DNA from: Gemmatimonadota bacterium
Lineage (GTDB): Bacteria; Gemmatimonadota; Gemmatimonadetes; Gemmatimonadales; GWC2-71-9
Direction: 5' to 3'
Assembly: GCA_016704275.1 (NCBI GenBank)
Contig: JADJAK010000003.1
Coordinates: 42,122 to 106,121 of the forward strand
DNA length: 64,000 nucleotides
How positions within the stretch are numbered: the first letter of the stretch is position 1; every line of letters starts with the position of its first letter. This document shows positions 1 to 64,000 of the stretch, piece after piece. The translations under genes and the position numbers were made by a program. Below the pieces are notes generated by a model. That model was not told where the DNA came from. It saw nothing but the letters and a program-made list of their open reading frames with translations, and ran no database searches.

Positions 1-789
1 ACGCTGCTCTGCGCGGCGTTGCTGGGGGCGATCGTCTGGAACCTGCTGACGTGGTGGCTGGGACTCCCCTCCTCGTCGTCCCACGCACTGCTGGGCGGCT
101 TCGCGGGGGCGGCGCTGGCCAAGGCCGGCCCGAGCTCGATCATCCTCGCCGGCTGGATCAAGCCGATCGTCGGAATCGTCCTGTCACCGCTGCTCGGAAT
201 GACGCTCGGATTGTTGCTGTCGGTGACCTTCTCGTGGGCGCTCTGGAAGCGGGACGCCCGCACGCTCGACCGCTTCTTCCGACGCGCCCAGCTCGTCTCG
301 GCCGGCTTCTACTCGCTCGCCCACGGCTCGAACGATGCCCAGAAGACGATGGGCATCATCGTCGGCCTGCTGGTCGCCTCGCAGTCGCTCTTCGTCGGCG
401 AGACCGGCCTGCTGCACCACTTCTACCTGCCGACGGCCGATCACGTCCCGCTCTGGGTCGAGATGGCCGCCTATTCGGCAATTGCGGCCGGCACCGCCAT
501 GGGTGGCTGGCGCATCGTGAAGACGATGGGCAGTGGGATCACCAAGCTGCAGCCCTTCGGCGGCTTCTGCGCCGAGACCGGTGGTGCCATCACCGTCCTG
601 CTGGCCTCGTCGCTCGGCGTCCCGGTGAGCACGACGCACACCATCACCGGCGCGATCGTCGGCGTCGGCGCCTCGAAGCGCCTCGCCGCCGTCCGCTGGG
701 GCGTCGCGGGCCGGATCGTCTGGGCCTGGGTCCTGACCATCCCGTGCAGCGCCCTGGTGGCCGCGATCGTCTTCTGGGTCATCGGCTGA
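1..789 (+). CDS. Inorganic phosphate transporter, PiT (PHO4) family; C-terminal part, 5' end outside the window
   Basis: The frame is open from base 1 to TGA 787-789. The product is a multi-pass hydrophobic protein with the PiT signature GSNDAQKTMGII and a second STTHTITGAIVGVG repeat. Confidence 0.8.
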   Translation, partial: TLLCAALLGAIVWNLLTWWLGLPSSSSHALLGGFAGAALAKAGPSSIILAGWIKPIVGIVLSPLLGMTLGLLLSVTFSWALWKRDARTLDRFFRRAQLVSAGFYSLAHGSNDAQKTMGIIVGLLVASQSLFVGETGLLHHFYLPTADHVPLWVEMAAYSAIAAGTAMGGWRIVKTMGSGITKLQPFGGFCAETGGAITVLLASSLGVPVSTTHTITGAIVGVGASKRLAAVRWGVAGRIVWAWVLTIPCSALVAAIVFWVIG

Positions 790-899
790 CCAGCGTTCCG
801 GAGTAGCGCGGGGAACCACGCCCCGCGCTTGACCCACCTCGGGTGACGGTCGAAGTTTCCCGCCGCACCACGTCCCCGACCCGAGGCAGCCGCATCCGC

Positions 900-2000
900 A
901 TGGCCGAATCCAGCGTCACCACCGACCACACCCCGCCGGACGGCCTCACCCGCGAACAGCTGTTGGCGCTCTATCGCTGGATGCGCCTCACGCGCACCCT
1001 CGAGGAGCGCCTGGTCGCGCTCTATCGCCAGACCAAGGTGGTGGGCGGCCTCTTCCGCTCGCTCGGGCAGGAGGCGTGCGCCGTCGGCTCCGCCTTCGCC
1101 CTCGAGCGCCGTGACGTCCTCTCGCCGCTGATCCGCAATCTCGGCTCGATGCTCGTGAAGGGCGCGACGCCGGTCGAGATCCTCCGGCAGTACATGGCGA
1201 AGGGCGATTCGCCGACGCGTGGCCGCGAACTCAACATCCACTTCGGGGATGTCGAGGAGCGGCACTTCGTCGGCCAGATCTCCCACCTCGGCGACATGGT
1301 GCCGGTGATGGCCGGCGTGACGCTGACGTTCAAGCTGCGCGACGAGGACCGCGTCGGACTGGTGTACGTCGGGGACGGCGCGACCAGCACCGGTGCCTTC
1401 CACGAAGGGATCAACTTCGCGGCGGTGCAGCGCTGCCCGCTGATCGTGGTGGTCGAGAACAACGGCTACGCCTATTCGACGCCGACCTGCCGGCAGACGG
1501 CGGCGGCACAGTTCGTCGACAAGGCGATCGGCTACGGGATTCCGGGCGTGCGCTGCGACGGCAACGATGTGCTCGAGGTCTACCGCGTGACGCGCGACGC
1601 CGTCGCGCGCGCGCGCAGTGGCGGGGGCGTCACGCTGCTCGAGTTGTTGACCTATCGCCGGAAGGGGCATGCCGAGCATGACAACCAGAGTTACGTCGCG
1701 CCGGGCGAGGTCGAGCACTGGGCGGCGACGAACGATCCGATCGATCGCTACATCGTGCGGCTGACGAGCGAATTCGGCTTCACCGCCGCCGACTTGGCTG
1801 AAGTCGACGCCGCCGTGGCGCTCGAGGTCGACACCGCGACGGACCTGGCGGAGCAATCGCCGGCGTGCGACGGGCCCGACGCGCTGGTGGGTGTCTACGC
1901 CGACCCGCCGCGGATGCCATCGCTCTGGTTCCGCGATGGGGTCGGGAGCGCGGTCGATGCGCACGAACGCCCCGCGGGCTGGGGGACGCACGATGGCTGA
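900..2000 (+). CDS. 2-oxoacid (pyruvate/branched-chain) dehydrogenase E1 component, alpha subunit (TPP-dependent)
   Basis: ATG 900 (GTG 843 is an alternative start). Motifs: LTRTLEERLVALYRQ, GDGATSTGAFHEGINFAAV, VVENNGYAYSTP. The stop overlaps the start of E1 beta. Confidence 0.85.
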   Translation: MAESSVTTDHTPPDGLTREQLLALYRWMRLTRTLEERLVALYRQTKVVGGLFRSLGQEACAVGSAFALERRDVLSPLIRNLGSMLVKGATPVEILRQYMAKGDSPTRGRELNIHFGDVEERHFVGQISHLGDMVPVMAGVTLTFKLRDEDRVGLVYVGDGATSTGAFHEGINFAAVQRCPLIVVVENNGYAYSTPTCRQTAAAQFVDKAIGYGIPGVRCDGNDVLEVYRVTRDAVARARSGGGVTLLELLTYRRKGHAEHDNQSYVAPGEVEHWAATNDPIDRYIVRLTSEFGFTAADLAEVDAAVALEVDTATDLAEQSPACDGPDALVGVYADPPRMPSLWFRDGVGSAVDAHERPAGWGTHDG

Positions 2001-2970
2001 GATCACTTTCCTCGAGGCCATTCGCGAGGGGATCGCCGAGGAGATGGAGCGCGATCCGTCGGTCTTCCTCCTCGGGGAGGACATCGGCGGCTTCGGCGGT
2101 GCGTTCAAGGTGACCGACGGGCTGCAGGCGCGCTTCGGTGAGAAGCGCGTCATCGACACGCCGATCTCCGAGGCGGGGATCGTCGGGGCGGCGGCCGGCG
2201 CAGCCCACTACGGCATGCGGCCGGTGGTGGAGATGCAGTTCATCGACTTCATCTCCTGCGCCTACGACATGCTCACCAACTACGTCGCGACGGCGCGCTA
2301 TCGCGCCTTCCTGCCGTGCCCGATGGTGGTCCGCGGTCCGTCCGGCGGGTACGTCCGCGGCGGCCCGTTCCACTCGCAGAACCCGGAAGCGGCGTTTCTC
2401 CACACGCCGGGGCTCAAGATCGCCTACCCGGCGACGGCCGAGGATGCCAAGGGGTTGATCAAGTCGGCGATCCGCGACGCCGACCCGGTACTCTTCTTCG
2501 AGCACAAGTACCTCTACCGGCGGATCAAGGGGACCATGCCCGCGGGCGACCACCTGGTCCCGTTCGGGAAGGCCCGAGTGGCCCGGGAAGGGAAGGATCT
2601 GACCATCGTGACCTATGCGGCCACGGTCTGGAAGGCGCTGGAGGCGGCCGAGCAGCTGGCGGCGGAGGATGGCCTCTCGGTGGAGGTGCTCGACCTCCGG
2701 ACCTTGCTTCCGATGGACCACGAGGCGATTGTCGCCTCGGTGAAGAAGACCAACCGCGTGCTGATCGTGCACGAGGACACCGTGACCGGCGGCGTGGCGG
2801 GCGAGATCACGGCGCAGATCAGTGAACGCTGCTTTGAATGGCTGGATGCACCGATCCGCCGCGTCGCGGCCCATGACGTGCCCCTGCCGTATGCGCCACC
2901 GCTGGAGGACTTCGTCCTCCCGCAGACATCGGACATCGTGCGCGCGAGCCGGTGGCTCGCCGCCTACTGA
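1993..2970 (+). CDS. 2-oxoacid dehydrogenase E1 component, beta subunit
   Basis: ATG 1993 lies within ATGGCTGA, overlapping the E1-alpha stop. [41 protein letters not shown] is a typical E1-beta N-terminus. Confidence 0.9.
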
Positions 2971-2995
2971 AGACTGGACCAACGAGGGAGTCGGG

Positions 2996-4382
2996 ATGGC
3001 TCGCATTGACGTGATCATGCCCCAGATGGGTGAATCCATCACCGAAGGGACGATGTCGCGCTGGATCAAGCAGGTCGGCGACGCGGTGAAGCGGGATGAA
3101 CCGATCTTCGAGATCTCCACCGACAAGGTGGACGCCGAGATCCCTGCGCCGAACGCTGGCGTGTTGGTCGAGGTCCTCGTCACCGAAGGGCAGACCGTCT
3201 CGGTCGGCACCGTCGTGGCGCGCATCGACACCGAAGCCGCTGCCGGCGCCGTGGCCGCCGCGCCCCCGACGCCTGCGCCCGCTGCTGCGCCGGCGCCGGT
3301 CGCCGCCGCGCCGACGCCCGCTCCCGCACCGGCCCCCGCCGCACCGAAGCCCGCTCCCGCGCCGGCTGCTGCCGGTGCCGAGGAGACTGCGGAGCAGCGG
3401 CTGCAGCGGAAGTCGACGCCACTCGTCCGCAAGATGGTCGAGGAACATGGGCTCGACTTGACGCAGATCCCGGGCAGCGGCTCCGCCGGTCGCGTGACCA
3501 AGACGGACGTGCTCTCCTTCCTCGAGACCGGTGCGCCGGCCGCGCCCACTGCGCCGGCTGCCCAGGTGCCCGCCGCTGCCGCGCCCGCCGCTGCCGCGCC
3601 CGCCGCTGCCGCGCCCGCCCGCCGCGCCCGCCGCGCCGGCCGCCCCGCGCGCGCCGTCGCCCGCCGTCGAAGCCTGGGAAGGCGATCGGGTCGAACCGTG
3701 GGGGCGTGTCCGCAAGCTGACCGCCGATCACATGATCATGTCGCGTCGCGTCTCCGCGCACGTCAATTCGCTGATGGAGATCGACTACACCCACGTTGCC
3801 GGCATCCGGAAGCGGCTCAAGGGCGAGTTCGCCGAGCGTGGCGTCAACCTGACGTACCTCGCCTTCATCGTGAAGGCGATCGCCGACAACCTCCGCAAGC
3901 ACCCGGTGGTCAACGCCGCGATCTCGGGCGACAACACGATTTACCGCCGCGACATCAATGTCGGCATCGCCGTCGCACTCGACTGGGGCCTCATCGTCCC
4001 CGTGATCAAGCACGCCGACGAGCTCTCGCTGCTCGGCGTCGCCCGCTCGATCCAGGATCTCGCCGAGCGCGCTCGCACCAAGAAGCTCGCCCCGGACGAC
4101 ATCCAGAAGGGCACCTTCACCATCACCAATCCGGGTGGCTTCGGCACCTACGTCGGCACGCCGATCATCAACCAGCCGCAGGTGGCGATCCTCGCGGTCG
4201 GCGCGATCGAGAAGCGGCCCTCCGTGATCACCCTGCCCGATGGCAGCGATGCCCTCGGCATTCGCACCAAGGGGATGTGGTGCATGGCCTACGACCATCG
4301 CATCGTCGATGGGGCCGATGCCGATCGCTTCCTCGCCGACGTCCGCGCAACGCTGCACGCCTTCCCCGAGCAGCAGGGGTAG
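2996..4382 (+). CDS. Dihydrolipoamide acyltransferase (E2), interrupted by an apparent 1-nt frameshift in the Ala/Pro linker; possible pseudogene or sequence error
   Basis: ATG 2996 follows GAGGGAG. The lipoyl domain ([14 protein letters not shown]) and E3-binding domain ([30 protein letters not shown]) are in one frame. The catalytic domain, with the [10 protein letters not shown] active site, is in the +1 frame and ends at TAG 4380-4382. The frames meet near 3614-3625. Confidence 0.8.
3572..3616 (+). repeat. Perfect 3 x 15-bp tandem repeat (GCCGCTGCCGCGCCC) encoding (AAAAP)3 in the E2 linker
   Basis: Read directly: copies at 3572-3586, 3587-3601 and 3602-3616 are identical. The frame break follows immediately. 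Confidence 0.9.
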
Positions 4383-4384
4383 GC

Positions 4385-4702
4385 GTGCCTCGGGTGCTGA
4401 CGGCGGTGCGGGTGACCGTCGGTCCGGCGCAAGAGACCGAGTGGCTGGCGACGGTGCACGCGCTGGCCGCTCGGCTCGTCTCCCGAGGGATGCACCTCTG
4501 GGTCTTCCGCGCCCGCGACGAGGCTGGCGCCTTCCTCGAGTTCACCGAGGGCAAGGACGACGCACAGCACCGTCGACACGGTCCGGCCGACGCCGAGGAG
4601 GCGGGGCTGGAGCGGCGACTGCTTGAGCTCGCGCACTATCCCACCACGTCGGTGCCGGTCTGGGAAGAAGTTCCCACTCCATCGCCCGAAGCAAGGAGCT
4701 GA
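4385..4702 (+). CDS. Hypothetical protein (about 105 aa)
   Basis: GTG 4385 lies 3 nt after the E2 stop. Third-position GC is high and the sequence looks globular ([23 protein letters not shown]). It shares the frame of the E2 N-terminal part, so it could be a shadow ORF. Confidence 0.45.
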
Positions 4703-4703
4703 G

Positions 4704-4970
4704 ATGGCCCGCCGCATCATCGACCCGCAGGGCACGGCTTGGCGCGTCGCCCTGAGTGGGCGCTCGACCATGTACGGTCGCGACGAACTCTCGCTCGAAT
4801 TCCGTCCGGTCGAATCGCCGACACAGGTGCGCTACTGCCGCTACTCGCCGCGCGGTGCCAAGGCGGGTGAGCTGGCGCTCGACGAGAGCACCGACCGCGA
4901 ACTGCTCGCCCTGCTCGCCTCGGCGCAGCCAGCGTGGACGTCGCCGGACGGGGACTACGGCCAGACGTGA
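4704..4970 (+). CDS. Hypothetical protein (88 aa)
   Basis: ATG 4704 is preceded by AAGGAG (4693-4698). The stop TGA 4968-4970 overlaps the GTG start of the next gene. Confidence 0.55.
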   Translation: MARRIIDPQGTAWRVALSGRSTMYGRDELSLEFRPVESPTQVRYCRYSPRGAKAGELALDESTDRELLALLASAQPAWTSPDGDYGQT

Positions 4971-5803
4971 TTGATCTCCACTGCCACTCCACGGCCTCCG
5001 ACGGGCATCTGGCGCCCGCCGAGGTCGTGAAGCACGCCGCCCGGGTCGGCCTCAGCGCCATGGCCCTGACGGACCACGACACGCTCGACGGTCTCGTCGA
5101 GGCAACCGCCGCCGGCGCCGAACTCGGCGTGCGCGTGGTGGGTGGCTGCGAGTTTTCCGTGGCCGCCACGTGGGGGGAGATGCACCTGCTCGGCTACTTC
5201 CTCGAGCCGGGCGACCGCGACATCGAACACTTCCTCGTGTCGGCGCGAACCGATCGCAGCCGGCGCGCGCGCGAGATGGTGACGCGCCTCGTGGGGCTCG
5301 GCGTGCGGATCGGCTACGACGACGTCGAGCGCGAGGCCGACGGCGGCGCGGTCGGGCGCCCGCACGTGGCGCGCGCGCTCCTCCGACTCGGCCTCGTGAC
5401 CACGGAGCAGCAGGCCTTCGACAAGTACCTCGGACGCGGCCGCCCCTGTTTCGTCGACAAGGCGCTCCCCACCCTCCGCGAAGTGGCCGATCTCGTCCAC
5501 GCGCGCGGGGGCATCGTGTCTGCCGCTCACCTGAAGTGGCACGGCACCAAGGTGACGCTGGCGGCGCTGCAGCTTGATGGGCTCGATGCCGTCGAGACGC
5601 GCCACCCCAGTCACGACGGTGAGACGCGCGCCACCATCACCGAGGCGGCGGCCGCGCTCGGCCTGGCGCGCAGTGGCGGCTCGGATTGGCACGGCGAGTT
5701 CGGCGCGGCGGCCGGTCATTCGATGCTCGGTGCGCAGGAAGTGCCGGACGAATGGCTCGACGAGCTCGAGGCCCGGCGACCGACTGGAGCACGCGCCGCG
5801 TGA
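4967..5803 (+). CDS. PHP-domain phosphoesterase (TrpH/YciV-like)
   Basis: The GTG 4967 start sits in a GTGA overlap. The N-terminus IDLHCHSTASDGHLAPAEVVKHAARVGLSAMALTDHDTLDG is the PHP metal-binding signature. Confidence 0.8.
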   Translation: MIDLHCHSTASDGHLAPAEVVKHAARVGLSAMALTDHDTLDGLVEATAAGAELGVRVVGGCEFSVAATWGEMHLLGYFLEPGDRDIEHFLVSARTDRSRRAREMVTRLVGLGVRIGYDDVEREADGGAVGRPHVARALLRLGLVTTEQQAFDKYLGRGRPCFVDKALPTLREVADLVHARGGIVSAAHLKWHGTKVTLAALQLDGLDAVETRHPSHDGETRATITEAAAALGLARSGGSDWHGEFGAAAGHSMLGAQEVPDEWLDELEARRPTGARAA

Positions 5804-6537
5804 GCACCGCGGCGCGGCGCGTTGCCCTGGTAACTGGCGGAGCGCGTCGTCTCGGCCGGGCCTTTGCCGAGGCACTCGCTGAGGATGGACTGGCGGTGGC
5901 GGTGCACTACGGTCGCGCGGCCGAGGAGGCCGAGGCCGTGGTCGCAGGGATCCGCCATGCGGGCGGGGAAGCGGAGGCCTTCGGCGCCGATCTGCGCGAT
6001 GCCGACGCGGCGAAGGCGCTGCCGGGTCGAGTGGTGGCACGGTTCGGCCGCCTCGATGTGCTGGTCAACTCCGCCGCCGAGATGGAGCGGCGCACCGTCG
6101 CCGAGACCACTGTTGAGGATTGGGATGCCACCATGGCGCTCAATCTCCGCGCGCCCTTCCTGGTCGCGCAGCAGGCCGCGCCCCACCTCAAGGCGACCCA
6201 GGGCCGCATCGTCAACATCGCCGACCTCAGTGGCTTCGAACCGTGGCGCAACTACGTGGCGCACTCGGTGAGCAAGGCGGGCGTGGTGATGCTCACCAAG
6301 GTGCTGGCCGTGGCGCTCGCCCCGGAGATCACGGTCAACGGCATTGCACCGGGGACTGTCCTCGTCCCCGACGACTACGACGATGCCCGGCGCACCTTCC
6401 TCAGCGAGACGACGCCGCTCGGCCGACTCGGTACCCCCGGCGACGCCGTCGCGGCGCTGCGCTATCTCGTGCACCACGCGCCGTTCGTCACCGGCGACAC
6501 GATCGTCGTCGACGGCGGCCGCCTCCTCAGGCGATGA
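5800..6537 (+). CDS. Short-chain dehydrogenase/reductase (pteridine-reductase/FolM-like SDR)
   Basis: GTG 5800 sits in a GTGA overlap. Contains the LVTGGARRLGRA Rossmann motif and the YVAHSVSKAG catalytic YxxxK. Confidence 0.8.
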   Translation: MSTAARRVALVTGGARRLGRAFAEALAEDGLAVAVHYGRAAEEAEAVVAGIRHAGGEAEAFGADLRDADAAKALPGRVVARFGRLDVLVNSAAEMERRTVAETTVEDWDATMALNLRAPFLVAQQAAPHLKATQGRIVNIADLSGFEPWRNYVAHSVSKAGVVMLTKVLAVALAPEITVNGIAPGTVLVPDDYDDARRTFLSETTPLGRLGTPGDAVAALRYLVHHAPFVTGDTIVVDGGRLLRR

Positions 6538-7271
6538 TCGCCCTCGGAGACGTCGCCATCATCGGTGGCGGCTGCTACGGCTCCTTCTACGCCACACAAC
6601 TTGCGAAGGCCCACGCCAAGGGCGCCGTCAGGTGGCGACGACTGCTGATCATTGATCGCGCCGCGGATTGCGCCATCGTCCCCACGCTCCCGACGATTCC
6701 GGCTGCCGAACTGGTCGTTTCCGAGTGGGGCGCCTTCCTCGACGCGTGGCTCGACGACTCCACGCGGCAAGACGACGATCAGATCGTTCCCTCGCCGTTG
6801 ATGCCGCACCTGCTCGCGCAGTGGCTCACGCGGCGCGCGGCCGAGGCGTGGCCGGAGCACAGTGTCAGCATGGTGAAGGTGGAGGCCGCCGTGGGCACGC
6901 CGTTCGACTGGCTGCACCCCGACGATGGCGTGCGGTATGTCTCCTTCGCCGATTGGCTCTGCCCGACCCACTGTGTCGAACCTGCGACCTGCCCGGTGAT
7001 CGCCGCGCCTCGCACCTGGGAGATGGGCGACGCGGTCGTGGCCTGGACCGAGGCGCGTCGTGCCGAGCGGCCCACCGCGGGCCCGGCGCTCTTCACCTGC
7101 CGCCACATGGTCCACGGGGTGGGGATGTACCGCGCACGCCTCGCCTTCGAAGGATTTCAGGCGCTGGCCACCCAGATGGCCGGGACGCCGGATGGCGCCG
7201 ACCTGGTCGTGGGGTCGGTGTCGGCGTGTCATGGGGCGGTGGGGGTGCTGCGGGTGACCAGTGACCAGTGA
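6534..7271 (+). CDS. Hypothetical protein with N-terminal dinucleotide-binding motif and a Cys-rich CPTHCVEPATCP segment
   Basis: ATG 6534 sits in an ATGA overlap. Contains an IIGGGCYGSFYA Rossmann-type motif. The last five codons (VTSDQ) and the stop lie inside heptamer repeat A. Confidence 0.6.
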   Translation: MIALGDVAIIGGGCYGSFYATQLAKAHAKGAVRWRRLLIIDRAADCAIVPTLPTIPAAELVVSEWGAFLDAWLDDSTRQDDDQIVPSPLMPHLLAQWLTRRAAEAWPEHSVSMVKVEAAVGTPFDWLHPDDGVRYVSFADWLCPTHCVEPATCPVIAAPRTWEMGDAVVAWTEARRAERPTAGPALFTCRHMVHGVGMYRARLAFEGFQALATQMAGTPDGADLVVGSVSACHGAVGVLRVTSDQ

Positions 7272-7349
7272 CCAGTGACCAGTGACCAGTGACCAGTGAG
7301 TTGTTCCTGGTTACCGGTCACAGGTTACTGGTTACTGGTTACTGGCTAC
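7254..7349. repeat. Heptamer-zipper hairpin A: 6 x GTGACCA, 12-nt loop, 6 x (T/C/A)GG(T/C)TAC-type inverted heptamers
   Basis: Read directly. The left arm is 7254-7295 and the right arm is 7308-7349. Most arm mismatches are G-U compatible in plus-strand RNA. Confidence 0.9.
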
Positions 7350-7429
7350 CTTCGGCCCCGGAACCCACCCCACCCCCCAATCGTTCTATATTCGCCACGC
7401 ACCATACGACCCCTTTTCCGGATCTCCGC

Positions 7430-8410
7430 ATGCGCACCGAAACTCTTGCCATCATCGGCTCAGGCCCTGCCGCCTGGACCGCCGCCATCTACGCGGCCCG
7501 CGCCAATCTTGACCCCGTGGTCTATGAGGGCGAGCCGTCGCGCGAGATGATCCCGGGTGGCCAGCTGATGTGGACCACGGACATCGACAACTTCCCCGGC
7601 TTCCACGAGGGCGTCGATGGCCAGGGATTGATGGAGCGGATGAAGGCGCAGGCGGTGCGCTTCGGCACGCGGGTCGTGAGCGAGAACATCGCGTCGGTCG
7701 ATTTTTCCCAGCGCCCGTTCACGCTGCGGCCCAGCTGGAGCGAGCCGGTGCAGGCCCAGGCGGTGATCGTGGCCACGGGCGCCCGCGCCATCTGGCTCGA
7801 CGTGCCCAACGAGTCGCGCCTGGCACAGAGCGGTGGCGGCGTCTCGGCGTGTGCCGTGTGCGACGGTGCCTTGCCGTTCTTCCGGAACAAGGTGCTCGCC
7901 GTCGTCGGCGGTGGCGACTCCGCGATGGAAGAGGCGACCTACCTCACCAAGTTCGCGCAGCAGGTGGTGATCATTCACCGGCGCGATTCCTTCCGGGCCT
8001 CGAAGGTGATGGCGGAGCGCGCGCTCAACCATCCGAAGATTCGCGTGGAGTGGAATTCGGAAGTCACCGCGGTCCTCGGTGATGACGAGATTACCGGCAT
8101 CATCGTGCGAGATACCATCTCGGGTGAGGAGCGGACCCTGGAGGTCGGCGGCCTCTTCGTCGCGATTGGCCACACGCCCAACACCGCCTTCCTCGACGGG
8201 CAGATCGCGACGACCCCGAAGGGATACATCCAGACGCCGGTCTCGTGGCGCACCGAGACCAACGTCGAGGGCGTCTTCGCAGCCGGCGATGTGATCGACG
8301 AGTACTACCGTCAGGCGATCACCTCGGCGGGCAGCGGCTGCATGGCGGCGCTCGAGGCGGAACGGTGGTTGGCGCACCATGGGCTCGAGCCCGTCGCCAC
8401 GCCAGCGTGA
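7430..8410 (+). CDS. trxB: Thioredoxin-disulfide reductase
   Basis: ATG 7430 ([27 protein letters not shown]). Contains the redox-active ACAVCDG motif and [15 protein letters not shown] motif. The ORF-track extension back to 7289 runs through the repeat. Confidence 0.9.
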
Positions 8411-9072
8411 TGGCCACCGCCGGGCTCGGCACGGCGTTGATCACCACCGGCGGCTTCGTGCAGAACTGCTGGTTGGTCTGGGACGAGTCGAGTCGCGAGG
8501 CGGTGGTCGTCGATCCGGGGGAGGGCAGTGACGAGATTCTCGCGGCGATCGCCGAGCGGAGTCTCGTCGTGCGAGGGATCTGGCTGACGCACGCGCACAT
8601 CGATCACATCCTCGGCGTGACGGCGCTCCGCGAGGCCACTGGGGCGCCGGTCTGGTTGCATCCCGCCGACCGCCGCTGGTACGACGCGCTCCCCGAGCAG
8701 GGCCGCTTCTTCGGCATCTCCGGGCTCGAGCCGCTGGCGCCTCCAGAACATGAGCTGGCCGAGGGCGACGAAGTCGCCGTTGGGGAGTATCGCTTCGTCG
8801 TGCGCCACGTCCCCGGCCACGCGCCGGGGCATGTCGCCTTCCTCGGCCATGGGGTCGCCATCGCAGGCGATGTCCTCTTCGTCGACTCGATCGGCCGAAC
8901 CGACCTGGCGGGTGGTGACCTCCCGACCCTGGTCCGGAGCATCGCCGAGGTCCTGCTGCCGCTTCCGGATGAGACCCGAGTCCTTCCCGGACACGGTCCC
9001 GAAACGACGATTGGCCGCGAGCGACGGCTGAATCCCTTCCTCGCCGTTCACCTTCCGTCGCTCTGCCCTTAA
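8410..9072 (+). CDS. MBL-fold metallo-hydrolase (glyoxalase II-like)
   Basis: ATG 8410 overlaps the trxB stop by 1 nt. Contains the THAHIDHILG zinc motif. Confidence 0.8.
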   Translation: MATAGLGTALITTGGFVQNCWLVWDESSREAVVVDPGEGSDEILAAIAERSLVVRGIWLTHAHIDHILGVTALREATGAPVWLHPADRRWYDALPEQGRFFGISGLEPLAPPEHELAEGDEVAVGEYRFVVRHVPGHAPGHVAFLGHGVAIAGDVLFVDSIGRTDLAGGDLPTLVRSIAEVLLPLPDETRVLPGHGPETTIGRERRLNPFLAVHLPSLCP

Positions 9073-9121
9073 GCTTCCCCCGGCCTCCGGGCCGGAACCT
9101 TTACCAGGACGCGACGCCCTC

Positions 9122-10543
9122 ATGTCATTCCGCACCGAAAAGGACCCCCTCGGCGAAAAGCAGGTCCCCGCCGACGCCCTCTACGGGATCCAGACCCTTC
9201 GTGCCGTCGAGAACTACCCCATCTCCGGACTGCGCCCCCTCGCCGGCTTCGTCGAAGCGGTGGTGATGATCAAGCGCTCCGCCGCCGTCGTCCACAAGCA
9301 CACCGGCCGCCTCGAAGCGGCGTATGCGGACGCGATCATCCAGGCCGCCGATGAAGTCCTTGCCGGCCAGCATCGCGACCAGTTCGTCGTCGATCCGTAT
9401 CAGGCCGGCGCCGGCACCTCGCACAACATGAACTGCAACGAAGTGCTCGCGAATCGCGCCAACGAGATCCTCGGCGCGGCCCGCGGCGCCTACGCGCCGG
9501 TGCACCCGAACGACCACGTCAACATGGCGCAGTCGACCAATGACGTCATTCCGACGGCGATGCGCCTCGGGACGCTCCGCGCGTTGCCGAAGCTGCTGGC
9601 GTCGCTCGATCAGTTGGCCGAGGCCTTCCTCGCGAAGGGGAAGCAGTTCGACCATGTCATGAAGTCGGGGCGGACGCACCTGCAGGATGCCACGCCGATT
9701 CGCCTGGGCCAGGAGTTCACGGCGTACGGGCACACCGTCGCACGGCATCGCGCCAAGCTGGCGCAGGCGGCGGATTGGCTTCGCCCGATGAACATCGGCG
9801 GCAGCGCCGTCGGAACCGGCATCAACGTCGAAGTCGTCTATCCCGGGCTGATGGTCACGGAGATGAGCCGACTCTCCGGCGTCGCGCTCGAGGTCTCGTC
9901 CGATCGAATCCAGTTGATGCAGTCGATGGGTGACATCGCCACGTTCAGCGGCGCGATGCGCGCCTTCGTGCTCGACCTCTGCAAGATCGCCGATGACATC
10001 CGCCTGCTCGCCTCGGGTCCGCGCACGGGGCTCGCCGAGATCATCCTGCCGGCGGTGCAGCCGGGATCGTCGATCATGCCGGGGAAGATCAACCCGTCGA
10101 TCGCCGAGATGGTCAATCAGGTCTGCTACCAGCTGCTCGGCTTTGACACCACGGTGGCGATGGCGGCGAAGGCGGGCGAACTCGAGCTCAACGTGATGAT
10201 GCCGGTCATCACGCACAATGTGCTCTTCGGCATGGAGATCCTCAGCAACACCGCCACGGTCTTCGCCGAGAAGTGCATCAGCGGCATCGAGGCCGACGAG
10301 GCGATGTGCGCGCACTGGCTGGAGCGGTCGCCGGCGCTGGTGACGGCGCTGATGCCGAAGATCGGCTACGCCGAGTCGGCGAAGCTCTCGAAGGAGGCGC
10401 TCGCGACCGGCAAGACGGTGAAGCAGCTGGTCACCGACAAGAAGGTCCTCGAGGGGAAGGAGCTGGACGAGGTGCTCGACCTCCGCGCGATGACCGAGCT
10501 CGGCGTGCCGGGCGGCGGCAAGGGCGTGCCGGTCAGCGGGTGA
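9122..10543 (+). CDS. aspA: Aspartate ammonia-lyase (fumarase/aspartase family)
   Basis: Contains the GSSIMPGKINP signature. YQAGAGTS, LPAVQPGSS and MAAKAGELELNVMMPVI resemble AspA more than FumC, judged from memory of the E. coli sequences. Confidence 0.7.
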   Translation: MSFRTEKDPLGEKQVPADALYGIQTLRAVENYPISGLRPLAGFVEAVVMIKRSAAVVHKHTGRLEAAYADAIIQAADEVLAGQHRDQFVVDPYQAGAGTSHNMNCNEVLANRANEILGAARGAYAPVHPNDHVNMAQSTNDVIPTAMRLGTLRALPKLLASLDQLAEAFLAKGKQFDHVMKSGRTHLQDATPIRLGQEFTAYGHTVARHRAKLAQAADWLRPMNIGGSAVGTGINVEVVYPGLMVTEMSRLSGVALEVSSDRIQLMQSMGDIATFSGAMRAFVLDLCKIADDIRLLASGPRTGLAEIILPAVQPGSSIMPGKINPSIAEMVNQVCYQLLGFDTTVAMAAKAGELELNVMMPVITHNVLFGMEILSNTATVFAEKCISGIEADEAMCAHWLERSPALVTALMPKIGYAESAKLSKEALATGKTVKQLVTDKKVLEGKELDEVLDLRAMTELGVPGGGKGVPVSG

Positions 10544-11715
10544 CCGACACCGACACCGCCCGATGGCGGCGGCTGGCGCTGCTCGCCTTCGCCGTCGTCG
10601 GGGGGATGTCCACCTGGTTTGCGGGGAGCGTCGCCGCTCCCCTCCGTGCAGCCGACCTCGCCCTCACCTCGGGCGAGGTCGGCTGGTTGGTATCCGGCGT
10701 GCAACTCGGCTTCGTGCTGGGCACGCTGCTGATCGCGGTGCTCAACATCGCGGACGTGGTGCCGGGGCGCCGACTCTTCGCGGTGTCTGCGATGGGGGCC
10801 GCGATGGCGAACGCGGCGTTGCTGGTCGCGCCCACGCTTCCATGGCTCGTCGCGTCGCGGCTCGCCACCGGATTCTGTCTGGCCGGCGTGTACCCGCCCG
10901 CGATGAAGATGGCGGCCACCTGGTTCCGTCACTCGCGCGGGCTCGCGATCGGCACCGTGGTGGGTGCGCTCACCATCGGCAAGGCGCTGCCCTACCTGCT
11001 GCAGGGGAATGGCGCCGTCGCCATCGAGCTGGTGGTCCTGGTCCCGTCGCTCGCCGCCCTCGCCGCCGCCGTGCTCATTGGCACCACTTGGCACGACGGA
11101 CCGCACGCCTTCCCGGCCAGGCCCTTCCACTGGGGGCTGATCGGCGAGGTGGTGCGCGACGGACCACTGCGTCGCGTCACCGGCGGCTACCTCGGTCACA
11201 TGTGGGAGGTCTACGCCTTCTGGGCGTGGGTGCCTGGCTTCCTGACGGCGGCGGCGGCCGCGCGTGGCGAGGTGGCGACCGCGCACGGGACGGCGGCCTT
11301 CACGATCGTCGCGATCGGCGCCATCGGCTGCGTGGGCGGCGGGTTGCTGGCCGACCGCATCGGGCGGCGCCAGGTCGTGCGCGGGGCGATGCTGCTCAGT
11401 GGCACCCTCGCCGCGCTCTCCCCGCTGCTCTTCGGCGCACCGGCCTGGCTGTTGATGGCGGCGCTGCTGGTGTGGGGCATCGCCGTGATCGCCGACTCGG
11501 CGCAGTTCTCAGCGCTCGCCACCGAACTCGCTCCGCCACACGCCGTCGGCACCGCCCTCGCGCTGCAAACGTCGCTTGGCTTCCTGCTCACCATCGCGAG
11601 CATCCAACTCGTGCCGATGCTCGCCGATGCGCTCGGATGGCGCTGGGCGCTGGCGGTGCTGGCGGTGGGGCCGTTGGTTGGGGTGGGGGTGTTGCGGAAG
11701 GGAAGTGATCAGTGA
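10540..11715 (+). CDS. MFS transporter
   Basis: GTG 10540 sits in a GTGA overlap. About 12 predicted hydrophobic helices with an MFS-like loop (DRIGRRQ). The stop TGA 11713-11715 lies in repeat B. Confidence 0.75.
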   Translation: MTDTDTARWRRLALLAFAVVGGMSTWFAGSVAAPLRAADLALTSGEVGWLVSGVQLGFVLGTLLIAVLNIADVVPGRRLFAVSAMGAAMANAALLVAPTLPWLVASRLATGFCLAGVYPPAMKMAATWFRHSRGLAIGTVVGALTIGKALPYLLQGNGAVAIELVVLVPSLAALAAAVLIGTTWHDGPHAFPARPFHWGLIGEVVRDGPLRRVTGGYLGHMWEVYAFWAWVPGFLTAAAAARGEVATAHGTAAFTIVAIGAIGCVGGGLLADRIGRRQVVRGAMLLSGTLAALSPLLFGAPAWLLMAALLVWGIAVIADSAQFSALATELAPPHAVGTALALQTSLGFLLTIASIQLVPMLADALGWRWALAVLAVGPLVGVGVLRKGSDQ

Positions 11716-11782
11716 CGAGTGACCAGTGACCAGGTCACCACAGGTCACAGGTCACAGGTTACAGGTTACGGTCACTCGTTAC
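11704..11782. repeat. Heptamer-zipper hairpin B: 4 x AGTGA(C/T)(C/G) facing about 6 x AGGT(C/T)AC; same heptamer family as A
   Basis: Read directly. It lies between convergent genes and contains the stop codons of both (11713-11715 on plus, 11772-11774 on minus). Confidence 0.9.
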
Positions 11783-12323
11783 GCTCGCCTCCCAGCCCAT
11801 TCAGAAAGAATCCCGCCAGTTCCGCGCGCCCGCTTTGCCCGGACTTGTCATAGACCGAGACCGCATGCTGTCGGACGGTTCGTTCGGCGCGGCCGGTGCG
11901 GGCGGCGATCTCCTTGTGGCCCAGCCCCTGAAGGAGGAGGAGGGCGACTTCGTGCTCGGCGGGGGTCAATTCCCACTTGGTGAGCTGCGCGGTGACCGCG
12001 TCGCCGAATGATCGAATGGCACCTTCCGCGCTCGCGCGCCAGGCATCTCGTTCGACCTGCCGCTCCTCGAGGGAGCGACGGGTGTGGCGGAGCTCGGCGG
12101 AGACGGCGCGCCACCGGAGCCAGAGGAAGGTGGCGAGCGTGGCGCTGGTCAGGACCAGGGCGACTTCGAGGAGGATATGGGCCGACCACCACGACGTCGG
12201 CTCGTCCATGAGGAGATCGACGACGCCCCCGATGCCAACCAAGGCGAGGACGCCGATGACCAGGGCATCCAGGGCGGCAGGGGCGGGCGGGTCGTCGGGG
12301 CTGGATGACGGCTGGAGGGGCAT
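11772..12323 (-). CDS. LuxR/GerE-family transcriptional regulator with an N-terminal two-helix membrane anchor
   Basis: The C-terminal HTH is LTPAEHEVALLLLQGLGHKEIAARTGRAERTVRQHAVSVYDKSG. The N-terminus has two hydrophobic helices. Confidence 0.75.
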   Translation of the reverse strand: MPLQPSSSPDDPPAPAALDALVIGVLALVGIGGVVDLLMDEPTSWWSAHILLEVALVLTSATLATFLWLRWRAVSAELRHTRRSLEERQVERDAWRASAEGAIRSFGDAVTAQLTKWELTPAEHEVALLLLQGLGHKEIAARTGRAERTVRQHAVSVYDKSGQSGRAELAGFFLNGLGGERNE

Positions 12324-12476
12324 CCGGCAAATGTCGGAGTGTCATCCCGCCACCACAAGGCAGGCGGATGCCGGATGGCCGGGCGCGCCAATCCTCGGCA
12401 CCTTGGTCCCACGCGATCGGCAGGGGGTGCCACCCGGGCGTCTCGCCACCGATCCAGCCAGCCAGGAGAGACCACC

Positions 12477-12992
12477 ATGTTCGCTGACCTGCTTCCCGTC
12501 CCCCTCCATCCGGCCATCGTGCACCTGCCGATTGCCTTCGCCGTCCTGTTGCCGCTCTTCGCGATCGGTGGGCTGATCGCGGTTCGTCGGGGGGCGTCAC
12601 CCCGGGCGGCCTGGGGGATCACCGTCGCCATGGCGGCGGCGCTGGTCGCCACCGGGCTCATTGCCAAGGAAACCGGCGAGGATGGCGAGGACCGGGTCGA
12701 GCAGATCGTCCCCAAGGCGGCCTTCGAGGCCCACGAGGAGGCGGCCGATCGCTTCGTCGTGATCGGCGTGGCCGTCTTTGCCCTCAGCCTGCTTGGCCTG
12801 CGGCGGGACGCCATCGGGAATGCCGGGCGCATCGTGACCACCCTGGGGACCGTGGCGGTCCTGGCCGCGGGCTACTCGGTCGGGCACGCTGGCGGGCAGC
12901 TGGTGTATCAGCATGGAGCCGCCTCGGCCTATGCCCAGACCCCGGGGGGAAGCGCACCGACTGTGGCTGGGGAGGCCGAAGACGGGGAGTGA
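12477..12992 (+). CDS. Membrane protein (DUF2231-like)
   Basis: ATG 12477 follows GGAGAG. The sequence MFADLLPVPLHPAIVHLPIAFAVLLP and four hydrophobic segments fit this family. The family assignment is from memory. Confidence 0.55.
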   Translation: MFADLLPVPLHPAIVHLPIAFAVLLPLFAIGGLIAVRRGASPRAAWGITVAMAAALVATGLIAKETGEDGEDRVEQIVPKAAFEAHEEAADRFVVIGVAVFALSLLGLRRDAIGNAGRIVTTLGTVAVLAAGYSVGHAGGQLVYQHGAASAYAQTPGGSAPTVAGEAEDGE

Positions 12993-13004
12993 CTTCAGGC
13001 GGGC

Positions 13005-13039
13005 AAGCGATTCCCCCACCACTCCGGTCGGAATCGCTT
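13005..13039 (+). terminator. Hairpin (10-bp stem AAGCGATTCC/GGAATCGCTT, 15-nt loop) downstream of the 12477-12992 gene
   Basis: Read directly. There is no clear U-tract. Confidence 0.3.
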
Positions 13040-13143
13040 ACCTTCCGGGGGTAGGGAGTTGGGAATGACCCGACTCGATCATTCACCCTTCACCTCCGAC
13101 CCCCCCTGTCGACTTTACCACGAATTCGGAGCAAAGTGATTTT

Positions 13144-13605
13144 ATGCGCGTGACCACGTGGACTGAATATTCGCTGATCATTTCGCTGCATCTGGCACGG
13201 CGTCGCCGTGACGGTGCCCGCGCCATCGCCGCGCGTGAACTTGCGGAACTCGAGAAGCTGCCGCCGGACTATGTCGAACAGATCCTCCTGCGCCTTCGCC
13301 GCGGCGCGCTGGTCGAATCGATTCGCGGCGCCAAGGGCGGCTATCTCCTCGCTCGCGACCCCGAAGGGATCACGGTACATGACGTGATGACGGCGTCGGA
13401 GCACCAGACGTTCGAAATGAATTGCGCAACGCACCCGGTGAACTCCGAACGCTGTTCCCCGACGACTGCCTGCTCGATCCGTCCCGTCTGGCAGGCGCTG
13501 CAGGGTCGCATCGACGAACTGCTGCTGTCGATCACGCTCGCGGATCTGCTGGCCAATGACGAGGCCCAGCTTCCGACGCTGGTCACGCTGCAGCACACGA
13601 CCTAG
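13144..13605 (+). CDS. Rrf2-family transcriptional regulator (three-Cys, IscR/NsrR-like)
   Basis: The winged helix is MRVTTWTEYSLIISLHLAR...YVEQILLRLRRGALVESIRGAKGGYLLAR. A Cys cluster follows: C..x9..C..x5..C. Confidence 0.85.
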   Translation: MRVTTWTEYSLIISLHLARRRRDGARAIAARELAELEKLPPDYVEQILLRLRRGALVESIRGAKGGYLLARDPEGITVHDVMTASEHQTFEMNCATHPVNSERCSPTTACSIRPVWQALQGRIDELLLSITLADLLANDEAQLPTLVTLQHTT

Positions 13606-13608
13606 CCC

Positions 13609-14778
13609 GTGCGGCGCGTTGCGCCGCACCCCTCGCCTGTGACCAGACTCTCTTCCGACGAACTCCAGCGCTACGCCCGGCATCTCACCCTCCCAGAAGT
13701 GGGGGTGGCCGGGCAGGAGCGCCTGTCGTCCGCGCGCATTCTCCTGATCGGTGCCGGCGGACTCGGCTCGCCGGCGGCGCTCTACCTCGCGGCCGCGGGC
13801 ATCGGGACCATCGGCATCGTCGATGCCGATGTCGTCGACGCCTCGAACCTCCAGCGTCAGGTGCTGCACGACACGCCATCGATCGGCCACCTCAAGGTCG
13901 TGTCGGCGAAGGCGCGCCTCGAGGCGCTGAATCCGTTCGTGCGCGTCGAACCGATCGCCGAACGGCTCACCGCAGCCAACGCCCGCGCGATCATCGCACG
14001 GTACGATCTCGTCGTCGACGGCAGCGACAACTTCCCGACCCGCTATCTGGTCAACGATGCCTGCGTGCTCGAAGGGAAGCCGTTTGTCTACGGTTCCATC
14101 TTCCGCTTCGAGGGGCAGCTCTCGCTCTTTGGGATGCCCGGTGGCCCCTGTTACCGCTGCCTCTTCGCGGAACCGCCATCGCCCGAGCTGGTGCCGTCGT
14201 GTGTCGAAGCGGGCGTGATCGGGGTCCTGCCGGGCCTCATTGGCACCTTGCAGGCACTCGAGGCGATCAAGTGGGTCCTGGGGATCGGCCGCTCCGCCGC
14301 GGGCCGCCTGCTGCTCGTCGACGCGCTGGGGCTCACGGTGCGGGAGATCGCCGTGGCGCGCGACCCGGCGTGCGCCGTCTGCGGCGACACCCCGAGCGTG
14401 ACCGCCCTGGTCGACTACGACGCCTTCTGCGGCTTGACGCCGCTCACGCTGGCCGATGGGGAGGGGGAGGTCACGCCGACCGAGCTGTCGCGCGCCCTCG
14501 GGGCGAGCGAGCTCCCGGTCCTCCTCGACGTGCGGGAAGAGTGGGAGGTGGCGATCGCCGTGTTGCCCGGCTCCACCGTCATCCCATTGGGCGAGCTGCC
14601 GGCCAGGCTCCGCGAACTCCCCACGACGCGGCCGATCGTGACGGTCTGCCACCATGGCCTCCGCTCGGCCGCCGCCCGCGACCTGTTGCGGCGCGCGGGG
14701 TTTCCACATGTGACAAGCCTCGCCGGCGGAGTGGACGCCTGGGCGAGGCTTGTGGACCAGCAAATGGCGCGGTACTAA
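13609..14778 (+). CDS. moeB: Molybdopterin/thiamine-synthase adenylyltransferase (MoeB/ThiF, MoeZ type) with C-terminal rhodanese domain
   Basis: Motifs: LQRYARHLTLPEVGVAGQERL, LLIGAGGLGSPAALYLAAAGIG, and CxxC pairs. The C-terminal rhodanese domain has the active-site CHHGLRS. GTG 13639 is an alternative start. Confidence 0.8.
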   Translation: MRRVAPHPSPVTRLSSDELQRYARHLTLPEVGVAGQERLSSARILLIGAGGLGSPAALYLAAAGIGTIGIVDADVVDASNLQRQVLHDTPSIGHLKVVSAKARLEALNPFVRVEPIAERLTAANARAIIARYDLVVDGSDNFPTRYLVNDACVLEGKPFVYGSIFRFEGQLSLFGMPGGPCYRCLFAEPPSPELVPSCVEAGVIGVLPGLIGTLQALEAIKWVLGIGRSAAGRLLLVDALGLTVREIAVARDPACAVCGDTPSVTALVDYDAFCGLTPLTLADGEGEVTPTELSRALGASELPVLLDVREEWEVAIAVLPGSTVIPLGELPARLRELPTTRPIVTVCHHGLRSAAARDLLRRAGFPHVTSLAGGVDAWARLVDQQMARY

Positions 14779-14801
14779 CCGGCAGTGCCGGGTCCTGCGA
14801 G

Positions 14802-14885
14802 TGCCGAAGGGGGGACTCGAACCCCCACGGGCTTGCGCCCACTGCGCCCTGAACGCAGCGCGTCTACCAGTTCCACCACTTCGGC
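14802..14885 (-). tRNA. tRNA-Leu (anticodon CAG)
   Basis: The reverse complement reads GCCGAAGTGGTGGAACTGGTAGACGCGCTGCGTTCAGGGCGCAGTGGGCGCAAGCCCGTGGGGGTTCGAGTCCCCCCCTTCGGCA. It has a cloverleaf with a long variable arm and the anticodon loop TTCAGGG. CCA is not encoded. Confidence 0.9.
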
Positions 14886-14957
14886 GAGGCGGCAAACCTA
14901 GTCCCGTCGCGGCCCGAGCGTCAAGCAGTCGACCCAATCGTCCGTTACTTTCGAAGC

Positions 14958-15452
14958 ATGGCCCCCAAGGACACCGCCCCCGCCGCCGAGCCCAAAGCTC
15001 GCCTCTCCGTCGCCCGCAACCCCAAGGCGACGTATGACTATTTCGTCCTGGACACGATGGAAGCGGGCGTGGTGCTGACCGGGACCGAGGTGAAGTCGTT
15101 GCGTCGGCGCGGCGCGTCGATCAAGGAGGCCTTCGCGCGCGTCTACAAGGGCGAAGTCTGGCTTGAAGGGATGAACATCACCCCGTACGAACAGGGCAAC
15201 CGATACAACCACGATCCGGTGAGGTCGCGGAAGCTGCTGCTCCACAAGAAGGAGATCGAGAAGTTGATCGGCTCCGTCGAGCGGCAGGGACTCTCGCTGG
15301 TGCCGTTGGAACTCTACTTCCTCGGCGGTCGGGCCAAGATCCAGCTCGCCCTCGCGCGTGGGAAGAAGGCGCATGACAAGCGCGAGACTCTCAAGAAGCA
15401 GATTGCCACGCGCGAGATTGCGCGCGCGGCCTCGTGGAAGGGACGCCAGTGA
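14958..15452 (+). CDS. smpB: SsrA-binding protein
   Basis: NPKATYDYFVLDTMEAGVVLTGTEVKSLR ... RKLLLHKKEIEKL ... LVPLELYF is the canonical SmpB pattern. Confidence 0.9.
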   Translation: MAPKDTAPAAEPKARLSVARNPKATYDYFVLDTMEAGVVLTGTEVKSLRRRGASIKEAFARVYKGEVWLEGMNITPYEQGNRYNHDPVRSRKLLLHKKEIEKLIGSVERQGLSLVPLELYFLGGRAKIQLALARGKKAHDKRETLKKQIATREIARAASWKGRQ

Positions 15453-16669
15453 ATCGCCCCGCGCTCCTGAGCGGCGCCCTCGCGCTGCTGTTCGTCGGCC
15501 CTCCACCGGCCAGGCTGCAGATCAACACGGCGCGTGGCACCGTGAGCGTGCCGTTGACGCAGGTCGCCGGTGAGGGGCCGTTGGTGCCGCTCGCCGCGCT
15601 CGCGTCGGCCCTGGCAGGCACCGTCGAAGGGCGCGATTGGGTCACCCTCACGGCGGGGCGCGCGAGCTACCGCTTCTTGGTGGGGACGACCGTCGTGCAA
15701 GATGGGACCGCGCTGCGCAACCTTCCCGCAGCATCGCGCCGGCGGAACGACACCATCTTCGTGCCGCTGGCCTTTGTCGCCGATGTGCTGGCCGACCCCG
15801 CGCGGCGCGCGTGGACCTACTCGCCGCTCACGACCACCTTGGCGGAGCTCCCGGCCGGCACGCCGATCGTGACCCGCCCCGCCCGCACCACGACCGGTGC
15901 CGAAGAGCGTGCTCGCCTCCCCGACGGATTGCGTCCCGGTCATCACGTCACCGTCGACGCGGGCCACGGCGGCACCGACGCCGGCAACCCGGGGTTGCAG
16001 TTCCCGCGCGGGATCCACGAAAAGGATGTCACGCTCGCCGTGTCGCTCAAGCTGCGCGCCGAGCTCGAGCGGCGCGGCGTGCGCGTGACGATGACGCGCA
16101 CCACCGACACGCTGATCAACCTCAACCATCGCGCACCGCGCTACTGTGGCGGCAGCTGCGACCTGTTCGTGTCGGTGCACGTGAACTCGCTCGACAAGCG
16201 CCCGGGGTATGACCGCGTCCGCGGCTTCGAGACCTACTTCCTTGCCGACGCGAAGACCGCCGACGCGGCGCGCGTGGCGCGGATGGAAAACGAAGCGATC
16301 CGCTTCGACCTTCCCGATACCGATGCCCCCGCGCTCGGCAAGCTCGACTTCATCCTCAAGGACCTGCAGACCAACGAGTTCCTGCGCGAGTCGGCACGCG
16401 CATCGGAGCTGGTGCAGTCGCACATTCGCGAGGTGCACACCGGCCCCGATCGCGGCGTGAAGCAGGCCGGCTTCGCGGTGCTCGCCTCGGCGCGACGCCC
16501 CGCGATCCTGATCGAGCTCGGCTACAGCACCAACCCGGAGGATGGTCGGTTGATGTCCTCGCCGAACGGGCAGGCGGCGCTGGCCGACCGGATCGCCGAC
16601 GCGATCGTGGCGTACCTCCGCGAGTACGATCGTCGCACCGGTGACGCGCAGCGGGGGATGGAAAAGTGA
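15449..16669 (+). CDS. N-acetylmuramoyl-L-alanine amidase (Amidase_3 family), secreted
   Basis: GTG 15449 sits in a GTGA overlap (ATG 15434 is an alternative). Contains a signal peptide, VTVDAGHGGTDAGNPG, LFVSVHVNS and GFAVLASARRPAILIELGY. Confidence 0.8.
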   Translation: MNRPALLSGALALLFVGPPPARLQINTARGTVSVPLTQVAGEGPLVPLAALASALAGTVEGRDWVTLTAGRASYRFLVGTTVVQDGTALRNLPAASRRRNDTIFVPLAFVADVLADPARRAWTYSPLTTTLAELPAGTPIVTRPARTTTGAEERARLPDGLRPGHHVTVDAGHGGTDAGNPGLQFPRGIHEKDVTLAVSLKLRAELERRGVRVTMTRTTDTLINLNHRAPRYCGGSCDLFVSVHVNSLDKRPGYDRVRGFETYFLADAKTADAARVARMENEAIRFDLPDTDAPALGKLDFILKDLQTNEFLRESARASELVQSHIREVHTGPDRGVKQAGFAVLASARRPAILIELGYSTNPEDGRLMSSPNGQAALADRIADAIVAYLREYDRRTGDAQRGMEK

Positions 16670-18018
16670 TGCGCCGCCTCCTGGTCGGCGTAGTGCTGCT
16701 CAGTGGGTGCACCTGGTCGAACTCGCTCTACCAGGCGCGTCGCCTTGCGGCCGAAGGCGAGGCCGCCGCGCGCAGCGGGCAGCCGTTCGAGGCACAGCGC
16801 GCATGGGATCTGGCGGGCGTGAAGGCCGACTCGGCATTCGCGCGGGCGCGCGGCGTCGGGCGTGGCGCAGCCGAGGCGCTCTGGGTGCGCGGCCGCTCCG
16901 AGGCGCGGCGGCCCGATTGCCCGGCGGCGATCGCGACGCTCGATCAGGCGCTGATCGCGTACCCGGATGCCCCGTGGCGTGAGGGGCTGCTGCTGGAGCT
17001 CGGTCGCTGCCGAGCGGCGATGGGTGACCCGACGGCGGCGGCGCACTTCGCGGCGCTGCTCGAGAGCCGTGACCCCGCCCGACGTCGCGAGGCGCACCTC
17101 CGTGCCGGCCACCTCGCCGTGCAGGAGCAGCGGTGGGACGACGCACTCACCCTGCTGGCGAGCGAGGACACGGCATCGGCCCTGGTGGATCGGGCCGTCG
17201 CACTGAGCGCCCTGGGCCGGACGGACGAGGCCCTGCAGGTCGTCGCGCCGCTCCTCCTCGCGGCCGACAGCACCGTCGCCTGGGAACCGCTGGTCCGGTA
17301 CTTCGCCGCGCGCAACACGGCCGATGCCGACCGCTTCCTCGATCGACTCGCGGCGCAACCCACCGCCAATGACGCGCGCCGCAGCGCCTGGCTCTTCGCC
17401 GCGATCGATGCGGGGTTGCCCGCCGACCCGGTCGCCGCCGAGCGGCGCTTCCAGTCGCTGGTGCAGTTGCCCGCGTCGCGCAGTGTCAACGAGGGTCGGC
17501 TCCGGATCGCCGAGTATCGCGTCGGCCAGGCCACCTCGATGGGCGGACTGCGCTCGGCGCTCGACGCCTTGGGCAATCTCGGCACCGGTGGTGGGCTCGC
17601 CGCCGCACGCATTGCGGAGCTGCAGCGTATCGGGGGGCAGATGGTCGCGGAGCACGACTCGCTGGTGGTGGGGAAGGGCACTGGCGACCTCACGCTCTTC
17701 GCGCTGGCGGAGGTCGCCCGCGATTCGTTGCGCGCACCGGCGCTGGCGTCGTTCCTCTGGTGGCAGCTCGAGCAGGGGTGGCCGGCGTCGCCCTTCGTGC
17801 CGAAGGCACTGATGGCGCGGATGGCGATCGTGCCCGACTCGGCCGAGAGCCTGCGCGTCCGGCTGGTCGCGATGACGACGAGTCCCTACCTGGCCTTTGC
17901 GCGCGGTGAGAACGACCCGCGCTTCGTGCAACTCGAAGACTCGCTCGGCGGCTTCATCACCGCGCGGGCACGACGACTCACCGCTGCTGCGGCCGCCGCC
18001 CAGGTGGACAAGGAGTGA
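16666..18018 (+). CDS. Lipoprotein, helical/TPR-like, function unknown
   Basis: The lipobox is LLSGC after MMRRLLVGVV. The sequence is Ala/Leu/Arg-rich and helical. The start overlaps the amidase stop. Confidence 0.6.
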   Translation: MMRRLLVGVVLLSGCTWSNSLYQARRLAAEGEAAARSGQPFEAQRAWDLAGVKADSAFARARGVGRGAAEALWVRGRSEARRPDCPAAIATLDQALIAYPDAPWREGLLLELGRCRAAMGDPTAAAHFAALLESRDPARRREAHLRAGHLAVQEQRWDDALTLLASEDTASALVDRAVALSALGRTDEALQVVAPLLLAADSTVAWEPLVRYFAARNTADADRFLDRLAAQPTANDARRSAWLFAAIDAGLPADPVAAERRFQSLVQLPASRSVNEGRLRIAEYRVGQATSMGGLRSALDALGNLGTGGGLAAARIAELQRIGGQMVAEHDSLVVGKGTGDLTLFALAEVARDSLRAPALASFLWWQLEQGWPASPFVPKALMARMAIVPDSAESLRVRLVAMTTSPYLAFARGENDPRFVQLEDSLGGFITARARRLTAAAAAAQVDKE

Positions 18019-18881
18019 GCGGACTCGCGCGCGAGGTGGCGGGCATCCGCTTCGCCAATCCTGTGCTGCTGGCCTCCGGGACCGCGGGATACGGCCGCGA
18101 GTTGTTGGGCGTTGCCGACCTGTCGTGCCTTGGCGGGCTGGTCACCAAGGCGGTGTCGCTCGCGCCGCGGGCGGGCAATGCCGCGCCACGCGTCGCCGAG
18201 TTCCACGGGGGGATGCTCAACTCGATCGGGCTCGCCAATCCCGGCGCCGATCAGGTTGCGCGCGACGAGCTGCCGTGGCTCCTCGCCAACGTGCGCGGGC
18301 CGCAGGTGCTGGTGAACGTCGTCGGCTTCACGATCGAGGAATACGCCGAGGTGATCGCACGGCTTGAGTCGGTGAGTGGGCACGCCGGGTATGAACTCAA
18401 CCTCTCCTGTCCCAACACCTCGGCAGGTGGCGTCGAGTTCGGTGCCGATCCCGACTCGGTGCGTGCGGTGGTCTCCCGCTGCCGCGCGGCGACGACGCGT
18501 CCGCTCTTCGCGAAGCTCTCACCGGCGTTGCCCGACATCCCCGCGATTGCGGCGGTGGCGCACGACGCGGGTGCGGATGGCCTCACGTTGGTGAACACGA
18601 TGCCGGGCTACCTGTTCGATGGCGATGCGCCGCGACTGGGCAACGGCTTCGGTGGCGTCAGCGGCCCCGCGCTGTTGCCGACCGGTGTGCTGGCGGTCAA
18701 GCGCACCGCCGCCCGACTTCCCGGGGTGCCGATCATCGGCGTCGGTGGCATTCGATCGGCCGCCGACGTGCGGGACTACTTGCGGGCCGGGGCGACGCTG
18801 GTCGCCATCGGCACGGCCGGGCTTGCCGACCCTCGGTGCCCGGAACGGATCGTCAGAGCATTGGAGCAGCACGGTGGCTGA
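18015..18881 (+). CDS. pyrD: Dihydroorotate dehydrogenase, class 1
   Basis: Motifs: FANPVLLASGTAGYG, MLNSIGLANPG, ELNLSCPN, GGIRSAADVRDYL. The start sits in a GTGA overlap. Confidence 0.85.
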   Translation: MSGLAREVAGIRFANPVLLASGTAGYGRELLGVADLSCLGGLVTKAVSLAPRAGNAAPRVAEFHGGMLNSIGLANPGADQVARDELPWLLANVRGPQVLVNVVGFTIEEYAEVIARLESVSGHAGYELNLSCPNTSAGGVEFGADPDSVRAVVSRCRAATTRPLFAKLSPALPDIPAIAAVAHDAGADGLTLVNTMPGYLFDGDAPRLGNGFGGVSGPALLPTGVLAVKRTAARLPGVPIIGVGGIRSAADVRDYLRAGATLVAIGTAGLADPRCPERIVRALEQHGG

Positions 18882-19551
18882 GCTCTTTGTGGCGTTGGAT
18901 CTTCCGGACGCTCCCACGGCGGTGGCGCTCCTCGATCTCCTGCCGGATCGCTGTCCGGTCAAGGTGGGGTCGGTGCTGATGACGCGGGCGGGGAGCGGCT
19001 TCGTGCGCTCGCTGGTGGCGAACGGTCATCCCGTCTTCCTCGACCTCAAGTGGCACGACATCCCCAACACGGTGCGCGGCGCCGTCGAGGCCGCCCTGGA
19101 CCTCGGCGTCTCGATGGTCACCGTGCATGCGCTCGGCGGGCCGGCGATGATCGAGGCGGCCGCCAAGGCCGCTGGCGACCGGCTCAGGGTCGTCGCGGTG
19201 ACGGTCCTGACCTCGCACACCCCGGCGGAGTTCGCGGCCGTGACGGGGCGCTCGGGGGTTGTCGCGGGCGATGAGGCGGCCCGGCTGGCCACCATGGCGA
19301 TGGCGGCCGGGGCGGATGGCGTGGTCTGCTCGGCCGAGGAGCTGGCGGCCGTGGTGCCGGCGGTGCGGGGTGGCCGGGTGGTGGTCCCGGGGATCCGCCG
19401 GGCCGAGGACGCCGTGGGCGACCAGGCCCGGGTGGCGACCCCTGAGGCCGCGCTGGCCGGGGGGGCGACCGACCTGGTGGTGGGGCGCCCGATCACCTCG
19501 GCGGCGGACCCGGCGGCCGCGTATCTTGCCTTTCGACAAGTGTTTGCGTGA
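18874..19551 (+). CDS. pyrF: Orotidine 5'-phosphate decarboxylase
   Basis: GTG 18874 overlaps the pyrD end by 8 nt. Motifs: LFVALDL, FLDLKWHDIPNTV, VVGRPIT. Confidence 0.85.
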   Translation: MAELFVALDLPDAPTAVALLDLLPDRCPVKVGSVLMTRAGSGFVRSLVANGHPVFLDLKWHDIPNTVRGAVEAALDLGVSMVTVHALGGPAMIEAAAKAAGDRLRVVAVTVLTSHTPAEFAAVTGRSGVVAGDEAARLATMAMAAGADGVVCSAEELAAVVPAVRGGRVVVPGIRRAEDAVGDQARVATPEAALAGGATDLVVGRPITSAADPAAAYLAFRQVFA

Positions 19552-19566
19552 AAATGGTGCACGGGG

Positions 19567-19595
19567 TTGCGTGTCGCTGACCCCGCCGGTATCTT
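19567..19595 (+). promoter_or_regulatory. Candidate sigma-70 promoter for the rpmJ-rplQ operon (TTGCGT, 17-nt spacer, TATCTT)
   Basis: Read directly about 40 nt upstream of rpmJ. This is a motif match only. Confidence 0.3.
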
Positions 19596-19634
19596 GTCGT
19601 GCTGTCCCGCAACCCTAGGGTCCGGAGTTCAATC

Positions 19635-19751
19635 GTGAAGGTTCGTTCGAGCGTGAAGCCGATTTGCGAGAGCTGTCGGGTGGTGAAGCGTCGGGGCGTG
19701 ACGCGCATCATCTGCAAGCGCACCCCCAAGCACAAGCAGCGGCAGGGATAA
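19635..19751 (+). CDS. rpmJ: 50S ribosomal protein L36
   Basis: Not in the ORF track because it is under 60 aa. Translates to [38 protein letters not shown], then TAA. Confidence 0.9.
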
Positions 19752-19752
19752 C

Positions 19753-20133
19753 ATGGCGCGTATTGCTGGTGTAGACCTTCCGCGCGAGAAGCGCGTCGAA
19801 ATCGGTCTGACGTACATCTTCGGGATCGGCAAGGTGACGAGCAAGAAGCTCCTCGCCGAGACCGGGATCTCGCCTGACACCCGTGTGCGTGACCTGACGG
19901 AGGTCGAAGTCGGCCGTCTCCGGCAGATCATCGAACGGACCGTGAAGACCGAGGGCGCGCTGCGCACCGAGGTCGCGATGAACATCAAGCGGCTGATGGA
20001 CATCGGCAGTTACCGGGGCATCCGCCACCGGCGGGGGCTGCCGGTTCGCGGTCAGCGCACCCATACCAACGCCCGGACGAAGAAGGGCCCGCGTCGGGCC
20101 ATCGCCGGCAAGAAGAAGGCGACGAAGAAGTAA
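19753..20133 (+). CDS. rpsM: 30S ribosomal protein S13
   Basis: [26 protein letters not shown] ... [19 protein letters not shown]. Confidence 0.95.
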
Positions 20134-20535
20134 ATGACCGCACCCACTACTGCACCTCGGTCGGGCGCCAAGCGCTCGAAGAAGATTGTCGAGTCGGAGG
20201 GGATGGTGCACATCTCCGCGACCTTCAACAACGTGTTGATCACCATCACGGACCTGCGCGGCAACACGATCGCGTGGGGCACCGCCGGCAAGGCGGGGTT
20301 CAAGGGCTCGAAGAAGTCCACCCCGTTCGCCGCCACGGTGGCCTCCGAGAACTGCGCCCGCGAGGCGCTGAATCTCGGGCTCCGCAAGGTGCACGTCCGC
20401 GTCCAGGGTCCCGGGAGCGGTCGCGAGTCGGCCATTCAGGCCCTCGCGTCGGTCGGTCTCAAGGTGGCGTCGATCCGCGACGTGACCCCGATTCCTCACA
20501 ATGGGTGCCGTCCCCCCAAGAAGCGGCGGGTCTGA
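20134..20535 (+). CDS. rpsK: 30S ribosomal protein S11
   Basis: [30 protein letters not shown] ... [20 protein letters not shown]. Confidence 0.95.
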
Positions 20536-20538
20536 GCC

Positions 20539-21174
20539 ATGGCACGATATACTGGACCGGCCTGCCGTCTGTGCCGTCGCGAAGGGACCAAGCTGTTCCT
20601 CAAGGGGACCCGCTGCCTCACCGAGAAGTGCGCCGTCGAGCGCCGGGCGTATCCGCCGGGCCAGCATGGCCAGAACGCCGGGCGTGGCCGCAAGACGTCC
20701 GAGTACGCCAAGCAGCTGCGTGAGAAGCAGAAGGTGAAGCGGATGTATGGGCTCACGGAGACCCAGTTCCGCACCATCTACACGCGCGCCTCGCACCTGC
20801 CGGGCGTCAAGGGCACCAACCTGCTGGTGGCGCTCGAGACTCGCCTGGACAACATCGTGTACCGGATGGGCTTCGCCTCGTCCCGTCGCGCGGCGCGTCA
20901 GCTCGTCCGGCACGGCCATGTGGAAGTGAACGGGCGCAAGCTCGACATCCCGAGCTACAAGGTGCTGCCCGGCCAGGAAGTCCGTGTCGCGCCGGCCGAT
21001 CGCGAGCTGCTCGCGGTCAAGGTGGCCCAGGATGCCGCGTCGCGTGGCGCCATGGTTTCCTGGCTCTCGGTGGATGCCGAGAAGGCCGCCGGCCGACTCC
21101 TCGAACTGCCCACCCGCGACGCCATTCCGGTGAACGCGACGGAGCAGTTGATCGTCGAGCTCTACTCGAAGTAA
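20539..21174 (+). CDS. rpsD: 30S ribosomal protein S4
   Basis: MARYTGPACRLCRREGTKLFLKGTRC ... YGLTETQFR ... RQLVRHGHVEVNG. Confidence 0.95.
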   Translation: MARYTGPACRLCRREGTKLFLKGTRCLTEKCAVERRAYPPGQHGQNAGRGRKTSEYAKQLREKQKVKRMYGLTETQFRTIYTRASHLPGVKGTNLLVALETRLDNIVYRMGFASSRRAARQLVRHGHVEVNGRKLDIPSYKVLPGQEVRVAPADRELLAVKVAQDAASRGAMVSWLSVDAEKAAGRLLELPTRDAIPVNATEQLIVELYSK

Positions 21175-21193
21175 GAAGGGGAACACGCGGCCG

Positions 21194-22258
21194 ATGAGCA
21201 TTGACCTGACTGGTTTGGTCCGCCCGCACGTCGTCGAGATGACGAAGCGCGAGGACAACCCGAACGTGGCGGAGTTCCGCCTCCAGCCGCTCGAGCGCGG
21301 CTTCGGGCACACGATCGGCAACTCGCTGCGGCGGCTCCTGCTGTCGTCGCTGCGGGGCAGCGCGGTCTGGGGCTTCCGCCTCGACGGCGTCGTGCACGAG
21401 CATCAGACGGTGCAGGGTGTCCTGGAAGACGTGCACCAGATCGTGCAGCGCCTCAAGGCGCTCACCCTGGTCCTCGATCCGTCCGTCGACGAGTCGATCC
21501 TGCGCATCGTCGCGCAGGGCCCCGGCCCGGTCTACGCCCGCGACATTCAGTCGACCGGCCACGCGACGATTCACCACCCGGACCAGCTGCTCTTCACGGT
21601 GCAGGAGGATCGCGAGATCTCCTGCGAGCTCTACGTGAACAAGGGCCGCGGCTACGTCGAGTCCGAGATGCACCCGAGCGATCGGTCGTTCCCGGTCGAC
21701 CTCGTCCGCATCGACGCGATCTACAACCCGGTCCGTCGTGCCAACTTCACCGTCGCGGAAACCCGCGTCGGGCAGCGCACCGACTACGACCGCTTGACCC
21801 TCTCGGTCGAGACCAACGGCACCATCTCCCCGGAAGACGCGCTGGCCTACGCCGCCGCCCTCGCCCAGGAGCATTTCCGCTACTTCGTCGAGTTCGGCAA
21901 GGTCCCGGTGCACGTGGCGCCGGCCTCCGACACCCCGGCCCCGGCCAGCTCGCCGGCGCCGACCGGTCTGGCCGCCTCGCTGGCGCGCTCGATCGATGAC
22001 CTCGGCCTCTCGGTCCGGTCGCTCAACTCGCTCAAGAATTCCTCGATCCGCACCCTCAAGGAGCTGGTCGAGCAGACGCCGAAGACCCTGGACGATGTGA
22101 AGAACATCGGCGACAAGGCGATCCACGAGATCGCCGAGATGTTGCAGAAGGAAGGGCTCAAGTTCGGCATGAAGTTCGACGAGGTCGACGGCGACCTCCG
22201 GATCACCGATCACGGTTCGCTCCCGGCCATTCCGGCCGCCAGCGGCGAGGAAGCGTAA
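21194..22258 (+). CDS. rpoA: DNA-directed RNA polymerase alpha subunit
   Basis: Motifs: LQPLERGFGHTIGNSLRRLLLSSL and the C-terminal domain LSVRSLNSLKNSSIRTLKELV. Confidence 0.95.
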   Translation: MSIDLTGLVRPHVVEMTKREDNPNVAEFRLQPLERGFGHTIGNSLRRLLLSSLRGSAVWGFRLDGVVHEHQTVQGVLEDVHQIVQRLKALTLVLDPSVDESILRIVAQGPGPVYARDIQSTGHATIHHPDQLLFTVQEDREISCELYVNKGRGYVESEMHPSDRSFPVDLVRIDAIYNPVRRANFTVAETRVGQRTDYDRLTLSVETNGTISPEDALAYAAALAQEHFRYFVEFGKVPVHVAPASDTPAPASSPAPTGLAASLARSIDDLGLSVRSLNSLKNSSIRTLKELVEQTPKTLDDVKNIGDKAIHEIAEMLQKEGLKFGMKFDEVDGDLRITDHGSLPAIPAASGEEA

Positions 22259-22261
22259 GCA

Positions 22262-22618
22262 ATGCGGCACAACACGAAGGGACGGGCGCTGTCGCGGTCG
22301 TCCAGCCACAAGCGGGCGATGATGCGCAACATGGCGGCCTCCCTCTTCGAACACGAGGGCATCACCACGACCGTTGCCAAGGCGAAGGAGATCCGGCCGT
22401 ACGCCGAGAAGCTCATCACCCTGGCGCGCCGTGGCGACCTCCACGCCATCCGGCAGGTCGAGCAGAAGATCCCGAACAAGACGCTGCTCACCAAGCTGTT
22501 CAAGGAAATCGGTCCGCGCTTCGCGGCGCGTCCGGGCGGTTACACCCGCATCCTCAAGCTCGGGCATCGCCCCGGCGACGGCGCCGAGATGGCGCGGATC
22601 GAGCTCGTCGGCGAGTGA
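22262..22618 (+). CDS. rplQ: 50S ribosomal protein L17
   Basis: [56 protein letters not shown]. Confidence 0.95.
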
Positions 22619-22650
22619 TGGCTCCGTGCCCTGCTCCGACGGTTGGACGA

Positions 22651-22677
22651 AAGGGGACCCTCGGGTCCCCTTTTTTT
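22651..22677 (+). terminator. Rho-independent terminator of the rpoA-rplQ operon
   Basis: AAGGGGACC-CTCG-GGTCCCCTT stem-loop followed by a T7 run, read directly. Confidence 0.8.
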
Positions 22678-22758
22678 CCGTCCGCGGCCGTCCAGGCAAG
22701 CCAAACGGGTGGCACCCGTGAAGGGCGCCACCCGTTGATCACTCCGGGAGCAGAACGG

Positions 22759-22968
22759 TCAGGCCGCGACAGCGACCTTGGTGGCCTTGGCCACCTTCCC
22801 GCTCTTCATGCACTTGGTGCAGACCTTCACCCGGCGGGGCGAGCCGTCCACCAGGACGCGGACCGTCTGGAGGTTCGGGTACCAGCGGCGCTTCCGCCGG
22901 TTGTTCGCATGGCTGACATGGTTGCCGGTAGTCGGCCCCTTGTCGCAGATGGTGCAGACGCGCGCCAT
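22759..22968 (-). CDS. rpmB: 50S ribosomal protein L28
   Basis: MARVCTICDKGPTTGNHVSHANNRRKRRWYPNLQTVRVLVDG. This is an internal ATG of the 103-aa ORF 22759..23070. Confidence 0.9.
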   Translation of the reverse strand: MARVCTICDKGPTTGNHVSHANNRRKRRWYPNLQTVRVLVDGSPRRVKVCTKCMKSGKVAKATKVAVAA

Positions 22969-23012
22969 GATATCCTCGTTTGCGGCGGTCCAGAAAGACG
23001 GAACTCCAATAG

Positions 23013-24947
<1,935 letters not shown>

Positions 24948-24964
<17 letters not shown>

Positions 24965-27900
24965 TATCTCCTCGATTCTCCTCCTTGGCTCCGGCCCGAT
25001 CGTCATCGGGCAGGGCGCCGAGTTCGACTACTCCGGCACCCAGGCGGTGCGCGCGCTGAAGGAAGAGGGCTACCGGGTCATCCTGGTGAACTCGAATCCG
25101 GCGACCATCATGACGGACCCGGAACTCGCCGACGCGACCTACATCGAGCCGGTGACCCCCGAGTGGGTAGCGAAGGTGATCGAGCGCGAACGCCCCGATG
25201 CGCTGCTGCCGACGATGGGCGGGCAGACCGCACTCAACGTCGCGATGGCGCTGGTGAAGGACGGCACCCTCGAGAAGTACGGCGTCGAGTTGATCGGCGC
25301 CAACGAGCGCGCCATCCGCGTGGCCGAGGACCGCTCGGAGTTCGCCGACGCCATGGTGCGGATCGGCCTCGCCACGCCGCGCGGCAGCGTCGTGCGCACG
25401 CTGGAGGAAGGCCTCGCCGCGGTCGAGCAGACCGGCTACCCGGCCATCCTGCGGCCCTCGTTCACGCTCGGCGGCACCGGCGGCGGCATCGCGTACAATC
25501 GCGACGAGTTCGTCACCATGCTCGCGCGTGGTCTGGAACTCTCGCCGGTCACTTCGGTGCTGGTCGAGCGCAGCATCATCGGCTGGAAGGAGTACGAGCT
25601 CGAGGTGATGCGCGACGGCGCCGACAACGTGGTGATCGTCTGCTCGATCGAGAATCTCGATCCGATGGGCGTCCACACGGGCGACTCGATCACCTGCGCG
25701 CCGGCGATGACGCTGACGGACCGCGAGTATCAGGCGATGCGCGATGCCTCGATCAAGATCATCCGCGAGGTCGGCGTCGCCGCCGGCGGCTGCAACATCC
25801 AGTTCGCGGTGAACCCCGCCGACGGTGAGCAGCTGGTGATCGAGATGAATCCGCGCGTCTCGCGCTCCTCGGCGCTCGCCTCCAAGGCGACCGGCTTCCC
25901 GATCGCCCGCATCGGCGCCAAGGTCGCCGTCGGGTACACGCTCGACGAGTTGCCGAACGACATCACCAAGGTCACGCCGGCCTCGTTCGAGCCGGTGCTC
26001 GACTACGTCGTCGTCAAGATCCCGCGCTTCGCCTTCGAGAAGTTCCCGGCCGCCGAGCCGACCCTCACCACGCAGATGAAGTCGGTCGGCGAGGCGATGG
26101 CGATCGGTCGCACCTTCAAGGAAGCGCTGCAGAAGGGATTCCGTGGCCTCGAGACGGGGCGCGCCGGCTGGGTCATCGGCGCCGGTCCGGTCGACGACCG
26201 CCTCGACGCGATCGATCGCGAGACGCTGCTCGCCGCGATCCGCCGGCCGACGCCCGAGCGCCTCTTCCAGGTGAAGCGCGCGCTGATCGCGAAGGTCTCG
26301 GTCGAGGATCTCCATGAGGCCTCGGGGATCGACCCGTGGTTCCTGCATCAGCTCGCCGAGCTGGTTGCGATGGAAGACGAGTGGATCGCGCATCCGTACG
26401 GCGCCAACGACGAAGCCGACCGCGCCATCATCCTCCGGATGAAGCGGTCCGGCTTCTCCGACTGGCAGCTCGCCGACCTCAAGTCGCTGGTCGAAGCCGA
26501 CATCCGCACCACGCGGCATCGCCTCGGCCTCCGTCCGGTCTACAAGACGGTGGACACCTGCGCCGGCGAATTCCCGTCGAGCACGCCGTATCTCTACTCC
26601 TGCTGGGACGAGGAGAACGAGGGCGGGCCGCGCCCGGAGGAAACCCGGAAGACGGTGATCATCCTCGGTTCGGGGCCGAATCGCATCGGCCAGGGCGTCG
26701 AGTTCGACTACTGCTGCGTCCGGGCGACGCTGGCCTTCCGCGAGCTCGGCTATCGCACGGTGATGGTGAACTCGAATCCTGAGACCGTCTCCACCGACTT
26801 CGACATCTCCGACGCCCTCTACTTCGAGCCGCTGACGCTCGAGGATGTGCTGGAGATCGTCCACCTCGAGAAGCCGCTCGGCGTGGTCGTGCAGCTCGGC
26901 GGCCAGACGCCGCTCAAGCTCGCCAAGGGGCTCGAGGCGGCGGGCGTGCCGATCCTCGGCACCTCCCCCGACGCGATCGATGCCGCCGAGGACCGCCAGC
27001 GCTTCGAGGCGCTGGTGAACTCGCTCGGCGTCCGCCAGCCGCCTGCCGGCACGGCCCGCACGATCGAGACCGCGCTCGAAGTCGCCGAGCGGATCGGCTA
27101 TCCCGTTCTGGTGCGGCCGAGCTACGTGCTCGGTGGCCGCGCGATGCGGATCATCTACGACGCGCCGGAACTCCGCGGCTTCTTCGACGAGGCGGCGGCG
27201 GTCGCCCCCGGCCACCCGGTGCTGATCGACTCCTTCCTCGAGGACGCCTTCGAGGCCGACGTCGACGCCATCTGTGACGGCGAGTCGGTGATCATCGGCG
27301 GCGTGATGCAGCACATCGAGGAAGCGGGGATTCACTCGGGCGACTCGGCCTGCGTGATGCCGCCGTACCTGATCACCGAGGACCAGGTCGAACAGATGCG
27401 CGCCCACACCCGGGCGTTCGCGCTCGCGCTCGGCGTCGTCGGGCTGATCAACGTGCAGTACGCCGTGAAGAACGGCGTGGTCTACGTGATCGAGGTCAAT
27501 CCGCGCGCCTCGCGCACCATTCCGTTCGTCTCGAAGACCACCGGTGTCCCGCTGGCGTCGCTTGCGGCGGCGGTGATGATCGGAAAGAAGCTGGTCGACC
27601 TCGGCCTCCGCGACGATCCGCTGCAGCCGTACGTCGCCGTGAAGGAAGCGGTGTTCCCGTTCACCAAGTTCGCCGGCGTCGATGTCCGCCTCGGCCCCGA
27701 GATGAAGTCGACCGGCGAGGTCATGGGCATCGCCGACTCGTTCGGGATGGCGTTCGCCAAGGCGCAGGCATCTGCCGACGGCGCGCTCCCGCTCAGCGGC
27801 ACCGTCTTCGTGACGGTGAACGACCACGACAAGGGGTCGGTCGTGCCGATCGCCCGGCGCTTCCACGAGCTCGGCTTCCGCATCCTCGCGACGACCGGCA

Positions 27901-28214
27901 CGGCGACGTATCTCCGGGCGCGCGGCATCCCGGCGGAACGCGTGCTCAAGGTCTACGAGGGGCGGCCGAACGCCATCGACTTGATGGTCTCGGGTGAGAT
28001 CCAGCTGCTGGTCAACACGCCGCTTGGCAAGCTGACGCAGATGGACGACCACTCGATGCGGCGCGCGGCACTGCAGCAGCACGTGCCGTACACCACGACG
28101 CTCTCGGCCGCCTCGGCGGCAGTCGACGCGATCATCGCGATGAAGAGCCGTCCGCTCGAGGTGCGCTCGCTGCAGGAGTGGCATCAGTTGGCTCGCGAGG
28201 CGACACCGGCGTGA
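24948..28214 (+). CDS. carB: Carbamoyl-phosphate synthase large subunit
   Basis: ATG 24948 ([33 protein letters not shown]). Two ATP-grasp halves and an MGS-like C-terminal domain. No carA is adjacent. Confidence 0.95.
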
Positions 28215-29170
28215 CCACCGCGCGCGACCCAGGCTTCGCCGCCGCGTTGCGCGCACGCGTCCAGGGTGACCTGCGCGAGGGCGAGCCGCTCTCGCGCTGG
28301 TCCACCTATCGTATCGGTGGCCCGGCCACCGTGCTCATGCCGGCCAATGCGGAAGACGTTGCGATCGCCGTGCGGATGGCGGCTGAGGCAGGCGTGCCCT
28401 GGTTCGCCCTCGGACTCGGCTCCAACCTCCTCTTTCCCGACGCCGGCCTCGATGCGCTGGTGATTCGCATGGGGAAGGGGCTCGATGCGCTCCGTCAGGA
28501 GGGCGATCGCTGGACCCTGGGAGCCGGGCTGCCGGCGCCACTCGCCGCCAAGCGGACCGCAGCGGCGGGGTGGGCCGGCATCCACAAGATGGTGGGCGTG
28601 CCAGGGAGTGTCGGCGGGGGGATCGTGATGAACGCCGGCTGCCACGGGGCCGAGTGGCGCGACACCGTGGTCTCGGTCCTGGTCATGGACGCCGATGGGC
28701 AGGACCGCGTTGTCTCGGCGGCGGAGGCCGGCTTCTCCTATCGGCGCAGCCAGCTTGGACACGTCGTCGTGCTCGAGACGACGTGCGCGCTTGTTGCCGC
28801 GGACCCGACCCACCTCGAGGCCGAGACGGAAGAGCTGTACAAGTGGCGCCGCGACGGCACCCCGTTCAACCAGCCCTGCTGCGGCTCGGTCTTCCAGAAT
28901 CCGGTACTGCCAGCCGTGTGGGCCGAGGGCAACCCGCGCACCAGCGGGCAGTGCATCGACGCGACGGGCCTCAAGGGACTCCGCGTCGGCGGCGTCGAGG
29001 TCTCGCCGATGCACGCCAACTACTTCGTCAATACCGGTGAAGGCACCGCCGCCGACGTGATCGCATTGATGGGTGAGGTGCGGGCGCGGGTGCAGGCTCG
29101 GTGGGGAGTGGAGTTGGTGCCGGAGGTGAAGCTGATTGGGGTCGATGGGAGTGTTGTGGGGCTGTCGTAG
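28211..29170 (+). CDS. murB: UDP-N-acetylenolpyruvoylglucosamine reductase
   Basis: GTG 28211 sits in a GTGA overlap. Motifs: [29 protein letters not shown]. The stop TAG 29168-29170 lies in repeat C. Confidence 0.9.
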
Positions 29171-29309
29171 GTCGTAGGTCGTAAGTCGTAGGTCGTAGGT
29201 CCTCCAAGGCTGTCATCCCGAGCGCAGCGAGGGACCTGCGTTCCGGCGGGTACGCAGATCCCTCACGTTGCTCGGGATGACTTACGACTTACGACCTACG
29301 ACTTACGAC
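29165..29309. repeat. Heptamer-zipper hairpin C with core: 5 x TCGTA(G/A)G, a 71-nt palindromic core (TGTCATCCCGAGCG...CTCGGGATGAC), 4 x (C/T)TACGAC
   Basis: Read directly. The core is 29211-29281. The element contains the stop codons of murB (plus strand) and the kinase gene (minus strand, 29303-29305). Confidence 0.9.
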
Positions 29310-31909
29310 TTCTTTGCCACCGTATCCGCCCTGATCCGCTCCGCCTCGCCCTTCCTCCCCAGCGCCTCATACTCCGCCGCCAGATCCGTTCGCGCTGCCT
29401 TCAGGTAGGACACCGACGGCTCCGCTTGCGTGACCAGGATGTCGAACCCCGCCTTCGTTTCGTCCAGCGCTTCCTGGTATCGCGTCTGCCGCAGCAACGA
29501 GCGCCCGAGCTTGAGCCGGGCGATCGCAGTGTTGACGTGGGTGGCGCCCTGCGATGCGGTGAAGATCCGCTTCGCCTCGCGGAACTGCGCTTCGGCGGCA
29601 CGATAGTCTTCGCGGCCATTGGCGACGGCGCCAAGGTTCGAGATGGCGATGCCGGTGCGCCAGTCGTCGGGCCCGTGCACCTGCTGGTAGATCGCACGGA
29701 CCCGTCGGTACGACGCCTCGGCCTCATCGAACTGTTTGGCGGCCAGGTCGAGCGACGCCAGTTCGTTGAGGGCCGATGCCACGCGCGGGTGATTCGGACC
29801 CGCCGTGCGCAGCTGGATCGCGAGCGCTTCGCTCAGCAGCGCGCGTGCTTCGTCGGGACGCTCGAGCCGGCTGACCGCGCGCCCGACCTGCGTGATCGCC
29901 GAAGCCGTCGTGGGATTGTCGGTACCGTACCAGGCGCGGATGATGTCCAATGCCTGGCGTTGCTCCTGCTCGGAGAGCGCGTAGTCGCCGCGCTGGAAGG
30001 CGCTGGCGCCAAGGTTGGTGTGGATCTCTGCCACCGAGGGATGGCGTGGCCCACGGGTGGCGAGCAGCAAGGGGAGCGCCTCACGATGCAGCGAGTCGGC
30101 GCGCGCGTACTCGCCGGCGTAGAAATAGGTGGCGGCGAGGTGCACCATCGCGGTGGCGCGGAGCAGCGGGTCGGCGGTCCGACGAGCCACGAGCACCGAG
30201 TCCTGGATCGCTCGGGCCGCGGGGTACTCGCCACGTTCCTGCAGCACCGCGCCGAGCGCCGCCATCGCCTCGACAATCGCGGGGTCATCGGCGGGGTAGG
30301 TCGTGCGCGCCATCGCCAGGCCTGCGCGCACCAGCGACTCCGCGGGCGCCAGTTGTGCCTGATCGACGCGGAGGAGGCCGAGCGCCACCAATCCCGCGGC
30401 GACGTCGCGATGGATCGGGCCGTGCAAGGCGCGTTGCCGAGCCAGGGAGCGGGTGAGCAACGAGTCGGCGCGGTCGTAGTCACCGAGATGCTGGTGGATC
30501 GTGCCCAGCGTCGCGTACAGCTCGGCCTGGCCCTCGGGGTCCCGATCGAGCACCGCGGCTTCCTGTTCGCCGCGCTCGAGCAAGCTGCGCACCGAGAGCG
30601 AGTCTGCCGGGCCGGCGTCGTCACTGCCGCCAGAGAAGAGCCCCATCGTGAAGCGCTGAATCCGCTCGGCTCGGCGCGCCTCGAGTTGCGCCGCGTCGCG
30701 GGCGTCCGCGAGGCGCATCGTGTAGTAGGTCACCATGCCGATCGCCGCGATGGCCACGGCCGTGGCGGCCGAGACCTCGCGCCACCGGCGCCGGAGCAAC
30801 TTGCCGGTGCGATACCGCCAGCGCGCCGGATGGGCCTCGAGTGGTTCGCCTGCGAGGAAATGGTCAATGTCCCGCGCGAACGCCTCGACCGTGCCATAGC
30901 GCAGCATCGGGTCGCGCTGGATCGCGGTGAGCGTGAGGATGTCGAGGTCGCGCCAGGTGGCGTCGTTCCCGGTCCGGCGGCCATGCCGTGCGGCGGCAAG
31001 GGAGGGTCGAACCGGGGGCTCGGTCAGGCGACGCGCAATGGTATCGGCGCCCCCGAACGGGCGCTGCCCGGCAAGCAACTCGTAGAGGATCACCCCGAGG
31101 GCATGGACGTCAGTCTGCGCGCTGACAATCCCTTCGGCGATCTGTTCCGGCGCGGCGTAGGCGGGAGTGAGTAGGCCGGCACCGGTCTGCGTCTGCACCG
31201 GGTCCTCGGTGTCCTCGAGTTGCTTGGCGATGCCGAAATCGAGAAGGGCCACGCGCCCATCAGCGCCCACGAGAATGTTGGACGGCTTCAGGTCGCGGTG
31301 GATGACGGCCCGCGCGTGGGCATACTGCACCGCCTCGCACGCGGCCCGCAACAGCTGGAGCCGCTCCGTGATCGACAGCTGGCGGCGCTCGCAGTAATCC
31401 GTCAGATGCTCGCCCTCGACATACTCCATCACGAACCACGGTGTCCCATCCTCGAGCGCGCCGGCGTCGTGCAACTGCGCGATGCCCGGGTGCACCAGGC
31501 GCGCCAACGTCCGCTGCTCCCGTCGAAAGCGCGCTCGGCGCGCTGGTGAGAGCCAGGCATCGCGGAGGATCTTCAGCGCAGCCTCGGTGCCGAGGTCATC
31601 GCGGGTGACGAGATAGACGATCCCCATCCCACCCTCGCCGAGCTGGCGCACGATGCGGTATGGCCCGAAGGAGCCGCCGGCAGGAGTGGTGGGCGCCGCC
31701 AGCAGATCGGCTGCCATCGCGCCGATGCCGACGCCGAGCAGGTCGCCTTCGGCCGCATCGGCGACGAGCATCGCACGCACCCGGGTCGCAACCTCCGGGT
31801 CGTCGCCGGCCCAGGTGTGGAGCATTGCCTCGCGTTGGTCGGCGGGTAGCTCGAGGGCCCGGTGGAAGAGGGCCATGGCGCGTGCATGGCGTGCCGCCGG
31901 TGAGGTCAT
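29303..31909 (-). CDS. Serine/threonine protein kinase with C-terminal TPR repeats (ECF-sigma-associated type)
   Basis: ATG 31909 sits in an ATGA overlap with the sigma-gene stop. The kinase domain has GEGGMGIVY, HRDLKPSNIL and DFGIAK. One TM helix (VSAATAVAIAAIGMVTYY) is followed by about 500 aa of TPR. The 1185-aa ORF-track version is an upstream shadow extension. Confidence 0.85.
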   Translation of the reverse strand: MTSPAARHARAMALFHRALELPADQREAMLHTWAGDDPEVATRVRAMLVADAAEGDLLGVGIGAMAADLLAAPTTPAGGSFGPYRIVRQLGEGGMGIVYLVTRDDLGTEAALKILRDAWLSPARRARFRREQRTLARLVHPGIAQLHDAGALEDGTPWFVMEYVEGEHLTDYCERRQLSITERLQLLRAACEAVQYAHARAVIHRDLKPSNILVGADGRVALLDFGIAKQLEDTEDPVQTQTGAGLLTPAYAAPEQIAEGIVSAQTDVHALGVILYELLAGQRPFGGADTIARRLTEPPVRPSLAAARHGRRTGNDATWRDLDILTLTAIQRDPMLRYGTVEAFARDIDHFLAGEPLEAHPARWRYRTGKLLRRRWREVSAATAVAIAAIGMVTYYTMRLADARDAAQLEARRAERIQRFTMGLFSGGSDDAGPADSLSVRSLLERGEQEAAVLDRDPEGQAELYATLGTIHQHLGDYDRADSLLTRSLARQRALHGPIHRDVAAGLVALGLLRVDQAQLAPAESLVRAGLAMARTTYPADDPAIVEAMAALGAVLQERGEYPAARAIQDSVLVARRTADPLLRATAMVHLAATYFYAGEYARADSLHREALPLLLATRGPRHPSVAEIHTNLGASAFQRGDYALSEQEQRQALDIIRAWYGTDNPTTASAITQVGRAVSRLERPDEARALLSEALAIQLRTAGPNHPRVASALNELASLDLAAKQFDEAEASYRRVRAIYQQVHGPDDWRTGIAISNLGAVANGREDYRAAEAQFREAKRIFTASQGATHVNTAIARLKLGRSLLRQTRYQEALDETKAGFDILVTQAEPSVSYLKAARTDLAAEYEALGRKGEAERIRADTVAKKS

Positions 31910-32436
31910 GCGGGCGCGGCACCGAGTTCGGTGGCGAGCCACGCCCGGGCCGCGCGCCAGTCGCGCAGCACCGTGGCCTCGGAAATGGTCAGCAGCTCGG
32001 CGATTTCCTCGACACTGAGTCCGCCGAAGTAACGCGCCTCCACCACGGCCGCCTGGCGCGGCGACAACTTGGCGAGGTCCGCCAGCGACGCGTCGAGCGC
32101 GAGCAGACTGCCGGCCGTGCCGAGGTGGTTGGTCAGCTCCTCGTCGAAGGTGACCAGGATGGCGTCGGGGCCGCCGCGCTTCACGGCGTGGCGTTGGCGC
32201 GCCGCTTCGACCAGCACCTGGCGCATCGCCCGGGCGGCGATGCGGCGAAAGTGCAGTGCGGAGGTGACTTCGAATCCGGGCGAGCGGGCGAGCTTGGCCC
32301 ACGCCTCGTGCACCAGCGCGGTCGGATTGAGCGTGGCGGTGGGATGGTCGCGGCGCACCTGCGCCGCCAGCGCCCGCAATTCGGCGTAGGCGGCAGTGAA
32401 GAGGACGTCGAGGGTGTCGCGATCGACTCGGGACAT
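31906..32436 (-). CDS. ECF-type RNA polymerase sigma factor (kinase-associated ECF group)
   Basis: Motifs: LVHEAWAKL (region 2) and FGGLSVEEIAELLTISEATVLRDWRAARAWL (region 4). Translationally coupled to the downstream kinase. Confidence 0.85.
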   Translation of the reverse strand: MSRVDRDTLDVLFTAAYAELRALAAQVRRDHPTATLNPTALVHEAWAKLARSPGFEVTSALHFRRIAARAMRQVLVEAARQRHAVKRGGPDAILVTFDEELTNHLGTAGSLLALDASLADLAKLSPRQAAVVEARYFGGLSVEEIAELLTISEATVLRDWRAARAWLATELGAAPA

Positions 32437-32615
32437 GCAGGGGCGTCCTCAAGGGGGAGGCGCTGGGGAAGGTCGGATGGACTGGGGTTGGAGACCTTCC
32501 GAATCTACCGCCTGCCGGCGGGGCGGGGGAGAGGCGGCGGGCGGATCGTGACGGAATCGCGGGGGTTCCAGCGCAAAGGAGAGTAAGCCTGAGCTTTTCC
32601 CCAATGGAGGTCCCC

Positions 32616-33509
32616 ATGCGCCGTCTCGTTCTCTCGCTCTCCCTGGCCATCCTCACCGCCTGTGGCGGCGGCTCCCCCACCGGCCCCGGCGGGGGCGGCA
32701 ACGGGACCGACAAGGTCACCGCCTCGATCGACGGGCAGGCCTTTACGGGGGGGACGGTGCTGGCGGTGCCGGTGTCGACCGTGCCGGGGAGTCTTGGCTT
32801 CCAGGCGACCCAGGTGGTCGGCAGCACGGCTCGGACGATCGCGGTGTACCTCGCCTTCATCCCCGGCCCTGGGACCTATCCGTTGGGGATGAACATCGGC
32901 ACCTCCCCGGGCGGGACGGTCTCGGTGACGAGCGGCGTGAGTTCCTTCACGACCCCGCTCTCGGGTGCCGCCGGCAGCGTCACCATCACCTCACTCACAT
33001 CGACCCGCGTGGTGGGGACGTTCACCTTCACGGCCACGGCGACCACCGGCTCGGCCACCACCACGGTGACCAACGGCGTCTTCGATGTTCCGCTCTCCAC
33101 CGGCTACGTCGTGCCGACGGCCGACCTCGCCGGCAGCACGATGACCGCGACGATCAACGGCACGCCGCAGGTGGGTGCCACGTTGAGCGGCATCGGCGGC
33201 AACTCGACGACGCGGGTCGTGGGCGCGATGAACCTGGACTATTCGATCAGCATCACGGTCGGTCCGGTCACCGCGACGGGATCGGGCGCGCTCACCGGCT
33301 TCACGGTGCCGACGCGGCGGATCATGATCACCCGGGTGGGGACCGCGCAGTCATGGGGCGGCGTGGGCAATGATACCGGGACGCTCACCATCACCACGCT
33401 GACGCCGACCCGAATCGCCGGCACCTTCTCCGGCACGCTGGCACCCAATGCCCAGACGACCGGGACGATGACGGTGGCGAATGGGGCGTTTGATGTGAGG
33501 ACGCCGTAG
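32616..33509 (+). CDS. Lipoprotein with internally repeated Thr/Gly-rich beta-type modules, function unknown
   Basis: ATG 32616 follows GGAGG (ATG 32604 is an alternative). The lipobox is LTAC. A motif recurs: TxxR(V/I)xGTF(T/S)...(T/A)NG(V/A)FDV. Confidence 0.65.
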   Translation: MRRLVLSLSLAILTACGGGSPTGPGGGGNGTDKVTASIDGQAFTGGTVLAVPVSTVPGSLGFQATQVVGSTARTIAVYLAFIPGPGTYPLGMNIGTSPGGTVSVTSGVSSFTTPLSGAAGSVTITSLTSTRVVGTFTFTATATTGSATTTVTNGVFDVPLSTGYVVPTADLAGSTMTATINGTPQVGATLSGIGGNSTTRVVGAMNLDYSISITVGPVTATGSGALTGFTVPTRRIMITRVGTAQSWGGVGNDTGTLTITTLTPTRIAGTFSGTLAPNAQTTGTMTVANGAFDVRTP

Positions 33510-33510
33510 C

Positions 33511-33708
33511 GGATGATGGAGGATGGATGATGGAGGATGGATTGTGGTTGTCATCCTGAGCGGAGCCCGCGAAGCGGGCGTAGTCGAAGGACCTCTTTCC
33601 CGGCGTGCGGAGAGAGGTCCTTCGACTGCGCAGCCCGGTGGGCTGCTTCGCTCAGGATGACAACAGTTCAGGCAGGACGCCCCAATCCATCATCCATCAT
33701 CCATCAGT
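33511..33708. repeat. Heptamer-zipper hairpin D with core: GGATGAT/GGAGGAT x5, a 118-nt core (GTTGTCATCCTGAGCG...CGCTCAGGATGACAAC), 20-nt spacer, about 3.5 x ATCATCC
   Basis: Read directly. The core is 33547-33664. The response-regulator stop (33704-33706, minus strand) lies in the right arm. The lipoprotein stop lies 1 nt before the left arm. Confidence 0.9.
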
Positions 33709-34405
33709 CCGTCTTCACCCGATACCCCGTCTTCCGCACCGTCAGGATGTGCACCGGATTGGCGGGGTCCGCTTCGAGCTTCCGGCGCAACTCGAGGATG
33801 TGAACGTCGACGGTGCGCGAGACGATGTCGGGTTCGTACTGCCACACCGCGTCGAGCAACTCGGCGCGGGTGGCCACGCGTCCTTCCCGGCGCAGCAGCG
33901 CGACCAGCAGGTCGTATTCGCGGGGCCGCAGTGCGACTGCCTCGCCGTCGCGCAGCACCACGTGCGTCCCGGTGTCGACGCTGACCGTGCCGAACTGCCA
34001 CCGTTCGCTCGCCGCCCTCGGCTCGCTGGGGTGCACTGGGCGGCGTCGGAGCATCGCGTTGACCCGGGCCAGCAGTTCCGGCAACGAGAACGGCTTGATG
34101 ACGTAGTCGTCGGCGCCGAGGCGGAAGCCGCGCAACCGGTCGGTCTCGGCGGCCCGGGCCGACAGCACCAGCACGGCGACATCGTGTCCCTCCTCGCGGA
34201 GGGTGCGCAGCACGGTGAAGCCGTCCATGTGCGGCAGCATCAGGTCGAGCAGGATCAGCTCGGGGTCCCACCGCCGCGCCTGCGACAACCCTTCCAGTCC
34301 GTTGGTCGCGATCCGTACCTCATGACCGTCATGGGTCAGATTGAGTCGCAGCCCTTCGGCCAGTCCCGGATTGTCCTCGACCACCAAGATTCTGCGCATC
34401 GTCAT
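33704..34405 (-). CDS. OmpR-family response regulator
   Basis: ATG 34405 sits in an ATGA overlap with the kinase stop. Contains MRRILVVEDNPGLAEGLRLNL...LILLDLMLPHMDG and a winged-helix C-terminus ending TVRKTGYRV. Confidence 0.9.
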   Translation of the reverse strand: MTMRRILVVEDNPGLAEGLRLNLTHDGHEVRIATNGLEGLSQARRWDPELILLDLMLPHMDGFTVLRTLREEGHDVAVLVLSARAAETDRLRGFRLGADDYVIKPFSLPELLARVNAMLRRRPVHPSEPRAASERWQFGTVSVDTGTHVVLRDGEAVALRPREYDLLVALLRREGRVATRAELLDAVWQYEPDIVSRTVDVHILELRRKLEADPANPVHILTVRKTGYRVKTD

Positions 34406-36012
34406 TCTCCTGCCATCAGGGGGAGCGTGACCCGGAAGCACGCACCGTGTGGAGCCACCTCCTCGATCTGCACCGAGCCGTGGTGCAGCAGGACCAGTTG
34501 GCGGACGACGGCGAGCCCGATGCCGCTGCCGCTGCCTTCGCCACGCTCGAACGGCTCCCAGATCCGCTCCCGATCCTGCGGCGGGATGCCCGGTCCCTGA
34601 TCCGCCACGGCGAACTCGAGGACGGTGGTGTCGTGCCGTGAACTCACGTGGACGGTGCCGCCACTGCCACCGTGACGGATCGCGTTGTCGAGCAGGTTGA
34701 TCAGGATGCGGCGAACCGCATCCCCGTCGAGGGTCGCCATCGGCCCCGGCGTGATGGTCGTTTCGAGCACGATCCGATGCGCCCGCGCCAAGGGTTCGAA
34801 GAGGGCGGCGACTTCGCGCACCAGGCGGTCGACATCCTCCGGGCGCGGTGAGAGTCGATGCGCCGGGCGCCCCACGCGCGACAGCGCCAGCACGTTCTCG
34901 ACCATCTGCCCCAGGTGACGCGTCTCGCGCACGATCGTGTCCAGTGCACCGCGTTGGGCCGCCTCGCCACCGGCCCGTTCCAGCAGCAGGGTCTCGGCGA
35001 AGAGCTGGATGTTGGCCAGCGGCGTGCGGAGCTCGTGCGAGATGCTCGATGTGAACTCTTCGCGCAGTCGACTGAGCGCCACGGCGCGCCACGCCGTGAC
35101 GGCGGCGGCGCTCACCAGCAGCAGGGCCAGCGCGACGGCCAGCGCGACCCGCGCACCGGGCAGCGGTGGATATCCTCCCGGCATCAGGACCGGCACTGCA
35201 CTCGGCAGGATGGCGTAGGTGATGCGCGCCATCAACGGTCCGAGGACCAGACGGTCACTCTTCCAGTTGCCGTTGGCGACATTGCCCGACTCGAGCAGCA
35301 CCTCACCATGATCGCCGAACACCCGGACCGCGATCGGCTGCGAGTTGCTGTCGGTCGGCGCCATGCGCAGCGAGTCGCGCAGCCGCATGAAGGCGTTCAG
35401 CGTCGGGGTGATCGGCAGGCGGAGCACCTTGTCGCGAAAGCGGGCGAGTGGGATCTCGAGCCCGACCCAGCGTTTCCCGCCGCGCTCACGTTCAACGAAG
35501 GCGATCGACGTGTCAGCGCCGCGTGCGATGACCGTGCCGAAATAGGTGGCATCCCTGGCGCGCGGCTTGCCAAGGCGGGTGCGCAGCGACGTGGAGAGGA
35601 TCGCATCGGCGGTGTCGCCCTTGGAGGTGGCGATCGCCGCGACGCTGTCGAAGACGAAGTAGCGATGCGGCGCCAGCTCGAGCACGTACGGTGAGAACGC
35701 CTCGGCACCGGTCAGTGTGGCAATCGAGTCGGACGTCAGCTGTCCCTTCGCCACCAGGGCCCGCTGTGCGCCGCGCAGCAGCGTGCGCAGGTCGATGAAG
35801 GTCCGGCTCTGCACGCTACCGGCGTACGAGTCGGCGAGGTAGGCGGCGTGGTCGCGGAGCGTCTCGTCGGCGGTGGCGCGGTGGCGCATCATCGTCGTCC
35901 AGAGAAACCACGCCCCCCAGCCGATGATCAGGACAGCCAGCAACGAGGCGCCGCCGACCAGGAATTCAGGACGGCGGCGCCAGTCGCGCAGCGAGCGGGG
36001 AGAGAAAGGCAT
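34402..36012 (-). CDS. Sensor histidine kinase (two TM helices, periplasmic sensor, HisKA + HATPase_c)
   Basis: H-box FTSSISHELRTPLANI, N-box LINLLDNAIRHG, and G-boxes DQGPGI / GSGIGLAVV. Confidence 0.9.
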   Translation of the reverse strand: MPFSPRSLRDWRRRPEFLVGGASLLAVLIIGWGAWFLWTTMMRHRATADETLRDHAAYLADSYAGSVQSRTFIDLRTLLRGAQRALVAKGQLTSDSIATLTGAEAFSPYVLELAPHRYFVFDSVAAIATSKGDTADAILSTSLRTRLGKPRARDATYFGTVIARGADTSIAFVERERGGKRWVGLEIPLARFRDKVLRLPITPTLNAFMRLRDSLRMAPTDSNSQPIAVRVFGDHGEVLLESGNVANGNWKSDRLVLGPLMARITYAILPSAVPVLMPGGYPPLPGARVALAVALALLLVSAAAVTAWRAVALSRLREEFTSSISHELRTPLANIQLFAETLLLERAGGEAAQRGALDTIVRETRHLGQMVENVLALSRVGRPAHRLSPRPEDVDRLVREVAALFEPLARAHRIVLETTITPGPMATLDGDAVRRILINLLDNAIRHGGSGGTVHVSSRHDTTVLEFAVADQGPGIPPQDRERIWEPFERGEGSGSGIGLAVVRQLVLLHHGSVQIEEVAPHGACFRVTLPLMAGE

Positions 36013-36090
36013 CCCGTCAAAGGTACTCCCCAGGCCCGCTCTCCGGGGGCGGCCTGACAGGGCTCTGACCAGCCTCCCGGGCCGGTCGGG

Positions 36091-36480
36091 TCATGCGGTG
36101 TCGCGGTGTGGCCGAGACTCGGCGGCGACGGCGAGGAGGACCGCGATCAGCAACACGCTGTACTCCATCCCGTTCCGGCCGCCCCCCACCACGAACCATC
36201 CTTCCGTCGCGTGAATCAGGACGATGCCGGTGGCGAGTTCTGCCACGAAGAGCAGCGAGACCAGGCGTCGTCGCCAGCCGAACCAGAGAGCCACGGCCCC
36301 GGCGAGTTCGGCGCCAGTGATCGCGGCCGCAAGCAACTCACCGACGGGGAGGTGGAGCGAGGCGAGCCATTGCCCGAAGCCGCGCACGCGCTCTGGCGAC
36401 GCCGCGCGATACGCTCCGTGCGCCGCCATGAGGCAGGCCACCACTCGGCGCAAGATGGCCAGCACCGTGGTGGCCGACAT
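36091..36480 (-). CDS. DoxX-family membrane protein
   Basis: Uses the internal ATG 36480 (MSATTVLAILRRV...). Four hydrophobic helices with an AAHGAYR ... ELAGAVALWFGWRRR pattern. The family is assigned from memory. Confidence 0.55.
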   Translation of the reverse strand: MSATTVLAILRRVVACLMAAHGAYRAASPERVRGFGQWLASLHLPVGELLAAAITGAELAGAVALWFGWRRRLVSLLFVAELATGIVLIHATEGWFVVGGGRNGMEYSVLLIAVLLAVAAESRPHRDTA

Positions 36481-36786
36481 TGGGGACTCCGGCTGGGGAG
36501 GGGAACTTCCGCTGCGGCGCTGACGCCGCCCGGTGAGGGCGGCGTCCGGCCGCCGGAACCACCGAAGGAGCGGCAACCCCTGGGGAGTGGAACCGACGAC
36601 CGGATACATGCACGCACATGGAGGTCAGGCTGCGTGGCCCTTCCCTCCGCAATCAGAATGGCCCCGCGGAGGAATCGGGAACAGGGGGGTCGTGTAAGGG
36701 GACGGTATGCAACCGGTTCGGGCAGTGCTGACGTCCTGCTGACGTGCGGCCCGTGCGCCGAGCGCGTCGGGGCGTTTGCTTGTCGC

Positions 36787-38067
36787 ATGCGATCAATCCT
36801 TGCCCTCCTCCTGGTGTTCACGACGGTGCACGCCGTCCCCGCCCAACGGGCCGATTCCGCGGCCACCGCGCGTCGTCTCATGCGCGGCGCGGCGGCGGTA
36901 CTGCAACGCGGCGACACGACGGCCGCCGCCGATTCCGTCCTCGCCGCCGCGCGCGCGTGGCCCGCGCAAAGCAGTTACTGGCTTGCGGCCGCGCGTTGGA
37001 ATGCCGTGGCGCATCGACCCGAGGTGGCGCTCGATGCACTGACCACCCTCGTCGGTTTGGGTGCGGGGTGGCAACGTGACGACCCACGCCTGGCGTCGCT
37101 CGCGCGCGAGGCACGCTATGCGGCGCTGCAGCCACCATCGGCGGAAGTGCGGAGCCGGGTGGTGGTCACCCTGCCCGACGCCGACTTCCATCCCGAAGGG
37201 GTGGCGTGGGACGCGCGCACGAAACGCCTCTTCGTCGGCAGCGTGCATCGCGGGAGCGTCGTGGTGATCGGGGCAGACAGCACAGTGACCACCTTTGTGC
37301 CGGCGGGTACCGCTGGGATGCGCGCGGTCCTGGGCGTGCTGGCCGACACCGCTCGCAACCTGCTCTTCGTCAGCAGCGCCGATGTGCCCGAGCGTGATGG
37401 TGGCGTGGCGTCACCGCGCGCGGCGTCGAGTGTCCTCGCCTTCTCGCTCACCAGCGGCGCGCTCGTGCGGCAATGGGGCTTTCCGGAAGACGGCCATCAG
37501 CATCTCATCGGCGAGTTGGTCCTGGCACCCGACGGCACCGTGTGGGGCACCGACAGCGAGCATCCGGCGCTCTACCGCGTGCCGATTTCCGCAGCGGCCG
37601 CGCGACTCGAGCCGCTGGCGTTCTCGCATCGCGACTGGGTGTCGTTGCAGGGGCTCGCCTTCAGCGCGGACGGCCTGCAGGCCTGGATCGCCGACTGGAC
37701 CACCGGCCTCTACCACCTCGACCTCGTGCGCGGCGTCGTCACGCCGGTTGCCGCCCCTTCCGGTGGCACGCTCCTCGGGATCGATGGGCTGTACCGACGC
37801 GGGCCGGGGCAGCTGATCGGTATCCAGAACGGCATCGCGCCGCACCGGATCGTCGCCCTGGAGTTGGACGCCGGCGGGATGGCGGTGCGAGCCCTGCGGC
37901 CGCTCGACCACCCGCCGGGGGAGGGCGAGCCGACCCTCGGTGTCCTCACCCCGGAGGGGCTGCTCTTCGTGGCGGGCTCCCTCTGGCCGTTCTACGACGG
38001 GGCGGGGCGCCTCGGCCCCGCCGAGGGGCGGCCACGGGGCGAAATCCGACGGATTTCCTGGCAGTAA
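36787..38067 (+). CDS. Secreted protein: N-terminal helical region plus SMP-30/gluconolactonase-like beta-propeller
   Basis: ATG 36787 with signal peptide MRSILALLLVFTTVHAVPAQ. DADFHPEGVAWDARTKRLFVGSVHRGSVVVI and repeated blade-like segments. The ORF-track start at 36106 is a shadow extension. Confidence 0.6.
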   Translation: MRSILALLLVFTTVHAVPAQRADSAATARRLMRGAAAVLQRGDTTAAADSVLAAARAWPAQSSYWLAAARWNAVAHRPEVALDALTTLVGLGAGWQRDDPRLASLAREARYAALQPPSAEVRSRVVVTLPDADFHPEGVAWDARTKRLFVGSVHRGSVVVIGADSTVTTFVPAGTAGMRAVLGVLADTARNLLFVSSADVPERDGGVASPRAASSVLAFSLTSGALVRQWGFPEDGHQHLIGELVLAPDGTVWGTDSEHPALYRVPISAAAARLEPLAFSHRDWVSLQGLAFSADGLQAWIADWTTGLYHLDLVRGVVTPVAAPSGGTLLGIDGLYRRGPGQLIGIQNGIAPHRIVALELDAGGMAVRALRPLDHPPGEGEPTLGVLTPEGLLFVAGSLWPFYDGAGRLGPAEGRPRGEIRRISWQ

Positions 38068-38130
38068 GGCAGGCACGCCGCGGGCTCGGTCCGCACTATC
38101 TTTCGGCTCCTCCGTGAAGGGAGCCGGGAG

Positions 38131-38721
38131 ATGGCAGATTTCTTCGTCCACGAATCCTCCTACGTGGACGCCGGGGCGGTAATCGGCAGCGGGACCAAGA
38201 TCTGGCATTTCTGCCATGTCATGGGTGGTGCGGTCATCGGGGAGCGCTGCTCCCTGGGGCAGAATGTCGTGGTCATGCCGGGGACCCGGATTGGCCACAA
38301 CGTGAAGATCCAGAACAACGTCTCGATCTACGAAGGCGTGGAGCTCGAAGACGACGTCTTCTGCGGCCCCTCCTGCGTCTTCACGAACGTGATCAACCCC
38401 CGCAGCCACGTCTCCCGGAAGGAGGAGTACCGGCGCACCCTGGTGCGGCGGGGCGCCTCGATTGGGGCCAATGCCACCATCGTCTGCGGGGCAACCCTCG
38501 GCGAATACGCATTTATCGGTGCCGGGGCCGTCGTCACCGGTACCGTCCCCGATTTTGCCCTGATGGTCGGGGTCCCGGCCCGGCGGATCGGATGGATGTG
38601 CCAGTGCGGGGAGCGGTTGGCGCTGGACGCAGGGCACGCGACGTGCAAGGCCTGCGGTTCGAGCTATCAGGAAGACGGCGACCGGCTTCGGCCGATTGTC
38701 CCGCCCGTGGCGCCGGGCTAA
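38131..38721 (+). CDS. wbpD: Hexapeptide-repeat N-acetyltransferase, WbpD/WlbB-like (UDP-2-acetamido-3-amino-2,3-dideoxy-glucuronate N-acetyltransferase)
   Basis: Left-handed beta-helix repeats ([31 protein letters not shown]...). The gene lies next to wbpE/B/A homologues. Confidence 0.7.
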
Positions 38722-38766
38722 CTTCCTTTCCTGTTGTCACTTACGCCACTTTGACGCGAGTCAGCG

Positions 38767-39882
38767 ATGCCTGTTCCCATGCTCGACCTGGTTGCCCAGC
38801 ACCGAATCATCGGCAACGAGGTCCAAGCGGCAGTCCAATCGGTCATTGATCGTCAAGCATTCATCATGGGGCCCGAGATTCCGGCCCTTGAGCAGGCCAT
38901 TGCGACCCTGACCGGGGTGCGCCGGGGTATCGGCTGCGCCAGCGGCACCGACGCCCTCCTTCTCCCGATCCGCGCGCTGGACCTGGCGCCGGGCGACGAA
39001 GTGATCGCGCCCGCCTTCACCTTCTTTGCGACGGCCGGGGCAATCCACAATGCCGGCGGCGTGCCGGTCTTCGCCGACATCGACCCGGTGACCTTCAACA
39101 TCACCCCGGAAGCGATCGAGGCCGCCATCACCCCGCGCACCCGCGCGATCGTGGTGGTGCACCTCTTCGGGCAGATGGCCCCAATGGAGCGCATCGTCCA
39201 GGTCGCCGCCAAGCACGGCCTCGCGATCATCGAGGACGGCGCGCAAACGATCGGCGCGCGTCGCCTGGTGGATGGGCAGTGGAAGCATCCCGGCCAGCTC
39301 GGCACCGTCGCCACCCTTTCCTTCTTCCCGACCAAGAACCTCGGGGCGTGGGGCGACGGCGGCATGATGCTGACGAATGACGAGGCGCTCGGTGAGCGGC
39401 TCGCCCGGCTCCGGTTGCACGGTGGCGCCAAGCAGTACCACCATGACGAGATCGGCTACAACTCGCGCCTCGATTCGCTGCAGGCGGCGGTGCTCCTCGC
39501 CAAGCTGCCGCACCTGGCCACCTGGAACGCGCAGCGCCAGTCGCACGCGGCGCATTACGAGGCCGCGTTCGCCGGCCTGGCCGGCGTCTGTCCGCCGCGC
39601 ACCGATCCGGCGAACGAGCATATCTGGCACCAGTACACCATCCGCGCCGAGCGCCGCGATGCCCTGATGGCGCACCTGAAGTCGCGCGGCATCGGCTGCG
39701 CCGTGTACTACCCGCTGCCGCTCCATCTGCAGCCCTGCTTCGCGCACCTCGGCTACACGCGCGGTTCGCTGCCGGTGACCGAGGCGGCGATGGACTCCGT
39801 CCTCTCGCTGCCGATCTTCGCGGAACTGACGCCGGCCCAGCTCGACGAAGTGGCCGGCGGCGTCCGGGAGTTCTACGCGTGA
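38767..39882 (+). CDS. wbpE: DegT/DnrJ/EryC1/StrS-family aminotransferase, WbpE-like
   Basis: Motifs: FIMGPEIPALEQAIA, and a PLP-lysine region LSFFPTKNLGAWGDGGM. Confidence 0.8.
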   Translation: MPVPMLDLVAQHRIIGNEVQAAVQSVIDRQAFIMGPEIPALEQAIATLTGVRRGIGCASGTDALLLPIRALDLAPGDEVIAPAFTFFATAGAIHNAGGVPVFADIDPVTFNITPEAIEAAITPRTRAIVVVHLFGQMAPMERIVQVAAKHGLAIIEDGAQTIGARRLVDGQWKHPGQLGTVATLSFFPTKNLGAWGDGGMMLTNDEALGERLARLRLHGGAKQYHHDEIGYNSRLDSLQAAVLLAKLPHLATWNAQRQSHAAHYEAAFAGLAGVCPPRTDPANEHIWHQYTIRAERRDALMAHLKSRGIGCAVYYPLPLHLQPCFAHLGYTRGSLPVTEAAMDSVLSLPIFAELTPAQLDEVAGGVREFYA

Positions 39883-40961
39883 GTCTCGGCACCCGACCGG
39901 CCTTCGTCTCCGCCGACCCGATCATCGGGCGGAAGATCCGCGTGGCCCTGGTCGGCTGCGGCCGCATCTCGGCCAATCACTTCGAGGCGTTCGAGGCGCA
40001 CGCCGCCGAGTGCGAGGTGGTCGCGGTCTGCGATTCGGAGCCGGAGGCGCTGGCCAAGGCGGTCGCGCGCACTGGCGCCCGCGGCTTCACCCACCTCGAC
40101 GCGCTCCTCGCCGGCAGTGATGCCGACGTGGTCGTGCTGGCCACGCCGAGCGGCCTGCACGCGGCGCAGGCGATCGCCTGCGCCGAAGCGGGTCGGCATG
40201 TGGTGACCGAGAAGCCGATGGCGACGCGCTGGCAGGACGGCAAGGCGATGGTCACCGCGTGCGACCGCGCCGACGTCCACCTCTTCGTCGTCAAGCAGAA
40301 CCGCCGCAATGCCACCGTGCAGGCGGTGAAGCGCGCGGTCGAGGCCGGCCGCTTCGGCCGGATCTACATGGTCTCGGTCAACGTCTTCTGGCAGCGGCCG
40401 CAGTCGTACTACGACTCGGCGGCGTGGCGCGGCACCTGGGAGTTCGACGGCGGCGCGTTCATGAACCAGGCCAGTCATTACGTCGACCTGCTCGACTGGC
40501 TCATCGGCCCCGTCGAGAGCGTGCAGGCCTACACCGCCACCCTGGCCCGGACCATCGAGGTCGAGGACTCCGGCGTGTTGGCGATCCGCTGGCGCAACGG
40601 TGCGCTCGGCACGATGGCCGTCACGATGCTGGCGCATCCGAAGAACTTCGAGGGATCGATCACCATCCTGGGTGAGCACGGCACCGTGCGCCTCGGCGGC
40701 GTCGCGGTGAACCAGATCGACCATTGGGAATTTGCCGAGCCGCATCCGGACGACAGCAAGATCACCGAGGCGAGCTACGCCACGACGTCGGTGTACGGCC
40801 ACGGCCACAAGGGATACTACGAGAACGTCTTCGCCACGCTGCGCGGCACGGCCCACGCCGACACCGACGGCCGCGAAGGACTGCATTCGCTGGAGTTGTT
40901 GATCGCCACCTATCTCGCGGCCCGTGATGGCCGGCGAGTCGCCCTGCCTCTGGAGTACTGA
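39879..40961 (+). CDS. wbpB: Gfo/Idh/MocA-family oxidoreductase, WbpB-like
   Basis: The start sits in a GTGA overlap. Contains the IRVALVGCGRISANH Rossmann motif and the EKPMATRWQDG motif. Confidence 0.75.
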   Translation: MSLGTRPAFVSADPIIGRKIRVALVGCGRISANHFEAFEAHAAECEVVAVCDSEPEALAKAVARTGARGFTHLDALLAGSDADVVVLATPSGLHAAQAIACAEAGRHVVTEKPMATRWQDGKAMVTACDRADVHLFVVKQNRRNATVQAVKRAVEAGRFGRIYMVSVNVFWQRPQSYYDSAAWRGTWEFDGGAFMNQASHYVDLLDWLIGPVESVQAYTATLARTIEVEDSGVLAIRWRNGALGTMAVTMLAHPKNFEGSITILGEHGTVRLGGVAVNQIDHWEFAEPHPDDSKITEASYATTSVYGHGHKGYYENVFATLRGTAHADTDGREGLHSLELLIATYLAARDGRRVALPLEY

Positions 40962-40964
40962 CCG

Positions 40965-42254
40965 ATGTCGCTTGCGAACGATCTCATTGCCCGCGCGGCC
41001 TCCCGCGACCTCACCTTCGGCATCGTCGGGTGCGGCTACGTCGGCCTTCCGCTCGCCGTCGAGCTCGGCCGTGCCGGCTTCAAGGTGATCGGTTACGACA
41101 TCTCGGAACGGGTCTGCGACGCCCTCAACGCCGGGAAGTCGCACATCAAGGACATCACCGACGCCGACGTCGCCGAGCTGCGCAAGGATGGCCGCTTCCA
41201 CGCGACCACCGACGCCTCGGAGCTTGGTCTCGCCGACGCGATCTCGATCTGCGTCCCGACGCCGCTCTCCAAGTACAAGGATCCTGACGTCTCCTTCATC
41301 GTCGCGGCCACCGAGTCGATCAAGGCGACGCTGCGGCGCGGCCAGGTGATCATCCTCGAGAGCACCACTTACCCGGGCACCACCCGCGAGATCATGCTCC
41401 CGGCGCTCGAGAGCACCGGCCTCAAGGTCGGCGAGGACTTCTTCCTCGCCTTCTCGCCGGAGCGGGTCGATCCGGGCAATCCGACGTACGGCACCCGCAA
41501 CACGCCGAAGGTCGTCGGCGGCATCACGCGCGACTGTCACCGCGTCGCCTGCGCCTGCTACGCCCCGGCGGTCGATACCCTCGTCCCGGTGAGCACCACC
41601 GAGGCGGCCGAACTCGTGAAGCTGCTGGAGAACACCTTCCGCAGCGTCAACATCGGCCTCGTCAACGAGATGGCGATCGTCTGTGACAAGCTCGGCGTCG
41701 ACGTCTGGGAAGTGATCGACGCGGCCGCGACCAAGCCGTTCGGCTTCATGAAGTTCACGCCGGGGCCGGGCCTCGGCGGGCACTGCATCCCGATCGACCC
41801 GCACTACCTCGCCTGGAAGATGCGCGGCCTGAACTACAAGACCCGCTTCATCGACCTCGCCGGCGAGCTCAACAGCGAGATGCCGCTCTTCTGGGTGCGC
41901 AAGACGATGGAAGAGCTCAACGGTCACAGCAAGGCGATCAAGGGCGCCAAGGTCCTGGTGCTCGGGGTGGCGTACAAGAAGGACATCGACGACCTCCGCG
42001 AGTCGCCGGCGCTCGACATCCTCGGCCTGCTGCACCAGTACGGTGCCGACGTGAGCTACCACGATCCGTACGTCGCCGGCTTCTCCGAGGCCGGGCATGA
42101 CTACAAGTCGGTGCCGCTGACGGCGGCGACCGTCGCCGCGGCCGACGTGGTGCTGGTGGTCACCGACCACACCTCGATCGACTGGAAGATGGTCAAGCAG
42201 AACGCGCGGCTGGCCGTCGACACTCGCCACGTGCTGGCAAAGATCGACGCATGA
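40965..42254 (+). CDS. wbpA: UDP-N-acetyl-D-glucosamine (or -mannosamine) 6-dehydrogenase, WbpA/WecC-like
   Basis: Contains [15 protein letters not shown] and the catalytic Cys region [11 protein letters not shown]. The substrate is inferred from operon context. Confidence 0.7.
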
Positions 42255-43555
42255 AGGTCACGGTGATCGGCTCGGGGTATGTCGGGCTCGTGGCCGGGGC
42301 GTGTCTCGCGGAGACCGGCAATGAGGTGGTCTGCGCCGACGTCGACGCGAGGAAGATCGACGGGTTGCGGAACGGCATCCTCCCGATCTACGAACCGGGG
42401 CTCGATGCGCTGGTGGTCCGAAATGCCGCCGAGGGGCGGCTCCGCTTCACCACCGAGATCGGCGAGGCGGTGCGGCACGGCGACATCGTCTTCATTGCGG
42501 TCGGCACGCCCCCCGGCGAGGACGGCAGCGCCGACCTGCAGCACGTCCTGGCGGTGGCCACGACCATCGGCAACCACTGCGACCGCTTCAAGGTCGTGGT
42601 GACGAAGTCCACCGTGCCGGTCGGTACCGCCGAGAAGGTGCGCGGCGCGCTGACCGCCACCGGGGCGAAGGACTTTGCCGTGGCGTCGAACCCCGAGTTC
42701 CTCAAGGAAGGGGCGGCGATCGACGACTTCATGAAGCCGGATCGCGTGGTGCTCGGCACCGACGATCCGCGCGCTGAGGAGATGCTGCGCGAGTTGTACG
42801 CCCCGTTCGTGCGGAGCGGCGCGCCGATCCTCTTCATGGACATCCCGTCGGCCGAAGTGACCAAGTACGCCGCCAACGCGATGCTCGCCACCCGCATCTC
42901 CTTCATGAATCAGATCGCCGACCTCTGCGAACGCGTCGGCGCCGATGTCTTCGCGGTGCGGAACGGCATCGGCAGCGACTCGCGGATTGGCAAGGCGTTT
43001 CTCTTCCCGGGTCCGGGGTACGGTGGCTCCTGCTTTCCGAAGGACGTGAAGGCGCTGGTACACACGGCGCGCGGCGTCGGTATGGCGCCGGACCTGCTCG
43101 AGGCGGTGGAAGCGGTGAACGCGCGCCAGAAGCAGGTGATGTTCACCAAGCTGCAGGCCTTGCTGGGCGACGTGCGCGGGACGACCGTCGCCGTGTGGGG
43201 GCTGGCCTTCAAGGCCGGCACCGACGACATGCGTGAGAGCCCCGCGAGCGCCCTGATCGATGCACTGCTGGACGCCGGGGCCAACGTGCGGGCGCACGAC
43301 CCGGAGGCGATGACGGTGGCGCGCGGCATCTGGGGCGACCGGGTCACCTTCGCCGGCGATCCGTGGGAGGCGCTCGAGGGTGCCGATGCGCTCGCCGTGG
43401 TGACCGAATGGCTGGTGTACCGCACGCCAGATTTCGACCGGATCAAGGCGGCGCTTCGGCGTCCGATCCTCGTGGACGGCCGCAATCTCTACGAGCCTGC
43501 GCGCATGGCGCGACTCGGCTTCCAGTATGCCGGCATTGGCCGGAGGACGAGCTGA
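42251..43555 (+). CDS. ugd: UDP-glucose 6-dehydrogenase
   Basis: Motifs: [37 protein letters not shown]. Confidence 0.85.
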
Positions 43556-44490
43556 TGCGCGTCGTGATCACGGGGGCCGCCGGCTTCCTCGCCTCGCACC
43601 TGACCGATCGCTTCCTGGCGAACGGGGATGCGGTCGTGGGGATCGACAACTTCCTGACCGGACGGCCGGAGAACCTGGCCCACCTGGCCGGCAACCCGAA
43701 GTTCGAATTCATCGAACACGATGTCTCGACGCCGTACGATGTCGACGGCCCGGTGGACGGGGTGCTCCACTTCGCCTCGGCCGCCTCGCCGCCGGACTAC
43801 CAGGAGTATCCGATCGAGACGCTGCTGGTTGGCTCCGAGGGGACGCGCTACGGCCTCGAGCTCGCCAAGCGGAAGGGTGCCCGCTTCTTCCTCGCCTCGA
43901 CCTCGGAAGTCTACGGCGATCCGCAGGTGCACCCGCAGCCCGAGACCTACTGGGGTTACGTCAACTCGATCGGTCCGCGCTCCATGTACGATGAGGCGAA
44001 GCGTTTCGCCGAGGCGATGGTGATGGCGTATCACCGCACGCACGGCGTGGACACCCGCATCGTCCGGATCTTCAATACCTACGGCCCGCGGATGCGGCCC
44101 GAGGACGGCCGCGTCGTCTCGAACTTCCTGGTGCAGGCGCTGCAAGGGAAGCCGCTGACCATGTACGGTGACGGCTCGCAGACGCGCTCCTTCTGCTACG
44201 TGAGTGATGAAGTCGAGGGGATCTTCCGCCTCTTCCACTCCGACCGCACCCTGCCGACCAACATCGGCAATCCGATCGAGTTCACGATGCTCGAGCTGGC
44301 GCAGCAGGTGCTGGCCGTGACCGGCTCGTCGTCGAAGATCGAGTTCCTGCCGTTGCCGGGCGATGACCCGAAGGTGCGCCAGCCGGACATCACGGTCGCG
44401 CGCACGGTCCTCGGCTGGGAGCCGAAGGTGCCGCTGCGGGAAGGGCTCGAGAAGTCGCTGCCGTACTTCCAGGGCGAGGTCGCGGGATGA
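43555..44490 (+). CDS. uxs: UDP-glucuronate decarboxylase (UDP-xylose synthase)
   Basis: ATG 43555 overlaps the ugd stop by 1 nt. Motifs: [37 protein letters not shown]. Confidence 0.8.
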
Positions 44491-45194
44491 GTCGCGGCGC
44501 CTCGGCTCTGCTCGAAGGCGCGCGCGAGCGCTTCGCCAACCGCGACTATTACGGGGCGCTGCTCTGCCTCGATGATGAGGCCGCGGGCGAGCACGGCTGG
44601 GCCGACGTCTTTCACCTCCGCGGCGTCTGCTTCTCGCTGCTCGATCGCCATCTCGAAGCGGTGGCCGCCTTCGACCGCGCGATCGCGATCAATCCGCGCT
44701 ACCTCGAGGCACACCTGCATCGTGCCTTGGCGCTCACGGCGTTAGGGCGCGAGGCCGATGCCGCCACCGCCTTTGCGGCGGCGCGTGAATCGGTCGGACC
44801 CGATGTGGCCGGCCTCTCCGCACCGATCGCCGCGCGCCTCGCCAATGAGCATGCCAAACTGGGCGAGCTCTACGCCGAGGCGGGTGCGGTGCAGGATGCC
44901 GTGCGCGAATACCGGCGCGCCTCCGAACTTGGCCCGGCATACCTCGACCTGCGGCTTCGTCTCGCGCGGTTGCTGATGGAGTCGGGGAATCCGCTGGAGG
45001 CGCGCGACGAACTGAGCGCCATCCTGGTGACCCGGCCCGACTGGGTCGAGGCTCGGGTGCAGCTTGGCCTGTCGAGGCATCTTGCCGGCGACACCGCCGG
45101 GGCGCGGGAGACGTGGCGGCGTTGCCTCGAGGACGCGCCTGGCCTCGATCGCGTCGCGGCCTACCTCGCCATGGTGGATCGGATCCCCGAATGA
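44487..45194 (+). CDS. TPR-repeat protein
   Basis: Repeated A..F..AI.INP.Y.EA TPR consensus. The start sits in an ATGA overlap. Confidence 0.7.
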
Positions 45195-46081
45195 AGCGCG
45201 TGCTCCTCGTGGCCGTGTTGCTCGGCTGCGGTGGTGCGCGGAACACCCCCGAACGGCTCGGCGACGAGGCGTGGCATCGCGGGCAGTGGGCCGTCGCCAC
45301 CGCCCAGTACCGACTCGAGGGCAACATCCCCCGCCTGTTGGCCAAGCGCGCCGACGCGGCGCTGCTCGGTGGAGAGTTGATGGGCGCGGCGATGCTCTAC
45401 CGGCAACTGGGCGCGGCGGACCCGACCCGGACCGGTGAGGCCGCCGCCGGACTGGTCCGCGTGGCAGAAGTGGCTCAGCGGGTGGGGGATGTGCACGCGG
45501 TGGCCGCCTGCATTGCCGGGCTTGCCGAGGTTGCACCAGGATGGCCCCTCGGGCGGTTGGCACTTCGGCTTCCCCCCGATGCACCGTGGGATCCGTCGCT
45601 GGTCAGTGCCATCGGCCCTGCCGGGCTCGCCTCGGCCGGGGGAGGGGAGCGATGGTTGCTGGCGCTGGGCCGCGGCTATCGCGCCGCCAAACGCTGCCCG
45701 GAGGCGATTGCCGCGCTCGAGACCCTGCGCCGCCGCGAGCGCGGGCCGGCCGCTGACACCGCCGGGGCCGAGTTGGCGTCGTGTCAGCTTACCGTTGGCC
45801 TGGCCGCCCTTGGGGCCGGGCGGCCGGGGGAGGCCGATTTCTGGTTGCTGCAGGCCGCGACGGCCGATCCACTCGGTGCATCTGGTCGACGGGCGCTCGT
45901 CGCCTTGGGCGATGCGCGGCTCGCCGAGGGTGACCTCGCCGGGGCCAATCTCCTCTGGCAACAGGTCCTGACCGCGCCAGTTTCGCCCGATTCGATTACA
46001 GTAATGGCGCTCGAACGGCTCCGGGATCCGGGGGTGTTCGGGAGCAAGTCAGACTCTTCCGTCGTCCCGGGACGTCCCTGA
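45191..46081 (+). CDS. Lipoprotein, helical, function unknown
   Basis: ATG 45191 sits in an ATGA overlap. The lipobox is LLGCGG. Confidence 0.55.
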   Translation: MKRVLLVAVLLGCGGARNTPERLGDEAWHRGQWAVATAQYRLEGNIPRLLAKRADAALLGGELMGAAMLYRQLGAADPTRTGEAAAGLVRVAEVAQRVGDVHAVAACIAGLAEVAPGWPLGRLALRLPPDAPWDPSLVSAIGPAGLASAGGGERWLLALGRGYRAAKRCPEAIAALETLRRRERGPAADTAGAELASCQLTVGLAALGAGRPGEADFWLLQAATADPLGASGRRALVALGDARLAEGDLAGANLLWQQVLTAPVSPDSITVMALERLRDPGVFGSKSDSSVVPGRP

Positions 46082-46887
46082 TGCGTCGTACGCTGTTGCC
46101 ATCGCTCGCTGCTGCCATCGTCGCCCTTGCCGGCTGCAACCGCGCGCCGGCGGTCACGCCGGGTGCCGCTCGGCTTCGTCTGACCTCGCAAGAAATCGAT
46201 TCGATGTGGAATCAGGCGCTCGCGCTGTACCAGAAGCGGGATTGGCGGAAGGCCGGTACGGCGCTGGAGCGGGCCCAGCTCGAAATGCCGGTCACCGACA
46301 AGCGCATTCCGGTCGCCCGTTTCTATCTGGCGGAGTCGCGCCTCGGCGAGAAGAGCAACCTGCAGGCGGTCCGCGAATTCCGCCGCGTCTCCGACGAATT
46401 CCCGAACGACACCCTCGCCGCCCCCGCGCTCGTGCGCGCTGGCGATGCGTATCTCAAGATGTGGCGCCGTCCCGAACTCGACCCGACCTACGGGCAGAGT
46501 GCCTACGCGACGTACCAGGAAGTGCTGAGCCGCTATCCCGGCACCGAGTCGGCCAAGACCGCCGACCTGCGCATCAAGGACATCGAGAACCGCTTTGCCA
46601 TCAAGGAGTACAAGGCGGCGCTCTATTACATCCGCTTCAAGGCCCTCGACTCGGCGATCCTCTACCTCCGGAACATCATCGCCACCTGGCCGCGCGCGGA
46701 AACGGTGCCGGACGCGCTCGACAAGCTCGTCACCGCGTATCGCACCCTCGGCTACGTCGAGGACACCAACGAGACCTGCGCGTACTTCCGCCGGCAGTGG
46801 CCCGATTCGCCGAAGCTCGCCGTGAGCTGCCCGGAGTCGAAGGACTCTGTTGCCGCCCCGGCCGCCGAGATCAAGAAGGGTCCCTGA
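46081..46887 (+). CDS. bamD: Outer membrane protein assembly factor BamD (YfiO-like lipoprotein)
   Basis: The lipobox is LAGC. A TPR-like fold with YLAESRLGEKSNLQAVREFRRVSDEFPND and KAALYYIRFKALDSAILYLRNII. Confidence 0.65.
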   Translation: MRRTLLPSLAAAIVALAGCNRAPAVTPGAARLRLTSQEIDSMWNQALALYQKRDWRKAGTALERAQLEMPVTDKRIPVARFYLAESRLGEKSNLQAVREFRRVSDEFPNDTLAAPALVRAGDAYLKMWRRPELDPTYGQSAYATYQEVLSRYPGTESAKTADLRIKDIENRFAIKEYKAALYYIRFKALDSAILYLRNIIATWPRAETVPDALDKLVTAYRTLGYVEDTNETCAYFRRQWPDSPKLAVSCPESKDSVAAPAAEIKKGP

Positions 46888-46888
46888 C

Positions 46889-47461
46889 GTGCGGGTGGGG
46901 ATCCTCGGTGGTTCCTTCGACCCGATCCACAACGCCCACCTGATCGCTGCGCAGCTGGCCCGGGAATCCCTCGGGCTGGATGTCGTGCGCCTGATGGTCG
47001 CGGCCCAGCAGCCTCACAAGCTCGGTGGCCATGAAGCCACCGCCGAACAACGCGCGGAGATGGTCGAGCTCGCCGTCGCCGGCCTCCCAGGGCTGGTGGC
47101 CGATTGGCGCGAGCTCCGGCGCAGCGGCCCCTCATATACCGTCGATACCCTCCGTGAGCTGCACGCCGAATCGCCCGGGACGGAGTTCACTTTGCTCCTC
47201 GGTGCCGACACCGCCAGCCACTTCGCCGAGTGGCGTGAGCCCGAGGCCATTCGTGCGCTGGCGCGGGTGGTGGTCTTCCGGCGGGGTGACGCGGCCGTTC
47301 CGGCAGGCTTCTCTGCCGAAGTGGCCGTCCCGGCATTGGAACTCTCCTCCACTGCGGTTCGTACCCGTGCTGCAGCTGGTTTGTCGCTGGTCGGATGGGT
47401 CCCTGACCGGGTGGCCGACTATATTTCAAGGTTTGGGCTCTATGTCAGTCACGGGGAGTAG
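46889..47461 (+). CDS. nadD: Nicotinate-nucleotide adenylyltransferase
   Basis: Motifs: VGILGGSFDPIHNAHL, SSTAVR. The start is GTG 46889 or 46895. Confidence 0.85.
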   Translation: MRVGILGGSFDPIHNAHLIAAQLARESLGLDVVRLMVAAQQPHKLGGHEATAEQRAEMVELAVAGLPGLVADWRELRRSGPSYTVDTLRELHAESPGTEFTLLLGADTASHFAEWREPEAIRALARVVVFRRGDAAVPAGFSAEVAVPALELSSTAVRTRAAAGLSLVGWVPDRVADYISRFGLYVSHGE

Positions 47462-47467
47462 TGCTGG

Positions 47468-50629
<3,162 letters not shown>

Positions 50630-50672
50630 CCTTTCAGGCGCCGTCTTCAGGCGCGGTTCTCAGGCGCGGATG

Positions 50673-50735
50673 TCAATCCGCGCCATCCGCAAAGATCCTG
50701 AATGAAGCCGCCGCAAGGCGGCTTCGCTGCATTCC
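50673..50735 (+). terminator. Two tandem GC-rich hairpins downstream of secA
   Basis: GGCGCGGA-tgtcaa-TCCGCGCC (50673-50694) and GAAGCCGCC-gcaa-GGCGGCTTC (50714-50735). There is no U-tract. Confidence 0.35.
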
Positions 50736-50822
50736 GGGAGTGGCGCCGCCACCGGTTGTCGCAATCCGATTGTGGGTATTATCCGAGATCGTCCACCCAC
50801 GCCTCCTCATGCCGGCGGTCCC

Positions 50823-52031
50823 ATGAGCGTTTTGGTCTGGATCCGGGCAGTCAGCCTCATCGCCCTCTTGCCGGGTGTTTCCTGGGCTCAGGGCGTCGTC
50901 AGGCTTCAGCGCGGCGACACGTTGGTCCTCCGCACCACTGGGCCTGGCCGCTGGGGGCCACCGAAGCGAGCCGTCGAGCTCCGACGGCTCTCGGGCCCAC
51001 GTGACCAAGAGGAGTTCGGTCGCATCGATTGCATCAGCGCGTTGCCTGATGGCGGCGTGGTCGTCTACGACGCGAAGGGTCTCGATGGTCCGACACTATT
51101 CGTGATCAATGCGGACGGGACCACCCGACGCACGCTGGGCCGCCTTGGTGCGGGGCCAGGTGAATATCGAGCGACGCAACTCACGACGTGTCTCGCTGTG
51201 CAGGCGGACGGCACGATCCTCTTTCTTGACACGGGGAACTCGCGGATCGATCGCTGGGGTGCAAAGGGCGAGGTGCTGCCCGCCATCCCACTCTCCGCGA
51301 TCCCGGTCGGCCCGGAGCCGAACCTTCTCGCGGGCGCGAACGGGTCGATCTACGTCCGCGCCGGCCTGGGTCGTCCGCGGCGGCAGTTCGTTCCGTGGCA
51401 CACGGACTTTTCGGCCTTCGGTTTCCTGCACCTGAGTCCATCCGGCGCGGTGTTGGACACGGTTCACGCGCAACGCACATGGCGTGACTACCAGGTGCCG
51501 CGGGAATTCGATCCATGGGATGTCACGTTACCGTTCGAGGATGGGACCCTCTTCATCTCCGGTGCCGACCGTCTCGCATTTCTGCTGCGATCGCGCGTGG
51601 GCCGAGATGTGCTTGTCGAGCATCCGACTGACCCTGTCCCGGTGACCGCGGCGGAGCGGAAGGAGTGGACCGCCATCAGAGGCTGGTACCAGGGTTCCGT
51701 TCCTCCGCCGGCGCCGAGTTTCGCGAATACCAAGTCAGCCTTCTTTGCTGTCGCGCGTGCGCACGACGGGACGATCTGGCTGCGGCTCCATGTCGCGGCC
51801 GTGCGCGATACACCCCGCGAGGCATTTCCGGGGGTCAAAGACCCACCCTCGCCGATTCGCGAGTGGTTCGAGTCGCCGGTCTTTGCGGCGTTCCTGGTCG
51901 ACGGGACCTTCCTTGGCGAGGCGCAACTCCCGCTGCACTCCAGGATGCATGTCTTTGCGGGGGCGTTCGCGTGGGGGATTGCGGTGGCGCCGGACGGTCA
52001 GGAGACGCTGGTGCGGTGGAGGGTGCGCTGA
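50823..52031 (+). CDS. Secreted 6-bladed-beta-propeller-like protein (GxGPGE[YF] motif), function unknown
   Basis: ATG 50823 with signal peptide MSVLVWIRAVSLIALLPGVSWAQG. Contains an LGAGPGEYRA motif. It is a paralogue of 54386..55510. Confidence 0.6.
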   Translation: MSVLVWIRAVSLIALLPGVSWAQGVVRLQRGDTLVLRTTGPGRWGPPKRAVELRRLSGPRDQEEFGRIDCISALPDGGVVVYDAKGLDGPTLFVINADGTTRRTLGRLGAGPGEYRATQLTTCLAVQADGTILFLDTGNSRIDRWGAKGEVLPAIPLSAIPVGPEPNLLAGANGSIYVRAGLGRPRRQFVPWHTDFSAFGFLHLSPSGAVLDTVHAQRTWRDYQVPREFDPWDVTLPFEDGTLFISGADRLAFLLRSRVGRDVLVEHPTDPVPVTAAERKEWTAIRGWYQGSVPPPAPSFANTKSAFFAVARAHDGTIWLRLHVAAVRDTPREAFPGVKDPPSPIREWFESPVFAAFLVDGTFLGEAQLPLHSRMHVFAGAFAWGIAVAPDGQETLVRWRVR

Positions 52032-52173
52032 TCCGTTGCGTGGCGCCGCCAGCTTCCGCAACGCAGGGAATGGGGTGATACTGGGAGGGTAGTCCGCTTC
52101 GCCTCCGACCCGGGAGCTCCCCCTGACGAGCCTGTGTCACGCCCTCCAGCGCGCGCTGCCGCTCCTCGTCGCC

Positions 52174-54285
52174 TTGGCCGTCGGGGCGGCCCGGCCGCTC
52201 GCCTCCCAGGCGCTCACGCCCTCGCCGTCGGCGGGTTGTGCCGCGATCGTGTCGCTCTCGTCGAGCGAACTGCTCGAGCGCGAACGCCTCGCCACCTTCG
52301 ACCGCCGGCAGCGCGAATCGACGGCGGGGTTCTGGCGCGAGCTCGGGTGCATTCGTCAGGCGCTCGACCTCTTGGGCCACAAGGGTCGCGAAGGGGCGCT
52401 GATGATCGCCGGCACGAGCTGGCACCAGGGCGCAATCAATGCCTACCTCCAGGCGCTGCGCACCGGACCAACGGATTCTCTCACGCTGACGCTCCTGGGC
52501 CAGATCGTCCTCGACGACTGGTACGCCGACTCACTCGGCGCGGTCGGCCGGGCGCTGCTGCGGGGTGCCGAGGGCGGCGTGCTCGACCGTGATGCGCTTA
52601 GGGGGTGCAGCACGGCCGCGTTTTGGGTCGGTGATCTGCCGACGGCTCGCGGTTGCGGCGAGGCGGGCCTCGCGAGTGGTCGGGATTCCACCTTCCACCA
52701 GCTCGCGGTGGCACGTGCCGCCGCCGGGGCAGGAGACACCGTGACCACCAGCCGCGCATTCGGTGCGGCCGTACGCGCGGTGCGCACTGCCGAGGACTGG
52801 GAGCTGCTCAGATGGCAGTTGCAGTGGTTCCTCTCGCCCGTCGAGCAGGCACGCGTGGACTCGGCGGCTGGGGATCGGCGGACGCAAATGGTTGCCGATT
52901 TGATCGCCAGTCGGGATGTCCGCGATGGTCGTCGATCGGGCGCCAGGGCCGTGGAGCATTTTCGTCGGCTGGACTATGCCACGGCGCACTTCGCGATGCA
53001 GATGCCGAAGTCCCAACGCGAGCGCATCCGGACCCTGCCCGCCACGGTCATCATCCCGGATAGCATCGCCGACCGCTTGCGTGGCGCGCGGATCAAGGAT
53101 GGTCTCCCCGGCGATGTGTACAACCCGAATGATTCGTTTCCCCACAGCGTCCCGGCGCGCCCGCTACGCGAGTTCCCACGGTGGCAGGTCGATCTCGATG
53201 ATCGTGGGGTCGTCTACCTCCGCTATGGGCAGCCGGTCCAGCGCATTCCGCGGATCGGGAAGTTCACGATGCGAGAGGTGTGGTTGTACGTGATCGATGA
53301 CAAGAAACTGCTGGTGCACTTCGAGAGCGAGGCCTTTACCGGGACCCTCGAGGCGACCCGTCTCGTCACCGGCGTCCTCGGGGACTACCTCTGCGACGTG
53401 GATGTGCGGCGCTGTCAGGAAACGGCGGAGGCGGTGCATGGGAGGCTCAAGCCGGAGAACCTCGAGACCATCCGGGGTCAGGACCGCGAGTTCCTCGCGA
53501 CCGCCACGACCAAGGACAACAACTCGAGTCAGCCGGCGAACCAGCTCCGGGTGATGGCGAACGCGTATGCGCTCTGGCGGCCGAGCACCGGGCAACCCGT
53601 CACCGTCATCCCGTATGCGGTCCGGTTGTCGGACATGGCGACGCTGCCGGGCGATTCGTTGCTGCAGCCGCTCCGCGTGGCGGCGCAGAGCTGGGACGGC
53701 ACTGCCGCGGTGCGCTTCGACTCCACCATCACCCGTCGAGTCCGGAAGCCCTCCGGTGCGGGCAGGGATGTGTACCTGACCGGGGTGATGGCATTGCCCG
53801 GGACATCAGCATTGTCGGCATGGAGCATTGTCCTCTCCCAGGGGCCGGATCGCGGCGGCCGCTACTACGAGGAGCAGCACGCCCCGCTCGCGACAGGGCC
53901 GCTGGTGCTCAGCGACGTCGTCCTCGGCGCCCCGTCGCAGAAGCTGAATTGGGAGGATGGGGAACTCGTGCTCCCATTGGTGCCACTGCAGGGATTCAAC
54001 CAGAAGGAACCGGTGGCGCTCTACGTCCAGGCGCGGTCGGCCGTGTCCCGAGCCGATGGCGTGGCCGTTGAGGTCGTCATTGCCCGGCCCTCAACTCCCG
54101 GAAAGGAGCGAAAGGTCGAACTCACCGTCGGCTTCAAGCGCGCGCTTGCGGCCGGGCTCAACGAGCTCCAACAGGAGGTCGACATTTCGCGCCTGGATCC
54201 CGGCGAGTACGTGCTGGAGGTCGCCGTGCGGCACGCCGCCACGGGCGCGAGTGACCGGCGGAGTGCGCGGTTGGTGGTGCGGTAG
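52174..54285 (+). CDS. Secreted protein with N-terminal helical region and GWxTPRF-like domain, function unknown
   Basis: The long ORF has a signal-like N-terminus (ALPLLVALAVGAARPLASQA) that begins upstream of TTG 52174, so the true start is uncertain (in-frame CTG at 52123 or 52132). DDRGVVYLRYGQP...REVWLY resembles the GWxTPRF family, from memory. Confidence 0.55.
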   Translation: MAVGAARPLASQALTPSPSAGCAAIVSLSSSELLERERLATFDRRQRESTAGFWRELGCIRQALDLLGHKGREGALMIAGTSWHQGAINAYLQALRTGPTDSLTLTLLGQIVLDDWYADSLGAVGRALLRGAEGGVLDRDALRGCSTAAFWVGDLPTARGCGEAGLASGRDSTFHQLAVARAAAGAGDTVTTSRAFGAAVRAVRTAEDWELLRWQLQWFLSPVEQARVDSAAGDRRTQMVADLIASRDVRDGRRSGARAVEHFRRLDYATAHFAMQMPKSQRERIRTLPATVIIPDSIADRLRGARIKDGLPGDVYNPNDSFPHSVPARPLREFPRWQVDLDDRGVVYLRYGQPVQRIPRIGKFTMREVWLYVIDDKKLLVHFESEAFTGTLEATRLVTGVLGDYLCDVDVRRCQETAEAVHGRLKPENLETIRGQDREFLATATTKDNNSSQPANQLRVMANAYALWRPSTGQPVTVIPYAVRLSDMATLPGDSLLQPLRVAAQSWDGTAAVRFDSTITRRVRKPSGAGRDVYLTGVMALPGTSALSAWSIVLSQGPDRGGRYYEEQHAPLATGPLVLSDVVLGAPSQKLNWEDGELVLPLVPLQGFNQKEPVALYVQARSAVSRADGVAVEVVIARPSTPGKERKVELTVGFKRALAAGLNELQQEVDISRLDPGEYVLEVAVRHAATGASDRRSARLVVR

Positions 54286-54385
54286 CGACGTCGATCGCGG
54301 CCATGAGGCACCAAGTGTTGCTGCCCGAAGGTCACCCTTTCTCAATTGTTTCGTGCCGAATCCACCGTACCCCTGAGGATCAACA

Positions 54386-55510
54386 ATGCGCACCGCCCCT
54401 CTCGGAATCTCATGGTTGATGGTCACGCTCCTCGCCGCGCCTCCCGTGGTCGGCCAGGGGACTGCCCCACGCCCCGTCATCCTCACCGCCCCCACCTGCG
54501 CCACCTGCCGCGTCGAACTCACCTCGGTCGGGAAGCTCGGCGGCGACGGCGGACCGCTCGACGACGCGAAAGGATTCGGCGAGCTCAGGGCGATCAGCGA
54601 CACCCTGATCGTCGTGACTCCCGCGAAGCCGCTCGGCGTCTGGGGTGTGCACCCCTCCGGGCGGATCATCTGGCGGAGCGGGCGGCAAGGGTCCGGGCCT
54701 GGGGAGTTCCAGCGGGCCGATCGGATCGGCGTGCTCCCTGGCGACTCGATCGTGATCTGGGATCAGGAACTCGCCCGGCTGACGCTGCTGACCAAAGGCG
54801 GCCGCCTCGTCCGCAGCGAACGTGTGATCGCCGGGGTACCGATTTTCGTCCCGACCTCCGGCACCGGAGGCTTCGCGCTGGGGAGGCTCGTCAAGCCGGC
54901 GCCAGGGAGCAAGACACCGCCGCTTCCGGTGCACCGCGTGCGGCTTGACTCTGTGCTCAGCAGCTTTGGCAGCGCGAACGCCACCAAGGATCCCGGGGAT
55001 CCGTTCCGCTTCGATCGCATTGTGCTGCCGTACAAGGGCGGCGCGATCGTGATTCCGCGCGTCTATCAGCTCGCAGCTGAGATCTATGATCGTCGCGACC
55101 AGCTTACCACGCGATTCGAACGGGTCGCGAAGTGGTTCTCCCCCTATGAGAGTTATGTGGCCGGCATTCCCGACACGCCGCCAACGCCACTCGTGTACGA
55201 TGCCTGGGTCGATGACCAGGACCTGCTCTGGCTGCTGATCCAGCGCGCCGCGCCAACATGGGCACAGGCGTTCAGCAAGGAAGCGACCGCCGGGGAAGGG
55301 GGGCGCAAGGTGCGCCGCCTAGACAACCCTGGGCTCTACCTCGAAGGCGTGATCGAGGTGATCGATCTTAAGAAGCGCCAGTTGCTCGTCTCGCAACAGG
55401 TGCCCCAACAGGTCTCCTACGCGCTGGGGCGCAACATGATCGCATCAAAGCAGTCGACCCCAGATGGCGATCGCTTCCTGGTGCTGCACCGGGCAGCGTT
55501 GCGGCGGTAG
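54386..55510 (+). CDS. Secreted 6-bladed-beta-propeller-like protein (GxGPGE[YF] motif), function unknown
   Basis: The signal peptide is followed by a CATC motif. Contains QGSGPGEFQRADRIGVLPGDSIVIWD. Confidence 0.6.
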   Translation: MRTAPLGISWLMVTLLAAPPVVGQGTAPRPVILTAPTCATCRVELTSVGKLGGDGGPLDDAKGFGELRAISDTLIVVTPAKPLGVWGVHPSGRIIWRSGRQGSGPGEFQRADRIGVLPGDSIVIWDQELARLTLLTKGGRLVRSERVIAGVPIFVPTSGTGGFALGRLVKPAPGSKTPPLPVHRVRLDSVLSSFGSANATKDPGDPFRFDRIVLPYKGGAIVIPRVYQLAAEIYDRRDQLTTRFERVAKWFSPYESYVAGIPDTPPTPLVYDAWVDDQDLLWLLIQRAAPTWAQAFSKEATAGEGGRKVRRLDNPGLYLEGVIEVIDLKKRQLLVSQQVPQQVSYALGRNMIASKQSTPDGDRFLVLHRAALRR

Positions 55511-55738
55511 CAGGCGGGCAGGGCGGTCGACACTCGGTGTTGGCATTGGTCAGACCGCACTTGGTCGCATTAGTCGGTACCGCACCGCGCCGTGGATCCT
55601 GGGGATTCCTGGGCCCATCGTCCAGATCCCTTGCATGGGCGCGCATCTCGAATCACAATCCTCGGCATCCAACAGCGCCAACTACCGTTCGTTGTGACGA
55701 GCCACTCGAACACCACGGCGACGACCCGAGGAGGAGTG

Positions 55739-55966
55739 ATGGCCACCCTGGAGTTGGTCGGAGTCCCTGAATCCCTGATCGAACGACTGACCGCCCTCGC
55801 TGTCGAGAACAATCGCAGCTTGAGCGAGGAGGCTGTCGCCGCCCTCGAGCAGTGGGTGGAGACGACTGCACTCATATCGCGGCTCCGGGAGCATCGCGCG
55901 AAGCTTCATGTTCCACCGTTGACCGACGCTCAGCTTCGTCGCATGAAGAACGACGGGCGCCGCTAA
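55739..55966 (+). CDS. Ribbon-helix-helix (Arc/FitA/VapB-like) DNA-binding protein; antitoxin-like, no toxin partner seen
   Basis: ATG 55739 follows GAGGAG. MATLELVGVPESLIERLTALAVENNRSLSEEAVAALEQWV shows an RHH pattern. Confidence 0.5.
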   Translation: MATLELVGVPESLIERLTALAVENNRSLSEEAVAALEQWVETTALISRLREHRAKLHVPPLTDAQLRRMKNDGRR

Positions 55967-56035
55967 CGCCCCATCCCGCCACCCCGTGCGCTCGTTCGCG
56001 CCGTTCCCCGCACACCCACGCCGCCACCTTGCGGC

Positions 56036-56710
56036 ATGCCCACCCTCCTCGCCGATCATGACCGCCCCCGCGAACGCCTCTGGCGCCTCGGCCCCGCCGC
56101 CCTCAATGTCCGCGAACTCCTCGCCATCCTCCTCGGCACCGGCTCCGGTGAACAGGACGCGCTCGCCACCGCCGAACAGTTGTTGCACGCCGCCGATGGC
56201 GGGCTGCGCCGACTCGCAGCACGGCCCGGCGCCGAACTGATGAAGACCGCCGGCGTGGGCGAGGCGAAGGCCGCCCGCCTCCTCGCCGCGTTTGAACTCG
56301 CCGGTCGACTCGCACGCGAGGCACGCCCCGCTGCGCCACGCATCCGCGAACCGGCCGACGTTGCCCGCTTCGTTGGTGACCGACTTCGCGACCTCCCCGT
56401 CGAGGAGTTCCACCTGCTGGCGCTCGACACCCGGTCGCGCGTGCTCCGCGACGTGCTGGTCACCCGTGGACTGATTGACTCGTCGCTGGTGCATCCGCGC
56501 GAGGTCTTCCGCGCGGCGATCGCCGAGGCGGCGGCAGGGATCATCCTGGTGCACAACCATCCGAGTGGCGACCCGACGCCGTCCCCCGAGGATCGGGCGG
56601 TGACGCGGCAGCTGGTGGCGGCGGGGCAGCTGCTCGACCTGCCGGTGTATGACCATGTGATCATTGCGGGGGATCGGTTTACGAGCTTTGCGACGGCGGG
56701 ATTGCTATAG
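56036..56710 (+). CDS. radC: RadC-family (JAMM/MPN) protein
   Basis: The N-terminus is PRERLWRLGPAALNVRELLAILLGTG. Contains an HhH motif and the JAMM motif LVHNHPSGDPTPSPED. Confidence 0.9.
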   Translation: MPTLLADHDRPRERLWRLGPAALNVRELLAILLGTGSGEQDALATAEQLLHAADGGLRRLAARPGAELMKTAGVGEAKAARLLAAFELAGRLAREARPAAPRIREPADVARFVGDRLRDLPVEEFHLLALDTRSRVLRDVLVTRGLIDSSLVHPREVFRAAIAEAAAGIILVHNHPSGDPTPSPEDRAVTRQLVAAGQLLDLPVYDHVIIAGDRFTSFATAGLL

Positions 56711-56715
56711 GGGAC

Positions 56716-56754
56716 GATGATCGATGATCGATGGTCGATGATCGATGATCGATC
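56716..56754. repeat. Heptamer array E (single arm): GATGATC x2, GATGGTC, GATGATC x2, GATC
   Basis: Read directly, 5 nt after the radC stop. It matches the reverse complement of 61041-61072, except that E has one extra GATGATC unit. Confidence 0.9.
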
Positions 56755-57008
56755 GAAGGGGCGCGCGGAGTCGGGGTCGTTGACGCGAGGACCGTCCAGT
56801 CGCTCGCCGGGCGACCATCTGTCCAACGGGGCGGCGACCCACCGGCGTGCGACGTCGGACCGCAGCGTCAGCGAGCCCCGACCCGTGCGCCCCCCGGGCC
56901 CTCCGGGCCGCTGACGCCCTGGGGCCGACCTCGCACGCCGGGGCGCGCCGGCCGGTGGCGAGACCGGATGGTCACCCGGCGAACGCTGGACTCCGGCCGG
57001 CTACGCCG

Positions 57009-57146
57009 TCGCTCCGCTCAGGATGACAATCCGTTGGGGTACCGAGGACAGCGAGTTCGGAGGCCCCGCCGCCCTGCGGGGGCGGGGAGAGGCGAATCGA
57101 GAGGTCCTTCGACTGCGCCCGCTACGCGGGCTCCGCTCAGGATGAC
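57009..57146. repeat. Degenerate or partial copies of the GTCATCCTGAGCG-core element (two right halves: CGCTCCGCTCAGGATGAC at 57009-57027; GAGAGGTCCTTCGACTGCGCCCGCTACGCGGGCTCCGCTCAGGATGAC at 57099-57146)
   Basis: Read directly and aligned by eye to the right halves of cores D and F. No left half was found. Confidence 0.75.
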
Positions 57147-57191
57147 AGCTACGGTTGTTGACGCCACGCCCGGGCCCCGCCATTGTCAGGC

Positions 57192-59363
57192 ATGTCCCCG
57201 ACTCCCGCGGCCGACCTCTCCGACCTCTCGCCGGGCTTCTTCGCCACCCTGGAGAAGCACGCCGACCGGCTCGACATTGCCCTGATCGACCGCGCCCTCC
57301 GGTATTCGGCCGCCGCCCACCGGGGACAGAAGCGGATGAGCGGCGAAGACTTCGTCGAGCACTCGATCGCCGTCGCGTCGATCCTCGCCAGCCTCCTGGT
57401 CGACACCACCTCGATCTGCGCCGCGCTGCTCCACGACGTCGTCGAAGACTCCGACATCAGCACCGATGACATCGCACGCGAGTTCGGCCCCGAAGTCGCC
57501 GGCCTGGTCGATGGCCTCACCAAGATCTCCTCGCTCTCGTTCAGGTCATCCGTCGAGGAGCAGTCCGAGAACTACCGCAAGCTGCTGCTCTCGGTGGCGA
57601 AGGACGCGCGCGTCATCATCATCAAGCTCGCCGACCGCCTCCACAACATGCGGACGCTCGAGCACCTGCAGCAGGCGCGTCGCGAACGGATCGCCACCGA
57701 GACGCGCGAGATCTACGCGCCGCTGGCCCACCGCTTCGGCATGGCGAACGTCAAGGCGGAACTCGAAGACCTGGCGTTCAAGTTCCTCGAGCCCGACGAA
57801 TATCAGGCGCTCGCCGTGCAGGTCGCCGCCAAGCGCGCGCAGCGCGAGGAGATGATCGCCGGCCTCCGCACCCCGCTCGAACAGGAACTCCGCCGCGCCG
57901 GGATCCAATGGTCCGACGTCTCCGGCCGGCCGAAGCACCTCTGGTCCATTTACCAGAAGATGAAGAAGCGCGGCAAGCCGTTCGAGGAGATCTACGACCT
58001 CATGGCGATGCGCGTCACCGTCCAGACCGTCCCCGAGTGCTATCACGTCCTCGGCGTGATCCACCACCGCTGGACGCCGCTCCAGGAACGGATCAAGGAC
58101 TACATCGCGAGTCCCAAGTCGAACGGCTACCAGTCGCTGCACACCACCATCTTCGGGCCGAACGGCCAGCTGTTCGAGATCCAGATCCGCACGCAGGAGA
58201 TGCACCGCACCGCCGAGTACGGCATCGCGGCGCACTGGCTCTACAAGACGCTCAACAGCGGCGAGGAATTGGACCAGCAGCTCGGGTGGTTCCGGCAGCT
58301 GATGGAGCTCCAGCAGGAGAGCGCGTCGGCCGAGGACTTCCTCGAGTTCCTCAAGGTCGACCTCTACCACGACGAGATCTTCATCTTCACGCCGCAGGGC
58401 GACGTGAAGCAGCTGCCGAAGGGCGCCACCGCGATCGACTTCGCCTTCCACGTCCACACCGACGTCGGCTTCCGCACCCAGGGCGCCAAGGTCAACGGCC
58501 GGATCGCGCCGCTCCACCGCGAGCTCAAGAACGGCGACACCGTCGAGATCCTCACCTCGCCGCAGGCCAAGCCGTCGCGCGACTGGCTCGCGCACGTCCG
58601 CACTGGCCGAGCGCGCAGCAAGATCAAGCAGTGGATCCGGCAGGAAGAGGAGGCGGTGTCGTCGCAGCTCGGCCGCGAGATCCTCACGCGTGAGCTGAAG
58701 CGCCGCCGACTCGAGGCGCCGTCGGCCGAGGCGATGCATCAGGCGGGGATCACCCTCAACCTGATGGATGGCACCGCACTCGAGGTCTCACTCGGTCGCG
58801 GCGATCTCGCGATTGGTCAGGTGATGCGCGCGCTCTTCCCGGACCTGGCGCCCGATGCCTTGCAGGAGAAGCCGGCGACGATCTTCGGCCGCGTCGTCGA
58901 TCGTTTCCGCCTTGGCCGCGGCATCAAGATCCAGGGCGTCGACGGCCTGATGATCCGCTACGCCCAGTGCTGCCAACCGGTCCCGGGCGACGAAGTGGTG
59001 GGGTACGTCACGCAGGGCCGCGGCATCTCGATCCACCGCGCCGACTGCCCCAACCTCCTCACGCTGGGCGGCGAGGGACGCCGGGTCGAGATCGACTGGC
59101 AGGAGCAGAGCGGCGAGACCTTCGCGGTGCGGCTCGTCGTCACCGGCGAGGACCGTCGCGGCCTCTACGCCGACGTGATGCAGGCGATCTCGCAGACCGG
59201 CACCAACATTCGTGGCGCCGACCTCCACTCGAAGGACGGCTCGGTCTTCGGCACGATCTTCGTCGAAGTCGACAACCTGCCGCACCTGGCGAAGGTGCTG
59301 AAGGCGATCCGAAGGGTGAAGGGGGTCAGCACCGTCGAGAGGCGGGAGGCTCAAGGGCCGTAG
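57192..59363 (+). CDS. spoT: Bifunctional (p)ppGpp synthetase/hydrolase (RelA/SpoT homologue)
   Basis: Contains the HD domain (AHRGQKRMSGEDFVEHSI...HDVVED), the synthetase domain (YQSLHTTIFGPNGQLFEIQIRT), and TGS and ACT C-terminal regions. ATG 57192 (TTG 57183 is an alternative). Confidence 0.9.
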   Translation: MSPTPAADLSDLSPGFFATLEKHADRLDIALIDRALRYSAAAHRGQKRMSGEDFVEHSIAVASILASLLVDTTSICAALLHDVVEDSDISTDDIAREFGPEVAGLVDGLTKISSLSFRSSVEEQSENYRKLLLSVAKDARVIIIKLADRLHNMRTLEHLQQARRERIATETREIYAPLAHRFGMANVKAELEDLAFKFLEPDEYQALAVQVAAKRAQREEMIAGLRTPLEQELRRAGIQWSDVSGRPKHLWSIYQKMKKRGKPFEEIYDLMAMRVTVQTVPECYHVLGVIHHRWTPLQERIKDYIASPKSNGYQSLHTTIFGPNGQLFEIQIRTQEMHRTAEYGIAAHWLYKTLNSGEELDQQLGWFRQLMELQQESASAEDFLEFLKVDLYHDEIFIFTPQGDVKQLPKGATAIDFAFHVHTDVGFRTQGAKVNGRIAPLHRELKNGDTVEILTSPQAKPSRDWLAHVRTGRARSKIKQWIRQEEEAVSSQLGREILTRELKRRRLEAPSAEAMHQAGITLNLMDGTALEVSLGRGDLAIGQVMRALFPDLAPDALQEKPATIFGRVVDRFRLGRGIKIQGVDGLMIRYAQCCQPVPGDEVVGYVTQGRGISIHRADCPNLLTLGGEGRRVEIDWQEQSGETFAVRLVVTGEDRRGLYADVMQAISQTGTNIRGADLHSKDGSVFGTIFVEVDNLPHLAKVLKAIRRVKGVSTVERREAQGP

Positions 59364-59369
59364 GGGAAT

Positions 59370-59582
59370 GGTGAGGGGTGAGGAGTGAGGGGGAAGTTGT
59401 CATCCTGAGCGAAGCCCGCGCAGCGGGCGAAGTCGAAGGACCTCTTTCCGGTGCGCACGGTTAGAGGTCCTTCGACTGCGCAGCCCTTCGGGCTGCTACG
59501 CTCAGGATGACACCCGATGGCTCCCCTCACCCCTCACCCCTCACCTCAACACCCCTCACCTCAACACCCCTCACCTTAACAC
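59370..59582. repeat. Heptamer-zipper hairpin F with core: 3 x (G/A)GTGAGG, a 118-nt core nearly identical to core D, then 3 x CCTCACC merging into 3 x 15-nt CCCTCACCT(C/T)AACAC
   Basis: Read directly. The core is 59396-59513. The metallophosphoesterase stop (59571-59573, minus strand) lies in the right arm. Confidence 0.9.
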
Positions 59583-60512
59583 CATCCTCCGACTACTGAT
59601 CCCCGCACTCCTCCCCACCACCCCATCCGAACTCGCCGGCGGTGCCTTCACGAAGCCCCCGTCGCGGCCAGTGATCCGCAGGATCCCGTCGGCGCCGAAG
59701 TCCAGGAAGGCGAAGAGCGGATTGGTGTAGGGATGCATCCCGCCTGACCAGAAGTAGCTGGCTGAGTTGATCGTGAGGCAGGGAATGCCGTCGACGCGTT
59801 CGAGGCGATCGACGTGGAGGTGGCCGCTGAGGCAGCAGGCGACTCGGCCCCGCGGATTGGCGCGTGCCGCGGCACGGATCAGGTCAAAGATCTCGCGCTG
59901 TTCATCGGGAAGCGCGTTGTCGGCGCCGCCGATGCCGAGCGGCTGGTGCCCGATCAGGACCACGGGCTCGCGCGAGGTGCGCAGCTGCCGGTCGAGCCAG
60001 GCGAGCTGTTCGGGGTCGGCGCGATTGAGCTCGCTGCCGGCATTGAAGTAGTTCCCGTTGGCGTAGGGGAGGACCTTGCCGTCCTTTCGGAAGTTGTTCA
60101 GGTCGAGCGCCACGAATCGCCAGCCGCCGATGACGGTGGCGTGATAGCGTGATGCCATTCCCCACGCCGCCATCGCCGCCGCCTTGTCGACCTTGTCCAT
60201 GTCGTGGTTGCCGAGGACGGAGAAGCGGGGCAGCGTGATACTCCTCCACTTCGTCAGCAACTCCTCGGCGCCGGCGTCGGAGTAGCAGAAGTCGCCGAGC
60301 TGCCAGACGGCGTCGAGATCCTGGTGCTGGGCAATCGCCGCGAGGAAGGCGTCGAAGCGCGCGAGCGCATCGGGGGCGAGGCCGTGATGGAGATCGGTGA
60401 TCAGCGCGAGCCGAGCGCCGGCGCGCGGGGCTGCGCCGACGGGAAGCCGCACGGAGAGCAGCGGCACGGCGGCGCCGGCAGCGGTGAGGAAGTCGCGGCG
60501 GGAGAGCGTCAT
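59571..60512 (-). CDS. Tat-secreted metallophosphoesterase
   Basis: ATG 60512 (MTLSRRDFLTAAGAAVPLL, a twin-arginine signal). Motifs: LITDLHHG, GDFCY, LGNHDMD, GHQP, GHLH. The ORF-track extension to 61004 is a shadow extension. Confidence 0.8.
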   Translation of the reverse strand: MTLSRRDFLTAAGAAVPLLSVRLPVGAAPRAGARLALITDLHHGLAPDALARFDAFLAAIAQHQDLDAVWQLGDFCYSDAGAEELLTKWRSITLPRFSVLGNHDMDKVDKAAAMAAWGMASRYHATVIGGWRFVALDLNNFRKDGKVLPYANGNYFNAGSELNRADPEQLAWLDRQLRTSREPVVLIGHQPLGIGGADNALPDEQREIFDLIRAAARANPRGRVACCLSGHLHVDRLERVDGIPCLTINSASYFWSGGMHPYTNPLFAFLDFGADGILRITGRDGGFVKAPPASSDGVVGRSAGISSRRMVLR

Positions 60513-60537
60513 CGAGGCCTCGGGGAGGGGAACCAAC

Positions 60538-60557
60538 GCCCCGAATATATTCGGGGC
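60538..60557. promoter_or_regulatory. 20-bp perfect palindrome GCCCCGAATATATTCGGGGC in the 45-bp divergent intergenic region
   Basis: Read directly. It ends 1 nt before the EVE-gene ATG and lies 26 nt from the metallophosphoesterase ATG. The centre AATATATT is AT-only in a roughly 70% GC context. Confidence 0.5.
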
Positions 60558-60965
60558 ATGCCAACCCTCCTGCTCAAGTCCGAACCCTCCGTCTACTCCT
60601 TCGACGACCTCCTGCGCGACGGCCACGCCGTCTGGGACGGAGTCGCCAATGCGCAGGCCCTCATCGTCCTCGCCGGCGCCAAGGTCGGCGACGAGGTCCT
60701 GATCTATCACTCGAACGACGGCAAGGCGATCGTCGGCCTCGCCAAGGTCACCAAGAAGGCCTATCCCGACCCGAAGCTCGCCGACCCGAAGCGGCTGGTG
60801 ATCGAGATCGCCCCCGTGAAGGCGCTCCAGACCCCGGTCACCCTGGCCGACATCAAGGCGGTCCCGGGGCTGGCCGACCTGGCGCTGGTGAGGCAGAGTC
60901 GACTGAGCTGCATGTCCGTGAGTCGGGAACATCGATCCCTGCTGCGGGGGCTCGGAGTCCGATGA
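60558..60965 (+). CDS. EVE-domain (PUA-like) protein
   Basis: MPTLLLKSEPSVYSFDDLLRDGHAVWDGVANAQA...GDEVLIYHSN...IVGLAKVTKKAYPDP. The stop TGA 60963-60965 lies in the first heptamer of repeat G. Confidence 0.8.
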   Translation: MPTLLLKSEPSVYSFDDLLRDGHAVWDGVANAQALIVLAGAKVGDEVLIYHSNDGKAIVGLAKVTKKAYPDPKLADPKRLVIEIAPVKALQTPVTLADIKAVPGLADLALVRQSRLSCMSVSREHRSLLRGLGVR

Positions 60966-61072
60966 TCGATGATCGATGATCGATGATCGATGATCGATTC
61001 TCAACTCGCAGCACCGTCCCCATCAACCGGGCCCGGGCCCGATCGATCATCGACCATCGATCATCGATCATC
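60961..61072. repeat. Heptamer-zipper hairpin G: 5 x GATGATC, 45-nt loop, GATC + GATCATC, GACCATC, GATCATC x2
   Basis: Read directly. It has 9 GATC sites in 112 nt. The loop contains GGGCCCGGGCCC. Confidence 0.9.
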
Positions 61073-61118
61073 GGCTTCTCCCCCGAACATTCCCCGAAAC
61101 CGATGTTATATTAGTCTC

Positions 61119-63173
61119 ATGCCCGATTTCGAGGTCCAAGCCCCCTTCCAGCCTGCCGGCGACCAGCCGCGCGCCATCGCCGAGCTCACGGCGGGGCTCG
61201 TGCGGGGGGACAAATACCAGACCCTGCTGGGGGTGACCGGCAGCGGCAAAACGATGACGCTGGCGAACGTGATCGCGGCCTATCGGAAGCCGACGCTGAT
61301 CCTCTCGCACAACAAGACGCTCGCCGCGCAGCTCTACGGCGAGATGAAGCAGTTCCTCCCCGGCAACGCGGTGGAGTACTTCGTCTCGTACTACGACTAC
61401 TACCAGCCGGAAGCGTACGTCCCCTCGACCGACGTCTACATCGAGAAGGACGCCTCGATCAACCAGGACCTCGAGGCGCTGCGGCTCCGTGCCACGTCGT
61501 CGCTGATGGAGCGCGAGGACGTGGTGATCGTCTCGACCGTCTCGGCGATCTACGGCCTCGGCGACCCGGCGGCGTATCGCGCGCTGATGGTGAGCATCGG
61601 TGTCGGCGAGGAACGCGGCCGCGATGCCATCCTCACCGACCTGGTCGGCATCCAGTACCAGCGCAACGATGCCTCGTTCGAGCCCGGCACCTTCCGGGTG
61701 CGCGGCGACACCGTCGAGATCTTCCCGGCCTACGACGAGCAGGCGGTGCGGATCGAGCTGTGGGGCGACCAGGTCGAGAAGATCACCCGCTTCCACCCGA
61801 TCTCGGGCAACGCGATTGCCCAGCTCGACCGCTGCGCCATCTATCCCGCCAAGCACTTCGTGACCCAGCGACCCACGGTTGAGAAGGCCGTCGGCCTGAT
61901 CCGCGCCGAACTGCAGGGGCGGCTGCTGGAACTCCGCTCGGCAGGGAAGCTGCTCGAGGCCCAGCGGCTCGAGTCGCGCACCACCTTCGACATCGAGATG
62001 CTGCTCGAAGTCGGCACCTGCGCCGGCATCGAGAACTACTCGCGCTTCCTCTCCGGCCGCATGCCCGGCGAGCGCCCCGCCTGCCTCTTCGACTACTTCC
62101 CGCCCGAGTTCCTGGTGGTGGTCGACGAGTCGCACGTCTCGCTGTCGCAGATCAACGGAATGTTCAACGGCGACCGCGCCCGCAAGACGACGCTGGTGGA
62201 ATACGGTTTCCGCCTTCCGTCGGCACTCGACAACCGGCCGCTGATGTTCGACGAGTTCCTCGCGCTCTCGCCGCAGATCATCAACGTCTCCGCGACACCA
62301 GGCGACCTCGAGCTGAAGATGAGCGGCGGCACGATCGTCGAGCAGATCATTCGGCCCACCGGGCTGATCGACCCAGAGATCGACATCCGCCCCGTGCGCG
62401 GCCAGGTCGACGACCTCCTCGGCGAGATCCGGAAGCGCGAGGCCGCGGGCGAACGCGTCCTCGTCACCACGCTCACCAAGCGGATGTCGGAGGACCTCGC
62501 CGACTACCTGCAACAGGCCGGCGTGCGCGTCCGCTATCTCCACTCCGACATCGACGCCATCGAGCGCGTCGAGATCCTGCGCGGCCTCCGCCTCGGCGAC
62601 TTCGACGTCCTGATCGGCATCAACCTGCTCCGCGAAGGGCTCGACCTCCCCGAAGTCTCGCTGGTGGCGATTCTCGACGCCGACCAGGAGGGCTTCCTCC
62701 GCTCCGACCGCTCGCTGATCCAGACCTGTGGCCGCGCCGCACGGAACATCAACGGCCGGGCGATCCTCTACGCCGACCGCATCACCGGGTCGATGGAGCG
62801 GGCGCTCAACGAAATGAGCCGCCGCCGCGAGATCCAGCGCGCCCACAACATCGCGCACAACATCACGCCGATGGGGATCGTGAAGTCGCTCGACGAGGTG
62901 CGCCTCTCGACCCACGTCGCCGATCAGCGGAACGAGCGCACCGACCGCGCCGACACGCGTGCGGCCCGGAAGGGCGCGCCGGCCGAGCCGCTCGACCTGC
63001 ACGATCCGGCGCAGCGCGCGGTGGCGATCGCCGCGCTGGAGCAGCAGATGCGGCAGGCGGCGGCGAACCTCGAGTTTGAACTCGCGGCGATGCTGCGCGA
63101 CCAGCTCAACGACCTCCGCGCGGCGGATGCTCCCAACGTCAAGCGCAGCGGTTTCCGCGGCGGGCGGCGATGA
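61119..63173 (+). CDS. uvrB: Excinuclease ABC subunit B
   Basis: ATG 61119 ([23 protein letters not shown]). Motifs: [13 protein letters not shown], and the C-terminal UVR domain [13 protein letters not shown]. Confidence 0.95.
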
Positions 63174-63577
63174 CAGCACCGGTGCTCGACCTCGCCGCGC
63201 TGCAGGCGGCCGGTGCGGCGCTCGGCGCGTCGCTGCCGAGCGGGAGCGTGGTCTGGCTCGAAGGAGAACTCGGTAGCGGCAAGACCACACTCACCCGCGC
63301 GATCCTCGAGGGCCGCGGCGTCACCACGCCGGGCGCCTCGCCTACGTACGCGCTGGTCCATCATCACGAGGGACCGCACGGCTCGGTGTATCATCTGGAC
63401 TGCTATCGACTGCGCCACCCCGATCAGGCGGCCGACCTCGACTGGGAATCGCTCGCCACGGCCGACCTGCTGCTGATCGAATGGCCCGAGCGGGCGGGCG
63501 CCTGGGCGCCGCCGCCGACGCATCGCATCCACCTCGCGCATGTGGATGAGGACACGCGCTCCCTGGAGGTCATCTGA
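63170..63577 (+). CDS. tsaE: tRNA t6A37 biosynthesis ATPase TsaE (YjeE)
   Basis: Contains the [16 protein letters not shown]-loop and [10 protein letters not shown]...HLDCYRL. Confidence 0.85.
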
Positions 63578-64000
63578 TCACCCTCGCGCTGGATACTGCG
63601 ACGGACCGCTGCACTGTCGCCGCGACCGACGAGACTCGCGTGGTCGAGCGGCATATCGACGGCGCACGGCAGCATGCGCGGTCGGTGCTCGGACTGATCG
63701 ATGAACTGCTCGCCGAGCTGGGTGTGGCGCCGCGGGACATCGACCGGATCCTGACCGCCGACGGGCCGGGGTCGTTCACTGGATTGCGCGTCGCGGCCTC
63801 CGTGGCGAAAGGAATCGCCTGGGCAGGGCAGGTCGAGTGGCACACCGCGCCCTCGCTGCTGGTGCGCGCGGCGGCCCATGCGCCTGCGAACGGTGGCGTG
63901 GTGCTGGCCCTGAGCGATGCCCTGCGTGGTGATCTCTACGCGGGTTGCTGGCGGTTTGCCGAAGGGCGCGTCGAGCGCGTGGGCGATCCACCGCGCGCGC
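63574..64000 (+). CDS. tsaB: tRNA t6A37 biosynthesis protein TsaB (YeaZ); 3' end outside the window; probable CTG start
   Basis: [17 protein letters not shown] ... DGPGSFTGLRVAASVAKG. An in-frame TGA at 63547-63549 leaves no ATG, GTG or TTG upstream of the conserved N-terminus. CTG 63574 forms a CTGA overlap with the tsaE stop. Confidence 0.75.
   Translation, partial: MITLALDTATDRCTVAATDETRVVERHIDGARQHARSVLGLIDELLAELGVAPRDIDRILTADGPGSFTGLRVAASVAKGIAWAGQVEWHTAPSLLVRAAAHAPANGGVVLALSDALRGDLYAGCWRFAEGRVERVGDPPRA

Follow-up and report, generated by a model that had tools for sequence, protein, structure and literature searches.

Inverted heptanucleotide arrays at gene ends in Gemmatimonadales: a case for slippage-built palindromic elements in REP/BIME-like positions

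The stretch of Gemmatimonadales DNA analyzed here (64,000 nt, hereafter the window) carries 13 tandem arrays of period 7 as detected by TRF, all of which fall at seven loci (A to G) that were predicted from the sequence and whose existence and positions we confirmed by sequence inspection and TRF; no further period-7 array of at least three copies was found by TRF elsewhere in the window. Dinucleotide-shuffled versions of the window yielded 7 such arrays summed over 100 shuffles, or 0.07 per shuffle versus the 13 observed. Across de-duplicated Gemmatimonadota DNA, period 7 accounts for 77 arrays and the runner-up, period 6, for 14, and a high-GC Myxococcota control of 331 kb contains a single period-7 array. 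The elements are not assembly artefacts, as identical copies are present in at least ten independent assemblies.

Most of the loci consist of a heptamer array followed by an inverted partner. The 5' arm of element A (7254..7299, (GTGACCA) x6.6, 100% matches in TRF) overlaps the stop codon (7269-7271) of a gene identified as AF_1314_C-like by orthologue annotation, and its 3' arm, resolved by sequence and TRF (7303..7349, (GGTTACT/GGTCACA) x6.7), precedes a TATATT promoter-like box and a trxB-like gene. Element B is built of a 5' arm holding the stop of an MFS transporter gene at 11713-11715 (11704..11733, (AGTGACC) x4.3) and a 3' arm holding the stop of a minus-strand LuxR-type gene at 11772-11774 (11739..11782, (CAGGTCA/CAGGTTA) x5.4). 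Element C joins the end of murB (MurB stop 29168-29170, within the 5' arm 29164..29201, (GTCGTAG) x5.4) to that of a minus-strand Ser/Thr kinase-TPR gene (stop 29303-29305, within the TRF-detected 3' arm 29279..29311, (CTTACGA/CCTACGA) x4.7), and encloses a core with the short palindrome GTCATCCCGAGCG...CTCGGGATGAC (29212..29281); this C-type core is also present in L222.

Element D begins 1 nt past the stop of a DUF6252 gene with a 5' arm (33511..33542, (GGATGAT GGAGGAT) x2.3) in which the two heptamers, originally listed as GGATGAT/GGAGGAT, alternate. Its core, delimited with nhmmer and a consensus fold, is a 112-nt palindrome (33550..33661) predicted to fold as a four-way junction, with 7 compensated pairs across 6 copies of this D-type consensus, and its 3' arm as called by TRF (33685..33706, (ATCCATC) x3.1) holds the stop of a minus-strand OmpR-type response regulator gene (33704-33706). 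Element E is a single, nearly self-complementary array (56715..56753, (GATGATC) x5.6) that begins 5 nt past the RadC stop. Core repeats had been predicted in C, D and F, to which we add degenerate right halves of D-type cores at 57011..57148, between E and the relA start, in a spacer that is hypervariable among strains. Element F begins 6 nt past the RelA/SpoT stop (5' arm 59370..59392, (GGTGAGG) x3.3) and surrounds a D-type palindrome, recovered by nhmmer and consensus folding (59399..59511), whose central hairpin has a 24-nt insertion in sister assemblies; in its 3' arm (59523..59583), three copies of CCCCTCA are followed by the 15-mer CCCCTCACCTCAACA, and the stop of a minus-strand metallophosphoesterase gene lies within it (59571-59573). 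Finally, the TRF-called 5' arm of element G (60960..60998, (CGATGAT) x5.6) takes in the last codon and stop (60963-60965) of an EVE-domain gene, and its 3' arm (61042..61073, (ATCGATC) x4.6) is immediately followed by a conserved promoter-like motif of uvrB, CCCGAACATTCCCCGAAA..TTATATT. The spacing of 4.2-4.5 kb noted for the pairs A/B, C/D and E/G is not conserved in relatives, and we therefore treat it as coincidence.

The predicted placement at gene ends is borne out with a strong enrichment at convergent gene pairs. All eleven stop codons listed in or next to the arms, eight of them inside an arm, terminate open reading frames with Pfam-supported products or annotated orthologues. Of the five convergent gene pairs in the window, four carry an element (P = 0.0027). 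In the Gemmatimonadota DNA examined, elements occupy 16 of 19 convergent gaps (84%) versus 28 of 321 co-directional ones, and just 5 of 90 arrays lie deep in called genes. Elements G and A are moreover located just upstream of conserved promoter-like boxes.

RNA folding gives energies of -50 to -151 kcal/mol (z -5 to -14, both strands) for elements A-D, F and G, with individual values of -98.5 kcal/mol and z -9 for A, z -5 for B and z -6 to -10 for G; the proposal that the loci form hairpins thus stands for six of them, but not for the single array E, which folds weakly (-26 kcal/mol, z -1.3). A canonical terminator, with a hairpin and a T7 tract, follows rplQ at 22648-22680, canonical hairpin plus T-run terminators in the window are not above the shuffle expectation, and the heptamer stems are followed by no U-tract. 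A terminator function of the elements is plausible, and judging by position and stability they probably serve as barriers to transcription in both directions or as protectors of 3' ends. In three relatives (L005, L118, L047), EVE and uvrB are divergent and the cassette is found between them, which makes a terminator role unlikely there.

The original prediction went further and viewed the elements as a dual module under selection: a bidirectional terminator joined to heptamers that all contain a stop triplet, three copies sufficing to close the three frames of each strand. Within the window, all 13 arms present a stop on the incoming strand, and 10 of these arms close every frame of that strand. 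Changes in array length do alter a protein end, that of MurB (326 aa vs 320 aa). Furthermore, every unit that overlaps a CDS end in this genus carries TGA, TAG or TAA, all nine T-containing unit types of the genus include a stop, and variants retain one (GTCG-TAG, -TAA, -TGA; GTGA-CCA, -GGG, -ACG, -AAG). Closure of all six frames applies, however, to five elements, E closing only 2 and G 5 of 6, and the chance of a sense-strand stop in five of five heptamers is ~0.02 given unit base composition rather than (1/8)^5. The stop-bearing units form about three related families, with a nominal independent P of ~0.08, and the genus-level enrichment is consequently not robust; it is largely explained by the occurrence of a T in the purine-rich 5' arm, a polarity seen in 25 of 27 arm pairs from which the strand bias also follows. 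Stops are not a property of the family as a whole, since 5 of 24 array loci of distant relatives contain one on either strand versus 5.5 expected from composition, and of the six unit types found at the orthologous G site, four (CGAGAAG, CGAACAG, CCGAGGA, GAGAGAA) lack one. The stop-triplet idea thus holds only for this lineage. Periods 4, 5, 8, 10 and 11 would be equally suitable, yet 7 dominates, and the all-frame-stop arithmetic was already noted for TAACTGA repeats (PMC4679880). We consider the dual module improbable.

Comparison of strains makes slippage, as predicted, directly visible as copy-number differences: (CGTTCAC) x3 versus x4 in strains whose neighboring protein is identical, (GTCGTAR) x8.7/3.4 versus x5.4/4.7 at site C, and one copy of the element F 15-mer that the window and L086 lack relative to the other sister assemblies. 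Homogenization acts on single arms, as in L091, where a C-to-G change is found in four of five units of one arm and the partner arm is unchanged. Orthologous sites keep the hairpin while the heptamer changes: one such site carries GATGATC, GGATGAT, CGAGAAG, CGAACAG, CCGAGGA, GAGAGAA, GAGATCC or GGCGACA, and every one of the ten distinct G-site cassettes folds (z about -5 to -10). The EVE-uvrB (G) site is empty in L013, L014, L017, L035, L037 and L049, indicating that the hairpin is dispensable there.

These dynamics could be a neutral by-product of slippage growth and template-switch mirroring at pre-existing small hairpins in dispensable DNA, with elements that have no function of their own surviving only where harmless. 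Fast unit turnover, variable presence among relatives and the existence of single or degenerate arms (E; L003, L021, L059) are all expected on this account, as is the lack of a strand-specific wobble signal: arm mismatches comprise 9 sense wobbles, 12 antisense wobbles and 14 transversions, and the absence of bias toward sense-strand G.U pairs leaves nothing that points specifically to RNA-level selection. In many bacteria, moreover, heptamers make up the commonest class of long simple-sequence repeats, a pattern put down to slippage of the polymerase (Mrazek 2007, as relayed in PMC4679880 and PMC4692102). Against neutrality stand the retention of a long stem at one site through at least eight unit sequences, the ~88% complementarity of the two arms despite independent homogenization, the occupancy of convergent gaps and the strict polarity of the 5' arm. 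Bacterial genomes do not normally keep long perfect palindromes stably, and persistence of the elements therefore suggests some benefit. We regard a purely neutral origin as rather unlikely.

Gradual slippage alone, on the other hand, does not readily account for cassette replacement: L094 and L096 carry wholly different cassettes between flanks that are 99.7% identical. Such swaps would suit non-autonomous mobile DNA of the REPIN/MITE/BIME kind. A trans-acting enzyme, perhaps a single-strand transposase of the RAYT/IS200-like type that recognizes hairpins, would copy both the heptamer hairpins and the GTCATCC...GGATGAC cores, with gene ends as tolerated or targeted insertion sites. Unit types are common to different loci of one genome, and unit and loop recur at non-orthologous loci, element A of the window being 88% identical to the L098 F site along 51 nt that include the loop. 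Unit vocabularies are genome specific and switch in parallel, sites A and B both using GTGACCA in the window and GGTGAAC/GGTGAAA in L228-233. Filled and empty sites coexist, filled cassettes are sharply bounded, mosaic BIME-like sites combine arrays, small GC hairpins and cores, and the core also occurs alone as a dispersed repeat (L001:254-370). Mobility is, however, at odds with the lack of target-site duplications in any filled-versus-empty comparison, with elements that share a period and no conserved sequence, with arms of one element that differ in copy number and homogenize independently, and with the many single arms; the window contains no transposase, and a RAYT probe of the DNA examined, consisting of genome fragments only, gave no match. 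With units shared between loci and cassettes replaced, copy-and-paste spread is conceivable, and we hold mobile DNA as the main explanation to be doubtful.

We therefore favor, with somewhat more confidence than doubt, the view that loci A-G are slippage-built, lineage-specific palindromic elements of Gemmatimonadales with a putative 3'-end role. Each stem is made of two inverted short arrays of a 7-nt unit, or convergent heptanucleotide simple-sequence repeats, and some elements enclose the dispersed palindromic core as a distinct repeat. The comparisons show each arm growing, shrinking and homogenizing by slipped-strand mispairing in steps of 7 nt, with complementarity maintained through turnover of the unit sequence, units shared among the loci of a genome and entire cassettes replaceable between near-identical strains. 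The elements are situated almost only outside coding sequence, where they abut or overlap stops and fill most convergent junctions. When transcribed from either side, their 20-40 bp stems would act in both directions like a REP/BIME element, blocking or attenuating read-through, insulating the next promoter and shielding mRNA 3' ends from exonucleases. Template switching at a small hairpin in the center, selection for pairing, or both may give rise to inverted partners and keep them matched. Stop triplets would then be both by-product and filter: with the 5' arm always purine-rich, a T-containing unit would tend to spell TGA, TAG or TAA, and only stop-spelling units could creep over a CDS end without lengthening the protein.

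The arm architecture had not been recognized from any described repeat family, yet inverted tandem pairs of the heptamer GGGAATC adjoining stop codons are already reported in Xanthomonas (PMC4692102). Those repeats were shown to form G-quadruplexes (PMC4692102), and CspB binds heptamer repeats at a ratio of one protein to each unit (review in PMC4679880), so that strict period and 5' arm polarity could in principle reflect G-quadruplex repeats or the 7-nt footprint of a bound factor, such as a cold-shock-type single-strand binder. Here, the change of unit at even a single site speaks against sequence-specific recognition. G-quadruplexes are unlikely, as GGG runs are absent from most units (GTGACCA, GATGATC, GTCGTAG, CGAGAAG), and pairing with the other arm would tie up the site in duplex; we accordingly give either form of this explanation very little weight. 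In position, the Gemmatimonadales elements resemble REP/BIME sequences, and their closest precedent is the inverted GGGAATC pairs of Xanthomonas, from which they differ in that the repeat unit changes strikingly fast among close strains.

Tandem Repeats Finder detects 13 period-7 arrays of 3.1-7.3 copies in the window, all of them at the seven heptamer elements (A-G; a 5' arm array, a loop or core, and an inverted 3' arm array), and zero further period-7 arrays of at least three copies elsewhere in the 64 kb, compared with 7 such arrays summed over 100 dinucleotide-preserving shuffles (~0.07 per window). Together with direct reading of the sequence, this places the architecture at the seven loci exactly as originally predicted, with stem-loop-capable inverted pairing in 6 of the 7, two alternating units in D and a single array in E. 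Arm-to-arm complementarity is about 88%, and the predicted folding is borne out by RNA folds of A, B, C, D, F and G, which on either strand reach -50 to -151 kcal/mol (z of -5 to -14 versus shuffles), with E folding only weakly (-26 kcal/mol, z = -1.3). Because the same elements recur across at least 10 independent assemblies from separate studies, with G base-for-base identical, an assembly artefact is excluded. The pattern is genuine, departs from chance and is specific to the lineage. The suspected 4.2-4.5 kb pairing of elements is best treated as a coincidence, as the spacing tracks gene content and is not the same in relatives (A-B, 5.3 kb in L228; E-G, 6.3 kb in L093; L-numbers denote related DNA records compared with the window). 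A separate set of GC-rich repeats of 9-33 nt (3242-3666), between the E1-beta gene and the E2 acyltransferase catalytic domain of a 2-oxoacid dehydrogenase, is probably a coding Ala/Pro-rich E2 linker unrelated to the heptamer elements.

The RelA/SpoT protein assigns the window to the Gemmatimonadales; it is at most 86% identical to those of GTDB species representatives and up to 100% identical to those of metagenome-assembled genomes from wastewater, groundwater and soil. Among the complete or nearly complete assemblies with this locus are GCA_963853325.1 (contig CAWKWD010000001.1), GCA_016717965.1, GCA_016720805.1 and GCA_037045245.1. De-duplicated Gemmatimonadota DNA (1.28 Mb) contains 77 period-7 arrays, alongside 14 of period 6 and 10 of period 8, whereas 331 kb of high-GC Myxococcota DNA obtained by the same query contains a single period-7 array. 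The arrays are therefore enriched in the lineage rather than a property of GC-rich DNA.

The genes of the window are core chromosomal ones, including rpsM-rpoA-rplQ, carB, murB, secA, relA and uvrB, and there is no transposase among them. Placement of the elements at gene ends is confirmed, with stop codons falling inside an arm or 1-6 nt ahead of it. Elements B, C, D and F separate convergent genes (an MFS transporter and a LuxR-type regulator; MurB and a Ser/Thr kinase-TPR protein; DUF6252 and an OmpR-type regulator; RelA and a metallophosphoesterase), A lies between an AF_1314_C-like gene and a trxB-like gene, E leads from RadC to RelA/SpoT, and G from an EVE-domain gene to UvrB. Four of the five convergent pairs in the window thus carry an element (hypergeometric P = 0.0027). 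Across the Gemmatimonadota DNA examined, a period-7/8 array is found in 16 of 19 convergent, 28 of 321 co-directional and about 2 of 24 divergent gaps, counts that rest on a simple codon-model gene caller and that, because many gaps are orthologous to one another, measure the persistence of sites and not separate events. Of the 90 distinct arrays, just 5 are located well inside called genes. Counter-examples to the gene-end rule are cassettes (whole elements at one site) between divergent genes in L005, L118 and L047, where the EVE-domain gene is inverted; the EVE-uvrB site is empty in six relatives.

Both A and G stand directly upstream of a conserved promoter-like box (..TATATT..) of the next gene. 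Upstream of uvrB, the motif CCCGAACATYCCCCGAAA-N(5-8)-TTATATT/TTATCTT recurs about 10 nt before the start across the Gemmatimonadales (window 61074-61121; L002-L098), and a similar ..CAATCGTTCTATATTCGCC.. precedes the trxB-like gene (7365-7395), both probably serving as promoter elements specific to the lineage. Scanning metagenomes for the uvrB promoter motif CCGAACATYCCCCGAA gave matches nearly all attributable to chance, the only real ones being in L108 and L118. Relative to uvrB, the EVE-domain gene is inverted in several relatives (L005:15700-16040, L047:3451-3585, L108 and L118), with the cassette staying beside the uvrB promoter, and the metallophosphoesterase gene between relA and the EVE-domain gene is present in only part of the genus (missing in L093 and L097); hairpin sites are therefore where the rearrangement breakpoints fall.

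The fifth convergent pair, rplQ and rpmB, is the sole one in the window devoid of a heptamer element, and rplQ is followed by a canonical intrinsic terminator (22648-22680; GGGGACCC-TCG-GGTCCCC, then T7). Another hairpin is directed towards rpmB (L28, minus strand, 22759-22968), the region noted as a whole spanning 22618-22968. A consensus terminator scan of the window missed the rplQ terminator and flagged none of A-G, and sites combining a hairpin with a T-run are no more numerous in the window than in shuffles. The original prediction saw a bidirectional terminator in each element, and the likeness to intrinsic terminators consists of a stable GC-containing stem-loop right after the gene, bidirectional between convergent genes. 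However, the heptamer elements depart from the short GC-rich hairpin with U-tract that defines such terminators: their stems, at 20-40 bp, exceed the usual length of about 5-12 bp, the arms are repetitive, and a T-run after the 3' arm is absent at every element in the window.

To follow individual sites between strains, we located them through the RelA, DUF6252 and AspA orthologues of close strains. In all strains the start of the site-G array coincides precisely with the EVE stop codon, its end lies ahead of a conserved CCCGAACATYCCCC motif, and the repeated unit is GATGATC in the window, L081 and L092, GGATGAT in the 5' arm of L091, CGAGAAG in L093, L098, L005 and L118, CGAACAG in L094, CCGAGGA in L096, GAGAGAA in L097, GAGATCC in L048 and GGCGACA in L051; cassettes built from every one of these units fold into long stems (z about -5 to -10). 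One C-to-G change is present in 4 of the 5 units of the L091 5' arm, whereas the 3' arm retains the old unit, a case of homogenization within a single arm. Furthermore, one-unit copy steps separate strains with identical or near-identical neighboring proteins, as in (CGTTCAC) x3 versus x4, in (GTCGTAR) x8.7/3.4 versus x5.4/4.7, where MurB becomes 6 residues longer, and in F, where the count of a 15-mer differs by one copy. These differences uphold the slippage part of the originally proposed mode of spread.

At F, the window departs from most other assemblies with an identical RelA (window 59399-59583 versus L081-L090): each of these has 24 additional nt inserted into the central hairpin of the core and, L086 excepted, one 15-mer CCCCTCACCTCAACA more in the 3' arm. 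Among strains with 99-100% identical RelA (window; L081, L082, L085, L091, L092, L098), the spacer from the RadC stop to the relA start (window 56710-57192) is hypervariable; it ranges from 450 to 838 nt and shows core halves, indels and segments of 135 nt that are inverted, and in L091 and L092 it contains long G or C runs that resemble long-read assembly errors. The secA stop is directly followed by a 13-nt tandem repeat (TTCAGGCGCSGTC x2.8) and two small GC hairpins (50629-50730), and in the distant relative L016 by (GTGACCA) x5, the A/B unit, instead.

Whole cassettes can also differ between near-identical backgrounds: the site-G flanks of L094 and L096 show 18 differences in ~6.4 kb (99.7% identity), whereas their cassettes of ~100 nt each have neither unit nor loop in common. 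Units are shared between non-orthologous loci of the window (GTGACCA in A and B; GATGATC in E and G), the F site of L098 shows an 88% match to A over 51 nt that extends across the loop, and in L228-233 both A and B consist of GGTGAAC/GGTGAAA instead. A MITE-like origin, the other half of the proposed mode of spread, would leave terminal inverted repeats with a target-site duplication; filled and empty sites do exist, but their comparison reveals no target-site duplications flanking the cassettes. The genome-specific unit vocabulary common to several loci, the parallel switch at A and B and the cassette swap between 99.7% identical flanks nevertheless keep an active copy-and-paste mechanism as a live minority possibility. 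An active process specific to the lineage could then write or copy-paste the hairpins at gene ends and overwrite them from time to time, so that they would not be passive products of slippage; we consider this scenario unlikely. If true, it would point to a new kind of mobile or gene-conversion system that targets hairpins and is perhaps linked to the GTCATCC...GGATGAC core. The description that fits the elements best is that of heptanucleotide-repeat palindromes, built by slippage and located at gene ends; this identity and the dynamics of the elements are well supported, and their role is presumed to be REP-like.

The arms have a marked polarity: among 27 distinct pairs (~20 units), 25 have a purine-rich 5' arm with more G than C, regardless of strand, as is also reported for the heptamer repeats of Xanthomonas (PMC4692102). 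Szybalski-type purine loading was rejected as the cause because the sense strands of coding sequences are 49.7% purine overall. Likewise, selection acting on one RNA strand leaves no signal, as arm mismatches show no sense-strand G.U preference (9 sense wobbles, 12 antisense wobbles and 14 transversions) and plus- and minus-strand folding energies show no consistent bias. The last 60 nt of the called coding sequences in the window are G-rich (GC skew +0.11, 54% purine, against about 0 and 49.7% for coding sequences as a whole), and flanks outside the arrays also pair (GGGGCGGTGGGGG at 7233-7247 with CCCACCCCACCCCCC at 7365-7379); both may be remnants of older, decayed arm units in which the C-termini of proteins are now encoded.

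The original prediction further assigned the elements a translational stop function. In the window, every arm has stops when read on the incoming strand and next to none on the opposite one, and all five units do contain a stop triplet, for which the probability given the base composition of each unit is about 0.02. Closure of all six frames holds for A, B, C, D and F but fails for E (2 frames) and G (5). Nor are stop triplets a family-wide property, as they occur at 5 of 24 array loci of distant relatives (either strand) against 5.5 expected, and are missing from 4 of 6 unit types at the orthologous G site. In this genus, all nine T-containing unit types bear a stop (4.4 expected across all 13 unit types), and as these units form about three related families (GTGA-NNN, GATGAT-N and GTCG-TAG/TAA/TGA), they lend little independent support to stop enrichment. 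The simplest reading is that stop triplets are both a by-product and a filter: a purine-rich arm containing T would usually spell a stop, and spreading over the end of a coding sequence would be limited to stop-bearing arrays. The stop module is thus at most a lineage-local side effect, although a selected all-frame stop role may exist in this lineage.

The core enclosed by C, D and F (GTCATCCYGAGCG...CGCTCRGGATGAC) is a separate, dispersed palindromic repeat with 3 full copies in the 64 kb (29212-29281, 33550-33661 and 59399-59511) and degenerate half-cores at 57011-57148; related records add a copy free of heptamer arms (L001:254-370) and a variant, GTCATTGCGAGG...CTCGCAATGAC (L047:2949-3040). 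Core halves are found near E and at site C of L221, and the core type at one site differs between strains. For the long, D-type form, six copies support a four-way-junction fold in which 7 pairs are kept via two-sided changes, the compensatory changes lying in the side hairpins. The core has no match in Rfam or in plasmid and phage collections, and the searched literature yielded only unrelated primers. An Rfam scan of arms and cores (gathering score and E-value) assigned them to no family, and on the window as a whole only a tRNA-Leu (CAG; 14801-14885, minus strand, between a ThiF/rhodanese gene and smpB), the sole RNA gene found there, reached the gathering score, with snoRNA matches at chance level (E about 0.4-0.5).

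If the presumed function is correct, a phylum-level lineage of bacteria abundant in soil and wastewater would end many of its transcription units with very long repeat-built hairpins rather than with the textbook hairpin and U-tract. The elements also affect annotation, in that open reading frames enter the arrays, C-termini vary with copy number and spurious reading frames appear in the cores. Site G constitutes a natural experiment in which one orthologous site keeps the same structure through at least eight unrelated 7-mers, and both arm co-evolution and a simple-sequence-repeat origin of REP-like families therefore become directly testable. Finally, the hypervariable cassettes could serve to tell closely related strains of Gemmatimonadales apart in metagenomes.

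Among long simple-sequence repeats, heptanucleotides form the most frequent class in many bacteria (Mrazek et al. 2007, as cited in PMC4679880 and PMC4692102). As described there, such prokaryotic repeats, including those of the cyanobacteria Calothrix and Nostoc, resemble the present arrays in that period 7 is the dominant non-triplet length, in being intergenic and in being ascribed to replication slippage; they are direct arrays, and inverted hairpins, stop-codon placement and occupancy of convergent junctions do not feature in those descriptions. The stop-bearing heptamer TAACTGA of marine Beggiatoaceae closes all frames and ends overlapping reading frames (MacGregor 2015; PMC4679880), and like the window units it is an intergenic tandem heptamer with stops in three frames. 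However, it is one fixed unit, nearly always direct (one inverted case) and mostly just upstream of start codons (PMC4679880), whereas the units described here vary and lie at 3' ends, and most of the units in relatives are devoid of stops.

The arm architecture had not been recognised from any described repeat family, yet inverted heptamer pairs at stop codons are known from Xanthomonas, where each genome harbors 183-186 GGGAATC arrays, including 70-75 convergent inverted pairs (Rehm et al. 2015; PMC4692102). The two systems share tandem 7-nt units (mostly ~4 copies in Xanthomonas), intergenic placement (about 90% there), a G-rich array on the coding strand 0-50 bp from or over the stop codon, stem-loop-capable pairs of plus- and minus-strand arrays, scarcity between divergent genes, and gene positions that are not conserved between two related species (PMC4692102). 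The purine-rich array at the stop and the convergent stem-loop pairs are thus common to both; a single GGG consensus is not. Xanthomonas uses one genome-wide consensus, GGGANTN, with G-quadruplex potential, whereas the window holds five unrelated unit types, mostly without GGG, for most of which a G-quadruplex reading is rejected, and units such as GTGACCA, GATGATC, GTCGTAG and GGTGAGG coexist. The Gemmatimonadota elements further differ in belonging to another phylum, in their embedded separate palindromic core, and in the turnover of units and replacement of cassettes documented for orthologous sites.

REP, BIME and REPIN elements of enterobacteria and pseudomonads are likewise extragenic palindromes 3' of genes whose inverted doublets form long hairpins, and they share species-specific sequence families, mosaic composites and proposed roles in 3'UTR stability and termination (PMC3116915, PMC3337134; bioRxiv 10.64898/2026.03.23.713779). 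REPs possess a conserved 20-40 nt sequence in hundreds of copies and a cognate RAYT, whereas here the arms are tandem arrays that share the 7-nt period alone, with units varying by locus and strain. No RAYT (Y1 transposase) is present in the window, and tblastn with an approximate E. coli query gave no match in the genome fragments examined. The extragenic 3' hairpins would nonetheless make REP/BIME/REPIN elements the closest functional and positional analogue (PMC3116915), while the GGGAATC pairs of Xanthomonas are the closest precedent for an architecture that is itself not new.
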